Assembly: GCA_951406725.2 (NCBI GenBank) | Contig: OX597823.1 | Span: forward strand, 4,092,001-4,156,000 | Reading direction: 5' to 3' | Length of the DNA: 64,000 bases | DNA from: Octopus vulgaris | Taxonomy: Eukaryota | Notes under the pieces: generated by a model | What the model was told of the DNA's origin: nothing | The model's database searches: none | The model's input: only the letters and a program-made list of their open reading frames with translations | Position numbers and translations under genes: made by a program | Shown here: positions 1 to 64,000 of the stretch, piece after piece | How the letters are laid out: each line of letters opens with the position of its first letter | Numbering within the stretch: position 1 is the first letter of the stretch

Positions 1-289
1 CTTCACAAACCTATTCAGATGTTATATTTTGAATCTAAGTCTTCCCTCCAGCACTATTCTCGATTTCATATTTCTCCTTTTCACCAGTGACTCTTCTAAG
101 AGAAAATGCTGTGCTGATAGCAACAACAATGAGAAACTTTAGATTTAACTGAATGAATAAACTCTCTTGGATGCATTGCATTCTCTTTATTTACTCCATT
201 TATAAATTATTTATTTATTTATATGGAAAGTAATGAATGATAGGTGAAATAAATAGTTTGTTCCTTGCGGAAAGTGATGTTATTTTCCG

Positions 290-980
290 CCGGCATGTTA
301 TGACTTTCAAGCCATTTTTGGTCTTCCTGCTTCAGCCATATATAGAAGCTGGCCTTTTCGACTGCCTCCTGTACTCTCCTTATTAGTTTTCTCAGCTCCA
401 AGCTAGAAAAAACAAATCTTATTTTGAATAGCGTTGTCATTTTCCTTTCAATGAAGCCCGTAGCCCCCACTGCCAGGTGGCAATACTCGACATTCCATCC
501 CTGTTCTCTGCACTCTTCGATTAGTTTTTCGTACCTCTTCTCCTTTTGTTTCTCTGCATTGTCGATGTTCTCTTCCCATGGCACTGTCAGTTCTAGTAAA
601 ATTCCTATTCTCTATTCTCTGTCCCATAGGACTAAATCTGGTCTTTTTGTCGTTTTTATGAGTGGAAATATTACCAGTCTTTCCAAATCCATGGCCACCT
701 CCCAGTATCCCTTCCATCTTTCGTCTATCTCGTATATGGTTTTATATCCTTTTCCCTCCTTCTGGAAGTATACTTTCCTGTGCTTTTCCACTTTTGGCTA
801 CTCTCCCCTATTGTACCTCTTGATCTTATCCTTGAGTGCTGCACTTATGATGCCGAGGACTTGATTATACTGCCATGTATATCTTTCTAGTGTTAGTCTG
901 AAGTTTGACAGAACATGTCTAACCGTCGCTTTCTCTCCGCATCTACACTCATCAGTTGTTTTTATGTTCCACCACACCAC
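290..980 (-). mobile_element. Degenerate 3' portion of an RLE-type non-LTR retrotransposon (HERO/R2-like)
   Basis: Minus-strand translation: zinc-knuckle remnant CRCGEKATVRHVLS..RYTWQYNQVL, then RPDLVLWDRE*RIGILLELTVPWEEN...KEKRYEKL...GATGF...AVEKASFYIWLK (PD..E..K restriction-like endonuclease); in-frame stops. Confidence 0.85.
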
Positions 981-1799
981 AACTACAGATGCTGCAGTTC
1001 AGAGGATTCAAATGAGAACAGTTAATGGACCACATGATGTGTGTGGTGGTGGTGGTGGTGGTGGGGGATCACATGATTTCATGGTTGTCTCAGACTTTGC
1101 TGGGTTTGAACAATCCTTCCTCGTTGTGTTAGTGAACTCTGCAACACAGGTTGCTCAACAGTGGTCCTTCATCAACCTGTTGGGGTTGTTGATAATATCT
1201 TGGACATTCTGGAAAAAATGAGGTCTGCTGAAGATGTTTGACTATAGATAATGTCTCTGTCTTGGTTATGAATGACATATCCCTACTAGAAATCTCTGGC
1301 CCTTTTCCTAAATCACAACAATATGGACCCAACCTCATTCAAAAAGCGAGTAATCCTAGTTGATGGCTAGAGCCATGAGTATAGTTTTCCTTTGCACTCC
1401 CTGTGTCAGACTGGAACCTGCAATGTTGATGTCAATACATCTGAAGGAGAAATGGGGGGGGGTTAAAATTTGGTGGTGGCTGCGTAGCAACATCAAGGTT
1501 GTCTCCCTTTTATCTCTCACTAAAGTTTTTTTACTTCACAAATAGAAGTGGTGTGGTCTTGAACTGCTGTTTGAAACCCCCTCCCTCCACACCCTCACGC
1601 ACATGTATATATGTAAATTTGCTTCCCAACCACAAGATTTGGGGTTCAGTCCCACTACATGACATCTTGGGCAAGTATCTTCTGTTATAGCTTCAGGCTG
1701 ACCAAAGCCTTGTGAGTGGATTTGGTAGAGGAACTGAAAGAAGCCCATCGTGTATGTGTGTGTGTGTGAGAGATATGTAGAGACACAAGTGTTTGCCAA

Positions 1800-2090
1800 T
1801 TAAGGGTTCAGAGGCAATTTCCAGAGTGAACACCTATGAATCCCTGGGCATTACAGGAATGTTCAAACAAATCATCATCAAGAATAATGTAGAGGAGGCC
1901 AAGAAAGCCTCCAGATGGCTCTGGTTGAATAGTCGTAATCAGTGGAGTCAGTAGAATTCCACTTGGACACAGACTTAATCAACCTAGGCTGGGTCACCTG
2001 AATGGAGGTGTATGTTGTAAGAGCTGAAACATCCAGTAACCCTAGGATACAATGCTGACCAAATATTGCATCTGTAGATGTTTGTAGAAC
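1800..2090 (+). mobile_element. Extreme 3' end of a second HERO-like LINE
   Basis: 1841-1954 reads SLGITGMFKQIIIKNNVEEAKKASRWLWLNSRNQWSQ*, the same AEKASxxxWL terminal motif as the element at 290-980, followed by a 3'UTR-like tract. Confidence 0.65.
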
Positions 2091-2103
2091 TTATATATAA
2101 ATA

Positions 2104-2234
2104 CAGTAAAGCCTCGTTATACAAGTTTATTCCTTCCTGGAGAATACCCATAAAGTGAAATCACATAAACAGAAAATAAACCTCATAAATCCAGGGTCTC
2201 GTAAAGCGGCCCCTCGTAAAATGAGGTACTACTG
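2104..2234. mobile_element. Tc1/mariner-pogo (Tigger-like) MITE
   Basis: TA|CAGTAAAGCCTCGTTATAC ... GTAAAATGAGGTACTACTG|TA: imperfect TIRs with TA target duplication. Confidence 0.65.
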
Positions 2235-2304
2235 TACATGTATATTTGTCCCTTCCTTTTCTTTGTTCTTAGAATTTAAATCTTTTATACTCCGTTCATT
2301 TCAG

Positions 2305-2397
2305 ATCAAACTTGTAAATATTCGAGCTGATGAAATAGTTGATGGAAACCCTAAATTAACTCTAGGACTAATATGGACTATTATTCTACATTTCCAA
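2305..2397 (+). CDS. shot: Spectraplakin (shot/DST/MACF1/plectin-like) exon: C-terminal helix of CH1
   Basis: ttcatttcAG|ATC...CAA|GTAAGT; 93 nt, [31 protein letters not shown], the canonical plakin/spectraplakin CH1 end; phase 0/0. Confidence 0.97.
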
Positions 2398-3275
2398 GTA
2401 AGTATTTTTTTCTTTATTTACATCGTAAGACTTGAATCTCTGCAGCAAAATCTATTTTCCCCATTATATTTTGTTTCACAGCTTTCCTCCACCCAGTGTT
2501 GCCATCTCACATATTATTGTTCTGTTATATTTTACTACTTTTCCTAAAAAGAAAATTGTCACATTAGTGTGGGTTTGCTAAGCCATCTTAGGGGAATCTC
2601 TTGTTAATGTGAGTTGATCTCTCTCTCTCTCCCTCTACTTTCACTTTCACAACATGCTTATGTCATACTCAATAAATGACCCCAACTTTAAACTGGTGAC
2701 AAGTATTATAATTATAGGTAGTGATTTAAATTCCTTGCACTATTTTCATAATATTATCCAGCAAGTTGTATTACAGAAAACCCCTAACCATTATGTTCAT
2801 TGAATGTTATTCCATTAATTTATGGGATGTACATTTGTAAATATAATGATGTGGATTAAGTATTTGAACATTCAAACTTGGGTGTGGTCAGTGTCTACAC
2901 ACAACCTATCCAACATTAATAGCCAGCAGAGAAGAAAATACAGCTATCAACCATACTATGTATGTATGCATGCTTACATACATACATGCACACACTCAGC
3001 TCCTTGTTATCAGAATATACACAAGTGAGAGGGTCAGAATAGCAGCCAAATGAATCTTTCAAGTGAAGTCTCAAACAAATTTGTCATTCAGGGATGTGCA
3101 TTGGTGCAATATGGCTGAATGGTTAAGAAGTTTGCATTGCAACCGTGAGGTCCCGAGTTCAGTTCTACTGCATGGCATCTTACACAAATATCATTTTCTG
3201 TAGCCTCAAGTTAACATTACATTGTGAATGACATTGGATAGATGGAAACTGTGCAGAAGCCCAGCAGATGGGTTG

Positions 3276-3498
3276 CAGTAATCCTTCGGCTATTGCAGGT
3301 GTTATGATCCAAAACCCTCTGCGATAGGTGAAAATCTGCAAAGTAGAAACAGAACTGTACTGTATATTTTTTTTAATTATTTTTATAATTTGTCTATATT
3401 TATTTTATTATAAATGCAAAACAACACCACGGAGGAATCAAGGTAAGCTTAAATAATGAACTGCGACAGGTGAACTGCAATATGGCAAGGGGTTATTG
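3276..3498. mobile_element. Tc1/mariner-pogo-like MITE
   Basis: CAGTAATCCTTCGGCTATTGCAG ... CTGCAATATGGCAAGGGGTTATTG|TA imperfect TIRs, AT-rich core. Confidence 0.55.
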
Positions 3499-4450
3499 TA
3501 TATCTGTAATTTAAAAGGTACAGCTATGTTAGACACACCCTGCACCAAACGGATTCTATCTGAGAATTACATGAAAGGTACAGGTCTGTGGAATACTCAG
3601 CCACTTGTGTTTTAATTTAGGGGCAGATAATTCAGTAGATCAAACAAGTGAATCCTCATTGTTGAGTGATGGAGAACCGTCACCCCTGTCACCATCACCA
3701 CCCCATATATGGATGTGAATTTTTGTTCATTTCTTCCTTCCAAAGAGTCTCTGCTCATTCTTTCTTCTTCTCCGTCTTCCCCTCAGAGTTGTTCTTTTTG
3801 TTTTTTTGGAACATTTCTTCTGGAACTTTCTCGTGTTGTATTTTGTTATTTTGTTTTTTGTACTGTCTGACTTCATTAACTGTTAAATCACAGCAACAGA
3901 TTCAGATATTGATGTAGAGCAGTTATTACTAGTGAAGCAGACATTTTAATGTCTGGGATACAGAAGATAAAGAGGAGGAGGGGGTTGGTGGTGGTGGAAT
4001 AATGATGGGACTAATGAGAAGGTGAAGGGGAGGAGAGGGATATTATTATTATTATTGGGTTGTGATGAGGATATAATATTAATCTACACTTTATTATTAT
4101 TATTAATAAAAAGAAAGGTGTGTTTGTGTATTTGGGAGTGTTACAGCTGTAGATGTGTACATAAGGATGGACACCTGTGTGTTTTGTTTTTAAGAATCTT
4201 CCTGATTCTCACAGCAAAATCATTTTGTCTGATGGGGAGGAGGGGGGAATAAAATAGTTAGAAATGGCATAAATAGGTACTATGCCTTTCTCTCTTATCC
4301 TTGCACTATTTTAAAATAAAATATTGTTAGTAAGTTAGTAAGCATTCACTTTACACTTACTTTTCAACCAGATGCTAAACATTATACTTTTTTTTATTAT
4401 GGTAGAGGAAGAAGGAAAAAATAGACATAAATTTGTATGTGTTAAATGTG

Positions 4451-4493
<43 letters not shown>

Positions 4494-4754
4494 GAGCAAA
4501 ACGCCCCCCCCCCCATCCAATGGACAGCGCTAAGTTGTCAAACACTTAAACCAAATTTTCTCAAAACAACTTGTCTGACCGTCCCATAGGCCTCCCCTTT
4601 GAGAAACACTGATTTAACCTAAATTTGAGACACCAGCAAAAGAAGAAATAAAGATAGACTTTTTGTCTGTTCCAAATATATATATATATATATATTTACC
4701 CACTGGAGGGGACACCAGACCATTGCAGGATTACTCAGATTTGCCATTTAAATA

Positions 4755-5190
4755 GACTGGAGCAATGTGAAACGAAGTGTTTTGCTCAAGAACACAACAC
4801 ATCAAACCAGTCCAGGAATTGAAACCACAATCTTTTGATCATGAGTCCAACACCGCTAACCACTAAGCCACACACCTTCACAATATATATATAGAAAGTG
4901 TGAAGGTGTGTGGCTCAGTGGTTCGGGTATTTGGTTCACAATCGTAAGGTTGTGAGTTTGATTCCTGCTGGCATGTTGTGTCCCCGAACAAAACATTGTT
5001 TCATTTTGCTCCAGTCCACTCAACTGGCAAAAATGAGTTCTACCTGCAAATTCAAAGAGTGTCGTGTTGCATCCTGTAATGCTGAATCTCCCTGAGGTCT
5101 ATCTTAAGAGTACAGATGTCTGTGGAATGCTCAACCACCAGCGTGATAATCTGGTTGACCAGATCAACAGAATTCTTGCCATTGTAACTG
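4755..5190. mobile_element. Two head-to-head tRNA-derived SINEs (family H); related copies near 35395-35665 (+), 44545-44770 (+), 47880-48110 (-), 50185-50300 (+)
   Basis: A-box TGGCTCAGTGGTT and B-box-like GTTTGATTCC in the + copy, then TTGTGT..TTGAGCAAAACACTT/TTGCTCCAGT body; reverse-complement copy immediately upstream. Confidence 0.7.
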
Positions 5191-6734
5191 ACAGTGTGCT
5201 CATGACAGATGGATAGAGAACTGGTTAATATTCTAAAATTATCTAAACTGAAGAAAGTACTCATAAATAGGGGTGGGGGTAATTCACATCGAAACAGAAA
5301 AATGAGACAGAAATTGAGTCCGGTACAAATGATGTAACCATGTGGGTGTACAGAGTGACTTCTCGTGTATTTTAATTCTTTTGATACCAACCCACCCATG
5401 ACAGCCCTGGCTCTATGAAACAATTACTTGCTTTGAAGTAATACAAACCATTTAGAAACTGCCTTGTGGTTCTATCATTCATTCAGACTTTGTTTTAAAG
5501 TGATCTAAATTCCGTTTAAACTTTGTTAATTTTCATTCCAAACACCAGAAAAAAGAATGAATTATTTTACTAAATTCTAATTATTTTCAAAGTTAATTCA
5601 AACAATGGTAGAGTATTTCAACAGAAATATGATAATAAAAGGGTTTCTATGAATGAAGATTTGGTAAGGGCAGTTTTGTTTCTAAGAACAAGTTGTTGAT
5701 AAATATTAGTTTGGGTTGTTTGGTGTGACCCCCTTTTTTTGTATATACAGTTTCCTTAGTAAATTCTTTTACTCTGTATGTTTTAATTTCATTTAATGTA
5801 ATCTTTCATATTACATTTACTTAAATGTTATATTCAAGCAAACTGACTGAAATTGCTGCTGGTTCTTTGATACAAATTCCGGTTTTAAACTGATTTAAAT
5901 TAAAACCTTCCATCAAAATTCCATTTTAATTTACATTGCAAACACCAGCTTAATAATGAGTTATTTTATTAAATTCTTCATTAGTTTCAAATTAATTGAA
6001 ACAAAGGTAGTGTTTTCCAGCAGAAATATGGTAACAAAAAGGTTAGATAAAAAAAAAAAAAAAAAATAGGTGGTGGTGGTAGTGGGGGTCCTAGATTTTG
6101 TAGATCCTTTTTGGTGTGCAGTAAGGAGTGAATTCCATTGGCTGTCCCCATGTATAAACAAATGTTAAGAAAAGATTAGGTTTGTTTAGTACAGTTGACA
6201 TTTTCAGCTGACTACAGTTTGGAATGCATTCATTCTTAACCCGGCTGTTTCAGGTCACAGAATTCCTCAAGAGGAAAGGGTTGGTGGCTTATTTTTAATG
6301 TAGAATGATTAGATGAGAATCCCAGCAGGGTCAACAGCAGATCTTGTAGGTGCAGCAGCTTGTTAATTTAGAACAGTCGGATGTAGTGTTTTGTGTCTGT
6401 GAAGAGCTATTGCTGTAGCTGATGGAATAGAAGTGGTACATGGATAGCTGATCTGTAAACTGGGTACAAGCGAAGAGAGAGACTGCTAGATTCATCCTCA
6501 TCCTTTTAATGGCCACATTTCTATGCTTGTGTGGGTTAGATGGAATTCCTTGAGGCAGATTTCCCAATGCTATTCCTTATCACCTGCCCTCACTTATTTC
6601 CAAGCAAGATGATATTTCTCATGGTCAGACATGTTCCTATGGAAGGCTGGAAATGAACGTCACTCATTTACAACTATTGTGTGATGCAAAGACGAAGAAA
6701 TGTGCACTCACATGTGTGTGTGCACACGAGAATG

Positions 6735-6736
<2 letters not shown>

Positions 6737-6804
<68 letters not shown>
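6737..6804. repeat. (CA)n microsatellite
   Basis: Perfect dinucleotide run. Confidence 0.95.
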
Positions 6805-6806
<2 letters not shown>

Positions 6807-6997
6807 GGTTTCTCTCTGATTCTACCAAATCTACTTTGGTAGTTGGTTGGGGCTTTAGTAGAAGACACTTTGCCCAATGTGCCACAGAGTGAGATTGAAC
6901 CTGAAACTGTGTGGTTGACAAGCAAACTTCTTACCTCACAGAGCCACACCTGAACCTGTACTATTTAAGAATAATAAATTATTAGTGAATAATTTTT

Positions 6998-7235
6998 CAC
7001 AGGCATGGCCTGAGGTAAGAAGCTTGCTTCAAAACCACATGGTCCTGGGTTCAGTCTTACTGCATGGCATCTTGGGCAAGTGTCTTCTACTATAGCCTCA
7101 GGCCAACCAAAGCCTTGTGAGTGGATTTGGTAGATGGAAACTGAAAGAAGCCCGTTGTGTGTGTGTGTGTATATATATATATATACATACAACCATGCTA
7201 GCACAGAAAATGGATGTTAAACGATGATGATGATG

Positions 7236-7271
<36 letters not shown>

Positions 7272-7458
7272 TTGTCCCCACCACCATCACTTGACAACAA
7301 ATGCTGGTGTGTTTATGTCCCCGTAACATAGCGGTTCAGCAAAAGAGACCGATAGAATAAGTACTAGGCTTACAAAGAATGAGTCCTCAGGTCGATTTGC
7401 TCAACTAAAGGCGGTGCTCCAGCATGGCCACATTCAAATGACTGAAACAAGTAAAAGA
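6998..7458 (+). mobile_element. tRNA-derived SINE family A, full length
   Basis: Head GGCATGGCC..GGTAAGAAGCTTGC..GGGTTCAGTC, CTTGGGCAAGTG core, internal TG/TA microsatellite, tail GACTGAAACAAGTAAAAGA; partial copies near 1620, 3105, 6805 (-), 21390 (-), 31720 (-), 54345 (-), 59380. Confidence 0.85.
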
Positions 7459-8253
7459 ATTACATGTTGTATCTTACGGTGATATAAGTTTGAAGAATTA
7501 TTCACGTGAAGCAACTTTCCAAAATGCTCTGCAAACTATTTTGAATCTAGGAAAGAGCCTTGGCAAGTTTTCCGTTGTAGCCATCAAGCTATTTCCAGTT
7601 ACATATCTGTTATATTGTTTTATTGTCCCCCCCCCCCAAATGGAGGCCAGATTCTTGTCTGTGGTAGAGTAATCCATGGTTGTGTGAGCATGTGTCTACA
7701 GACGCATAGATTAATATCGAATATTTTAGTAAACCAAGTTCAATGTGGAATGGTGTGTACAATGTAGGTAATGGAAACATTGGAATAAAAGAGAATTTTG
7801 GAATCATATAGCATATTGGATGACTTAGAAAGAATTGAGGAGGATGATGAGGAGGAGGGATGGGTTGTGGGGGGGGGATGGCAGTGACAAAATGAAGAAA
7901 GAATTTATTTGGATTGTAGTAGTGCTCTGTAAGGCAGCGTAAAAATTTATCAAAAGAGGTAGACCTTGAAATGCTCAGAATTTCAGGGTCTGGAAGTATC
8001 CCTGGGGAGAGAATATTAGGGAGGGATATGGGGTGATTTTTGAAGCCCTTTCAAATCCCGGTGCCTGATTGAAGAAGCGTTAAACAGATGGTAGCAATGG
8101 AAATGGCGGTGGGATGTAGGTGAGCGTTGTGGCAACTGTAACATGAAAACAGAAAAGCTGAACTTCCATAAGATTGTTTGTTTCTACATGTTGTAGGGGG
8201 GGGGCGATGGAAGAAAATCTTAGATCACTTTCAACTTCTAAATATCAAGAACT

Positions 8254-8291
<38 letters not shown>

Positions 8292-9885
8292 TCTCCCTCT
8301 GTTTAAATACTCTCACACACACACACATTGAGAGAAGGTGAAATAACTGGTTTACCTGGCCAGAAGCCAAGCTACAAGTTAAACCAGAATGTATTGGGCT
8401 GTATGGATGGATGGACGTATGTATGTATGTTTGTATGTGCACACACACACACACACACATTGTCGTAGGAAGGTATCTGTATTGTCAAATACACAGAAGT
8501 GTCGTGAGAGTAGATTACCAAACAAAAAGTACCATGAGGACTAGGAGTTACTTAGAGAGTTGGCTGTAAAGTTTAGGGGGTAAATAATGGGCAAAACAGT
8601 TCAGGGTATGACAAAGTTGCAAGAACCTCTGCTAGAATCATTAAAATGGTAAAGTCCTTTTGACCACCGTTGAAGTGGTAGTACTGTTGGTTAAGTACCA
8701 GCTTTCATACTCGAGATGGTGCACTGAAAATAATTTTTAATTTATTAGAATTATAACTTTGATGAGAAGTTATGTTAATGAATATTATTCTCAGAGCATG
8801 CAAGGGAGAGAATTTCTGTAATTTCAATCAGGTAAAATAGAAAAGGAAAAAATATGCAGAGTGGAGAGGTAGGAAAGTGAGCTTGATTTTTGTCACCAGT
8901 GATGTCAATTCAGGTTATGTTTCAACCTTATTAAACCTCTTCAGTGAAGCATAATCCCTTCAGTGGCCTCCAAACTCATTGATTAATGTTCTACAAGAGC
9001 TCAACTTGCTGTTCTATATCTTATTGTCCAACTGAGAACAAGGAGGTAAAATGTTGATAAATGAATCCCAAGGATTGTCTACACCAAGTGTGAATGTGCT
9101 AAACTTGACTAGGAATTCTTTGCATGAAGATACTCACCTCATCACCACTAATTTCATCTCTTCCGGACTCCACCTCAATGAGCTTTATCTTCTCTTCCAA
9201 AATGTAACCAAGCAGCCCCTCTCTACAGCAACAAACCTGTTCTGCTCTGACCCCTTGTTTTCATACTTTAATCCTTCATCTCCTAGCATAAAGCTACCTC
9301 TGTTAGGTTTTATAGTCTTGTAAGCTGCATGGCGATCACACTAGTGCTGGTGACACGGAAAAGCCCCCAGTGCATTCTGTAAAGTATTTGGCATTAGGAA
9401 GAGCATCCTGATGTGGAAACCATGTCTGAGCAGACACCGGAGCATAATGCAGTCCTTGAACCCATAGGATCCAGTCAGACTTTCCAACTCATGCCAGCAT
9501 GGGAAATGGATGCTAAATGATGGTGATGATAATGCAGGTGTTCAACAAGGCTTAGTCCTTAGCTCCTCATCTTCATTGTAACCTTTGAAACCTTTATTAA
9601 GGACAAGGTATTTGTGACACTGTTCTCATTACTGCTGGAATTTGAACTGAAAGACACGCAGTTACTCTAAGAAATATCCTTAACCCAATAGTCTCAAAAC
9701 ATAACAGTAATGTCCAAGTAAAAAGAAAAAGTTCAAGGAATTCTCAATGCAGATGTAGTTACTGGGTAGAATTAAAGCAGGTGTCTCAAGCATACTGATG
9801 AAGAATAAAAGACTGAATGTACTAAATTCTCCTTTGATAACTAAAATCCTGATCAATCCAGTTCTGAAGTTGATAGACTGCTTGT

Positions 9886-10095
9886 TTAACCCTTTCATTA
9901 CCACATTTCTGTTGAAAATTCACTGCTTTTGTTTCAGTAAATTTTGAAAATAATAAAGAATGTGGTAAAAACTATTGTTAGACTGATGTTTTGGAACATA
10001 AATTAAGATGAAACTTTGATGGAAAATTTTAAAACAAGAAGTTTGTATCTTAGAACTAAGGGTGGTCTTGGGTAGGTTGGTATCAAAAGGGTTAA
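9886..10095. mobile_element. TTAA-flanked MITE family D (piggyBac-like termini); many copies, e.g. 21604-21821, 27325-27540, 30550-30770, 46138-46350, 49013-49242, 52648-52876, 59815-60029
   Basis: TTAA|CCCTTT ... AAAGGG|TTAA termini, about 210-230 bp AT-rich conserved body. Confidence 0.75.
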
Positions 10096-11498
10096 GTACT
10101 GTTAATTACATTTCATAATTAGCACAGCTACTGGTACTATTAATAGCAGTTCAGGGATGGATAGGGAAGTTTAAAGATGTGCTTTCCCGGTTGGTTACTT
10201 AGGGATTCTTTCTCCAAATATATGTCATATTATGCCTCTTGTGTAAAATATATTATCCCGTAAGTCAGTGGAGTTTGGTAAGTAAAGAGAATGGGCAACC
10301 GTAGAACAATTGGTTTTAATGAAAATAAACTTAAATTAGGTTATGGTATCATATCACCTGGTTGGACCTCATTTGTTGCAAAAACTGATTTGTTCAACAG
10401 AGTTGGTTCCACTGATATAGTCTGGTCATTCAGTTGGTTACATAAGCTGGGCTGAAGAAGTTAGTGTGTGTTGGTCATTAGTGAGCTCGTAAGGCAAAGG
10501 TTGGCCCATAGAACACTTTAATAGTAGAAATGGTAGAAAGACAGTCTGGACTGTGATGGAACAAATAAAATGATGCTTTGTTGCAGATTTAGATATTTTT
10601 GATGGTTTTGTCAGATCTTCCAACAGTGACAAATGTTGATATTAAGCTAATCCTCTCTTTTAACCTGATAGGAATCAAGATAATTTATATTTGAGAGTAT
10701 TTCTAAGAATGTAAAATCTAAACTCCAGACTTCACAGTTTCTCGTTTTCTTTTACATTTCCATTAATTCTTTTTCTTTGGTTTTGCATTTCTTCTTCAAA
10801 TCTTTTTCTTCTTCACGCCGTTATTTAATCCTCTTCTCTTTCGGTAAATGATACTAGCTACGCCTTATTCCCTCTTTCTCTCTCTCTATGAAAATCTTCC
10901 TCGTCTTTGTCACTTATTTATTTATAAACCTTTAACTTGGTGCAAGATTCCACCGTACTTTGATTAGTTTTCTTACCATTCCTATGTTGTTCTGCTGAAA
11001 ACCAATATCTTGGAGTTGATGTGATGTGACGGGTAGTTAACGTCTAACTAATAACATCAACAACAAGTCTAGCATTTTTGTCTGTCTGTAAATTATCACC
11101 TCCTGCTTCTCTGTCTCTCTCTCTCCATCTCCATCTCTTTGTACGTATCACTCTACCTGTCTTTCTTTCAAGTTCTGTTTACTGCAAAAGAAAAAAAGTA
11201 TATCACCTTCTTACACAACTTTCATTGCGGATGAATTGCCAGTGGGGTCAGTAGCTGGTTGCTTGTTTGTTCCTCACCAAAATAGCCCATTCTATATTTT
11301 GTTTTCCCTCCACCTGTAGCACCAAAGTGTTGCAGGTAGTTGGTCGGGTTCTGTTCTACTACTCCTATCCAAAATTTCTTCAGATTTATATATCAACATG
11401 TTGACGTATTGTTATCTTTGAAAAGAAGTGTGTGTGAGAGAAGGGGAAAAAAAAAAAAGAAAAGGCACTACATTGGAATTATACTTATTTATTAAAAT

Positions 11499-11558
11499 AT
11501 GGCTTTTTCAAAGGCAAAATCTTGCTTGGTTGCACAACTCCAGCTTCATGAGAAACAG
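11499..11558 (+). CDS. Candidate alternative first coding exon (20 aa)
   Basis: aaaatATGG context; MAFSKAKSCLVAQLQLHEKQ ending at CAG|GTAGGG, phase 0; preceded by about 700 bp of largely repeat-free sequence. Confidence 0.42.
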
Positions 11559-12644
11559 GTAGGGTTAATTTTTGCCTACATTACATATGTATATATATAT
11601 ATATATGTATGTATATATATATATATATATATGTATATAATATGTTTACTGAAATGTATTTGTACTCACTATTAAAACCAGACATCTTTTACTACACAAT
11701 GTTATTTAACTTGTTTTTAATCTTGTTGCGAAGAAACAATTTTCTGCGTATTTTATTTTCTCGCCCTTTTAAGTATTTTAAGCATTATATTAAAAAAAAA
11801 CCAAAAAACTCTCACACATTTATAAAATGTCACAGTTTTAGGCTGTTCTTTTTTTTTTTTTTTTCCAGCTAATATATTTGACTTTTTATTAACCGTATTT
11901 TAAAAATTCTTTACATATGGAAGACCATTCTTATTTGAGGAATTCTCATTCTTTGATCTTTTACCTTTGTTCAAATTTATTTCTTCTAATATGAAAACTT
12001 AACTTAACCTTCTAAATTTAACTCTATTCTTCCAACCCAACGCTATAAATCTGTGCAACTTTATTCAATGCATAATATGGCAGGAAAGTTTTTTGCAAAC
12101 CATATATCTACAACTCGGTTTCAATTCCTGGCTGGAACCCTTACGCCAAAGGGGGAGATCTGCCTTAGGCAATGCTTTTATGAGAGCCGTGCTTTTGGGG
12201 CTGTTGTATAGGCTTGTGGGCCTGGGGTGTGGGGTTGTAAACTTGTGGGTTACCCTGTGTGGTACACACTCTATCTACTTCAGTGCTTGTGCTGTTATCG
12301 CTTACAGCCCTGGGGAATAGCATGAAGGGTGACAGTTTGGCATCTTCCACACTTTGATGACCCAGACATGAAATAATTTCTTGTACAGGGTACAGTGCTA
12401 CCCATTTTGTAAATGGGTGGGGACTGTCACCGACTGAATCAACGCTTTCCACCCATCACTGCCACCCACACCAGTAGGTACCTGGTGCTTGTTTTATCAA
12501 TGCCAGACGAATGAAAGACAGTCAGCAAGCCTAGATACAGCCAGACATTCCTCTTGTCCTCTTTCTGTCACTTCAACCCACCTTTTGCTTAAATAAAGGA
12601 CAGAATTCTCTGAAGATTGAGATTCAGGACTTTCTGTTTGGCTC

Positions 12645-13040
12645 TTGTGTGTGTGCTTGTGTATATGCGTGTGTGTTGTATGTGTGCATCTATGGAGATG
12701 TGTGTATATACATATATGTATGTATGTGTATGTATGTGTGCTTATATGATGTGTGTAGATGCATATATGTGTGTGTATATGCATATGTGTATGTATGCAT
12801 GTGTGTGTATATATGTATGCATGTGTGTGTATATATGTATGCATGTGTGTGTATATATGTATGCATGTGTGTGTATGTATGCGTGCATGCATATGTGTAT
12901 GTATGCATGCGTGCATGTGTGTGTGTGCATGTATATATGTGTATATGCCTGCATGTCTTTGTAAATGTGTATATAGGTATGTATACATTTATCTGTATAT
13001 GTAAATTCATTTTTGTGTGTATATGTATGTGTGTGTGTGT
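12645..13040. repeat. Degenerate TG/TA/TGCA compound microsatellite
   Basis: About 400 bp of alternating purine-pyrimidine repeats; source of spurious ORFs. Confidence 0.9.
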
Positions 13041-13178
13041 ACTCATAGACATGCTCACATACACCTATACATACATCAGATAGAAATATCCTCAGTGGTG
13101 ATAAGACTTTTCTGTAATGAACATGTAACTTGGTCGTTTGTACAATTATATTTGATACTACTTGAATGTTTCAGCAGC

Positions 13179-13214
<36 letters not shown>

Positions 13215-13216
<2 letters not shown>

Positions 13217-13820
13217 TGGCTTCAGATTTTGGCACTAGGCCAAGGAATCAAGTAAATGACATCAGTGTCAGTACTTGTGCTTTACTTCAACTCCAAAAAG
13301 ATAAAAGGCAAAGTCAGCTACAGTGGAATTTGGACTTGCACTAATAATTCTGCCAGCCTGCCATTTTAACAATAATGATCCTTTCTACTATAAGCAGAAG
13401 GCCAGAAATTTTGGAAGGGGACAAGTCAGTTACATTGACTCCAGTACTTGAATGATCTTCATTTTATCGACCCCAGAAAAATAGAAGGCAAAGCTGACTT
13501 CAGTGGAATTTGAACTCAGAATGTAATGAGCCAGAAGATATGCTACTATCCATTTTGTCTGATGCACTGATAATCCTGTCGGATTGCTGCCTTAATATTA
13601 ATTCTTTGTACTACAGGCACAAGGTCTGAAAACTTGGGAGAGGGAGCTAGTCAATTATATTGACCCCCCAGTGTCTAACTGGTACTTATTTTATTGAGCC
13701 AGGGAGGAAGAACAGTGAAGTTGACTTCGATGGAATTTGAACCCAGAACATAAACAGCTTGAAGAAATGCCGCTAAACATTTTGTCTGATGTGCTAACAA
13801 TTCTGCCAACTCACCATCTT
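13215..13820 (-). mobile_element. Head-to-tail cluster of about 3 SINE family B copies
   Basis: Repeated GGAATTTG(A/G)AC / GGCAAAG / ATTCTGCCA units on the minus strand. Confidence 0.78.
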
Positions 13821-15050
13821 AGTAGTATTACTACTACTACTGCTACCACTAATAGTAATAATAATAAAGCAAAACCAAACAGACTAAATGAAGTCTTAGT
13901 GTGTGTGTGTGTGACTTACCCGAATCGCACACCTCTGTTGATGGGTGTAATTTCTGTTTTTATATGCTGCACCCCACCCGTTCCGCTAATCTGGTTGATT
14001 ACAACATTGGCTGGAATTACTAGAGATTATGTTTTAATACATCATCATCTTCAGTGCAGGAGGATGGTTGAAGAATGGAACCGTTGAGTTGGTATCGTGT
14101 TTCACTCTTGAAGTGGTATCTTTTTACCAGAACACAGAACATGATATGGCTGCTGAGAGGGAGAGAGAGTGTGAGAGTGTGTGTGTGTGCGTGCGCACGC
14201 GCGCATGTGTGTCTGTGCGTGTGTGTGTGTCTGTCTGTGTGTGTGTGTCTGTGTGCGTGTGTGTGTGTGTATCTAAGTTTACTTTCTCTGTGTCATGGTG
14301 TACACTATCAGTTCACTAGATTTTGGTGTAACAGAAAAATAACAACTCTCTCTCTCTCTCTCTCTCTCTCTGCTGTTTCCTTCTCTCTTTCTATCTTTTG
14401 AAGCTATTTTAAGTTATTCTCGCAAAGCAATTGGAACTTCTAGGAACAAGTATAAATGTTGACCTTTAACCTCTGACTTTAAACTCTTGAATCAAAACTT
14501 TCATTGTTCAAACCACAGTTAAGATTCTCCTCTCAGATCATCATCATCATCATCTTCATTATTATTTTCATCTTAATATTCCTCATTATTCATCACCCCA
14601 CCATCTTTATTGGATTCGTTGTCATCATCACCTCCGTCTCCATTCTCACTTTCGTCATTGTCATCCTGGTCTTCATCTTTGTTCTCAGCATCTCCATCAT
14701 CATCATCATCATCATCTCCATCATCATCACAATCATTACCATTTGTTTGTTTTTTATATTTTATTTTTAATAACCACTGCAATATCACTCAGCTGGTTAC
14801 TGCTGAAGATCCTCTCCTTTGCCACCCCCAACTACTCCAATGGTCAGTCCCTAAAGGTAAAAGGATGCTTAGGTGTCCTTTCACCTTCAGTTTTAACCAG
14901 AAAGCCTCTCCTTCTCTCTCTCTCTCTCCCTCCCTCTCTCTCTCTCACATTCTGTGTCTGATAGCAAGAAGATATGATTGCAACTGTTATTTTGTGATGT
15001 GTGTGTTGAATATATATGTGTGTACACATACATAAGTGTGTTGTTTATAT

Positions 15051-15433
15051 AGGCACAGGAGTGGTTGTGTGGTAAGTAGCTTGCTTACCAACCACATGGT
15101 TCCGGGTTCAGTCCCATGGCACCTTGGGCAAATGTCTCCTATAGCTGCGGGCCGACCAAAGTAGCCTTGTGAGCGAATTTGGTAGATGGAAACTGAAAGA
15201 AGCCTGTCATATATATATGTGTGTGTGTGTGTGTCTGTTTGTCGCCCCCCCCCACCATCACCATCGCTTGACAACTGATGCTGGTGTGTGTACGTCCCCG
15301 TAACTTAGCAGTTTAGCAAAAGAGACCGATAGAATAAGGCTTACAAAAAATAAGTCCTGAGATCGATTTGTTTGATGAAAGGTGCTGCTCCAGCATGGCC
15401 GCAGTCAAATTACTGAAACAAAAGAATAAAAGA
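15051..15433 (+). mobile_element. SINE family A, full length
   Basis: Same head, core and tail as 6998-7458. Confidence 0.85.
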
Positions 15434-16059
15434 ATATATTTACACACACACAATGTTATTTCACATACCTTTTGAATTGATGTCAGCAATAGAAGGTGGA
15501 TATCTGAATATCACCGATATCCATTGGTCACAATGTGAAAGGTAGACAGGTACACATTGTCAGGTAGGCAGACTGAACCAATACAAAATCTTTGTTTTTA
15601 GAAAAAAGTTGCTTATTGTGCCAGATAGTGACTGTACATTGGTGTTATGCTAATGACACTCAAATGTCTGTGCTTTGTGAAATTGCTGTTGTCGAGCCCC
15701 AAGTCTTCTTTCTCTTCAAGTTTTCTAAACATGTTGATTGTTAGTTGAATGACTAAGCTCAGCCTTTAGAGCTGTTGTTTACATTTTTAACTGGTATGAG
15801 AAAACTTGGCTGCCAAACAAGCCGGGCAAGCCTTCTTTGCTAAATTGTCTTCTTTGCTAAATTGTCATGTTGTTAATTAACCTCAGTTCTCTTTGATGTA
15901 GCAAACCTATAACAGCAATTAAGCATGAAATGGTTAGAAGTCACACACATTTCAGACATTCTGCATCTGTTGTTGTCTTGCAGTCTTATTTGGCATCACT
16001 CTATACTGTGTGTCTTTCGGTAAAATCTTTAGCTGTGGCTCTCTTTTGGTATATAATAT

Positions 16060-16645
16060 TTTCTACTTTGGGGACAAGGCCTGAAATTTGGTGGTGGGGG
16101 TTGAGTCAATTACATCAACCACAGTACTCAACTGGTACTTATTTTATCGACCCTGAAAGGATGAAAGGTAAAGTAGACCTTGGTGGAATTTGAACTCAGA
16201 ACATAGTGACAGGCAGAATACTGCTAAACACTTCATCCAGCATGCTAACAATTCTGCCAACTTTCTGCTTTAGCAATTTCAAAGAAGGGGGTAAGTTGAT
16301 TACATTTACCCCAGTACGCAACTGGTACTTATTTTACTGATGCTCAAAAGGGATGAAAGGCAAAGTTGATCTTGGTAGAATTTGAACTCAGAACCTAAAA
16401 TTGGGAGAAATTCCAAAAGCATTTCGCCTGGCGTGCTAACGATTCTGCCAGTTCACCACTTGAATGATAATAATCCTTTCTCCTCTAGGCAGAAGGCTTG
16501 AAATTTTGGGGGCAGGGCTAGTCAATTACATTACTCTCAGTGCTCAACTGGTACTAGATTTATTGATCCCTGAAAGGGTGAAGGGCAAAGTTGACCTTGA
16601 TGAAATTTGAACTCAAAACATAAGAACGGATGAAATGCCACTTAG
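16060..16645 (-). mobile_element. Cluster of 3 SINE family B copies
   Basis: Three units containing CAACTGGTACT...AAAGG..AAAGT.GA.CTTG...ATTTGAACTCA. Confidence 0.8.
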
Positions 16646-18180
16646 CCTTTTGCCAGCAGTGGTGGAGTATATTTTTGTGTTAGACATCAATAGTGTTGTG
16701 TGTGTAATATGCCTGTCCCATTACATCTATGTATTTACTCAATGCAAAAACCATCATGTTGAGCCGATTAACTGCAGCATTTGTTTGGAGATAAATGTCT
16801 CCTCTGGATGTTCTGTGTTAATGATGACATGGACATTCTCTCCAGACAAAACACCTCAGTTAATTTGCCCTCTCGTGATGTGTTGTCATTAACTATGACA
16901 CAAATGGCTATCTTAATTCAAAGCTATTTATGTTTCAGCCAACAGATTTTTATACGATACTTATTACGCTTGTGGCTGAGCTAGCAATGATGTATGTTGT
17001 ATATATATATATTGAATTACACAATAGTTATATAGCTTGTCTGCGTGTGTGCATACATGTGTGTGTGTATATTGTCTTAGGAAGGGGTTGCGTGTTATAT
17101 AGGAGTTGTGCTCTTGTGTGCAAGTGTTGTATAACACAGATTATTTTTATGTCGTCAAGGCAGAGCCATGATGAACTTTGTGAACAGCCATAACATTTTT
17201 ATGTGAGAATTATGTTGATTGATTCTGGAAACCATCCTCTCCCAACAAATCGATTCTTGTTGCTTACAATATTTTCATCAGATGATTCTACTCCAGACAT
17301 AATTCCTCCCTCCAGGATCAATAAAATAGTACCAGTTATATACTCGGGTTGATATTAACACCCTCCTCCTCCTAAAATTGCTGGCATTGTGCCAAAGTAG
17401 AACGAATGACTTCTTCCTTTATTCTCTCACTTGACTTTCTACAAATGTTTTATTTCAAGTATCTTGGGTGTACTTCACGTGTTCTGTGCTTTCATTTAAT
17501 CGTTAGCAACTGAGGTGATGATGATGATGGTGAGGAGGCAGAGGAGGCAATTGTTGTCTACGTCTGTTTGTTTGCTATTATCTATTATTATTATTAATTT
17601 CTTTTTCTATGCTGCTTTCGGGGATGGGGGCTAATTCATTTCTTTTTTTTTTTTTTTCCATGTGTATATTATGTAAGTTGGATTATAATATATTGAGGAA
17701 ATTCTGTACAGAATGTGTGTTATCTGGGCTGCTGTATTTTCGATGGGTGAGGTGGCGGGTAGGTAAGCTATGTAGCAAACCTTGGGGCATCATCATCATC
17801 ATCATCATTATTACTTTTATTATTATTATTATTATTATTATTGAGGCAGTGAGCTGACAGAATTGTTAGCATGCTGAGCAAAAAACTTAGCAACATTTCG
17901 TCCATTGTTACGTTCTGAGTTCAAATTCCACCGTGGTCAATTTTGCCTTTCATCCTTTCAGGTTCGATAAAATAAGTACCAGTTACATACTGGGGTTGTT
18001 GTAATCGACTGTCTCCCTCTCCCCCAAAATTCAGGCCTTGTGCCTACAGTAGAAAGGATTATTATTGTTATAGTATAGATGTTCTTGTTTATTTCTCTTC
18101 GGAGCAATACCCAGTGTACCAGCTATGATGAGTGTTGTCTCACTGTTATCCCCCATGTGAGAGAGGTTTATTTCAATCCC

Positions 18181-18223
<43 letters not shown>

Positions 18224-19089
18224 TTGAATCATCCAAGAGTTGTCTACAAAGAAGAGAAAGACAGTCCACCTTGCCCAGCATCAATAACTGATGCCAGGCC
18301 AATGTCTTGTTGTTTAGCCCCGTGTCAGCTCTTGCTGAACAAACCTATAATGAAGGGCATTCTAGCCACATAACCTGATCATCCCATTATTTTGTTTTTC
18401 AATTACAATAATTTTTTACTTAGGATCCCCCCCCCACTCCATGCCAACACCACACAGTGTGTCTTTAGTTTTATCCATTTTGTTTTTTTTTTGTTTGCTT
18501 AGACCAATGAATTTCAACCATTTTTTAACCTTTAGGACTCTTTTGATTCCTATTTTACTTGGATGGACCCTCACAGCTATTCAATGTTTTAAAAAAAAAA
18601 AAATATTATATTTTTTTAACACTTTGACATCTAAACTGGCCATTTCTGGCCAAAATACCTTGTTTTATGCCCAATCCAGCCAGATCTGGTTTCTCATACC
18701 TACCCTACAATGCCGTTTTAAAAATAAACAATCTCCTCATCCAAATCTTAAATCCACAAGATGACAGAAAAATCTGAAAGCGAAAGGATTAATTATTTAT
18801 TATTTAGGAATTGGTATTTTGTGTATTGCAGGAATATAACCAGTTTATTTGGACATAAATTTTAACAACAAAATCTTATATGGACCCCCCACCACCAACA
18901 CCACCACCAACACGAGTCATGTGGACCCCAGTTGAGAATCACTGGTTTAGTCAGTAGGATGTGATTTTGAGGGAGACATTGCTGTTATTTCTACCAGATG
19001 GAGTGAGCAGGTAGCTGCTCTGTCATTAGCTCCTTGTCATAGTCTCTTTGTGTGGATCTGTTGGTGTCTCCTAGTTTTGCTCTAACTCA

Positions 19090-19134
<45 letters not shown>

Positions 19135-19436
19135 AAGACTTTTGTTTTGTTTTGATTTGCAAGTGTTAACAGGTTTATTACTCACTGTTTGTCATCACTT
19201 GCCCCAGGGAATACTTGTTACTACCACCACCACCACTACTACAAGAATTCACACTGTCTCACATATGCCAACAGGAGGCCCTCTGTGGTTGCATTGCTCA
19301 GTCTGCTAGAAATACCAACCAAAAATCTCCCCCAAATCAAACCCAACTATCTTAAACAGAGAAGTGCACATTAAATTTGCTGCTAGATATCAAATTATCT
19401 GATGAGTAGAGATATAAAGTATGTGTGTGTGTGTGA

Positions 19437-19478
<42 letters not shown>

Positions 19479-19874
19479 GGATGGTGTGTAGGTGTGTGTT
19501 GTTTTTTGTTTTTGTTAACTGAATTACTTTTACTTCGATGGGTGAGGTCGTTGCTGGAGCATTTGTTTTTACAGCTGGATGCCCTTCCTTCTGCTAATTT
19601 CTGAATTGTGATGTAGTTAATGGTAGAGAGGCTGTCTTTTATTATTTTAGGGTGGTGGTGGGGAGGACGGAGGGTTTCCAGTTTAGTCTAGCAGCATGGA
19701 ACTAGGTAAGTTGTGTGTCTTGCTCAAAAGTTACTACAACAGAATAGTCATAGTAACCCTTTTGACGCCAACCCACACGAGTTCTATGACACAAACTTCC
19801 TGTTTTAAAGTGATGCAAATTGAAATCTCTTAGCAAAATTTCATCTTTATTTCTGTTCTAAACACTTATGATGA

Positions 19875-20150
19875 TCATCATCATCGTTTAACGTCCGCTT
19901 TCCATGCTAGCATGGGTTGGACAATTTTGACTGAGGGCTGGCGAACCAGATGGCTGCACCAGGCCCCAATCTTGATCTGGCAGTGTTTCTACAGCTGGAT
20001 GCCCTTCTTAACGCCAACCACTCCAAGAGTGTAGTGGGTGCTTTTTACGTGCCACAGGCACAGGGGCCATTCAGGCGGTACTGGCAATGACCTCGCTCGA
20101 ATCTTCTTACGCATGCCACTGGCACAGGTGCCAGTAAGGCGACGTTGGTA
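19875..20150 (-). mobile_element. Family C retroposon (SINE or LINE 3' end with (GAT)n tail), nested inside a TTAA MITE spanning about 19754-20248
   Basis: CATCATCGTTTAACGTCCGCTTTCCATGC...GGATGCCCTTC..AACGCCAACCAC; MITE sequence resumes on both sides. Confidence 0.8.
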
Positions 20151-21351
20151 ATAATAATTATTATTATTTTTATTAAATTCCTTATTTCAAAACAAATCGA
20201 GACAAAAGGTATTGTAATTCGACAGAAATGGGGTAACAAAAGGGTTAAAGTTACCTAAAAGCCTTCCAGGAAAATTTCATGTTAATTTATGTTCCAAACA
20301 CCAGTGTGTCAAAGGTGCCGCTATGTCAGGGATTTCATGCATTGAGGGTACTTTGAAGGTGCCATGCATCAGAGGTACCATCTGTGAGAATCTTTAGGAA
20401 GACTAAAAAGGATTTGGGAAGCTGCTATTTATCCTGAAATCCGCTCTGATCCAGTTACATGGCTGGTCAAAGATATTCCAGTTATGACTGTCCTGTCTAT
20501 TTTTATTTTTAACACAACTTGGACTATATTATCCACTGTGACCTCCACCCCAGCTTCTTTTTAAGGTAGTTGAATAAGATTTGAGAGGAATTTGGCTGCT
20601 ATTTACAACAGATCAAATGGTTATATGGAGGTTCCCTTTCTGAATGAAGTGTTGTTTAGATGTCAGATTTATGTGTGTCATACCTTGTAGATATATGATA
20701 TGATGATATAGAACTGAGTATGAATGGAGACGGACTTTATTGCAAACTTATTCAACACCAACCAGCATAGAAAAGAAGGCTAAAATATCGTTATAGCTTT
20801 TCATAAATAAACAGGGTTTTTTTTTTTCTTTTTTGAAGAATTTCTCTCTTTCCTAATGTTTTACAACATCAAAGAATCGCTTAAAGGCAGCTTAATCACT
20901 TTCATGTTTTTCTTTTCATTTGTTTGTCATTTATTATATTTTTGGTAATAAATAATTTAGGGCGTCAGTGACAGTATGACCTGTGTAGGCTCTTCCCAGA
21001 CAGGTGAGATTAATGAGGCAGATTACCTAGCCTAAACAGCTGTAAGGGAAAAAATCACTGGTAGATAAGTAAACTTAGGGCAACAGTCTGGTATGAATGA
21101 TTGCATCATCATCATACGTCTGTGTTCCATTTCCATGCTTGCCTGGGTTGAATGGAGTTTATTGAGGTAGATTTTCTATGACCAGCTGCCCTTCCTGCAA
21201 CTATTTTTCACTTGTTCCCAGGCAAGGTAATATTTCCTCATGCCCAGACATGTTTTTCATGGAACTTTGACGATCAACATTTGCCACTGCTTGTATGATG
21301 ATGATGATGATGATTTGTCACATGATGTCAGGACAAGGAAACCCACACATG

Positions 21352-21382
<31 letters not shown>

Positions 21383-21979
21383 GCACACAACAGGTTTGCT
21401 TTAGTTTCCATCCACCAAATCCACTAACAACACTTTGGTTGGTCCAGAACTATAGCAGAAGACACTTGCCTAAGGTGCCACACTATGGGACTGAACCTGA
21501 AACCATGTAGTTGGGAAGTAAACTTCTTAAGCATGTGGCCTTGCTTGCAATGGAGTAAAAGAAAAAAATTCTGACCTTCTCCCCCTTGACCCCTTGGTGG
21601 TGTTGACCCTTTAAATACCAACCCATATGAGACCACTCCTATTTCTATGATACAGATTTCCTGTTCAAATTGATCTGAATAAAAACCCATCAAAATTCTG
21701 TATTTATGTTCCAAACACCAGATTAAAAAGGAAAAAGTTATTTCACTAAATTCTTCATTTTCAAAATTTATTGAAACAATAGCAGTGTATTTCAATGGAA
21801 ATATGGTAACAAAAGGGTTAAGCAGAACTGTGTTCTTTGATACACAACGTCATTGTTCATGTAACATTGTAAAGTAATGATTTACTGATTTTTTTAAAAA
21901 AAGAATTCCTGAATGTAAATTTATATTAAAACTGATTTCTTGGTGAAAATCCCCTGATGAGGATATGTGTGTGTTGATA

Positions 21980-22424
21980 CCAACATTGCCTTACTTACCA
22001 ATGTTGCCTTACTACCAACATCGCCTTACTGGCACTTGTGCCTGTGCTAGTAGGGTGCCAAGCGCACCATCCGAGTGTGATCGTTGTCAGAGCAGCCAAC
22101 TGGCTCTGTGCCGGTGGCATGTAAAAGGGCACCATTCGAGCGTGATCGTTACCAACGTTGCCTTACTGGCACCTGTGCCGGTGGCATGTATAAAAAGATT
22201 CAAGTAAGGTCATTGCCAGTACCGCCTGACTGGCCCCCATGCCAGTGGCACATAAAAAGCACCCACTACACTCTTAGAGTGGTTGGCGTTAGGAAGGGCA
22301 TCCAGCTGTAGAAACATTGCCAGATCAAGATAGGAGCCTGGTGTGGCCATCTGGTTCGCCAGCCTTCAGTCAAAATCGTCCAACCTATGCTAGCATGGAA
22401 AGCAGACATTAAACGATGATGATG
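21980..22424 (+). mobile_element. Family C retroposon with internal tandem units of about 60 bp
   Basis: Repeated GCCGGTGGCA(C/T)GTAAAA units, AGGAAGGGCATCCAGCTGTAGAAAC, tail TTAAACGATGATGATG; other copies near 36092 (-), 38690 (+), 40440 (-), 45413 (-), 51535 (-), 58195 (+). Confidence 0.82.
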
Positions 22425-23329
22425 TGTTAAAGATAAATTGCAATGAGAAATGCTCAACTGGTGAGAGTTTACTAGAAAATAAGTTAAACAATGCTTAAAT
22501 GTAAGCAATTTGGAGATATACCTGTGTGATAGTTTATTTTCATGCCTAATTACATTCCATGTTAACCAACGCTATTCTTCACATGACTCATAAATTCTTT
22601 GAAATGTCATATTAACATTAAGTATTGCTTTTGGTGAGAGGAGCTTGTTTATAATAATGGCTGCTCTATGCTACTTGAGGTTATTTGAAGCACATTGGAG
22701 CAGTTGTTGATGTTGTTATTGTTGTTGCTTTTGTAGTTGGATGTTGTTGATGTGTTGCGTATTTATGGCCAATGGCAATAAAGGATTTAATATTAAGTAC
22801 TTGACGAGCTGCATGCAACTTAACGCTAAGTAAATAACTTCTTTACGTATGTAGTTGGATATTATATCAGAGAGTTAAGTCATCAACTTTCTATAATAAT
22901 AATAATGGTTTCAAATTTTGGCACAAGGCCAGCAATTTCAAGGAAGGGTGCTGGTCGATTACATCAACCCCAGTACTCAACTGGTTCTTATTTCATCGAC
23001 CTCCCCACAAAGGATGAGAGGCAAAGTCAACCTTGATAGAGTTTGAACTCAGAACGTAAAGACGGATGAAATATTAAGCACTTTGTCTCGCCTTCTGCCT
23101 CAAGCTATTATAATAATGATGATGATGATGATAATGATGATTTCTTTTATTTGCCACAGGGGTATCAAATTGTGGGAGCTTTACGTAAAAGATGGGGAGA
23201 AGGAGGGAGGAACAGGAAATGAGATAAAAGGTATACATTGTAATCAAAATATGGGAATACGTGAATGATGAAGTCTTCCTGATGCTGTAGAGGACCAGTC
23301 AAAGAATCCCACAGATCCAAGATCACCCT

Positions 23330-23525
23330 GACCATCAAGGGCCTAAGTCCTCACCCAACTGTTGTTCTCCAGTCTATAGGCACAGGTTTAGAGTAGATCC
23401 GTTTTTGCCTCAGTCACCCACCTTTTTCTCAAATTTCCTAGGAAAGGGCACTTTCTTCTCTACTTTCACTTAACTTTCCAAGTAGAACTTAAGAAAGTCA
23501 ATGAGGGCTTCATTGAATTAGAAAG
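23330..23525 (-). mobile_element. Probable L1/Tx1-like LINE 3' remnant
   Basis: Minus strand reads ALIDFLKFYLES*VKVEKKVPFPRKFEK/RWVTEAK, resembling the terminal F...W motif of L1/Tx1 ORF2; degenerate. Confidence 0.45.
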
Positions 23526-23535
23526 TATCTGTCCT

Positions 23536-23919
23536 CAGGCATGGCCGTGTGGTTAAGAAGTTCTTATTCCAACCACAATGTTTCAGGCTTAGTTCTATTG
23601 CATGGCCTCTTGGGTGTCTCCTATAACCCTAGCCAGTTGACCACTGCCTTGTGAGTGAATTCAGTTAGTAGAAACTATAAGGAAGCCCATACATATATTT
23701 GTGTTTTATGTTTGCCCCCCCCCCCTCCATCACTGCTTGATGACTAGTGTTGGTCTGTTTACATGCCATAACTTAGCAGCTGGGCAAAAGAAACTGATAG
23801 AATAAGTTCCAGAAAATAAATAATAAAAAAAAAGTCTTGGGGTGGAGCAATCTGTTCAACTAAAACCCTTTAAGGTAGTGTCTTAGCATGGCTGCAGTCC
23901 AATGACTGAAACAAGTAAA
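23536..23919 (+). mobile_element. SINE family A, diverged copy
   Basis: Same layout, ending GACTGAAACAAGTAAA. Confidence 0.75.
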
Positions 23920-25058
23920 TGCTAAACATATTCAAAGTCCAAATTTTCACTACCCTGCAGCATTACTCTTCATACTCAAGCATCATACAATCTACTCTTT
24001 ACTGTAAGAAAGAGAATTCTTTTGTTACCAGCTGAAGTAATAACTCCCTGAGCTTTTCCCCCCACAATGAAATGGTAACTAATATTTTTGTGGTTTTCAG
24101 TTTATAGTATTAGTTCTCAATCCAAAAAATGCAAGCTAGTGATGGTAGTCATTGGCCACTGATGGAGGACCAACTCTAGTTCTCATTTAATAAGTTCCCA
24201 CGATCCCGAAGTAGAATACATTCTCTTCTTGTCTCAGTCTGCTTAGACACACATATGCACCACTCCCCTCTTATCAGTTTCAGTGGTTGGAACTGACATA
24301 TAACATCCCTTTGTTTGGGAGAAGCAAAACCGAAAAAGTTCCATAATTCATAAGCAAATAGTGAGCTAACAGGGGAGTGTGTGTGTGTGTGATTGCTAAA
24401 CGTGCTAGATATAACAGTTAAATCTCTCTCATATCAAACAGCTACTGAGTTAAAAAGAAAAAGGGACACATTAGATAATGTTGTCTATAATATTTTGTCT
24501 GCAAAAAAGAAGAAAGAAAACAAAGCAAAAGAAAGCCAAAATGGAGTGATCACAGCTGGAAGACCTTTTCCATCAAAGACCTACTCGACCAAGGGCTAAA
24601 CAACAGCAGCAACACATGTAAACAGTCAAACTGACATCCCCTTCCATATTAACAACATCAGACAAAGAAAAAAGAAATCCATTCGAATACAAAATCATTA
24701 AATATAAAGAAAGAAAGAAAGAAAAAACTCCAGAGAAAGATGGACTTTGTTCACACCATTCCTGTTGTTTGTCTTTTGTAACCGTTTTTGCTATTCTCTT
24801 CCACTCTAAACTTCCTTCCATGTATCTCAGGTGTGTTTAGAATATGGTGTTTGGCATTCTTCAAGTTATTTTTGCTTGTCTCTTGGGTTTCTGCCATCTC
24901 CCTCTCTTTTTTTCTTCTTTTCTTCCAGCTTCGTTAGTCTCTTATTTCTATTGTTTCTCGTGTTCTTGTGCAATGCACTGCTACTATCATCATCATTATT
25001 ATTATCATCATCATTATTATTATTATCATTATCATTATTATTATCATTATCATTACAA

Positions 25059-25945
25059 AGGTGGGGAGCTGGCTGAATCATTAGCCCAGTTGACAAAATG
25101 CTTGGCAGCATTTCGTCCGTCTTCACATTCTGAGTTCAAATATTGCTATGGTCTACTTTGCCTTTCATCCTGTTGGGGTTGATAAAATAAATACCCATTG
25201 AACATTGGGTTCGATGTAATCAAGTTACCCCCTTCCCTTACAAATGCTGGCTTTGTGCCAAAATTTGAAACCATTATTATTATTATTATTATTATTATTA
25301 AGGTGGCGAGCTGGCAGAGTGATTAGCACGCTGGGTGAAACGCTTAGCGGTATTTCGTCTGTCTCTATGTTCTGAGTTCAAATTCTGCTGAGATTGACTT
25401 TGCCTTTTATCCTTTTGGGGTTGATAAATTAAGTACCAGTCAAGTACTGGGGTCGATCTAATCGACTGGTCCCCTCCTCCAAAAATTTCAGGCCTTACGC
25501 CTAAAGTAGAAAAGATTATTATTATTGTCGTTATTATTAAGGGTCAGCTGGCAGAACCATTAGCATGTGAGACAAAATACTCAGGGGCACGTCTTCTGCC
25601 TCTTCACTTTCTGAGTTCAGATCCCACCTAGGTTTACTTTGCCTGTCGTCCTTTTAGGGTCAATAAGTATATCCCCTCCCCCCCAAATTTCAGGCCTTGT
25701 GCCTATCGTAGAAAGAATTCCACCGTTAAGGTAGCAAACTGGCAGAATTGTTAGCATGTTGGGCAGAATACTTAGCATTTCCTCCAGTTCTTTATGCCCT
25801 GAGCTCAAATCCCATTGTAGTCAGCTCTTTCATCCTTTCAGGGTTGATAAAATAAAGGACCATTAAAGTACTGGAGTTGATGTAATCAACTCTCCTCCAC
25901 CCCGACACCAAATTTACTGGCCATGTGCCAAAATTTGAAACCCTT
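25059..25945 (+). mobile_element. Head-to-tail cluster of about 4 SINE family B copies
   Basis: Repeated (G)AGCTGGCAGAA...TGAGTTCAAAT...CATCCTTT..GGGGTTGATAAA...GGCCTTGTGCC units, mostly separated by (ATT)n. Confidence 0.85.
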
Positions 25946-26476
25946 CTTTTTCTTCTTATTTATTATTATTGAAGGTTTATACACAGGGTGGATGTTGTTC
26001 ATAATATTGTAGTACTAATAGTAGTAGCAGTAGTTTGAGAGAAAGAGAGAGGTTGTGTGTGTGTGTGTGTCTGCATGCAGTATGTTGATTTTAAGGGTTA
26101 CAGTGGTACCATCGTATCTTCATCATGGAATGATTTAACCTGATATCCTTGTGATGAAATCTGGAACAAGCTGGATAATAAACAGCAGCAAAGATGCTGA
26201 TGTAAAGTAAAGAAAGCATCTGTTTTTACTTGTCAAAGACAGGACTTGATGGGTGGCATGAACGTTTAGATTACCCTGATCACTCCCACCTATTTTATTT
26301 TGTTTTACGTTGTTGCCGATCAGTTTGGAACAACTAAAGGCTTTTAAGGCAACAAGCTTTTCTACAGGACTAACAACAGAGGAGCTGTTAAGAAAACCTG
26401 ACAGCAAAACAGCTTTTTTGATGGACCAAGACAATACCAGAACAGCTTTAAACTGAATTCGTCGTCTGATTTATTG

Positions 26477-26578
26477 ATGGTGGCTGAAGAATGGATTTAT
26501 TTTATTTATCAGTTGTTTAAGACTTTCTCAGGGGAAGAAGTCCAGGGCCTCCGAGACTTGTGGAATGAAGTGGGAAAG
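26477..26578 (+). CDS. Candidate alternative first coding exon (34 aa)
   Basis: MVAEEWIYFIYQLFKTFSGEEVQGLRDLWNEVGK ending at AAG|GTATTG (weaker donor), phase 0, in a unique-sequence island. Confidence 0.3.
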
Positions 26579-26655
26579 GTATTGTTAAACCAGAGACCTG
26601 ATTGTTTTGTGATTCTACTCAAGGCACCCGACAGCCTGATGGTATTCTTAAAACT

Positions 26656-26881
26656 GGGCGAGCTGGCAGAAACGTTAGCACGCCGAGCAAAATGCGTAGC
26701 TGTATTTCATCTGCTGTTACGTTCTGAGTTCAAATTCCTCTGAGGTCGACTTTGCTTTTCATCCTTTCAGGGTCGATAAATTAAGTACCAGTTACGAATG
26801 GGGTTGATGTAATCGACTTAATCCGTTTGTCTGCCCTTGTTTGTCCTCTCTGTTTAGCCCCTTGTGGGTAGTAAAGAAATA
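26656..26881 (+). mobile_element. SINE family B (Deu/Nin-domain-like) with 18-bp target-site duplication
   Basis: GGCGAGCTGGCAGAA head, GAGTTCAAATTCC B-box, TTTCATCCTTTCAGGGTCGATAAATTAAGTACCAG (resembles the Deu/Nin SINE domain); flanked by GGTATTCTTAAAACTGGG at 26641-26658 and 26882-26899. Confidence 0.88.
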
Positions 26882-29800
26882 GGTATTCTTAAAACTGGGT
26901 AATACATTAAGTGTACTAGTCAAAGAATGGCAATGTTCTTTCTTGTAGAATTCAATGCAGTTTCCACTTACCAAATTTCTTCCCAAGACATGTGTCAGTG
27001 TGTGACTTTGGTCCTGTGTAATGAGATTGAACCTCAAATCACAGAGTTGCTAAGTAAATTTCTTAACCACACAACCATGCATCTATGTCTGACCATTTGT
27101 CCGTCCATCCATCCATCCGTCTGTCTGTCTATCATTCATTCAAGCTATCATGTGGTGTATCCATGTATCATCTTTCTAACTACTTGCCTACACACATGCA
27201 CATACATTGCCATGTCTGAAAAATGGAGAAATTTGATTTATATTCTGAGGGTGGTGCAGTGATTTAGGTTCTGTCTGCTATATCACATAAAGGGGTGGGA
27301 TATTAGGAAGATATCACTGATCTTAACCATTTGTTATTGTTTTTCTGTTTAAATACACTGCTTTTATTTCAGTTAATTTACAAAATAATGAAGAATTAGC
27401 TTCATCATTATCAAACTGGCGTTTGGAACATGAAATTTTGATGGAAGGTTTTCATGTAAATCTCTTTGAAACTAGGCATTTATCTCATAGAAGTGGTGGG
27501 TGGGGTGGCATGTTAGGCAGGTTGGTATCAAAAGAGTTAAGACCTGTATGAAAGTGTAAATGTGTTGAGAGAAAAAATACACGTAAGAGGCATCAGATGT
27601 GTGTAAGAGAGAAGACTGTGCTGGTGTGGTCATGTGCTGAGTATGGATGAAGACAGCTGCATAAAGAATGTGGAGGGGAATCCATGGGAGAGGAAGATGT
27701 GGGACAAAATAGGAGAAAGATTATGTTTAGATGTTGAGTTTCACAGAGGAGATGAGAAAGGATTGAGATAATTAGCAATTTTCTATGTTTACAAAGACCT
27801 GTTCAGCTAAGTAAAATAGAGGACACGGAGGCTTGTCCCTTCTGTCCATGCCCCATTCTCCACCCGAATTCACCACTCACTGTATTCCCTTGCACACAAT
27901 GTCCCTCTATTAAATCTCTTCCCCACAACATAACCCCTGACCCTAACACCAAGGTTCAAAATGGTACCAAATTCTATCAGTAGACAAACTGTATGAAGGT
28001 TCTTTGATGTGATCTGTCCTGTGGCTCTCATCCGTACAGAAATAGTGGATTAGCCCTTTTTGTATGGTTTAATCTTGTGAAAAATATCCATTCCTTTTAA
28101 TCTCCAAGGAATCTTTGAGCAAGAAAGAAAAAAAGATGTCTTGTTGGAGAAGATAATATTCATGAATCTTTATATGGATTAAATTTTGTTCAACGATACA
28201 ACCCAGAAAAAGAAACAAATAAAATTATTGGCTATTGTTTGTGCGTAATGAGAATTTTCTGTGGTTGGTCAGTGATGCACCCATTTGCATTGGAATATGA
28301 AACAAACAAGAAGAAATTATTATTATTATTATTATTTAGAGTTCTTCTAAACTTATTGAATAGATACAAAGAGATTAATTAGACAGGTCCTACTGCCTTG
28401 TGAGATGCATAAAGCTGTGTGTGTGTGTAAAATCGTTGTGTTAGTTTAGTGAAGAGTAAAATACTGTCATGAAACCAGGATCTTCTACACTTGAAAATGT
28501 CAGTATTAGTCTGGAATCCAATGGTTTTGGTATCCCCCAGAACTTGGATTGAGTGCTTCATTTGGAATACCTATCTTTATACCCTACCATGACCTTATAT
28601 AAAAGAACACAAATAGAGTTGTGTTCTTCTTTCATGCCTATGCCACACTTGGAGCCAACCCCAAGTCGGATCTATGGTCTATATTGGATTTGGTACCTAT
28701 GTATCTACATACCTGCAGTACTCTACCGACAGGTGACACCTAATGGTTGTTTTACTTTACTGTGATCTCAGTGTTGTTATGGTACCCAGCTAGTCCTGGC
28801 ATCCTATGAGTTGGTGTTCCTAGATTCTAATGAACCCTGAAACATATATGGGTGTCTGTCTGTGTGTGTATAAAACTATAAGCTTTTACAAGAGAAAGGT
28901 TGACTGTAACTTCCAGCTTTCAGTTTGCTTTCCTTTGTCACAGTGTGACAAAGGCAAGCAAGACAAAACTTCAAAGTCACTCTCAGTATTTTCCCTGTAA
29001 TGCTTTAATAAATAGAGACACAACTAAAAAACATTAAATAACCCTTCAGTTTAATGTTAAATTGATTTTATGTATATATGGCTTGACCTAGAAACAAACA
29101 TTACTTTGTGTGTATAAAATCTTTTACTTGTTTCACTCATTTGACTCCGGCCATGCTGGGGAATACACACATATCTGTGTGTGCCCTGTGTTTTTCTCTC
29201 TCTGGTATTACGCAGATTTACCTCCAAATAGGTTTAACCTGATAATTTTTCTTCAGGTGATCCAGTGTTCTACTTATTACTACTAAAACATTGAAGTGGG
29301 TGATGGGGGGGGGGGGGAACACTTTAGTCTCCTCTGAACTTTATTTATTTTTCTTAGTAGTGGTGGTGGTAGTGGGGGGAGGGCAGAAGATATCAAAGGT
29401 AAATTCATAGCATCATCATCATCATCATCATTGCTTTCACGGTTTTATTACTTATACTATTACTTCTTGTGTTATCGCAACTATTCCCAACACTATTGTC
29501 ACCACAAACAAAAAGCTTCTTATTTTGTCCCCTGTTAGCTGTGATCAACCAAGCTTGTCATCAAAGGTGTTCCGGCCTTGACCATCCTTCCTTTTTCGCA
29601 ACCATTGTTTAATGGTCATTATTAGATCATCATTGCACCTCCACATTTTTTTTAAGCCAATCGGATGTGATTTGAGAAGACTCGGTTGCTAGTTCTACCA
29701 GATCAAACACTTACAAAAAGGCTTCTTCATTACACTTGTAGTTAATTGGCATATCAATTAGTGCTACAGATAAACTTTATAATTCTCGAAGAAAAAAGAA

Positions 29801-31844
29801 AACTGGTCTCAGATCAAGAACGAAAGGTTTAGGGTTGTTGTCAAATAAAATTCCAGTTGAAAGGTTTGTCCTGATTTCACCCAACTGGTTTATCTTAACC
29901 AATATTTCCAGGCCATTTGAATTCATTTGCTCCACTAATAATCTTGAGAACATTTTCAACACACAGTTTCATTCACTATCCTTTTACAGATATAAAGGCT
30001 TTCTCTATATGTAATAGAAAAGAAAACCCCACAGTATTTGCATTAATTGCTAACCTTTTGACACCAACCCACCTAAAACTGTCCCTCATTCTTTGATACA
30101 AACTTCTTGTTTTAAAATTACCTAAATTAGAATTACCAAAATTTCTTGTTAATTTATGTTTGAAACACTTGTTTAATGACAGTGTTTTTAGTAAATTAAT
30201 TTCAAAGTTAATTGAAACAAAGGTAGTATATTTCAGCAGAAATATGGTAACAAAGGTTTTCTATAATCATAATAAAAAATGGTGATTTGGAGGCGAAATA
30301 CATGAGATGCTGTATTGCATTGTTCAAATGTTGCCATTCACTTTATTGTATGTTAGTCAAGGTACATTATTTTCCCTGATTTTTGTCAGCCTTCTTTATG
30401 ATTGAACAGATAGAATTAGAAAAAGCCATCCAACTGTGAATCATTTGTTTCTATAATTTATATCAATGAGGAAAGAGAATTGGCTTTAGAATTTCAAATC
30501 CCTCTTGGTCAGTCATAGTATTAGTGAGGCTTGGATAGTTAGTCGATCGTTAACCCTTTTGTTACCGTGTCCCTGTTTAAATATATTTTGTTTCATTTAA
30601 GTTTGAAAATAATGAAGAATTGGAATCAAATAACTTTGTCCCTGTTCAGCTGATATTTGGAACATAAATTAATATGGAACTTGATGGGAAGTTTTAAATT
30701 TAGATCCCTTTTCAACATTTTGTATCATAGAACCAAGGGAGGAAGTCCCAGGCAGTTGGTATCAGAAATTGAATGATGCCATCTGGAATTTAGTGTGGTT
30801 AAGTAAAAAGTGACTGGATGGTCATGGCTGGGATACCTTTGAACATAAGTCTCCTCAACCCTTTTGCTATCATGTTTATGTTGAAATGCATTATTGCCTT
30901 CGTTTCAATTTGGAAATTAATGAAGAATTTAGTAAAAATAACTCTGCCATTATTAAGGTGATATTTGAAGCATAAACTGAAAAGGAATTTTAATGGAAGG
31001 TATTGAGCATCAAAGCTCTAATTAGAAATAATTATACAATGAGGAGGAATGTGGTAGCAAATCGGCTGAGTTGGCAGAACATCAGCTGCATTGTCTTGCA
31101 GTATTTATTCCGGCTTCCTGTACTCTGTGTTTAAATCTGACAAGGACAACTTTGCCTTCTTTCCATTTGAGGCTGATAAATAAACCAATCCAGGTCGATG
31201 GATTGGTTCCAATATTAGAGTGCCAGGGAAGGGCTTTGCTTATCTGTTTCAACTCTGTGCTTTCTGAGTTCAGATTCTACCAAGATGCTTATAACCAAGT
31301 TAAATCAATCACCTCACCATGACAAGAGCCCCACTTCTAACCCTTAATTAGCCTAGCTTTGGCAGTCAGGCCTGAAATTTGCATGGATGCCTGAGTCTTT
31401 GTCTGACAAAGGGATCAAAAACTGACTGACTGAAGCTACAACATTACTGCAGTGACAATATTTTAACTATCATCATCTTAACATCCCCATTTCCATGGCT
31501 CAGATGGAATTTTCTCAAGGCAGATTTTTTACAGCCAGATGCTCTTCTTGTCACCAGTTCTCACCTGTTTCCAGGTAAGCTAATATTTCCTCATGACCAG
31601 ACATATTTTCACAGAGCATTGAAAACAAATGACACCACTTGTATGGTGGTGGCACTTGCTAACAACTCATGTGGTGTCCAGTCAGACGCACGCACGCTCT
31701 CACACACACACATACAACTGGCTTCTTTCAGTTTCCATCTGCTAAATCCATTCACAGGATTTCGGTTGACCTGAGGCTGTAGTAGATGACACTTGTCCAA
31801 GTTGCCTTTTAATGGGATTGAACTTAAAACCTTGTGGCACAAGC

Positions 31845-33050
31845 TCAGCAATTTGAGGGGAAGGATTAAGTCTGTGTCATCAACTCCATTTCTTAATTGG
31901 TGATTATTTTATTGACCCTGAAAGGTTGTATGGTAAAGTTCACCTCAGCAGGTTTGAACCTGGAATGCAAAGCCAGAAGAAATGCTGTTAGACATTTTGT
32001 CAGGTTTCAAATTTTGCCACAAGGTCAGCCATTTTGGGGAAGGGGATAAGTCGATTATATCGACCCCAATGTTTCACTGGTGCTTAATTTATTGGCCCCA
32101 AAAAGGTGAAAGGCAAAGTTGACCTCGGCAGAATTTGAACTCAAAATGTGAAGACAGACAAAATACCGCTAAGCATTTCACCTGGTGTGCTAACGATTCT
32201 ACCAGCTCGCCACCTTTATGGTTTCGAATTTTGCCACAAGGCAAAATAATGGGATGATCAGGTTATAGGTTTGTTCATTATAGGTTTGTTCAGCAAGAGC
32301 TGACACGGGGCTAAACAACAAGACATTGGCCTAGCATCAGTTATTGATGCTGGGCAAGGTGGACTTTCTTTCTCTTTGTAGACAACTCTTGGATGATTCA
32401 CAGCAATCTGGAGAAAGGAGACGAGTTGATTACATCGACCCCTCCCCTCCCCCTCACGTATTCAACTGATACTTGATTTATCAACTTGAGCAGAATTTGA
32501 ACTCATAACGTAGTGGCAGATGAAATACTGCTAAGCATTTTGTCCAGCACGCTAACTATTCTGCCAGTCTGCTGCCATAATAATAATAACAATAATAATA
32601 ATGTTTTTTTTATTTAGGCCCAAAGCCGATGATTTTGAAAGTAGAGTGTAGTAGACAAATCCATTAACCCCAGTACTTGAATTTATTTTATCAGCCCCTG
32701 GGAGATGAAAGTTGACCTTGGCAAGATTTGAACTTGGAAAGTAGAAAATAATTTTTCCTGGTACGCTAACATTTCTGCTAGCTCAACTCTAATAATAATA
32801 ATAGTAATAATCATAATAATAATTTAAAATTTTGACCCAAGGGCAGCAATTTTGAGAGAGGGTGGTAGGGGGCAAGTCAAATACATCACCCTTAGTGCTT
32901 AACTGCTGCAATTAAGTATCAAAAGAATGAAAGACAAAATCAACCCTGGTGACATTTGAATGTAAAAAGTGAGAAGAAATACTACTAAACATTTTGTCCG
33001 ATGGGTTAAAGATTCTGCCTGTTTACAACCTAATATTGACAATAATAATA
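31845..33050 (-). mobile_element. Cluster of about 5 SINE family B copies (one interrupted by a templated insertion)
   Basis: Repeated family B units, several separated by (AAT)n. Confidence 0.78.
32242..32400 (-). repeat. Inverted copy of 18225-18394
   Basis: Reverse complement matches 18225-18354 (2 substitutions, one 3-nt indel) and 18370-18394. Confidence 0.92.
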
Positions 33051-34446
33051 ATAATGATAATAATATATTAAGTAATCATGTGATCAATTTGGTATGGCGT
33101 CAGTTTTTTGGCTGGGAAGTTTAGTGTTCTCTGTTCTATCCTTCAGTCTGAGCTGTATCTCGCAACCAACTTTAGCTGTCAACAATGCAAGTAAGACTGG
33201 TAGGAAAATAATTTGGTTGCAGGGTACCAAAATAATTGGCAATTATCGTTGTCCAGTTTATAGCTTTGTATTGTCCAGCTCAGATCTTTTTTTTCCTTTT
33301 CATTACATGTGAACAAATGATCAAGTGAATGAGTGAATGAATGAATGAGGGAATGAGTGAATGAATGAATGGAGAAGGAATGTATTTTTTTTCTTTTTTT
33401 TTTTTTTTGCTTCCTGAAACAGAAATGAAAATTTTAATTAGAATATGATAATTATCAATCAGTATATCAGCATGGATGTTTTCATTGTCGAGTTGGTTGT
33501 TGTGCAATAAGTCAAAACTTCAGGAAATTTCGCACCGGCCACTTTAATTGAGCCTGTTGAGTTGTGTTTATTCCACGAGTGGTGAGTAGCTGTAACAACG
33601 AATGTGTAAGCCACCCCTTATAGGTAGGCGGCCACAAATAACCAGATAGCTGCATCACTGCCATATTGATTAAGCTATTGACGTTAAATGTCTCTCTTCT
33701 TTCACTCTCTCTCTCTCTCTCTCTTTGTCTCTCTTTGTCTCTCTATCTCTGTCTCTGTTAATCTCCGGTGAATAGATTTCTGGTGATTGCATGAAGAGAG
33801 AAAAACAAATATATCAACTACGTAATACAATGTTAAGATCTACCCAGTGTAGACTAATATAGACTAATATATAGATATTCATATATTTATATTTATTTTA
33901 CAACAGCCGGTCTGCTCGGCTATTACACACATCTATGAATCTACTGTTTCTTTGTCAATCTTTCTTTCTTTCCTTCCTATAGCTTCTAGAAATATCTATA
34001 ATCTTCAAGTGAAAGTGAATCTTCAATATTTATTTTAGAATTTCTGAAATATTTATTGTTTCTTCCTTTTCTTTAACTGTCTTGAAAATGAAAACAAAAC
34101 TGTCCTTTACAAGTGATTTTAAAAATATTATTGGAAAAAAACCAATCGCTGTTCTATAATAGTGATTGACTGGTAATGTTATGTATTTTCTCTCCGTTAT
34201 CGCCAATGTTTAACATCAGTTTCTTCCACAAAATATTTTTCCATGTCTGTTGAATATCAACATTTCCAAAACCTGTCAGTTATGCATTTTTTCCTAGTTG
34301 AATATTTATTTATATATTTGAAACACATATGGGATAAGAAAATGTATTTTGGTTAATTTGCATAACACATGCAATTTTATTTTTTTAAATCTTCTTTTAA
34401 TCAATCAATTTAAAACAAAATAAAACAAAAAAACAAACAATAACAA

Positions 34447-34776
34447 ATGTCCAGATCATCTTTCTGGAAAGTCCTTAGACAAGCTCGGTCTCTTAGTCCA
34501 AGACCAATCTCCAAAGCTGCTTCTAAAACTGAAGAAACTAAAGAATCTGATTCTGATAACACTACTAATTATATTCCGATATGGAGATCCAACCATTTGG
34601 ACCAATGTCACCTCTTGCCTTCTTCACAAACACTGGGACCTTTACACCGTTGTGATGAGTGTGGATCTCTTAGTTATTGTGATCATAAAATGTGCCAAAT
34701 TAGTCTGACAATAAAAGTCAACCCCTGGAAGACTTTACAGCCATATGTTACCTTTAAAAGTTGCTGCCAGAGTTTG
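34447..34776 (+). CDS. Candidate alternative first coding exon (110 aa) for a CH1-less spectraplakin isoform
   Basis: Non-repetitive ATG ORF MSRSSFWKVLRQ...KSCCQSL ending at TTG|GTAAGA after exactly 110 codons (phase 0, same as CH2 exon acceptor); AT-rich UTR-like sequence upstream. Confidence 0.62.
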
Positions 34777-34871
34777 GTAAGAAAATAATTTCATTCTGTT
34801 CTATTATTATCATTCTGTCTCTTTCCTCTCCCCACTTTCTCTCTCCCCCACTCTGTCTGTCTGTGTCTGTC

Positions 34872-34902
<31 letters not shown>

Positions 34903-36647
34903 GTATTCCAATATTATGTCACAGCAACTGGCTCCACCCCCCCGCCCCATAAAATGCTGCTCTACCCTAGACCTCCTCTACTTCACCAGTTCTATTTTCA
35001 CTACAACATCAACCCCCTCCTACCCCCTCTCCTGTCTCCCCCCCCTGCATCTTTCCAGTCTCTTACCACCTACACTCCTTGCATCCTTCATCCTAATCCC
35101 TGTTTAATCCTTCTTCCCTACGGCTTCATCCATCTGTTGGCAACACAACCTCCCCATACCTTAACTTAATCGAACATTGACAACACATAACCCTAGCTAG
35201 CCATAGATGTTCTGAGTTCAAACTTCACCAAGGGGGACTCTACATTTCATTCTCCCAGGTTGCAGTGGTGTTGGGGGGTGAAATCTAACAATAGCATTAA
35301 CAATTAACATGCTCTAGTAATTGCCATGGAAAAAGCAAAATGACCCTTACCCCCACCAGCTGCTTTGGATGTGACCTTGTGCTGCCACCTTGTGAGGTTT
35401 AGGGTATTCCGTTCAATACCCAGTGGTGTATTCTTTCCTTGAGCAAGATACTTTCTTCCACGTTGCTCCAGTTCACTCAGCTGGCAAAAATACATTGTAG
35501 CTGTAATTCGAAAGGATCTGTGTCATGCTGAATCTCCTTGAGAACTACGTTAAGGGTCCACGGGGCTGTGGAATGTTCGGCCATTTGCATGTTAATTTCA
35601 CAAGCAGGCTGTTCCGCTAAACGGATCAGCTGGAACACTAGTCTCGTAGTCACTGACTGTGCCAGTTTTTTGATAACCTTGTATGTCTGTTATTAAATCC
35701 TTATTTACTTTCACCTGAGCAGTTAGCCAGCCTTGGTGGAATTTTGTTTCGCTTTCTCTTTCTCTGCCCCGCCCCCTCTCATTCTCAACTTACATTGATT
35801 AAACACAAACGCTCACATTATTGGGCCATCACAAAAAAAAAGAAGGAAAGAAAATCCCCAGCTGTCTGAGCCAACTGGTAACATGTGCATATTTGTGTGG
35901 TTGTGTGTGTGTGTGTGTCGTCGTCATTTAATCATGATTATCGTTTAACATCTGTTTTCCATGCTGGCATGGGTTGGACGGTTCAGCAGGGACTGGCAAA
36001 TCAAAAGGTTTCACCTTAGCTGTGTTTGTATTTATGCATATCTGTGCTTGTGTATGTGTCCCAGATCAAATGTAGCCGCAGTTCATATTTCATCATCATC
36101 ATCATTTGACGTCTGTTTTCCATGGTAGCATGGGTTGGACAGTTTGACTGGTGTCTGGGAAGCCAGGAGGCTGCACCAGGCTCCAGTCTGATCTGGCAGT
36201 GTTTCTACAGCTGGATGCCCTTCCTAACGCCAACTACTCCAAGAGTGTAGTGGGTGCTTTTTATGTGCCACCGGCACAGGGGCCAGAGGAGGCTGGCAAC
36301 GACCTCGATCGTCAAGGCGGCGCTGGCATTGCCCACGTTCGGATGGTGCTTTTTATGTGCCACCGGTATATAACATCTAACATCATGACTGCCACTTTAG
36401 GCAAGAAAAGGCATAAACATCACTACTTCCCCTGTGTACCCCTGTACATCTCAGTTTCAAAATAACTTTAGTTTTTGCCATTGTCACATTACATTTAAGA
36501 GGATTACTACATTACTGTGAGGGGGTGGGGTGAGGGGCTTGTGTTTTATTATTTATTTTATTATTTTACTTTATTTTTTTTTCAATTGTTATATTTGAGG
36601 ATGGTCATATTTTGCCAATTAAACACACACACACAATACATTTAGCC

Positions 36648-36679
<32 letters not shown>

Positions 36680-36876
36680 CATTATTATATCAAAGCTCTT
36701 TCTTTGTGCGTCCTGTGACATCTTCTGCGTCTCCTCTTGTTCTGCTTATTCCATTCTCAACCCACAATTTCACACCAATTGCGAAACAAATACATATTTT
36801 TTGTTTGTTTGTTCCTCTAAGCATGAAACTTAAAAGTTCTCATGAAGCTGAGTGATGGGGGGTGGTGTAAATAGTT

Positions 36877-37300
36877 CACCACCACCACCAGCATTTAACA
36901 GCAATGCCAGGAAAGAGAAGCCAGCACCACCACCACCACCACCCTGTCATCAACACCATCATCATTGTTGTCATTGCAATTGCCTTTGTCTTCATCCTTT
37001 ACAACCACTTCCACCACTTCTACAAGCAGCATCACTAACAAGCATCATAAGCATTTCATCATCGTCCTTTGTGATTGCCACCACCATCACCACCACCACC
37101 ACCACATTGTCCATCATTAACAGAACCATCGTTGCCATTTCATCCTCATTATCATCAGCATCACTGGTAGAAACATCATTATCATTTCATCACTAAACAT
37201 TACCACCACCACCACCACCACCACCACCGTAGTTATCATTCCCAGCATCAGCACTATCAGAAATGTCCTGACCATTTCACCCCCATCATCATCATCATCA
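36877..37300. repeat. (CAC/CAT)n low-complexity tract; similar tract at 14537-14740
   Basis: Degenerate trinucleotide repeats. Confidence 0.8.
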
Positions 37301-37594
37301 TATTTTTCCCATACTCAGATGTGTTTGATGAGGAAAATTATCAAACATGTTTTAAGTTAATTTCAACCACTTTTCTTTTTTTTTATATTTCTGGGTGGGA
37401 TTTTATTTTTAACCTTTTATTTCTTTTTTCTTTCAACTATTTTTGATTTATCTTACGTGACATTAGAGTTCAGGTTTAAAGTTCGGTGTTTCTTGTTTGT
37501 AATTTTTATATATATATTTTAAAATCTGGTGTCCTGTTGGAGGAGTTCCAAATTAGAACTAATATATATATACATACACTATGTATACACACAC

Positions 37595-37629
<35 letters not shown>

Positions 37630-39826
37630 CTACACACACACAATCACACATTGTTCACTGAGCTTTATATATATACACACAATCACACATATATTGTTTA
37701 TTGAGCTTTATATATATAAATAAGGTATTAGATGATGTAAGCCATTTAGTATAAGGTCATGAGAAAGAGACTGCGTAAAGCATTCCAGGATCGATGAAAT
37801 AAAGTACCAGCCAAATACTGGAAAGGGTGTTGTTTATGTTATCAACTTGACACCTCCCCCTCAAATTGAGGACCTTTCTGCCTAAATTCGACACAGTTTT
37901 CATCTGGTGATGGGTGTTGGTGGTTGGTCGCATTTGTTTTTTGCTTTATTTTTAAAGGTTTTCCATTTATATTTTTGCCTCCTGTTCTACATAAAAACTA
38001 CGATTAACTATATCACGTTCGTTAGTCCAAGGCCTTAAGTTAATCTTGTAATTTTAGAAATAAGAAGATGAGTTGATTTTTATAAAGGTTAATGAATACG
38101 AGATGTCTGAGTAAATGATGTAGATGGTTTTGATTTGCATAACAACCGTCTGTCTGTGTATTGAGACATACATTTAGGCTGACGTACTATCGTAGTCTGC
38201 TTTCTTTGTGCTGTTGATAACACAAGGGATTGGATTGTAAATAAAGGAACGGAATTGAAAGACTAACATGTAGTTTGCTAGCATTAAAGTTTTAAGTTTC
38301 AAATCTTGCCACACTTGAATTGACCTTTAATACATTTGGGTATAATAAAGAAGTTACTTTAGTAGCATATTCAGACTTTTGTTACCATATTTCTGTTATT
38401 AATTCACTTTGTTTCAGTTAATTTTGAAAGTAACAGAGAATGGAATAAAATAATTTTCCATTATTAAGCTGGTGAAGCACGACGTTTGAACATTGGTCCA
38501 CACTGAGGTGATGACAGGTGACCCCTTGGGAGAAATGCTGTGCTTGAGAAGACCTAGCAAGCCAAGTGAGACCATAACTGTGGCCTATGCCAGTGCAGCA
38601 TAACCAACCCATTTAAGAGTACTCTTCAATCATTGGGCAATAAACTGCACTTGCAAAAACCTCTTGAGGCAAGTGAAGTCATCATTGTGGTCAATGACAG
38701 TACCGCATGATTGGCACCCATGCCAGTGGCACGTGGAAAGCACCATTCAAGCATGGTTGATGCTAGTATTGCCTGACTGGTCCTGTGCTGGTGGCACGTA
38801 AAAAGCATCATTCAAGCATGATTGTTGCCAGTGCCGCCTGACTGGCTCTTGTGCCGGTGGCACTTAAAAAGCTGAATTTACCAATTACAAACCAACAAAA
38901 TTCTCTGTAGTGCTTTTTACTGATGTGAATTTTCTACCACTGACGGTACCTACACCGAGTAAAGCAGACCTGATTTAAGTTCCTTGTCTATGGCACCATT
39001 TCTCAACAATGGAAACTTTACAATTGTTTAAATCAGTTGACGAATCTAGAGAATATTAATAAATGATTAAATAAGATCTTCATGAACCGAGGAGGTGAGG
39101 TGGGGGGGTAATAAATTTGATAATATATTTTTTTCTTTTTTTACTAACCACCAGCATGTTTAGATGTTTTATTACAAAGAGTTTTTATTACTGGTCAGTT
39201 TGACCAGAGTGATTGCAACTTCACAAGAATCTTTGTTGCAATGCCAGTATAACTTCCTTGTAATTTCACACACACACAATCATACCCATGCGTGCACCAT
39301 GTTATTTTAGGCTTGTGGGTCAAGTGCTTAATAGCACATAAGTTTTATAAGTTTTAAATTATGAAATCAAATCTGGTTGTGACTTACTTTACTTTTTATC
39401 ACTCTGTTATAATTAAAATAATTATTAATTTTCTAGAGCCATTTCATTTTACTGGACTTTTCAAGCTTACAGAAGCTAGCCTTCTGTCACTGAATAATAA
39501 TTTGTTAATATTTCTTTCGTCACCAGAACTTGTTAAATCCAACATTAATGAACATTACAGCAACTTTTCTGTTCTCTATAAAGTCTAAGCCTTGTTCTTA
39601 CAAGTCGGTATTTTCCTTATTCTGGCCTTTGTCCCCTCTTCTATTTCATAAAGGAAGCTAATTAATCCAATATAAAAATGTTGTTATGTTTGCAGAGGGG
39701 ATAGAGTAACATTGCTGTTTTCCTTCAAACAGTAGAGAGGCTTTAAAATAGCAGAGACAGAGAATTGCTTTAATATTCTACATCAATGAAATAACCTCAA
39801 TATTTTTCTCTTTTTCTTTTCTCTAG

Positions 39827-39993
39827 ATATCTGATGTCGTTGTGCCTGGCCAGCCCGAAAACCTTACTGCTAAAGAAGCTCTTCTCCTATGGAGTCGCCG
39901 AACAACAGAGGGCTATCCTGGTATTAAAGTTACAGACTTCTCTACAAGCTGGCGGGATGGCAAAGCCTTCCTTTCCATAATCCACAGACACAG
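39827..39993 (+). CDS. shot: Spectraplakin exon: start of CH2
   Basis: Long pyrimidine tract, ctctAG|ATA...AG|GTAAGA; [56 protein letters not shown]; phase 0/2; continues ...HFQ in frame. Confidence 0.97.
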
Positions 39994-41555
39994 GTAAGAG
40001 TTGAAAGATCTTGTAGATTATGTAGCTTCACTTTTACCATTATATGCCTGTCTTTCTGATTATTTGTTTCCTTATTAGACTAACTCATTCTAGCATGAGA
40101 AAGTGAAATGATTGTAGATTGGCAGAATCAGAACATCCTTATGGTGTCTGTTCTGATTTTCCACATTCTGAGTTCAAATCCCACCAAAGTCAGCAGTCTC
40201 TTTCCTTCCTTTGGAGTTAATGAATTACTGGTCAAGTATTGGGGTTGATGCACTCAGCTGTTCTCTCTTTTCCACCAAAAATTCAGGGCTTGTACCTATA
40301 TTTGGAACAGTTGTTATTCAAGGGTGGGGGGGAATTGGGAGAATTGGTAGAGCATCAAGCAAAATATCTTGTATTTGGATAGAGCGCCTCTGTTCTAAGG
40401 TCAAATTACACTGAGGTCGACTTTGTCTTTCTGGGGTCATCATCATTATCGTTTAACATTCGCTTTCTCTGCTGGCATGGGTTGGACGGTTTGACTAAGG
40501 ACTGGCAAGTCAGAAGGTTGCACCAGGCTCCAATCCGATCTGGCAGTGTTTCTACAGCTGGATGCTCTTCTTAATGCCAACCACTCCAAGAGTGTAGTGG
40601 ATGCTTTTTACATGATACTGGCATCGACCACGCTTGAATGGTGCTTTTTACGTGCCACCAGCATGGGAGCCAGTCAGGCGGCACTGGCACCAACCATGCT
40701 TGAATGGTGCTTTTATTGTGCCACTGGCGGTCAATAAAATAAAACACCAGTCAAATACTAGGGTTGATCTAATCAAATTAACTTCTGCTCCTAAATTTCA
40801 TGTTTTGTGACTGTTAGAAACAATTATTATTTCAGTGGCAAAAATGGTTAAGATTAATGTCTGCATTCTAAGCATGTGCCTGTAGATTGGAGAACAATAG
40901 TTGTGTGAGGGTTTGTGCCTTTGGTGGTCAGGGTAAACCTGGTTCTGGGAGGTTCCTTGTTTGGTGCTAGTTTGAGGTTTTCCTGTAGCAGGAGGACAGC
41001 ATCATAAATACGTGAACATACCTTATATATTATATATACTTTTCTCTTGTTTCATCTTTCTTCCCCACCCATCTTTTATATAACCCCCCCCACACACACA
41101 CAGGTTGTAGACTATCATTGTGATGACCCCTTCATCTATGCCCCTATAGCAACTGTCTTTACTTCTGAGTTCAAATTCCACCAAGGTTGACTTTGCCTTT
41201 CATCCTTTCTTGGTTGATAAAATAAGTACCAGTTAAATACTGGGGTTGATGGAATCGATTTAAGCCTTCCTCTGAAATTGCTAGCCATGTACCAAAACTT
41301 GAAATTATTATTATTGTTGTTGTTGTTATTTACCTGATACAAGACTGTTTGTGTCTCAGTTTAAAAGTTAAAATCATGCGTGTGGCTTCATGCTGATGGA
41401 TGTATCTAGCTGTGTCTATCATTAAGGATACAAAGCCCATCAGTATCTGGGCTATCAAATGCTGACCTTAGGTTGTGTCATCCTGTCTCTAGCAAAGGCA
41501 CCTAACTTTCTATCACACAGTCTATAAATAGATGCCAAATGTAAACATTCACAAA

Positions 41556-42206
41556 CTAGAAGGGTTGCCGGTCATATAACAAGAAAAAAGCAAAATACGT
41601 CTCTGAAGGTATGAGTCCCAATAATGCTTCTAAGAAATTCAGATCCTCCTAAATTTTGCAATGGGACAAGGTTGATTGTGAAGACATTTCCACCTAATGT
41701 GACAGAAGCTGCCATCATCAATAGATGTGCTTCTGGGGAAGAGGCTTTCATTCCAAGAATTCCAATCAAACCAACAGACTTGCCATTTGAGTTCAAATGA
41801 ACACAATTCCCAGTGTAACTTTGCTTTGCAATGGCTATTGATAAAGCTCAAGGTCAGTCTTTGAAATCTGCTGGCTTGCTTTTCTCGTGGTCACCTTTAT
41901 GTTGGTTGCTCCAGGGTAGGTAATTTGCAAGACTTTTATTTGTCTATGCCCCAAACCAGAAAACAAAGAAGTTCTTATGTAATTTCCTTCAACATAAGTG
42001 GTAGAATTTATCTCCTTTCATAAAAGGGGTAAATTTTGTATTTTCGGTTATTATTATTATTTTTTGTATTATGAATTCAGAATTGATTTCCCAATTGAAG
42101 AATAAATTGAATTTAGAATGACAAATTTCTATACAACATATTTTGCTTTTTTCTTCTAATATATAAGGAAAAATTTTATTCCTGGGCCACGCCGGGTGCC
42201 TCTGTA
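41556..42206 (+). mobile_element. Helitron remnant: PIF1-family helicase C-terminus plus 3' hairpin
   Basis: From 41603: LKV*VPIMLLRNSDPPKFCNGTRLIVK...FIPRIPIKPTDLPFEFK*TQFPV*LCFAMAIDKAQGQSL, then GHLYVGCSRV; GC-rich hairpin CCTGGGCCACGCCGGG near 42181. Confidence 0.88.
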
Positions 42207-42293
42207 TTTTTACAAACTTCTTTGAGATTTAGAATCTGTTTCTTTTTTCTTTTTGCCTAAGTTTATCTTTTTTTCTTCTTTTTTCTCTTTTAG

Positions 42294-42409
42294 ACCTGAC
42301 TTAGTCGATTATAGGCAGGTGCGAAGAAATACTCCACGACAGAATCTAAATTTGGCTTTTAACATTGCTGAATCTGAATTTGGCGTTACCAAATTGCTGG
42401 ATGCAGAAG
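42294..42409 (+). CDS. shot: Spectraplakin exon: CH2 middle
   Basis: ttttAG|A...G|GTAAAT; PDLVDYRQVRRNTPRQNLNLAFNIAESEFGVTKLLDAE; phase 2/1. Confidence 0.96.
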
Positions 42410-43420
42410 GTAAATTCTTATTTTCCTTAAAATGTTTATTTTTTAATTTCCAAAGTTGTTGACTTATTGCCAATGGATACGGAACCGATTTTTGTAGAGA
42501 ATAGTTACAGTCTTATTTGAATTTATCCTATTTATTATATTGCTGGTTGTAATTAGCATGAGTCTGTGTTGTCACTCAACCTGCTAGAAATAGTAGCAAA
42601 ATTACCCCTAAATCACACTCCACTGTCCTAAAAAAAACAGGATGCTTTCGATAGCATAGCTCTAGAGGAACACAAGGTTTTCAATACCCATACTGACAGT
42701 CATTGGTCATTTAAGGGCTGCTAAAATAAACAAACATAAATATATGATGTTATTCTCTTTGCACACTGAAAAATAAAGGCTATTACCCTGGTATGTTTCA
42801 TGGCTGGTTGGCCACCCTTCAGAGGATATGTACCCCTCATTCTCTTGCCCACGGAGAAAACTTAATACATATAGCTATTTAGATCAAACACAAACTAGGA
42901 CAGCCTAGCTGAAATTTGCACATTATGCATTTGTCAATGGTAGAATTAAGGAAATCTCCTTAATTTTACTCTGTGTGCAAAGAGAAAAAATAAGAGATGT
43001 GTACATTTGTTGTCTTTCCATAGCAATGAGAGTATTATAAACGATAGGCTAACTACATTATTATTATTATTATTATTATTTTTAGAAATACACAAACACA
43101 CAAAATTTCAGGCCTTACGCTTATAGTAGAAAAGATTAATTTAATCAGAATTTGCAAAGTGACTCAAGGGACAAGAGTTTCATACAAGCCTTTGAATCAC
43201 TTTGTAACTTCTACTAAGTAAAATAATAGTATATATATATATATGCATTTTGTGTGTGTAAAGAGCAAGTTTTACTATCAGCATTTAGTATAAGAAACAT
43301 TAAGCCCAAACAGTGTAATACTTATTGAGTTCATTCTTTAATTTAAGCTTTAGTTCCGGTACTATTGGAAGTTGGAAAAAGACTTAACTTGGAACTTTTT
43401 TTTTTCTTTCCTTGTTGCAG

Positions 43421-43527
43421 ATGTCGATGTTCAGGAGCCAGATGAGAAGTCTGTTATAACATACGTGTCGTCATTATATGATGTCTTTCCAGATGTTCCG
43501 AGTGTTGAACAATCTCTAAGAGATAAT
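43421..43527 (+). CDS. shot: Spectraplakin exon: CH2 end
   Basis: ttgcAG|AT...AAT|GTAAGA; [36 protein letters not shown] (PDEKS-ITYVS motif); phase 1/0. Confidence 0.96.
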
Positions 43528-43986
43528 GTAAGAACCTAACAACCATTTGTTACTGAATTGTCATACATATTATATATAGCCACATAATATAATATATAAA
43601 ATGTTTGTATGTATAATGTGTGTGTGTGTGTGTGTGTATATATATGTATGTGTATGTATGTACACACATAAATACATACACATGTATAAATTATGTATAT
43701 AATGCATTTGTGTGTGTATTTATATAAATACATATAAATATATATATAAAATATGTCTATAATGTATTTATGTGTATACACACACACACACACGCATGTA
43801 TAAAATATGAATATAATGTAGAGTAACCTTTCTCATGAACCCAGTGAAACCCTTCAGTAGTGGATTTCAGCTTGTGACCCCTGATGGCCTGGCTTTCTTT
43901 TGCTTTCTGATCCCTAAGACAAACTCACAATACATAACTTGAAGTCCTCGTGAAATAACCCAGACAACAACACTGTTTCTTTGTAG

Positions 43987-44106
43987 GAGCGACAAATAAA
44001 AGTTGAGGAATACCGTGAGCTCACAACCTCTTTACTTGCCTGGACCAAAGAGAAAACTGCAATGCTGCTGAATCGGAACTTTCCCAGCACTTTGATCGAG
44101 ATGAGG
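43987..44106 (+). CDS. shot: Spectraplakin exon: plakin domain spectrin repeat
   Basis: ttgtAG|GAG...AGG|GTGAGT; ERQIKVEEYRELTTSLLAWTKEKTAMLLNRNFPSTLIEMR; phase 0/0. Confidence 0.94.
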
Positions 44107-44164
44107 GTGAGTAAGAGTTTCTCCCACAAGATGTTTGATTCTTTATAATAAATGATAACAATAA

Positions 44165-44465
44165 TAATTAATGAAATTATTGTGTATAGTGCTCAGGTGC
44201 ACTACAACTCATCAAAGGTGCAGGTACAGCACAGAATTATGTACAAAAGTCAGGAAAGTGAACAGTGTATGAGTTATAATATACATGTGTGCATGTGTAT
44301 GGTGGGTGGGGATATCGGGTGTAGTGTTGGTGAATTTCAGGAAGCATGGAGATTTTAAAGGATGCAGTGTCTCGGCAGCTAACAACTGATGCAGGCAGTT
44401 TGTTCCATGCTTCAGCAACTCTGAGTGAGAAACAATGTTTCCGAAAGTCATGGGAGTTGTGCATA
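44165..44465 (-). mobile_element. CR1/L2-clade LINE 3' end; related older copy at about 52075-52365 (-)
   Basis: HDFRKHCFSLRVAEAWNKLPASVVSCRDTASFK matches the RxxFFSxRVxxxWNxLP...FK terminal motif of CR1/L2 ORF2. Confidence 0.8.
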
Positions 44466-45995
44466 AAATAGCAAAAAATTTTGTTTATTCAACCAATGTT
44501 TTTGCTGTTCTTTTCCTTGTCTGCCCCTCTTTTGGAATGAAGCTGCACATGGCCTAGTGGTTAGAGTGTTGCACCCATGATCTCAAGATCATGGTTTCAA
44601 TTTCTCGACTGGCCGATGCATTGTGTTCTTGTGCAAAACACTTCATTTTCACATTGTTCTAGTCCCACTCAGTTGTAGATGAGTAACTCTGCATTGGACT
44701 GGCATCTCATCCAGGGGGAATGTTGTGCTCTCAGTCACCTGCAAGCTATAGAAACCAGGAAACTAAACTTATGAATTCCAGGATTTGAGAATATGGTTTC
44801 TTCTGTATGAGTAGATTTGGTTGACAGAAACTGCGAAAAAGCCAGAGGAGAGAGAGAGAAGGGGGGGGTCTGTCTGTGCTATTGTTTTGTTGAGTGGTGT
44901 TTGTGTCATTTCATCCACTTGATGCATTTGAAACTGTGAAATATGAAATCCTGTGCTTGGAAAACAGATAAGGGTTAGCATCAGGAAGGGCATCCAGCTG
45001 TAAAATAATGCCTCAATAATTTGTCTAACCTATTCTAACAAAGAACAAATATAGAAAACAAATGAATGAGTAATTCCTTTTTTCTCAATACATTTAAGTT
45101 GTTTGAATGATTTCTAAGGGTTACTTGTTTGCTCTGTAAAAGCTTTATTTTTGTGTGTTTCATGTCCTCAAGTACTTTTTTGTTGTCTGCGAAAGTGAAA
45201 TTGTAAATATTTCCTTCTTCCCAAGGAGATTGCAAGTGAAATTTCCCCCATGTCTTCATTACGGTATTTTCTCGAGCATCAGAAATACTTAAGAATACTT
45301 TGATCATACTTTACATTCTCAGTTCAAATTCCACCCAACTCTTGGGTGAGAGGATAAAAATCCAGCACCAGTCAAATACTGGGGGTGGGGTGGGGGGATA
45401 TAATCGACTACCCATCATCATCATCATCATCATCATCATTGTTTAACACCCGTTTTCCATGCTGGCATGCGTTGGACGGTTTGACTGGGGACTGGCAAGC
45501 TAGGAGGCCACACCAGGCTCCAATCTGATCTGGCAATGTTTCTATGGTTGGATGCCCTTCCTAATGCCTACCACTCCAAGAGTGTAGTGGGTGCTTTTCA
45601 CATACCACTGGCACAGGAGCCAGTCAGATGGCACTGGCATTGGCCATGTTTGGATGGTGTTTTTTACGGGCTACCGGCACAGGAGCCAGTTGAGGTGGGG
45701 GTACTGGCATTGAAAAACATTGAACCACCAGCACGGGGAGCCAGTCGGGCAGCACTGGCAATGACCCATGCATGCATGGTGTTTATTGCACGGGAGCCAG
45801 GCTGCACTGGCATCAGCCACAACTACTCGTTTCCTCAAAATTTCAGGCTTTGTGCCTGAATCATTATCATTAGAATCATTATCTAAGATCATTCTAATAT
45901 AGTTTGTCAAAATATATTCTCTTGTTTGAAAATTTAAAAGCAAAGGAAAAAAAAAAAGCTGTTTCCCTCTGACATTTAATGTTTCTCTTTGATAG

Positions 45996-46091
45996 TCACT
46001 TCTGGCAGATTTTAGTAGATTCAGATTGGAAGAAGTTCCTCCTCGAATTGAACTGAAACAAAAACTCTTTCGATTATTTGATGAAATTCAA
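45996..46091 (+). CDS. shot: Spectraplakin exon: plakin domain
   Basis: gatAG|TCA...CAA|GTAAGT; SLLADFSRFRLEEVPPRIELKQKLFRLFDEIQ; phase 0/0. Confidence 0.92.
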
Positions 46092-46529
46092 GTAAGTTTC
46101 CAGTCCAATTTGCTTAATTATTTCATTTATTTTTGCTTTAACCCTTTTGATCCCAAACTGCCTGAAACTCCCTCGGTTCTATGATACAAACTTCTTGTTT
46201 TCAACTCATCTAAATTCAAACCTTCCATCAAAATTTCCTATTAATTTATATTCTAAACACTATTAATAATGGCAAAGTTATTCTAATGAATTCTTCAATA
46301 CTTTCAAAATTAACTGAAGCAAAAGCAGTGTATTTCAACAGAAATATGGTAAGGAGTTCAAAGGTATCCCAACCATGGCCACCCAGTCATTTTTTTATTT
46401 AATTACAATAAATCCCAGACTACATCATTCAATGTGATTTAACCTTTAGATACCAATCCACCTGAAGTCATCCCCGGTTCTATGATAAAAACGTTTTAAA
46501 CTTATCTAAATTAAAACCTTTCATTTTTG

Positions 46530-46801
46530 GATTTAGTTTGCAAGATTCTTTATGTGAGTTTGTGTGTTGAAGCATATTCTGTTGTGTCTGGGGAGAGTCA
46601 TTCTCTTTTTGTGCCTTATAATTTAATACACTCACCGGTAAAATTTCCACTCATTTACTTATTTATTCCAATATTGAAAAGGTTGCAGATGCAACGAAAA
46701 TTTTAGAAAAATAAATAAGTTAATGAGTGGAAATTTTACTGGTGAGTGTGTTAAATAATAAGGCACTAAAAGAGGATGACTCTCCCCAGACACAACAGAA
46801 T
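46530..46801. repeat. Fold-back (long inverted repeat) element, nested in a TTAA MITE
   Basis: Arms about 46576-46665 and 46712-46801 are near-perfect reverse complements. Confidence 0.85.
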
Positions 46802-47124
46802 TACAACCTGTTCTTAAGTCAAAACTTCCCATCAAAATTTCATGTACCAAACATCAACTTAATGACAGTTCTTTTACCACATTCTTCATTATTTTCAAAA
46901 TAATTTAAAACAAAGTATATATTAACAGAAATATGGTAACAAAACGGTTAAGAATATTCACTTTTAATTTACATCATCGTTAAATACTTCTAAAACTAAA
47001 AGGATTTCACACTAATTTTGTTTCTTATAATGTAAAATGTTTTTGTTGTTTTATTTCAATTTTATTTTAACGAGTAATTTTTAAATGATTTTATAATTAA
47101 AATATTTTCTTCTTTCTTATATAG

Positions 47125-47255
47125 GCTCTTAGCAATGACACGTTACCCCTTGGATTAGAAGATGAATTGTACCCCAAAAATGTAGAAAGACTATTCAGCC
47201 GCTTTTTATTGGCACAACAAGAAAAAGATATGGCCATCCAATCAGAACTTGTTAG
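47125..47255 (+). CDS. shot: Spectraplakin exon: plakin domain
   Basis: atAG|GCT...AG|GTAACA; ALSNDTLPLGLEDELYPKNVERLFSRFLLAQQEKDMAIQSELVR; phase 0/2. Confidence 0.92.
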
Positions 47256-47585
47256 GTAACATAATTTATGTTTATGGAAAACAAAATAGGAAAAATTGTT
47301 TAAATACTATTTAGTTCCACCATCTGATGCATGTCTCGTTAACTAAGAATAATTAGTCATGTGATGTAGATTATATAAGATGGAGTATTTGTTTGAATTA
47401 TGGTCTCTTCCCATATCTTTACCGGACATGTCCATCCATCCATCCATCCATCCACCATTTCTTTCTAAATTTTTTTTTCTTTCTCTCCCTCCCCGAATTA
47501 GTTTTTTTTTTTTTTTTTTTTTGTCTCATTCACATTTCCCTCCTTCCTTTTTTTTTATTTCTAATATGAAAATGCTGTTTTACAG

Positions 47586-47679
47586 GTTAGAAAGACTACA
47601 ACGCCTGGCCGAAAAAATCCACAGAGAAGCCAAAATAAGTGAAGATAGTCTAAGTGACATAGAATGGCGGATATTGGGG
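47586..47679 (+). CDS. shot: Spectraplakin exon: plakin domain
   Basis: tacAG|G...GGG|GTAAGA; LERLQRLAEKIHREAKISEDSLSDIEWRILG (conserved RLERLQRLAEK motif); phase 2/0. Confidence 0.94.
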
Positions 47680-48807
47680 GTAAGATTCTCTTTCTACCAA
47701 TAAATATATCTCTAGCAGTTTCTTTTATTTCAAGACAGTATCATTCAGTTTTTATTCACTGACAGATTATTGAAAATATTTCTGTTATCTGATTGTCAGT
47801 TAACCGTTTTGATTTCAACCCATCTGAGACCATCTCTGATTCTTTGAAAAAAGAAAAAAAATACACTTATTCATACATCATGTAACTGACCAGACAAACA
47901 GATGTTGTTACACGTTGTTGGTCACAACGTGCTTTGCATCATTTTAGCCTTCGAATGACACCACCCTGCTGGCTAGGTGACCAGGCTGACATTCCCTCTG
48001 GAGACTGGAGCAACATGAAGTGAAGTGTTTTGCTCAAGAACATAATGCACTGCCCAGTCTGGAATCGAACCTACAGTCTCAGCCTAACCACTGAGCCACA
48101 CGCTTTCACCTGTTCATACATATGTAAATTAAATTCTTCCCTGGTAATTTTATATAAGAAACTTTAAGTTACATTAACCTTTTTTTAAACATGTTTCTGT
48201 TGAATTACTTTGCCCTTTATTTCAATTAATTTTAAAAATAAAAAAGGATTTAGCAAAATAATTGTTATTAGTGACTGGGTTTTTTAAGATGCTGAGATGC
48301 CAGAATTGTTTCCATTCTGGACAGAATGCTTAAAGGCATTTCTTCAGACTTCACATTCTGATTTCAAATGCCGCCAGGGTCGACTTTGCCTTTAATCCTT
48401 TTGGGGTGAATAAAATAAGTAACAGTTGAGCACTGGGGTTGATATGATTGACTTATCCCTCCCCCAAAATTGCTGGCTTTGTGCCACAATTTGAAAGCAA
48501 TAAGCTGGGTGTTTGAAACAACATGAAATTTTGATGGGCCGTTTTAAGCTTACCTAACTTTAAAAAGTGGAAGCCTCTTATTAATTAGGAGTAATTTCAT
48601 ATGAGTTGCTATCAAAAGTTAATACGAAAATATAAAGTTAATAAAACTAAATACTGATTATTTTCAAAAATGATAAAAATATGTATGTGTTTCTAATAAC
48701 ATGACCTTTAAAAGTTGCATCATTAGAAATCTGACCTTGAAAGGGTTAGATAATGGTAACTCACAATACTCCATATATTAAAAGCAGTTTCCAGATACAA
48801 ACTTGAT

Positions 48808-49006
48808 TTAACTCTTTAGCATTCAGATTTCTCTATCAAACGTAATTTTATTGTCATTGCTTTGAATTAATCATGTATTATCTCATGACTAGTGATTATT
48901 TTTACAATAGCATTGTAGGGTAGGTGTAAGAAGCTAGATAGAGACAGTTTGAACATAAAACAGAATATTTTAGCTTATATGGCTTGTTTAAATGCTAAAG
49001 GGTTAA
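48808..49006. mobile_element. TTAA-flanked MITE family E; other copies near 55005-55221 and 18617-18792
   Basis: TTAACTCTTTAGCATT ... AATGCTAAAGGGTTAA terminal inverted repeats. Confidence 0.7.
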
Positions 49007-49312
49007 ATTGTATTACCCCTTTCGTTACTGTATTTCTGTTGAGATGCTCTGTGTTTCTTTCAATTAATTTTAAATATAGCAAAGACCTTAGTAAAATAAC
49101 TTAGTTATCATTAAGTTAGTGTCAGGAACATAAACTGTGGCTAAGATTTGGTGGAAGATTTTAATTCAAAAGTAATGTAAACAAGACATTTGTACTACAG
49201 AGCCAGAGGCGGTTTCAACTGGGTTGGTATTGAAAGGGTTAAGCAGGCTTGTAATTTTGAATAATCAAAAGAAGCAACTTTTAATTAATTTATTTGTTTG
49301 TTTTGCCATTAG

Positions 49313-49476
49313 GAGGAGAGAAGAATTGATAAGCTTCATCCTGTTGAAGCAAAGCGTTGCTGTGATAGCTTAGACAGATCTCTGCAAAACATTGAAGAAT
49401 CCACAAGAAGTTTGTTTCGGGATATACAAACATTAAAAGATGGATCTTACCCTCAAACGGATTCATTTTACAAACG
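49313..49476 (+). CDS. shot: Spectraplakin exon: plakin domain
   Basis: attAG|GAG...CG|GTAACT; EERRIDKLHPVEAKRCCDSLDRSLQNIEESTRSLFRDIQTLKDGSYPQTDSFYKR; phase 0/2. Confidence 0.93.
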
Positions 49477-50822
49477 GTAACTCATTCTTCTCTTTTTGTC
49501 AGACATGGAAACAATATTTCTTTTCATGATGAATATTATTGTCGTTGTTGTTGTTATTGCTATTGTGGCAAACTGGCAGAACCATTAGTGCATTAGACTA
49601 AGTGCTTCTGACCCCATTCACTTGTACTCACACTCATATTTTGAGTGTCCACTTCCACTCTGTTTCCAGCTCCACCCTCCTTCCTCCCACTCACTCTTCT
49701 GTATTGTGTCTTGCTATTTTGCTTGTCTCCTGCAATAAAGTTGTTCTGTTCTGAACTTCTTTCACACTTTGATCCCTCATCTCCTGGCATAAAACTGTCC
49801 CTTTCCTACTGTAGCCCCGCTCAATCAAAAAGGATCTTGGGTTGTGAGCTGCATGGTGCCCTCACTAGTTCTGGTCCTATGACAAAAACACAAAGCCTTC
49901 AGTACACTCTGTGAAGTGTTGGGAAGGCATCAAGCCATAGAAACTCCACCAAAGCAAAGTATAAAGCCCGATGGAGTCCTTGGATCTGTCAAACCCTGTC
50001 AAATGGTACAACTCATTCCAGCATGGAAGATGAACGTTAAAGGATGATGGTGAAAGTTTGTACAGTTGGATTAAAGCTGAAATGCCTCACCTACATCAGC
50101 AAAGATTCTTTTGGTTCTAAGGTCTTGCATTGAAACTCACTTTACATATTTTGCTGTGTAGCCCATGAGTTGTATATTTAATTTTATGTGGTCCAATGGT
50201 TGGGATGTTGCACTCACAATCGCCTGTTTGTGGGTTCAATTCCCAGACCAGGTGGTGTGTTGTGTTCTTGAACAAACCATTTCATTTCACATTGCTTTTG
50301 TTCTGTGGGGAGACCAGCAAGTCAAAGAATAGACTGAATGTTTCCTCTTTGTGTTGTAGAAGGTGAGGTAGGATATGCACTCCGACCTTTAAAGCCCTCA
50401 CCAGCAATGACTACCCAAAAAGAGACCCATGGTTTGGAAGGTTGTCACCTGAATGGTGCAAAGGTGTCATCTGCTAGGAGCAGGGAACCACCAACAAATG
50501 GTAGATGCAGTGATGCACTGTTACAGCACAGGCCCCCATGCTGCTGCTGCTACTACTACTACTACCATCACCACCACTGTGTCATTTCACCTATCTGTCA
50601 GAAATATGAACAGGAGTTGTTTAATATAGACTGGCATCCCATTCCAGGAGAGATTCATCTCTCATCTATTTTCATGCTCCAACACTGAAGTTTAAACTCT
50701 TGAATATAGAATCTTGAGGAAGCTTGGAAATATTCATTTTTTAACAAACGAACATGATGGATGAAATAATGGAGTCACCGTGCAGCGGTCAAAGCTTAAT
50801 ACAACTTTTCTTCTCTCTGCAG

Positions 50823-51027
50823 AGTTTCCACATTGCAAGCCCGGGTTTCTACATTAAGGACCAAATTGTACAAAGATGTGATTCAAAAACTGTTGTCTCG
50901 ATCTTATGTTGAGGAAGGCATTACTGTCACAAAACGCAAGGAAATTCTCACGGAAGTGCAATTAGTAGAAACAAATGAATCCTTCAAACATTTACAGAAC
51001 TGCCTCAATTGGATCGAAGCCAAACAG
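50823..51027 (+). CDS. shot: Spectraplakin exon: plakin domain, linker and next repeat
   Basis: ctgcAG|A...CAG|GTACTT; VSTLQARVSTLRTKLYKDVIQKLLSRSYVEEG...ETNESFKHLQNCLNWIEAKQ; phase 2/0. Confidence 0.93.
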
Positions 51028-51243
51028 GTACTTGGCCCTTGGGCCATTCCTTTGTCCTTTTTTTTATATATTCATGTCATGTGATTACTTTCAGCCTAAA
51101 AAAAGTCTTGTATTGATTTGAGATAACTCCAGGCCAAAATTCTTTAAAACCCAATAAAATTCTATGAATTGATCAACTGTTCCCCATAATCCTTTCAAAA
51201 CTTGGTGAGTTGCAAATCTATTTTGTCCTTTGTTCATTTTCAG

Positions 51244-51372
51244 CGATCCATTGAAGCTGCCGGTTATGGAACCGATGTAACATCTGTCCATAAAGCATTA
51301 GAACAACATCAATATGACCATAAAAATATTTTGGAATTTCGCTCAGAAGTTGAGAAATGTAAACTAAATAAA
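51244..51372 (+). CDS. shot: Spectraplakin exon: plakin domain
   Basis: ttttcAG|CGA...AAA|GTAAGT; RSIEAAGYGTDVTSVHKALEQHQYDHKNILEFRSEVEKCKLNK (YGxDxxSV spectrin-repeat turn); phase 0/0. Confidence 0.93.
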
Positions 51373-52365
51373 GTAAGTTGAATCTATTTGCTTTTTTAAA
51401 TTTATTTTCATCTTTTCTTTTGCATCTGTTCGACTCAGTTGCCTCAAGGGCAGCTATTTTGATAGTGTGTGTCTTCCCAAAAACTTTCTGATTTAACTCT
51501 TTTGGTAAAAACCTACTTTAGACCACTTTTGGATCATCATCAAATGTCTGCTTTCCATGCTGGCATGGATTGGATGAATTGGCTACTAAGTTGGAGAGCT
51601 ACACCAGGTTCCAGTTGTCTGTTTTAGCATGATTTCTTTGACTGGATGTCCTTCCTAATGCCAACCACTTTACAGAGTGTTTTTTCAGGTTGTTTTTTTA
51701 CATGGCACCAGCACACCTTGATGTGTCGATTATAATGGTTTCAAATCTTGACACAAGGCCGGCAAATTCTGGGACATTAATTGCTGTGGCCAGCTGGAAC
51801 TTTATTTTATCAACTTCAGAAGAAAGAATGGCAAAAGCAATGTCAGTGGATGTTTGAACTCAGAATGTGGAGGGCAAAGAAATACAGCTAACAATTCTGC
51901 CCGTTCGCTCCTTAAATCAGAGGGGACAGAAAGCAGTGATAAGTCGAGTGAAGAAAGACAGCAACGGTAGCCATTAGTAGATTCATAACATACAGAGTAA
52001 AAGACAGAAAAGGAAACTGTTTAAAGAGCCATAAAGAGGAAAAAAGGGGGCTGAAGTAGGTCAGGGATGGTATTGGGAAATTTTGGGAAGGATGTCATTT
52101 TTTAAGGATGCAGTATCCTGTCTATTAACAAACAAACAGGTTGTTCATTCCATGCTTTCACAATTTTAAGGGTGAAGAATTGATTTCTGAAACAATTTGG
52201 TGCTGTGCAGTTTTTTAATTTTACAATTCTCTCCATGGATGGTAGAGGTGTTGGATTGAAAAAGATGGCCAAAATTGTTGTTGGAAAGATAATGGATAAT
52301 CTTATGGGCTTCTAAGTCAGTTGTTAAGCATCAAAGCTTTAGTGTGTTGATTCCCAGATAAGCAA

Positions 52366-52399
<34 letters not shown>

Positions 52400-52991
52400 A
52401 TATTTTGTTTCAATGTATGAATATATGTTTGTGTGTGGATGTGTGTACATCAATAGAGAGAACTGAAGCATTAGTGTAACCAGTGTTCTGTTGATCTGAA
52501 GAGCAAGCCTTCAACATCTGCATTAATAGTCATGAGCAATGTATAGCATACATATTGGTGTAGACATGTAAAATAGTTTATTATACACTGAAATTATCAC
52601 ATGATAAGGGCTGTGAAATGGCCATCACCGTATGGATATCAAATGGTTTAACCCTTTTGTTACCATATTTCTGTTGAGATGCTTTGTGTTTCTTTCAATT
52701 AATTTTAAATATAATAAAGAATTTAATAAAATAACTTAGTTATCATTCAGCAAGTGTTAGGAACATTAATTGTGACTCAGGTTTGGTGGAAGATTTTAAT
52801 TCAGAACTCATGAAAACAAGACATTTGTACTCAGAGCCAGAGCTGGTTTCAACTGGTTTGGTAACAAAAGGGTTAATAAATATATTCACTTCTCATACTT
52901 CCTGATGTTTTATGATACATGTATGTATGTAAATGTAGTTTTTCATTGGTATATAACATTTTTATGTGATGTCTCTTATTTCTCTCTGCAG

Positions 52992-53069
52992 AGAGGACTC
53001 TCATCTGATGAACAATTGCTTTATAACGAATGGCTGTCCAAGGTGGAGATTGCCTATTCATTACTCACT
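52992..53069 (+). CDS. shot: Spectraplakin exon: plakin domain
   Basis: ctgcAG|AGA...ACT|GTAAGT; RGLSSDEQLLYNEWLSKVEIAYSLLT; phase 0/0. Confidence 0.9.
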
Positions 53070-54689
53070 GTAAGTATTCTAAACCGTTTTTTTTTTTTGT
53101 GGCTACATATTGCTTTCTTCATGTGAATAGCTTCTTAATGACTTGTTCAGTTGTCTGCCACAGAACACGGATTTAATTTTAATTCAACTTTCAAAATACA
53201 ATGGAATATAAATCAGATTTATTTTCTTTTCCTTTTGTTGCCCTTCCTCAAAATGTCAGAATTAATATCTCCCCTCGCAGCACACCAATTTATCTTATTG
53301 ACCTTACCAACTTTATCTCCGCTACTACTACAACCAACCTTTGCCTCTCATCTCCTCAGTTCTATACTAGTTCTACTTAAACATGAGCAGCAGCAGACAT
53401 GCAATACATTTTGACTGGGGCACATTTAGTCAAAACGTGAGAAACCCTGACATGTTATGCAAATGAAGGTCCCTCTCTGAAACTGACACTTCTGCTTGAA
53501 CTCTTAACCCCTGCGTTACACAGTTCCAGTTCTAATCCCTATAAAAACAGTTCTCTTAAGAATCTCTGTTTCTTAATCACACTAATAGACATTAGATACC
53601 AATGGTTTCTAATATGGCCACCACCCACTAGTGGAGTGTACTACAATTATGTTGTGGCAGTAATATCAAATGAAAGTTGGTGGGATTAATAGAATCACGA
53701 GATAATCCAGTTGCACAGAATGTTTTCACCTCTTCCCTGACCCACCCTATTTCTTTCAACCCCTCCCCCCTCTGAACTGATATTCATCATTGACCATGCT
53801 CCACCCATGTCCCCCATCCACAGCATTTACCTCTGTCCCTATCTCTAACCATTTGTCACTTTCCTTTCATGCTCTTGCAAACCCACCCACCCAGCTTTGA
53901 TTTTCTGCCCCTACTCTCTCTTATATTCACCTTCCTGTACCTTGATGGTGTGTCCTGAAACCTCACCATCGACACCACTTTTTCCCCTTTCCAGTTAGGG
54001 TAACTGTGTATCTCCTCTACTGCAAGGCACCGGCTCCTGTCCCTCTATTATATTTTATCCTCTCAACACCCGGCACATTCTTGCTCAGCCAAGGAGCCAT
54101 GCCTTGCAAGTTACTAGGGCACCTCATTAATGTTGGTACCATGAAATAAGTGTCCACTACACCCTGCTAAGTGATTGGCAATTAGGAAGAGCATCCAGCC
54201 ATAGGGACCCTGCCAGGTGCAAGACATTGGGGAAAAGCATGGGCCTCCAACATATTGAACCCTATCAAACAGTCTTACTCGTGCAAGCATGGAAAAATGA
54301 GCAGATGATACACACACACACACACACACACACATACATACAACAGGTTTCTTTCAGTTCCCTCAACTATATTCACTCACAAAGTTTTGGTCAGCTCAGG
54401 TCTCTAAGGAAAGGTTCAGGCCAAGGTGTTATGCAGTGTGACTGCTTGGATGGGATGCAAACATCTTAACAGCCAAAATCACCCTTCATATAGTTTTATG
54501 CAAGATTTTTTTTTAAAGTAAGATATTAAATTCCTCCAAATTCTTGAGTAAAACAATGTATTTTAGTAAAGTAAATACATGAAAGAAATGATTTTTAAAA
54601 AAAAAATATAAAACAATTTTTAACCCTTTGCTCTTCAGGAAAAGTAACCAATTTACCTTTTTGGGGAATTCTCAGTAATACATTTCGTT

Positions 54690-54980
54690 TTTCGATTTGT
54701 TTGCAAGATTCTTTATATGAGTTCGTGTGTTGAAGCATATTCTGTTGTATCTGGGAAGAGTCATTTTCTTTTTGTGCCTTATTATTTAACACACTCACCG
54801 GTAAAATTTCCACTTATTTTTCTTTTCCTAAAATTTTTGTTGCGTCTTGTACAGAATCAAGACTATTGAAAAGGTTGCAAGATGCAATGAAAATTTTAGG
54901 AAAATAAAAATAAGTAGAAATTTTACCGGTGAGTGTGTTACATTATAAGGCACAAAAAGAAAATGACTCTCCCCAGACTC
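54690..54980. repeat. Second copy of the fold-back element
   Basis: Arms about 54750-54851 and 54876-54977 are reverse complements; sequence shared with 46530-46801. Confidence 0.85.
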
Positions 54981-55510
54981 AGTAATACAGTAAATCAGAT
55001 TTCAAAGTATTCAGATGACTCTGTCAAATGTAATGCTTATATGTATTCACATCATTTTAAATAAATCCTGCTTTATTCCATATCTTTGAGATGTCAGTGA
55101 CTGTTTATTTTTTTAAATGACACTGTAGGACAGGTGTGACAGGCCTGATCTGACGAGTTTCAAGATAAACCAGGTAGAATATTTTGGTCAGATATGGTCA
55201 GTTTGAATGCTAAAGGGTTAACCTCCAAATGAACATTGAGTAGCTGTGACCACACTTTAGTTTTAGGGGTTTCTAAAACATTATCTAATGTGTTCTCTTT
55301 TGTTAATACAATAGGGTGTGGTTGAAGGGTAGTTTGGCTATTGTTTCTAACAGCTTAAGTGAACACATAGTAGGTCTCTCGACTTATTATTTTTTAATGC
55401 TTTTCTGGTCTCTTTATTACATGCTGTGCATTAAATTGTAGACCAACCTTTGTCAGCCATTTTAATATCAATATTTGAATATTTTCTTTTTTTTCTCCTT
55501 TTCTCTCTAG

Positions 55511-55672
55511 AATACTTCAAGTAGACGCATGAATTGCTTGGAAACTTTATATGAATTCTTACAAGCGGCTTCTGCTGAAATGTTCTGGCTCCGTAGCAAG
55601 GAAAACGAAACGATCAGCCGGGACTGGAGTAAACCGGAACACAATATTCCTGATAAAGACGACATTTTTCAG
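55511..55672 (+). CDS. shot: Spectraplakin exon: plakin domain
   Basis: ctctAG|AAT...CAG|GTGATA; NTSSRRMNCLETLYEFLQAASAEMFWLRSKENETISRDWSKPEHNIPDKDDIFQ (WL..KE.....DWS motif); phase 0/0. Confidence 0.94.
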
Positions 55673-56033
55673 GTGATAATTTGTTGCTGTTTTTTTTTTA
55701 TTTCTTTATTTTGTTCATTATTGATATAAATCAAATGTTTCACTGCTAAATGCTATAAAGTTACACAAGGTGTGGCAGAGAAGCCCACCTTTTCCACACT
55801 CATTGCTGTGGCTCAGGTGAAGTTAAGCAGGTGTTAGTGGTGTCTTATGGAGCCAATGTTCCACTAGTTTCTACCGTTTCTTTCCAGTTACCATTTTGGT
55901 TTGGACTTGTGCACATTGTGTGTTTGCTGTTGAAATGATTGTCAACCTGTGCAAAGTCTTTAATGTCAAATGAAAGGAGACAACAAAGCCAAGGCTGTGT
56001 GGAGTTTTCAGGACATTTATAAAGAGAAAATTA

Positions 56034-56083
56034 GTCTTAAACTGCTGTTTCTGGGACATTAGGGATATCCCTTCATCAGAGAC
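56034..56083 (-). ncRNA. Minimal type I hammerhead-ribozyme-like motif in a probable Penelope-like remnant (about 56030-56410)
   Basis: Minus strand GUCU-CUGAUGA-A-GGGAUAU[CCCUA]AUGUCCC-A-GAAAC-AGCA-GUUUA-AGAC; a second CUGAUGAAGGG at about 56391-56401. Confidence 0.5.
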
Positions 56084-56232
56084 GATTTGAGATGGTTAAC
56101 TAGAGGGAAATATTAGAGTTCAATATAAGGAGTTATTTTGGAAAAGGAAACAAATAAGGAGTATACAGGGAAATAGAAGAATGAATGTTGAAATACTTGC
56201 CACCTTGGGTCTTCTGGATACCAATACCTCTC

Positions 56233-56263
<31 letters not shown>

Positions 56264-56662
56264 TGCATGTATGGGTGCAGGACATGACCAAGGGTGCAAA
56301 TAACATGAAATACATAAACGAGGGAAAAAAGAGTGAAATACATAAATGAGAAAAAAATGGAAAACAAGACAAGTTAGCAGAAAGAAAGGACCCTTCATCA
56401 GTTGTCTCCTCATTTTGGGTGGTGGAACAAAGAGGATAGCCAGAACTCAGTACATGAATATATATTGTTTTTTAATTGGTAGAAAATAATGAAGGTGACT
56501 CACAGACTAAGAGTTTGCTAAGTTCCATCCACGAAACTCTTGGCTCTCAAGTCACTTTTGTAACTTTCTGTTGGGGATTTTCAGGCAGATGTTTCATATC
56601 ATAATCTCTGGGTTACCATCTGTCTGACAACCTGAGCTTAATAGGGTAAGCCTCAGGGAAAT

Positions 56663-56700
<38 letters not shown>

Positions 56701-57724
56701 GTGTGTATGTGCACACACGTTTCTTTCTATTTTCCAGATTCATTCTCACTTTCCTTCTTCCTACATAATCTTTCTTCATAATCTCTACTTTTTTACTTAG
56801 TTCTTTATATGTTCCTAATAATATTAGCAATTGTATTTCTGTGACCTTTTTTTATTTATTTCAACATATTTCTCTGTTTTTTATTAATTTTTCCTTTATT
56901 TTGATGTTAGTCATTAGAACTACCAATGTAAGATGAACTTATGCCTCTTTCCTGTCTTTACTTAATGTTAAAAATCACTAATATCATTCTCTTTACATTT
57001 ACATCTTTGAATTCATAACTTTCTGCATATTATATTAGATCTTTGGTCTTTCCATGCATGAAGCATGGAAAAATTCCAAGTTTCCAAATACGAACCATTA
57101 TTTCTTCAGATTTTACATAGATAGCTTTCAAAACGTTAAACCAGGGAAATATTCTTCCTTAATTTAATTCCTGTTAACATTTAAACCTGAAAACAATTTT
57201 TTCTTGGGAAACATTTTTAAGATAGCAGCTTGGATTTTACTTTCAGGATTTCTGGCCAAAAAGGAAGGTTTGTTGATTCTACCCAAATTGCACCGTTCGA
57301 CTAACATCTTGTGTAGTTGTCATGTTTATTCAGTCAATACTAATGGAATAGCAATGTTTTTACAAAATTTTGTTGGCGGTGGCCGCTTGAAGACCAAAAA
57401 TTTAAGAACAACAGCAACAGTTTATGATAACGAATGTCATTTCTGGCTGTTTATTTATTTTTCTTTTTTTTTTTTTTAATTAAGATATTCTTTTCCAGTG
57501 GAAAAAGATCTAGAAAAACAATTAACCTGCTTCTTTTAGCTTTTGACATCAACTAAAACCTTCATCTACATTTTCTTTGTTAATTTTTCTCAAATGCTTT
57601 TATTGTTTGTTTGGTTTTTTTTACAATGTTTAAGTTTCCAACGAAGGCCTTGCTGGTTTCTTCTACATTTGGATTGCTTTTAGTGAGATCATTTGCATTC
57701 AGTTGTTGTTGTTGTTGTTGTTAT

Positions 57725-57932
57725 GGTGATGAGCTGACAGAATCATTAGCACCTCAGACAAAATGCTTAATGGCATTTCTTGCAGCTGTTTATGTTCTGA
57801 GCTCAAATCCTACCAAATCTACTTTGCCTTTCATCCTTTCTGGGGTTCATAAAATAAAGTACCCCTTAAATACTGAGGTCCTTGGCATTGATGAAGCCTG
57901 AAAGTTGCTGGCCTTGTGCCTAAATCAGCAAC

Positions 57933-57964
<32 letters not shown>

Positions 57965-58150
57965 GGCAGTGAGCTGGCAGAATCGTTAGCTGTTTTCTTA
58001 ACAGCACTTTGTCTTTACATTCTGAGTTCAAATTCCACCTAGGTAGACTTTGCTTTTCACCCCTTCAGGGTTGATCAAATAAGTATCAGTTAAGCGATTG
58101 ACTTGCCCTCTTCCCCCTAAATTGCTGGTCTTGGGCCAAAATTAGAAATT
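57725..58150 (+). mobile_element. Two tandem SINE family B copies; single copies also near 17845, 22905 (-), 41150, 48290, 51735 (-), 58570
   Basis: GAGCTG(A/G)CAGAATC heads, B-box, (ATT)n spacer. Confidence 0.8.
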
Positions 58151-61100
58151 ATTATTAATTATATCAAATCACAATCAAATGGAATTGTAGTTGTGGCCAG
58201 TGCCAGTGCCACCTGACTGTCTCCCATGCTGGTGGCACGAAATAAGTACCATGCATGCATGGGTTATTGCCAGTGCCACCTGACTGGCTCCAGTACTGGT
58301 GGCATGTAAAAAGCACCATCCAAACATGGTTGATACCAGCCCCCAGTACCCCTCCCTCGCCTGGCTCCCGTGCCAGTAGCACATAAAAAGCACCCACTAC
58401 ACTCTCGGAGTGGTTGGCATTAGGAAGGTCATCCAGCTGTAGAAACACTGCCAGATCAGATTGGAGCTTGGTGTGGCCTCCTGGCTTCCCAGACCCCAGT
58501 CAAACCGTCCAACCCATGCCAGCATGGAAAGCGGATGTTAAACAATGATGATGATGATTACTAGGGCAAAAAACTGGCACAATTGTTAGCACATTGGACA
58601 AAATGTAGAGCAGTATTTGTTTTGGCTCTTCACATTCTGGGTACAAGTGCCATTGAGGTCAGTGTACCTTTACATCCTTTCAGAGTTGAGACGATAAAGT
58701 ACCAGTCAGGTACTGGGGTCGATACAGTTGACTTGTCCCCTACCCTCAAAATTACTGGCCTTGTATCAAAATTAGAAATTATAATTTTTTTAATTGCATG
58801 CCTCGTCATGAAATATCTGCAACCATGGCTTGTTCCTTTTTGTTTTTGGATGGTCCCACTAAGCAGATTGAACCCAGTCACCTGAAAGTTTTCTCAGAAT
58901 CCCTACACTTTTCTGTAAGCTGTTTTACTCTGTGTGGCCTCTGGATTGAAACCTGTTTTCTGGAGGAGATAACAGGGGTTTCTAACAAGGATCAGTGGCT
59001 TGATATACTGTAATTATTCAACAAGGAATGTTTTGAGATGACTTTTGCTACACACCCTGTTTGGCTGGTTTAATTGCTTACAAGAGAGTCGCAGCTAACG
59101 AAGTTGAAAGCATGCTAAAAGTTTGAAGTTTATTGTTCTCTCCTTGGCAGACACTCAACTCTCCCTCACTCTGTCCTTAATGTAGATCTTGAGTGGATGC
59201 TGTTCTCCAGTGGGAATGTAATCAATGATAAATGCTGTATAATAACTGTTATGTAATTAGTTAAGTGATGGGTTTAGGAGTTAATTATTAGAATGTGGAC
59301 AAGTATTGAAAGTAAATAATAATGTCCAAAACGTGTAAATTTCATGGTTCCATGCCTTCTGTGAGAGGAATTAATGGTCATGGGGTTAAGATGGTTGCTT
59401 TGTAAACACTGAGTTCTGGATTCAATTCCAATGCATGGTACCTTGGGCAAGTGTTTTCATATACAGCCTTGGATTGACCTAAGCCTTGCAAATGAACAGA
59501 TTGGAAACTGTGCATAAGCCCAGTTGATGACACACTTAAATCTTTACCTGGTTTATCACCATCGCTTAGCTTTTGGGTGTCTTAAGTGTAGTCCACTCTG
59601 TTGCAAGTATCCAAACCATTTTATTGGCTTCAGACATTGCTCGGTATTTAAAGTACTACTTCTGACCATTTTAACCCATCAACTGCAGTTCCTTCTCCTT
59701 CCACCAATCTTGAATTCCTGGAAGAAGATCATGGCTGCTTTCCTTCCACTTCTCACTGAATCTCTAAAAGTAAATATCAAAACGTTCAAGTTAATAGACA
59801 AACAGACAGACTTTTATCCCTTTTGTTAAGATATTTCTGTTGAAATGCACTGCCTTTGTCTCAGTTAATTTTAAAACTAATGAAGAATTAATTAAAATAC
59901 CTATCATTATTAAGCTGTTGTTTGGAACATAAATTAACATCAAATTCAGCAGTTATAAATCATTTTAAAACAAGAAGTTTGTATTAAAACCAGAGATAAT
60001 TTCAGGCAGGTTTGTATCAAAAGGGTTAAATCTCTGAATGTTTACTAATTTCTGTTCAGTATTTTATAACTTAACTGGTTTATTCAACATGATTTTAGTT
60101 TTGTGTCATATTAAAATAAAATTGGAAATTTTAGTTGGTGAAGTTATATTACTCTTCATTTAGTGCATGATTTAATGACTTACTAATGAGACTAGACTGA
60201 ATATTCTTTAAAAGCAAAGAAATGGACCATTTTTCTTGGAACTTGTTCTATAAATCTGAGTGTTTATAATTAATAACACTGAAGAGATTGTCTTGGTAAC
60301 ATAACTGAGCTAAAAAAAATTATCAAAAATCTAATAATTAATACCAAGTTTGAAGTTGTGGCACCAATGGATTGTCAGACTCATTAGAGTGTTGCTTTAG
60401 ACAGACAAAATGCTTATATTCTGATATCAAAGACTGTTGGTGTCAAGTACTTGGCTTGAGGAATTCGTCTGACCCTGTCCCTCTTGAAATTAGTGGTCTT
60501 GTGGCTAAATTAGAAACAATGTTAATTGAAGTTAATTTAAAATGATAAAGGTTGGTTTTTGTTTTTATGTCATTTTTTTTTACAAACTTCTTTTGCTTTA
60601 AAAAGATTTGAGATCTTATAGTATAGTGACTAAAGCTTGCACATGCATTATATATATACACATATATACAAACGTATTATTGACTGTAGTTGTTAGGGAT
60701 TTGCTTTGGTACAAGTGCATTCATTTTCATTATTCATTATCCCCACAACTGCAAGATGAAGCTTAAGCCTTGGGTTCTTGGTGCTATTATTTGAATTTTG
60801 GCTAAATTTAAGACTGATATTTCCTTTTTCTCTTTTTACAGCATTGACGCCATTCAATGAATGGCTTTTATCAATATTTTGTTTATCAGGCTCAAGGCCT
60901 CGTTAGAGGAAGAGTGTTTAGTTGATGTAATTGGATCCTGTATCATACTGACCTTGTAACTCGTCCATCATGGGCTACATTCTCCTTCAGTTACTTTGAT
61001 GATCCTGTTCAGCCTGTTTCATCCTGATCTGCAACTTTGTTTAGCCACGCTCATCAAATCCTCATTCTGATATGATTTACATTCAGTAGAACCTCGCACA

Positions 61101-61200
61101 TAGTAACAGTCAAAGTTGGAAGCTCAGTGTAGTCTAAACTGGATTCATAAAAAATTTCTGAAATCATTTCATGTAAATAAAGTCCCAATCAATCATAGAA

Positions 61201-61565
61201 TCTTTTACTTGTTTCAGTCATTTAACTGTGGCCATGCTGGAGCACCACCTTTAGTCGAGCAAATCGACCCCAGGACTTATTCTTTATAAGCCTAGTACTT
61301 ATTCTATCGGTCTCTTTTGCCAAACCGCTAAGTTACACACCAGCATCGGTTGTCAAGCGATGTTGGGGGGACAAACACATACATAAATATATACATATAT
61401 ATGACAGGCTTCTTTCAGTTTCCGTCTACCAAATCCACTCACAAGGCTTTGGTTGGCCCGAGGCTATAGTAGAAGACACTTGCCCAAGGTGCCACACAGT
61501 GGGACTGAACCTGGAACCATGTGGTTGGTAAGCAAGCTACTTACCACACAGCCAATCCTGTGCCT
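61201..61565 (-). mobile_element. SINE family A, full length
   Basis: Reverse complement of family A, with many CpGs retained. Confidence 0.87.
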
Positions 61566-62739
61566 TATACTGTTAATTTTTCATTAAATAATTTTTGATA
61601 TTTTGAAATATTGAAATCAACAGATTATTATCTGTTGGAAAGGATTGCTTCCAGAAGAAAAGGACAAAAAAATGGAAGAAATGGTAGCTGAGAATCACCA
61701 TTAGAGTAAAGTGCAACATTGACCAACTCAATATGGCTCATTATCTTTTGTCAATTTAATTGGCGACCTCTATTTGAATATTCATTCATTTTTAACAAGT
61801 TTATTTTCAGCCATCAGCTATTTTCATTTGCACCTTGAAAAACTCGATTCCACATTGTTATAATTTCTTGACCTGTAATAATTTAGTGAGTTGTCCATAA
61901 TAACATAGTGAGTTGCTGGTACAACAGATATTGGCAAATCTTGATTTCAGTTCCGTTACAGCTCCATGTTCTAAGCCTGTTATTCTGATGCTCAGATTTT
62001 ACTCAAGACCTCTTCCTTTTCATTGTTCTGTGTGTCAATGAAACTAATTCTCATCACAAAGACTGGAAATGTTAGCTGCAAAAAGGGAATTTAGATAAGC
62101 AATTTTGGCATTGTGTTGCTCAACCGACTGCTTCCATGCTTGAATGTTGCCTGATCCTAGTATGATTATCAATGCCGTTTTAACAGATTGTTGGAATTAA
62201 AGTTTCTTCAAACTAATTTTAAATGATTTATAATGAAGGACCATTTATTAATATCTCTTTTTATTTTATATTTTTTTATTTATTTGTTTGTTCCAAATTT
62301 ATTGCATTTTGAACTTTAACTCCACAAATTTTGATGAAAACCATTTTTATATAAGAATTTTTGATTTATAAACTTTTTCATTTGAGAATTTTCTGGTAAC
62401 ATCATATATTTGTGTGTATACATGCGTGTGTGTGTGTGTGTGTGTCAGTGCTGACATGACATGAGCTCACAAATACGAAATCTATATGAACCCCAACACA
62501 CACATATCCTGCCAGCAGCAGTCAGTGGGAGCCACTTAAGGGTCAGGCTAGATAAAGACAATAGCAGAACAGCACTTCATTGATTTAACCCTTTTGTTAC
62601 CATATTTCTGTTAAAATACATTTCAATTAATTTTGAAAGTAATTAAATATTTAGTAAAATAACTTTGACACCTTCAATTAAAAATAATTTGAAAGAAGCT
62701 CTTCACGTATGTAGGTGTTTGTGTAGATAAGTATGTGTA

Positions 62740-63110
62740 CGTGTGGTAAGTAAGTTGCTTATGAACCACATGGTTCCAGGTTCAGTCCCACTGCATGGCA
62801 CCTTGGGCAAGTGTCTTCTACTATAGCCTCGGGCCGACCAAAGCCTTGTGAGTGGATTTGGTTGACAGAAACTGAAAGAAGCCCGTTGTACATATGTATA
62901 TGTGTGTGAGTGTGTGTGTGTGTCTGTGTTTGTCCCCTCAACATCGCTTGACAACTGATCCTGGTGTGTTTGCGTCCCTGTAACTTAGCAGTTCGGCAAA
63001 AGAGACCGATAAAATAGGTACTAGCCTTACAAAGAATAAGTCCTGGGGTCGATTTTCTCGACTAAAGGCAGTGCTCCAGCATGGCCACAGTCAAATGACT
63101 GAAACAAGTA
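62740..63110 (+). mobile_element. SINE family A, near full length
   Basis: Closely matches 15051-15433 and the reverse complement of 61201-61565. Confidence 0.87.
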
Positions 63111-63366
63111 CACACACACACATTTGTACATAGAAGTATTTTCCTGTTCTTTTTCTGTCTTGCAAGTTTACATGGCAACCTCATTAGGGGCATGGAAAAA
63201 AAAGACACTTGTTACACTCTATAAAGTGATTGGTGTTTGTAAGGACATGAAACTATAGAAACCATACGAAATCCGGGAATGGAGCTTGATGTGGCCTTGA
63301 TGTGTTTGCCAGATCATGGCAAACAGTCCAGACCGTGCCAGCATGGAATACAGCCATAAAGTGATG

Positions 63367-63525
63367 TGATGTGTGTGTGTGTGTGTATGTATGTATGTGT
63401 GTGTGTGTGTGTATGTATGTGTGTGTGTGTGTATGTATGTGTGTATGTATGTATGTGTGTATGTATGTATGTGTGTGTATATCTATGTGTGTGTGTATAT
63501 CTATATGTCTGTGTATATATCTATA

Positions 63526-63558
<33 letters not shown>

Positions 63559-63627
63559 GTATGTATATCTATGTGTGTGTGTGTGTGTGTGTGTATGTAT
63601 ATCTATGTGTGTGTGTATGTATGTATA
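63367..63627. repeat. Degenerate TG/TATG compound microsatellite
   Basis: Alternating purine-pyrimidine tract. Confidence 0.9.
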
Positions 63628-63827
63628 TAGAGATGGAGGATATTAGGGTTTTTTTGCAGGGTGGGGGTTAATAAAAAATGGGCCAAATTCAATCGATTCT
63701 GTCACCGGTCTTGTTGTTGTTGTTATATCTTTTACGTGTTTTAGTAAATTTGGCATTTCTTCTTTTTCTTTTTTTTCTAAATGATCTTTAGGTCTTTGTT
63801 AATTTTGTGTTTAAAATTGTATTACAG

Positions 63828-63935
63828 CAGGGTCTCCTTAGTGATATGGGATCACGAGAAGCCCAATTCAATGTTGTACAAGACAAAGGAGAATCTCTTG
63901 TGCGGAATCGGCACCCAGCTGCAAAAACCATTGAG
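63828..63935 (+). CDS. shot: Spectraplakin exon: plakin domain (tandem CAGCAG acceptor; may start at 63831)
   Basis: tacAG|CAG|GGT...GAG|GTAAAT; (Q)GLLSDMGSREAQFNVVQDKGESLVRNRHPAAKTIE (HPA..TIE motif); phase 0/0. Confidence 0.93.
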
Positions 63936-64000
63936 GTAAATTAGTTGTCAAACTCTTGCATGCATGAATAGGTCTTCCTGTATACTTTCCACTTTCATGT

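Follow-up and report, generated by a model that had tools for sequence, protein, structure and literature searches.

An intron separating the CH1- and CH2-coding exons of an Octopus spectraplakin-type gene contains an exon, 34447-34776, that bypasses CH1 and is joined in frame to the CH2 exon. We consider it likely that this exon provides a CH1-less start from an internal promoter, that a second element (11514-11558) is a cassette adding 15 residues, and that a third candidate, 26477-26578, arose by chance. The first-pass annotation of the window (the whole 64,000-nucleotide stretch analysed) had read the intron as an array of alternative promoters and first exons. This holds for one CH1-replacing exon (34776->39827), while 11514-11558 is annotated as internal and 26477-26578 occurs at chance level; that reading is thus partly supported, and the intron more probably holds one CH1-replacing exon and one linker micro-exon than a promoter array. 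The CH2-only spectraplakin isoform, known in flies and mammals, is hereby extended to cephalopods on junction evidence from two species, with a leader exon that is absent from the protein collections searched.

The CH1/CH2 intron and its gene

2305..2397, + strand: last CH1-coding exon (IKLVNIR...HFQ) of the spectraplakin gene, donor CAA/GTAAGT
2398..39826, + strand: phase-0 intron of 37,429 bp from CH1 to the linker/CH2 exon (skip form), CAA/GTAAGT ... CTCTAG/ATA
39827..39993, + strand: shared exon with the CH1-CH2 linker and the first half of CH2, common acceptor (Pfam PF00307, E 1.9e-9)

The tandem CH1-CH2 of the gene matches PF00307, with plectin and MACF1 as the closest solved structures, and a tblastn exon map places 13 exons co-linear with mollusc MACF1-like proteins. 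A tandem CH1-CH2 followed by a plakin domain was found, which at the level of sequence indicates a gene of the spectraplakin (Shot/MACF1/DST) type. Two GAS2/GAR exons are found 156 kb further downstream in the same orientation, a genomic position that does not imply transcript linkage.

The phase-0 intron of 37,429 bp that splits the domain at HFQ/ISD was borne out in both coordinates (2398-39826) and splice sites, and HFQ is joined to ISD, giving the skip form, in the RefSeq models of O. bimaculoides isoforms X4, X8 and X9. The accompanying claim that the other introns measure 0.2-8 kb stands for the 12 introns downstream in the window (about 0.2-8 kb in the tblastn exon map), but not upstream of the window, where an intron inside CH1 is longer at 74.6 kb (46.8 + 27.7 kb flanking a micro-exon). 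Unique-sequence islands had also been taken as a sign of first exons. Each does have one full-length match in the genome; however, repeats make up about 41% of the intron and 40% of the downstream part of the window (400-kb repeat library), and the intron holds 21 unmasked islands of at least 350 bp, so that uniqueness alone does not mark exons.

An exon that replaces CH1

34380..34446, + strand: untranslated 5' stretch of the leader exon, A-rich, in-frame TAA at 34441-34443
34447..34776, + strand: coding portion of the exon that replaces CH1 (leader of 110 aa), donor TTG/GTAAGA, single locus in the genome
34777..39826, + strand: GT-AG intron of 5,050 nt removed in the CH1-less transcript (contig junction)

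In set X1 (organism A, study P1), and again in set X6 (organism B, study P3), a contig follows the genome across 34440-34776, departs from it after 34776 and carries 39827-39856 as its last 30 letters, with two synonymous changes in the 30-base CH2-exon part of X6. This bears out the proposal of an N-terminal module inside the intron that takes the place of CH1 and is spliced onto CH2, and 2397->39827 is not the only junction ending at 39827, since 34776->39827 is present in contigs of two species. The latter was seen in two of the four contig sets aligned; X12 covers 34486-34701 only, and no contig aligned from X16, the intended DNA control. These sets are only presumed to be RNA, and assembled contigs carry neither strand nor transcription start. 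That the X1 and X6 contigs end exactly 30 nt into the CH2 exon would be expected at an assembly branch, with other exons joining there too, for an assembly k of 31.

Word matches place part of the exon in 12 presumed-RNA contig sets (3 of them aligned), which range in size from 46 to 191 million letters and come from 5 studies and 3 organisms, and 37 of 39 sampled words of 34380-34790 (share 0.95) are present in X1-X4. In six more organism A sets (X19-X24) the words of the exon were almost wholly absent, a result that gives no evidence of tissue specificity.

The X1 contig runs 108 nt past 34440, to about 34332 if colinear, and two short upstream ORFs (ATG 34342 and 34369) lie ahead of the leader ATG. 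An in-frame stop just 5' of ATG 34447 falls within both the X1 and X6 contigs. An in-frame fusion to CH1 is therefore excluded, and 34447-34776 is the likely start of an isoform that lacks CH1 and carries a leader of 110 aa. The strong acceptor-like site at 33982 (95% pyrimidine) means that the leader exon could nevertheless be internal. It would then be the 3' part of a large exon running from 33982 and following the CH1 exon in the transcript, and the stops in its frame would lead to nonsense decay or a CH1-only fragment, that is, to dosage control and no CH1-less protein. The 12 ATGs between 33770 and 34446 and an overall dN/dS near 1 would suit such an exon. We nevertheless consider it very unlikely, given that the 110-codon frame is open in three species (X6 and X12 show no stop or frameshift, and the single indel, of 6 nt, is in frame), that random DNA seldom offers ORFs of this length ending at a donor, and that other bilaterians make protein from a gene architecture of this kind.

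Under the preferred reading, a CH1-less start, transcription would begin inside the intron and the 110-aa leader would be translated. By analogy with Shot-C and MACF1a3, the isoform may lose most of its F-actin binding along with CH1 and yet retain the plakin-spectrin-GAR body. Furthermore, the shared phase-0 acceptor at 39827 makes leader and cassette modules swappable.

The predicted leader peptide and its counterparts

34648..34695, + strand: CxxCGx4CxHxxC cluster (C69, C72, C78, H80, C83), candidate zinc-binding module, with no amino-acid change in X6 or X12

The leader is basic and amphipathic over residues 1-27, acidic over 28-45 and Cys/His-rich over 64-110, and its basic start and Cys/His cluster may retarget the protein. 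CH1-less isoforms of this kind have been described elsewhere. The Drosophila Shot C-type (Shot-PC) has an internal start and an isoform-specific lead, with CH2 only and the rest kept, according to passages of 10.1101/122010 and PMC9320987, the latter also giving negligible actin binding for Shot-PC, which is without CH1. Similarly, MACF1a3 is described as having CH2 only (in a passage of PMC4914211), and MACF1a3 and DST isoform 3 (BPAG1a3) as carrying a unique N-terminus on the second half of the actin-binding domain (passages of PMC4914211 and PMC3352950). The first-pass annotation had given as established that Shot C and MACF1 isoform 3 replace CH1 and keep CH2, with which the cited passages (PMC9320987, PMC4914211) agree.

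The Octopus leader exon resembles the Shot C-type in joining CH2 without CH1, its internal start being a presumed one; it shows no similarity to the insect CH1-less leaders compared. Vertebrate MGN-type leaders have their junction at the same ISD/ISE residue, and database proteins from Biomphalaria, Paralvinella, Limulus, Daktulosphaira, Chironomus, Branchiostoma and Coturnix include CH1-less leaders with the same junction residue. Such leaders at the CH1/CH2 junction are already known across Bilateria and are textbook material, hence the surprise is modest. Unlike MACF1a3 and DST isoform 3, the Octopus leader is without Met-Gly and has a basic amphipathic start and an internal Cys/His cluster; it begins Met-Ser, and a myristoylation start of the DST-a3 type is absent. 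The N-terminal myristoylation motif is DST-specific and not general to C-type isoforms.

The leader has no PDB match at E 10, no homologue among 62 candidate proteins of 194-2000 aa and none in 80 metagenome loci, where the best match has E 0.62. No database protein carrying it came up when 4 ORFs of the window were looked up by exact sequence, its next match in its own genome is at E 0.55, and no full-length Octopus spectraplakin was present among 37 candidates of 2747-8742 aa.

One snail protein invites closer comparison. UniRef100_A0A2C9K839 of Biomphalaria glabrata, an automated model, is a CH1-less mollusc protein joined at ISD, with a Cys-rich leader containing two CxxCGx4C motifs. Its leader is 317 aa long against 110 aa in Octopus, the last motif ligand is C in the snail and H in Octopus, and the alignment is weak (score 46, reached by 47 of 2000 shuffles). 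A CH-like stretch in the snail leader (blastp E 0.064) was discarded, being unsupported by the CH2 profile.

These observations bear on whether the leader does anything at all. Promoter and junction could be real and the peptide neutral filler, the loss of CH1 being the sole point and the Cys cluster and basic start inert. The leader exon overall has a dN/dS near 1 and no purifying signal (about 10 non-synonymous against 3 synonymous of the 13 differences listed, over 243 and 69 sites). No homologue was found in the searches above, and no Pfam profile, zinc ribbons and fingers included, matches above chance, the best, PF17032, falling short of the cut-off at E 0.43. Shot leaders, too, are described in a passage of PMC9320987 as being without informative motifs. 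On the other side, none of the 10 non-synonymous changes falls in codons 61-85 (P about 0.02-0.10 depending on the boundary, which was picked after viewing the data), and CxxCGx4C is also present in the snail leader, which joins CH2 at the same position (24 of 100,000 shuffles, for a motif chosen post hoc). On balance we hold the filler reading to be possible but doubtful. The candidate CxxCGx4C motif weakly common to the Octopus and snail leaders is, with the linker cassette, the less ordinary part of the locus.

Probable chance frames and an annotated linker cassette

The three ORFs named in the first-pass annotation (11499-11558, 26477-26578, 34447-34776) are indeed stop-free, and each meets a GT in phase 0. 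As a class, however, ATG-to-GT ORFs are mostly no commoner than expected by chance, and each of the three candidates is of a different kind. ORFs of at least 15 aa running from ATG to a phase-0 GT with a donor score of at least 2 number 11 on the + strand of the intron and 12 on the - strand. Background rates were taken from 20 random 10-kb stretches of the same genome, scaled to a 37.4-kb strand, with a donor matrix of approximate metazoan frequencies. For ORFs of at least 20 aa at the score of the 26578 donor, 18.5 are expected per strand and 25 were seen; at the score of the 11558 donor the figures are 0.56 and 1; for ORFs of at least 100 aa they are 0.28 and 1, with 0 in 400 kb at the score of the 34776 donor. 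The strongest other intron donor (31574) was rejected, as it lies inside a repeat with 4038 first-look candidates, and six other ORFs gave no Pfam match below E 0.1.

26477..26578, + strand: second candidate of the first-pass annotation, unsupported and probably due to chance, weak donor AAG/GTATTG
11514..11558, + strand: in-frame cassette micro-exon of 45 nt, phase 0/0, 15 aa between CH1 and the CH1-CH2 linker (O. bimaculoides RefSeq models)
11499..11513, + strand: candidate start, an in-frame ATG plus four codons ahead of the cassette acceptor, which would come into play only if the exon served as a first exon too

As a first exon, 26477-26578 is unsupported, given its weak donor, its chance-level frequency (donor score 0.4, with about 10.6 expected per intron strand for at least 34 aa) and its repeat-like fragment: 26545-26605 matches two other loci at 78-84%, and a high-copy repeat follows at about 26640-26900.

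The 15-aa cassette peptide is identical (15/15) in six of nine O. bimaculoides RefSeq models, all six of which keep CH1, while three skip it. The exon has a weak acceptor (58% pyrimidine) and a strong donor, CAG/GTAGGG. By annotation, in automated models from another Octopus species, 11514-11558 is a short, frame-preserving, optional exon with inclusion and skipping forms.

A promoter array of three or more members, with 11499-11558 as a hybrid first/cassette exon and 26477-26578 as a rare first exon, appears unlikely beside these data: no model or contig examined starts at 11499, the six cassette models retain CH1, and 26578 is a chance-level donor whose fragment also lies at two other loci. 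Its attractions are that the ATG at 11499 keeps the frame and, besides an A at -3, has A-rich sequence before it and CT repeats beyond that, as does the ATG at 34447; that hybrid first/internal exons are reported as widespread in human (10.1101/2021.05.27.446076, PMC11797052); and that two more leaders occur in the gene upstream of CH1, while 26100-26540 is single-copy.

Read as a cassette, 11514-11558 is predicted to lengthen the hinge of the actin-binding domain and may change CH1-CH2 openness, and hence actin affinity. The structure of the CH1-CH2 linker tunes actin affinity (as stated in a passage of PMC6938246), and whether this linker sets it is a question for which the 45-nt cassette provides a natural test case. 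At the CH1/linker boundary, 92 of 100 CH1-containing proteins (isoforms counted separately) have no insert; the other eight are the six O. bimaculoides cassette models and two that look like intron read-through. AlphaFold renders the insert as a helix extension (pLDDT < 50); the pair of models is uninformative on open versus closed forms, because pTM is 0.39 with and without it and even the control lacking the insert fails to reproduce closed plectin (rmsd 8.9 vs 9.4 Å). The literature search gave no paper on an octopus spectraplakin, and none of the titles listed pointed to a study of cephalopod isoforms or to a cassette in the CH1-CH2 linker.

A bolder reading, which we regard as speculative and rather improbable, would make the mollusc CH1/CH2 seam a three-way switch undescribed for flies or mammals: a plain CH1-CH2, a form whose 15-residue helical spacer pries the domains apart for higher actin affinity, and a CH1-less form in which a basic amphipathic helix, targeting membranes or mitochondria, precedes a zinc-binding module that is old and present throughout molluscs.

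Short inserts in the actin-binding domain are also described for plectin, as the optional exons 2alpha and 3alpha (in a passage of PMC8468861). These lie between exons 2/3 and 3/4, whereas the Octopus cassette sits at the CH1/linker boundary. The Octopus gene does contain a plectin 2alpha-like micro-exon, inside CH1 and upstream of the window, in which HWRFSQ aligns with HWR in 1MB8.

The probable spectraplakin locus and its CH1/CH2 intron

The two halves of the actin-binding domain, CH1 and CH2, are separated by one long intron:

2398-39826, + strand: CH1/CH2 intron, 37,429 bp, donor CAA/GTAAGT, acceptor CTCTAG/ATA, phase 0

The intron divides HFQ, the end of CH1, from ISD, and a pure pyrimidine tract precedes its acceptor; the phase-0 intron of the first-pass annotation is thereby borne out, with GT..AG borders. 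RefSeq proteins of Octopus bimaculoides match the CH2 exon with 100% identity, which assigns the window to an Octopus; it sits at C10:4092001-4156000 of a 2.8-Gb genome. The locus is, judged by homology, most likely a spectraplakin gene: from 39827 onward, 13 exons run co-linear with MACF1-like proteins of molluscs, and 156 kb beyond them the same strand carries GAS2/GAR exons. The length of the intron stands out against the ~0.2-8 kb introns downstream; it is not exceptional for the gene, however, as 74.6 kb separate CH1 exons 2 and 3 upstream.

The O. bimaculoides RefSeq "plectin" models (P0001, P0002 and P0020-P0027) stop just past the second CH2 exon, reading into the intron that follows it, while in the window the same gene runs on into the plakin domain, beyond their end; this early stop is probably an assembly break in their annotation. 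At 222-611 on the minus strand lies a 130-aa open frame with no Pfam match below E 0.1, which looks like the C terminus, with endonuclease, of a non-LTR retrotransposon protein.

ATG-to-donor ORFs and their chance rate

All three ATG ORFs proposed within the intron were found (11499-11558, 26477-26578 and 34447-34776). Donors were scored with a simple matrix built on approximate metazoan frequencies, and chance expectation was taken from 20 random 10-kb genome stretches, scaled per intron strand. With this matrix, ATG ORFs of at least 15 aa meeting a phase-0 GT numbered 11 on the sense and 12 on the antisense strand of the intron. ORFs whose donor scores as high as that at 26578 were expected 18.5 times per intron strand and observed 25 times; for the score of the 11558 donor the figures were 0.56 and 1, and for ORFs of at least 100 aa at a phase-0 GT, 0.28 and 1. 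ATG ORFs reaching a phase-0 GT are common by chance and, on these counts, only the 110-aa ORF is unusual, so that each candidate needs separate evidence.

For 26477-26578 as a first exon we found no support: its donor scores 0.4, at chance-level frequency, and two other loci match its 3' third and donor at 78-84%, a stretch that adjoins a high-copy repeat. It is probably a chance ORF. Directly after it, at 26640-26900, comes a SINE-like element of high copy number, bordered by a ~18-bp direct repeat that is likely a target-site duplication. Four further unmasked ORFs (8772-8831, 17609-17758, 28589-28732 and 29303-29398; donor scores 3.0-5.5) equal or exceed the second candidate's donor score, again at chance-level frequency. 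The strongest donor consensus in the intron, following a short ATG ORF at 31539-31574, was rejected, as it belongs to a repeat whose candidate matches across the genome number in the thousands.

The leader exon at 34447-34776

Twelve small sets of contigs, drawn from five studies and three organisms and guessed to represent RNA, contain part of this exon. The junction was checked over 34440-34815 in four of the 24 listed contig runs (X1, X6, X12 and X16). In organisms A (X1) and B (X6), contigs span 34440-34776 and lose all coverage at the predicted donor; each finishes with 30 unaligned letters that correspond to the opening 30 bases of the CH2 exon, where X6 carries two synonymous differences from the window. 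In organism C, X12 spans 34486-34701 only, and X16 gave no match over 34440-34815. The X1 contig reaches 108 nt further 5', and 37 of 39 words of 34380-34790 occur in that run. Because the 34776->39827 join takes out an exact 5,050-nt GT-AG intron, at a single-copy locus and in two species, it is best read as spliced mRNA, although the runs are only guessed to be RNA, and 34447-34776 as a real exon; the proposed CH1-replacing exon is thus real here. That both contigs stop exactly 30 nt into the CH2 exon would fit a branch point in the assembly at which further exons join.

A TAA immediately 5' of the leader ATG lies within the contigs, and the exon therefore cannot prolong CH1 in frame. It may still be internal rather than first, given a strong acceptor-like site at 33982. 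Within 33691-33990 this site follows a CT repeat, and CT repeats also occur ~350-400 nt 5' of 11499; such features may signal promoters or a more extensive internal exon. The leader form is likely transcribed from a promoter within the intron, and would yield a giant linker without CH1.

Residues 1-27 of the 110-aa leader are basic, free of acidic residues and amphipathic (net +7), and are followed by an acidic stretch and a Cys/His cluster, C69-x2-C72-G-x4-C78-x-H80-x2-C83. We take the first 27 residues, encoded by 34447-34527 and containing an Arg-x-Leu-Ser motif, to resemble a mitochondrial presequence or anionic-membrane helix. No homologue of the leader was found among database proteins of 194-2000 aa, Pfam, PDB or by exact look-ups. 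The X6 and X12 leaders have no stop or frameshift and share a 6-nt deletion. The 13 listed differences (X12 has two more outside the list) comprise ~10 non-synonymous and 3 synonymous changes which, against 243 and 69 sites, are neutral overall. Codons 61-85, which encode the Cys/His cluster, are free of the 10 non-synonymous changes (P 0.02-0.10 depending on the boundary, which was chosen post hoc).

A Biomphalaria CH1-less leader model at the same junction carries CxxCGx4C twice; the Octopus leader carries it once. By chance the motif arose in 24 of 100,000 shuffles and 0 times in 399,920 random residues, the motif having been picked after both leaders were compared; the alignment itself is weak (47 of 2000 shuffles as good). 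The common motif is a lead only.

The cassette and the CH1-CH2 junction

The first candidate corresponds in position to a real micro-exon in RefSeq:

11514-11558, + strand: cassette exon, 45 nt, with phase 0 on either side, weak acceptor, strong donor

The same 15 residues, without a mismatch, stand between HFQ and ISD in six of the nine RefSeq isoforms known from O. bimaculoides models (X1, X2, X3, X5, X6 and X7, unrelated to the contig runs); isoforms X4, X8, X9 and one older model skip them. As CH1 is retained in all six, 11499-11558 appears, on these automated models, to be an internal cassette and not the first exon proposed. RefSeq isoforms of this kind are normally backed by junction reads. 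An in-frame ATG 15 nt 5' of the cassette would serve only if the exon doubles as a first exon. Among 100 proteins with both CH1 end and CH2 start, 92 have no insert at the boundary. In AlphaFold models the insert prolongs the last CH1 helix (132-160, versus 132-145 without it) at pLDDT <50, and the no-insert control does not reproduce closed plectin; the pair consequently says nothing on CH1-CH2 openness.

Three or more upstream exons join the phase-0 acceptor at 39827: annotation gives the CH1 exon and the cassette, contigs the leader exon. Of the array of alternative promoters first envisaged, one leader exon and one cassette stand; the array itself is not borne out, and the third ORF is probably chance. 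Including the cassette would leave CH1 in place and give a longer hinge. An effect on actin affinity, in either direction, is plausible by analogy, since a utrophin linker swap is described as shifting Kd from 13.8 to 0.7 uM (excerpt of PMC6938246).

CH1-less leaders at the same junction occur in database proteins of snail, annelid, horseshoe crab, insects, amphioxus and quail, so that the design is pan-bilaterian and already known in kind. A cassette at the CH1/linker boundary featured in none of the literature titles surveyed, and no literature match joined "octopus" and "spectraplakin"; PMC9145010, in its excerpted text, covers canonical isoforms only. The Octopus cassette differs in position from plectin's optional exons 2alpha and 3alpha, which the excerpt of PMC8468861 places between exons 2/3 and 3/4.

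Upstream of the window, on the same contig, two alternative leader exons precede CH1 (locus L090, G000:C10:4005309 and 4007150; A- and B-type N-termini), both present in this genome. Inside CH1, within the 74.6-kb intron, lies a 48-nt micro-exon (locus L095, G000:C10:4054284-4054331) with two acceptors, giving 16 or 6 aa; models of O. bimaculoides show all three forms, of which the 6-aa one (HWRFSQ) is similar to the 2alpha insert of plectin.

Follow-up and report, generated by a model that had tools for sequence, protein, structure and literature searches.

An alternative coding exon within the CH1-CH2 intron of a probable Octopus vulgaris spectraplakin gene is spliced directly to CH2

The window, a stretch of 64,000 nucleotides of the Octopus vulgaris genome, carries part of a gene that we read, from its tandem CH and GAS2 exons, as an octopus spectraplakin of the Shot/MACF1/dystonin type (Table 1). 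An N-terminal tandem CH1-CH2 of the plectin/MACF1 type is present, and the best PDB matches of the CH region are plectin (E 1.3e-30) and MACF1 (E 3.3e-27). The last CH1 exon matches positions 78-108 of the Pfam CH profile (E 1.6e-4), and two earlier CH1 exons were found upstream of the window. The intron between CH1 and CH2 extends over 37.4 kb and contains the open reading frame (ORF) at 34447-34776 with which we are concerned here. The CH2 exons are spliced at GT-AG sites in contigs of sequencing runs X1, X4, and X7, and the first two are 100% identical to an Octopus bimaculoides RefSeq protein. Matches to the GAS2-related domain lie on the same strand about 131 kb beyond the end of the window (assembly C10:4287503-4287856), and we infer that the GAS2 and CH exons belong to one transcript. 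The IKLVNIR of CH1 (2305-2325) and the SSLYDVFP that follows CH2 (43421-43527) match, respectively, the actin-binding motif and the FAK/Src site reported in Shot, MACF1, and dystonin (10.1101/122010).

Table 1. Features at the CH1-CH2 region of the octopus locus (window positions).
Feature	Position	Strand	Remarks and evidence
Last CH1 exon (IKLVNIR...ILHFQ)	2305..2397	+	Phase-0 donor; skipped by the alternative isoform; translation, boundaries
Stretch of the alternative exon before the ATG, unspliced (probable 5' UTR, at least 681 nt)	33766..34446	+	12 upstream ATGs, A-rich end; X1 contig
110-aa lead, encoded by the alternative (probably first) exon	34447..34776	+	ORF, contig splice, homologues, RefSeq model; single copy
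Residues 1-20, basic-hydrophobic segment with RSLSP	34447..34506	+	Predicted membrane- or partner-binding helix; conservation, BH score
Residues 64-83, Cys/His cluster, core LGPxHxCxxCG...C...C	34636..34695	+	9/20 identical to P0002; alignments
Intron, GT-AG, phase 0, 5,050 nt	34777..39826	+	Spliced contig ends in X4, X7; RefSeq model junction
First CH2 exon	39827..39993	+	Acceptor common to CH1 exon and alternative exon; Pfam CH E 1.9e-9
Second CH2 exon	42294..42409	+	Joints in runs X1, X4, X7; translation
Third CH2 exon, with SSLYDVFP	43421..43527	+	Joints in runs X1, X4, X7; translation

The frame opens with the ATG at 34447 and runs for 110 codons up to TTG and the donor GTAAGA (34776/34777), beyond which it would read V-R-K-stop. 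The acceptor at 39826/39827 is of phase 0, the CH2 exon opens with ISDVVVPGQ, and contigs of runs X1 and X4 start exactly at 39827, as at a branch point. The initial annotation, made from the letters alone, had described an ATG-started ORF in the large intron, with a stop three codons past a donor in phase with the CH2 exon, and these sequence facts all hold; the donor, called strong there, is rather an ordinary one: in a rough matrix of consensus values it scores 7.9, and three further donors of the gene score 8.1, 9.5, and 11.4. Among the 19 ATG-to-phase-0-donor candidates in the CH1-CH2 intron this ORF is the longest, the next being of 50 aa; block shuffles of the intron, with a median of 42 aa, reached 110 aa once in 200, and on the reverse strand the value is 35 aa. 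The second-longest candidate (17609-17758) is within the range expected by chance from the shuffle median.

Twenty-four runs were listed, 20 of which hold part of the stretch, and six of the 24 were compared; no run holding the stretch is recorded as RNA, and the RNA status is a guess whose sole backing here is the GT-AG joints. In X4 (organism A) and X7 (organism B), which come from different studies, the loose contig ends past 34776 are the first 30 nt of the CH2 exon, the X7 end differing from the window at two of the 30 letters; the junction 34776->39827 was seen in both of the two RNA-guessed runs of one comparison. The X1 contig halts at the same donor position with 31 letters left over, the X17 contig (organism D) continues past 34776 into the intron, and coverage in X5 spans only 34479-34707, short of the donor. 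X20 (organism E) gave no contig over the stretch; neither it nor X5 speaks for or against the splice. The check proposed at the outset, spliced reads across 34776->39827, thus finds the splice in contigs of X4 and X7 and also in a RefSeq model described below. We regard as confirmed that the ORF at 34447-34776 is a real, spliced alternative coding exon that joins CH2 and skips CH1, and the product is almost certainly a CH2-only spectraplakin isoform.

Contig depth was 4-11 on the alternative exon vs 65-139 on the CH2 exon (X1, X4, X7), a poor measure that gives a weak hint of a minor isoform. No contig compared carries the lead on a full-length transcript reaching the GAS2 exons, and no longer protein bearing the lead was found among 62 and 1,147 candidates spanning about 195-2000 aa, a range that full-length isoforms exceed. 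The lead has a single protein match in the assembly and its DNA is also single-copy. An origin of the lead from a transposon or a paralogue was rejected on the basis of that single protein match, the only DNA matches being two short ones to the A-rich stretch before the ATG.

Upstream of the ATG, the X1 contig covers 33766-34775 with no joint and ends at a TC microsatellite, such that the alternative exon is at least 1,011 nt long, unspliced from 33766 on, and its 681 unspliced nucleotides before the ATG hold in-frame stops. We infer that this is a first exon with its own promoter; contigs cannot show transcript starts. An X7 contig piece (33477-33659), covered about as deeply as the exon, lies upstream of the TC microsatellite; it may extend the 5' UTR, in which case the start would lie further upstream. 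M1, with C at -3, is preceded by 12 ATGs in the contig-covered 5' part, features that may damp translation. The in-frame M82, with A at -3, was considered as the main start and rejected, being absent in the homologue P0002.

A phmmer search with the lead over 1.84 billion representatives returned three proteins at E <=0.001, with no fly Shot and no fly or vertebrate lead among them. P0001 is 92% identical to the lead and P0002 about 45% (E 7.7e-12; five near-identical members); both have the same start Met and read SL-VR at the position of the window's donor, which suggests that P0002 has the same phase-0 donor. The remaining one, P0003 (E 2.9e-6), a 622-aa tandem repeat, was dropped as a compositional match, and a profile search near the length of the lead gave no new relative (2 of 64 candidates). 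The O. bimaculoides RefSeq entry XP_052827051.1 (P0004), an automated model named 'uncharacterized protein LOC106880762 isoform X10', already holds the lead N-terminus and the junction 34776->39827, so that to call the N-terminus novel was an overstatement; the lead is annotated but unstudied, and the sequence of the lead itself is new. The 'isoform X10' of the name implies more isoforms at the locus. Compared with the window, the model has R11K, H50N, C54H, and L87P and lacks S34-D35 (four substitutions and a 2-aa gap); as X7 shows the same differences, the two were not counted as separate species.

Like the window, XP_052827051.1 has the orthologous lead and the same junction; unlike it, the model ends at 231 aa. 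Its residues 204-231 read into the intron after the second CH2 exon (window 42410-42460), where the read-through of the window gives GKFLFSLKCLFFNFQSC-stop. Since the contigs of X1, X4, and X7 splice past this read-through, the 231-aa product is probably a split-gene artefact, although a short retained-intron form could still lie behind it.

Close species give a mixed picture of constraint, one of the checks that had been proposed. Between X7 and the window the ORF has six differences in 324 nt plus one in-frame 6-nt gap, vs 62 differences in 930 nt over three non-coding pieces (Fisher p 0.0005); these are three of the four non-exon X7 pieces among the matches listed, each with a single match in the assembly, the fourth (41602-41811) being left out as a repeat. 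Five non-synonymous changes stand against 17.4 expected from the non-coding rate (a ratio of 0.29), and synonymous changes in the ORF are few as well, with 1 against 4.6 expected (p 0.055). The ORF thus changes less than the non-coding DNA, but non-synonymous changes are not rarer than synonymous ones (5/261 vs 1/69 sites, p 1.0), the ratio within the ORF being not below 1, and all three listed changes of organism D are non-synonymous. The frameshifts or stops in relatives that would have spoken against the exon did not appear in organisms B and D, P0001, or P0004. From the alignments we judge the lead to be under constraint, for which the deeper homology to P0002 is stronger evidence than the close-species counts.

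Identity to P0002 is unevenly distributed, with 16/20 in residues 1-20, 5/22 in the next block, 6/11 in residues 43-53, 3/10, 9/20 in residues 64-83, and 8/27 at the end, such that three blocks are kept: residues 1-20, IP.xR..xLDQ, and LGPxHxCxxCG. The basic leader is the best-conserved part of the lead (16/20 vs 31/90 for the rest, Fisher p 0.0003). Residues 1-28 carry a net charge of +7, and the R/K/S-rich, acid-free character first reported for these 28 residues is borne out, E29 being the first acidic residue; the leader of P0002 is acid-free to residue 24. The BH score of residues 1-19 is 0.65 in the window, P0001, and P0004 and 0.92 in P0002, above 0.6 in all four leads, that of the window only marginally; for lipid-binding motifs, 0.6 has served as the threshold (10.1101/2023.09.28.559937). 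Residues 3-14 do not exceed shuffles in hydrophobic moment (p 0.29; 0.54 in P0002), and therefore charge drives the scores. AlphaFold on a 6-row alignment was uninformative, with a mean pLDDT of 38 and values <50 for residues 1-151.

The lead has Cys residues at 54, 69, 72, 78, 83, 106, and 107. Both C69-x2-C72-x5-C78-x-H80-x2-C83 and KSCCQ are present as described, but only part of this is kept in P0002, namely H67, C69, C72, C78, and C83, whereas H80, C106, and C107 are not, the Cys/His spacing is shifted by one residue, and M82 has no counterpart. Additional neighbouring Cys are present in homologues (YC, CC, FCCC), as would suit an S-acylation cluster. That the lead belongs to no known family also stands: a Pfam scan gave no match above cut-off, the sole match being Zn_ribbon_15 (E 0.43, 11.8 bits vs a cut-off of 28.9, in one of three members), and a PDB search gave no match at E 10. 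Measured against the known zinc-finger families, the lead shows neither a profile above the curated cut-off nor a fixed ligand spacing.

With its own lead spliced directly to CH2 and CH1 absent, the octopus isoform has the layout of the C-type or type-3 spectraplakins, and CH2-only isoforms with their own lead are a class already described (10.1101/122010). In Drosophila, Shot-PC (C-type, with the C* lead) joins its own lead to CH2 and has no CH1 (10.1101/122010; 10.1101/2021.11.21.469398). The likeness extends to a lead of Shot described as having no informative homology or known function; the octopus lead differs in its conserved basic leader and Cys cluster. The 2017 Shot review states that no function had been reported for the lead sequences of Shot (10.1101/122010), and a study of 2021 goes no further than suggesting a regulation of CH2 by the C* lead (10.1101/2021.11.21.469398). 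In vertebrates, MACF1a3 (ACF7-3) and DST/BPAG1a3 are described as CH2-only spectraplakins with a unique N-terminus (PMC4914211; PMC3352950; 10.1101/122010). BPAG1a3 has a lipid-anchor (myristoylation) motif, and a membrane role is proposed alike for the octopus lead; in contrast to BPAG1a3, position 2 of the octopus lead is Ser instead of Gly in all four sequences (window, P0001, P0002, P0004), and because Gly2 is lacking no N-myristoylation is possible. The initial annotation had pointed to plectin 1b, a short isoform-specific first exon of which, as here, could set the localisation of a plakin-family linker. The comparison fails in the signal-anchor: plectin 1b has a transmembrane one at residues 5-27 with a mean Kyte-Doolittle value of 1.49 (PMC2426950), whereas the octopus lead has no hydrophobic segment, its best 19-residue mean being 0.26 in the window (0.26-0.33 among the leads), and thus no transmembrane segment. 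A predicted likeness to the BH motifs of the polarity proteins Yurt and Miranda lies in a BH score >0.6, marginal here, with nearby Ser. We found no study of cephalopod spectraplakin isoforms in a literature search that left subscription journals mostly outside its scope.

As to what the lead might do, we tentatively propose, at a little short of even confidence, that the lead, through a helix of residues 1-20, anchors the isoform at a membrane in place of F-actin. The 110-aa lead would take the place of CH1 as the localising element, residues 1-20 would form a basic-hydrophobic helix binding acidic lipids, and some of the cysteines at 69-83 may be S-acylated, firming up the anchor. Phosphorylation of S15/S17 in RSLSP would release it; we take the invariant RSLSP beside the leader, from its kinase motifs, to be a possible phospho-switch. 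The C-terminal GAS2 domain would hold microtubules, and the isoform would then tie microtubules to the membrane without actin. Lacking CH1, it would bind F-actin weakly; CH2-only spectraplakins of fly and mammal are described as binding F-actin weakly or not at all (10.1101/122010; PMC3352950; 10.1101/2021.11.21.469398). A membrane role has precedent, since potential sites for myristoylation or palmitoylation are described in the leads of dystonin (10.1101/122010).

The same features of the leader also fit a mitochondrial presequence or a partner-binding helix, and these readings, like a zinc knuckle, are not exclusive of anchoring at a membrane. It is unlikely, though it deserves attention, that the lead is a protein-binding or inhibitory cap, in which the helix and IP.xR..xLDQ bind a partner or fold on CH2 and mask its residual actin affinity. 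The three short conserved blocks in a variable lead do look like linear motifs, for which calmodulin or a kinase/14-3-3 pair would presumably be candidate partners from the motifs, and the C* lead of fly Shot-PC has been proposed to inhibit the residual actin affinity of CH2 (10.1101/2021.11.21.469398). Against this, the SLDQ block has its Ser in P0001 and P0002 but Asn in P0004 and His in the window, and folding the lead with part of CH2 gave, at low alignment depth, no confident contact. We give a low probability to a zinc-binding knuckle at residues 64-83 (H67/C69/C72/C78/C83), which would act as a module for interaction or dimerisation, with the leader secondary. Its CxxCG, which we take to resemble zinc knuckles, is part of an HxCxxCG that is kept with two later Cys at 45% overall identity, but the off-by-one spacing, the loss of H80 in P0002, and the Zn_ribbon_15 and PDB results given above speak against it.

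We also doubt that residues 1-28 are a mitochondrial presequence that tethers mitochondria to microtubules or imports a short product. The segment is R/K/S/L/A-rich, positively charged, acid-free, conserved, and placed at the extreme N-terminus, and its R-x-L-S resembles, as we presume, a mitochondrial processing motif; nevertheless, the amphipathy does not exceed that of shuffles, the leads have no transmembrane or stop-transfer segment comparable to that of plectin 1b, and full import of a giant cytoskeletal linker makes little sense. A broader and similarly doubtful idea is that an actin-free spectraplakin arose independently in cephalopods, with a lead that docks on mitochondria by a presequence-like helix or on membranes by a new zinc- or acyl-switchable Cys module, and would tie organelles to bundles of microtubules, as in long axons. 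Such a device, if real, would differ from the vertebrate leads that target by a myristoyl group or a transmembrane segment. Finally, the exon might be mainly a non-coding alternative 5' exon, with the frame incidental or rarely translated and the protein start further downstream. The 12 upstream ATGs, the C at -3 of M1, the low contig depth (a poor measure), and the lack of an excess of synonymous change between close species agree with this; yet in P0002, at 45% identity, the Met is retained, the same frame runs over about 110 codons, the leader shows conservative changes, and the donor appears to have the same phase. No stop or frameshift occurs in B, D, P0001, or P0004, the in-frame M82 is not conserved, and we consider this reading highly improbable.

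Whichever role the lead has, the octopus exon extends the CH2-only layout to a mollusc at the same intron position, and a lead with three short blocks kept over 55% divergence offers defined residues to mutate. The picture of the spectraplakin family is unchanged by this isoform, which was already in an automated model.

Some minor observations were made around the CH2 exons. At window position 42362 an A>G difference is present in the X1 contigs (mixed, 37 of a depth of 135) and in X4 (all), and absent in X7; it turns AAC into AGC, Asn to Ser in CH2, and could reflect A-to-I recoding or allelic variation. Interspersed repeats of very high depth in runs X1, X4, X5, and X7 at 35112-36519, 40392-40743, and 41096-41447 are probably short mobile elements. 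A broken frame at 41600-41930, multi-copy in contigs, contains the words GTRL...RIP...QFPV...AQGQSL and presumably resembles the PIF1 helicase of a Helitron.
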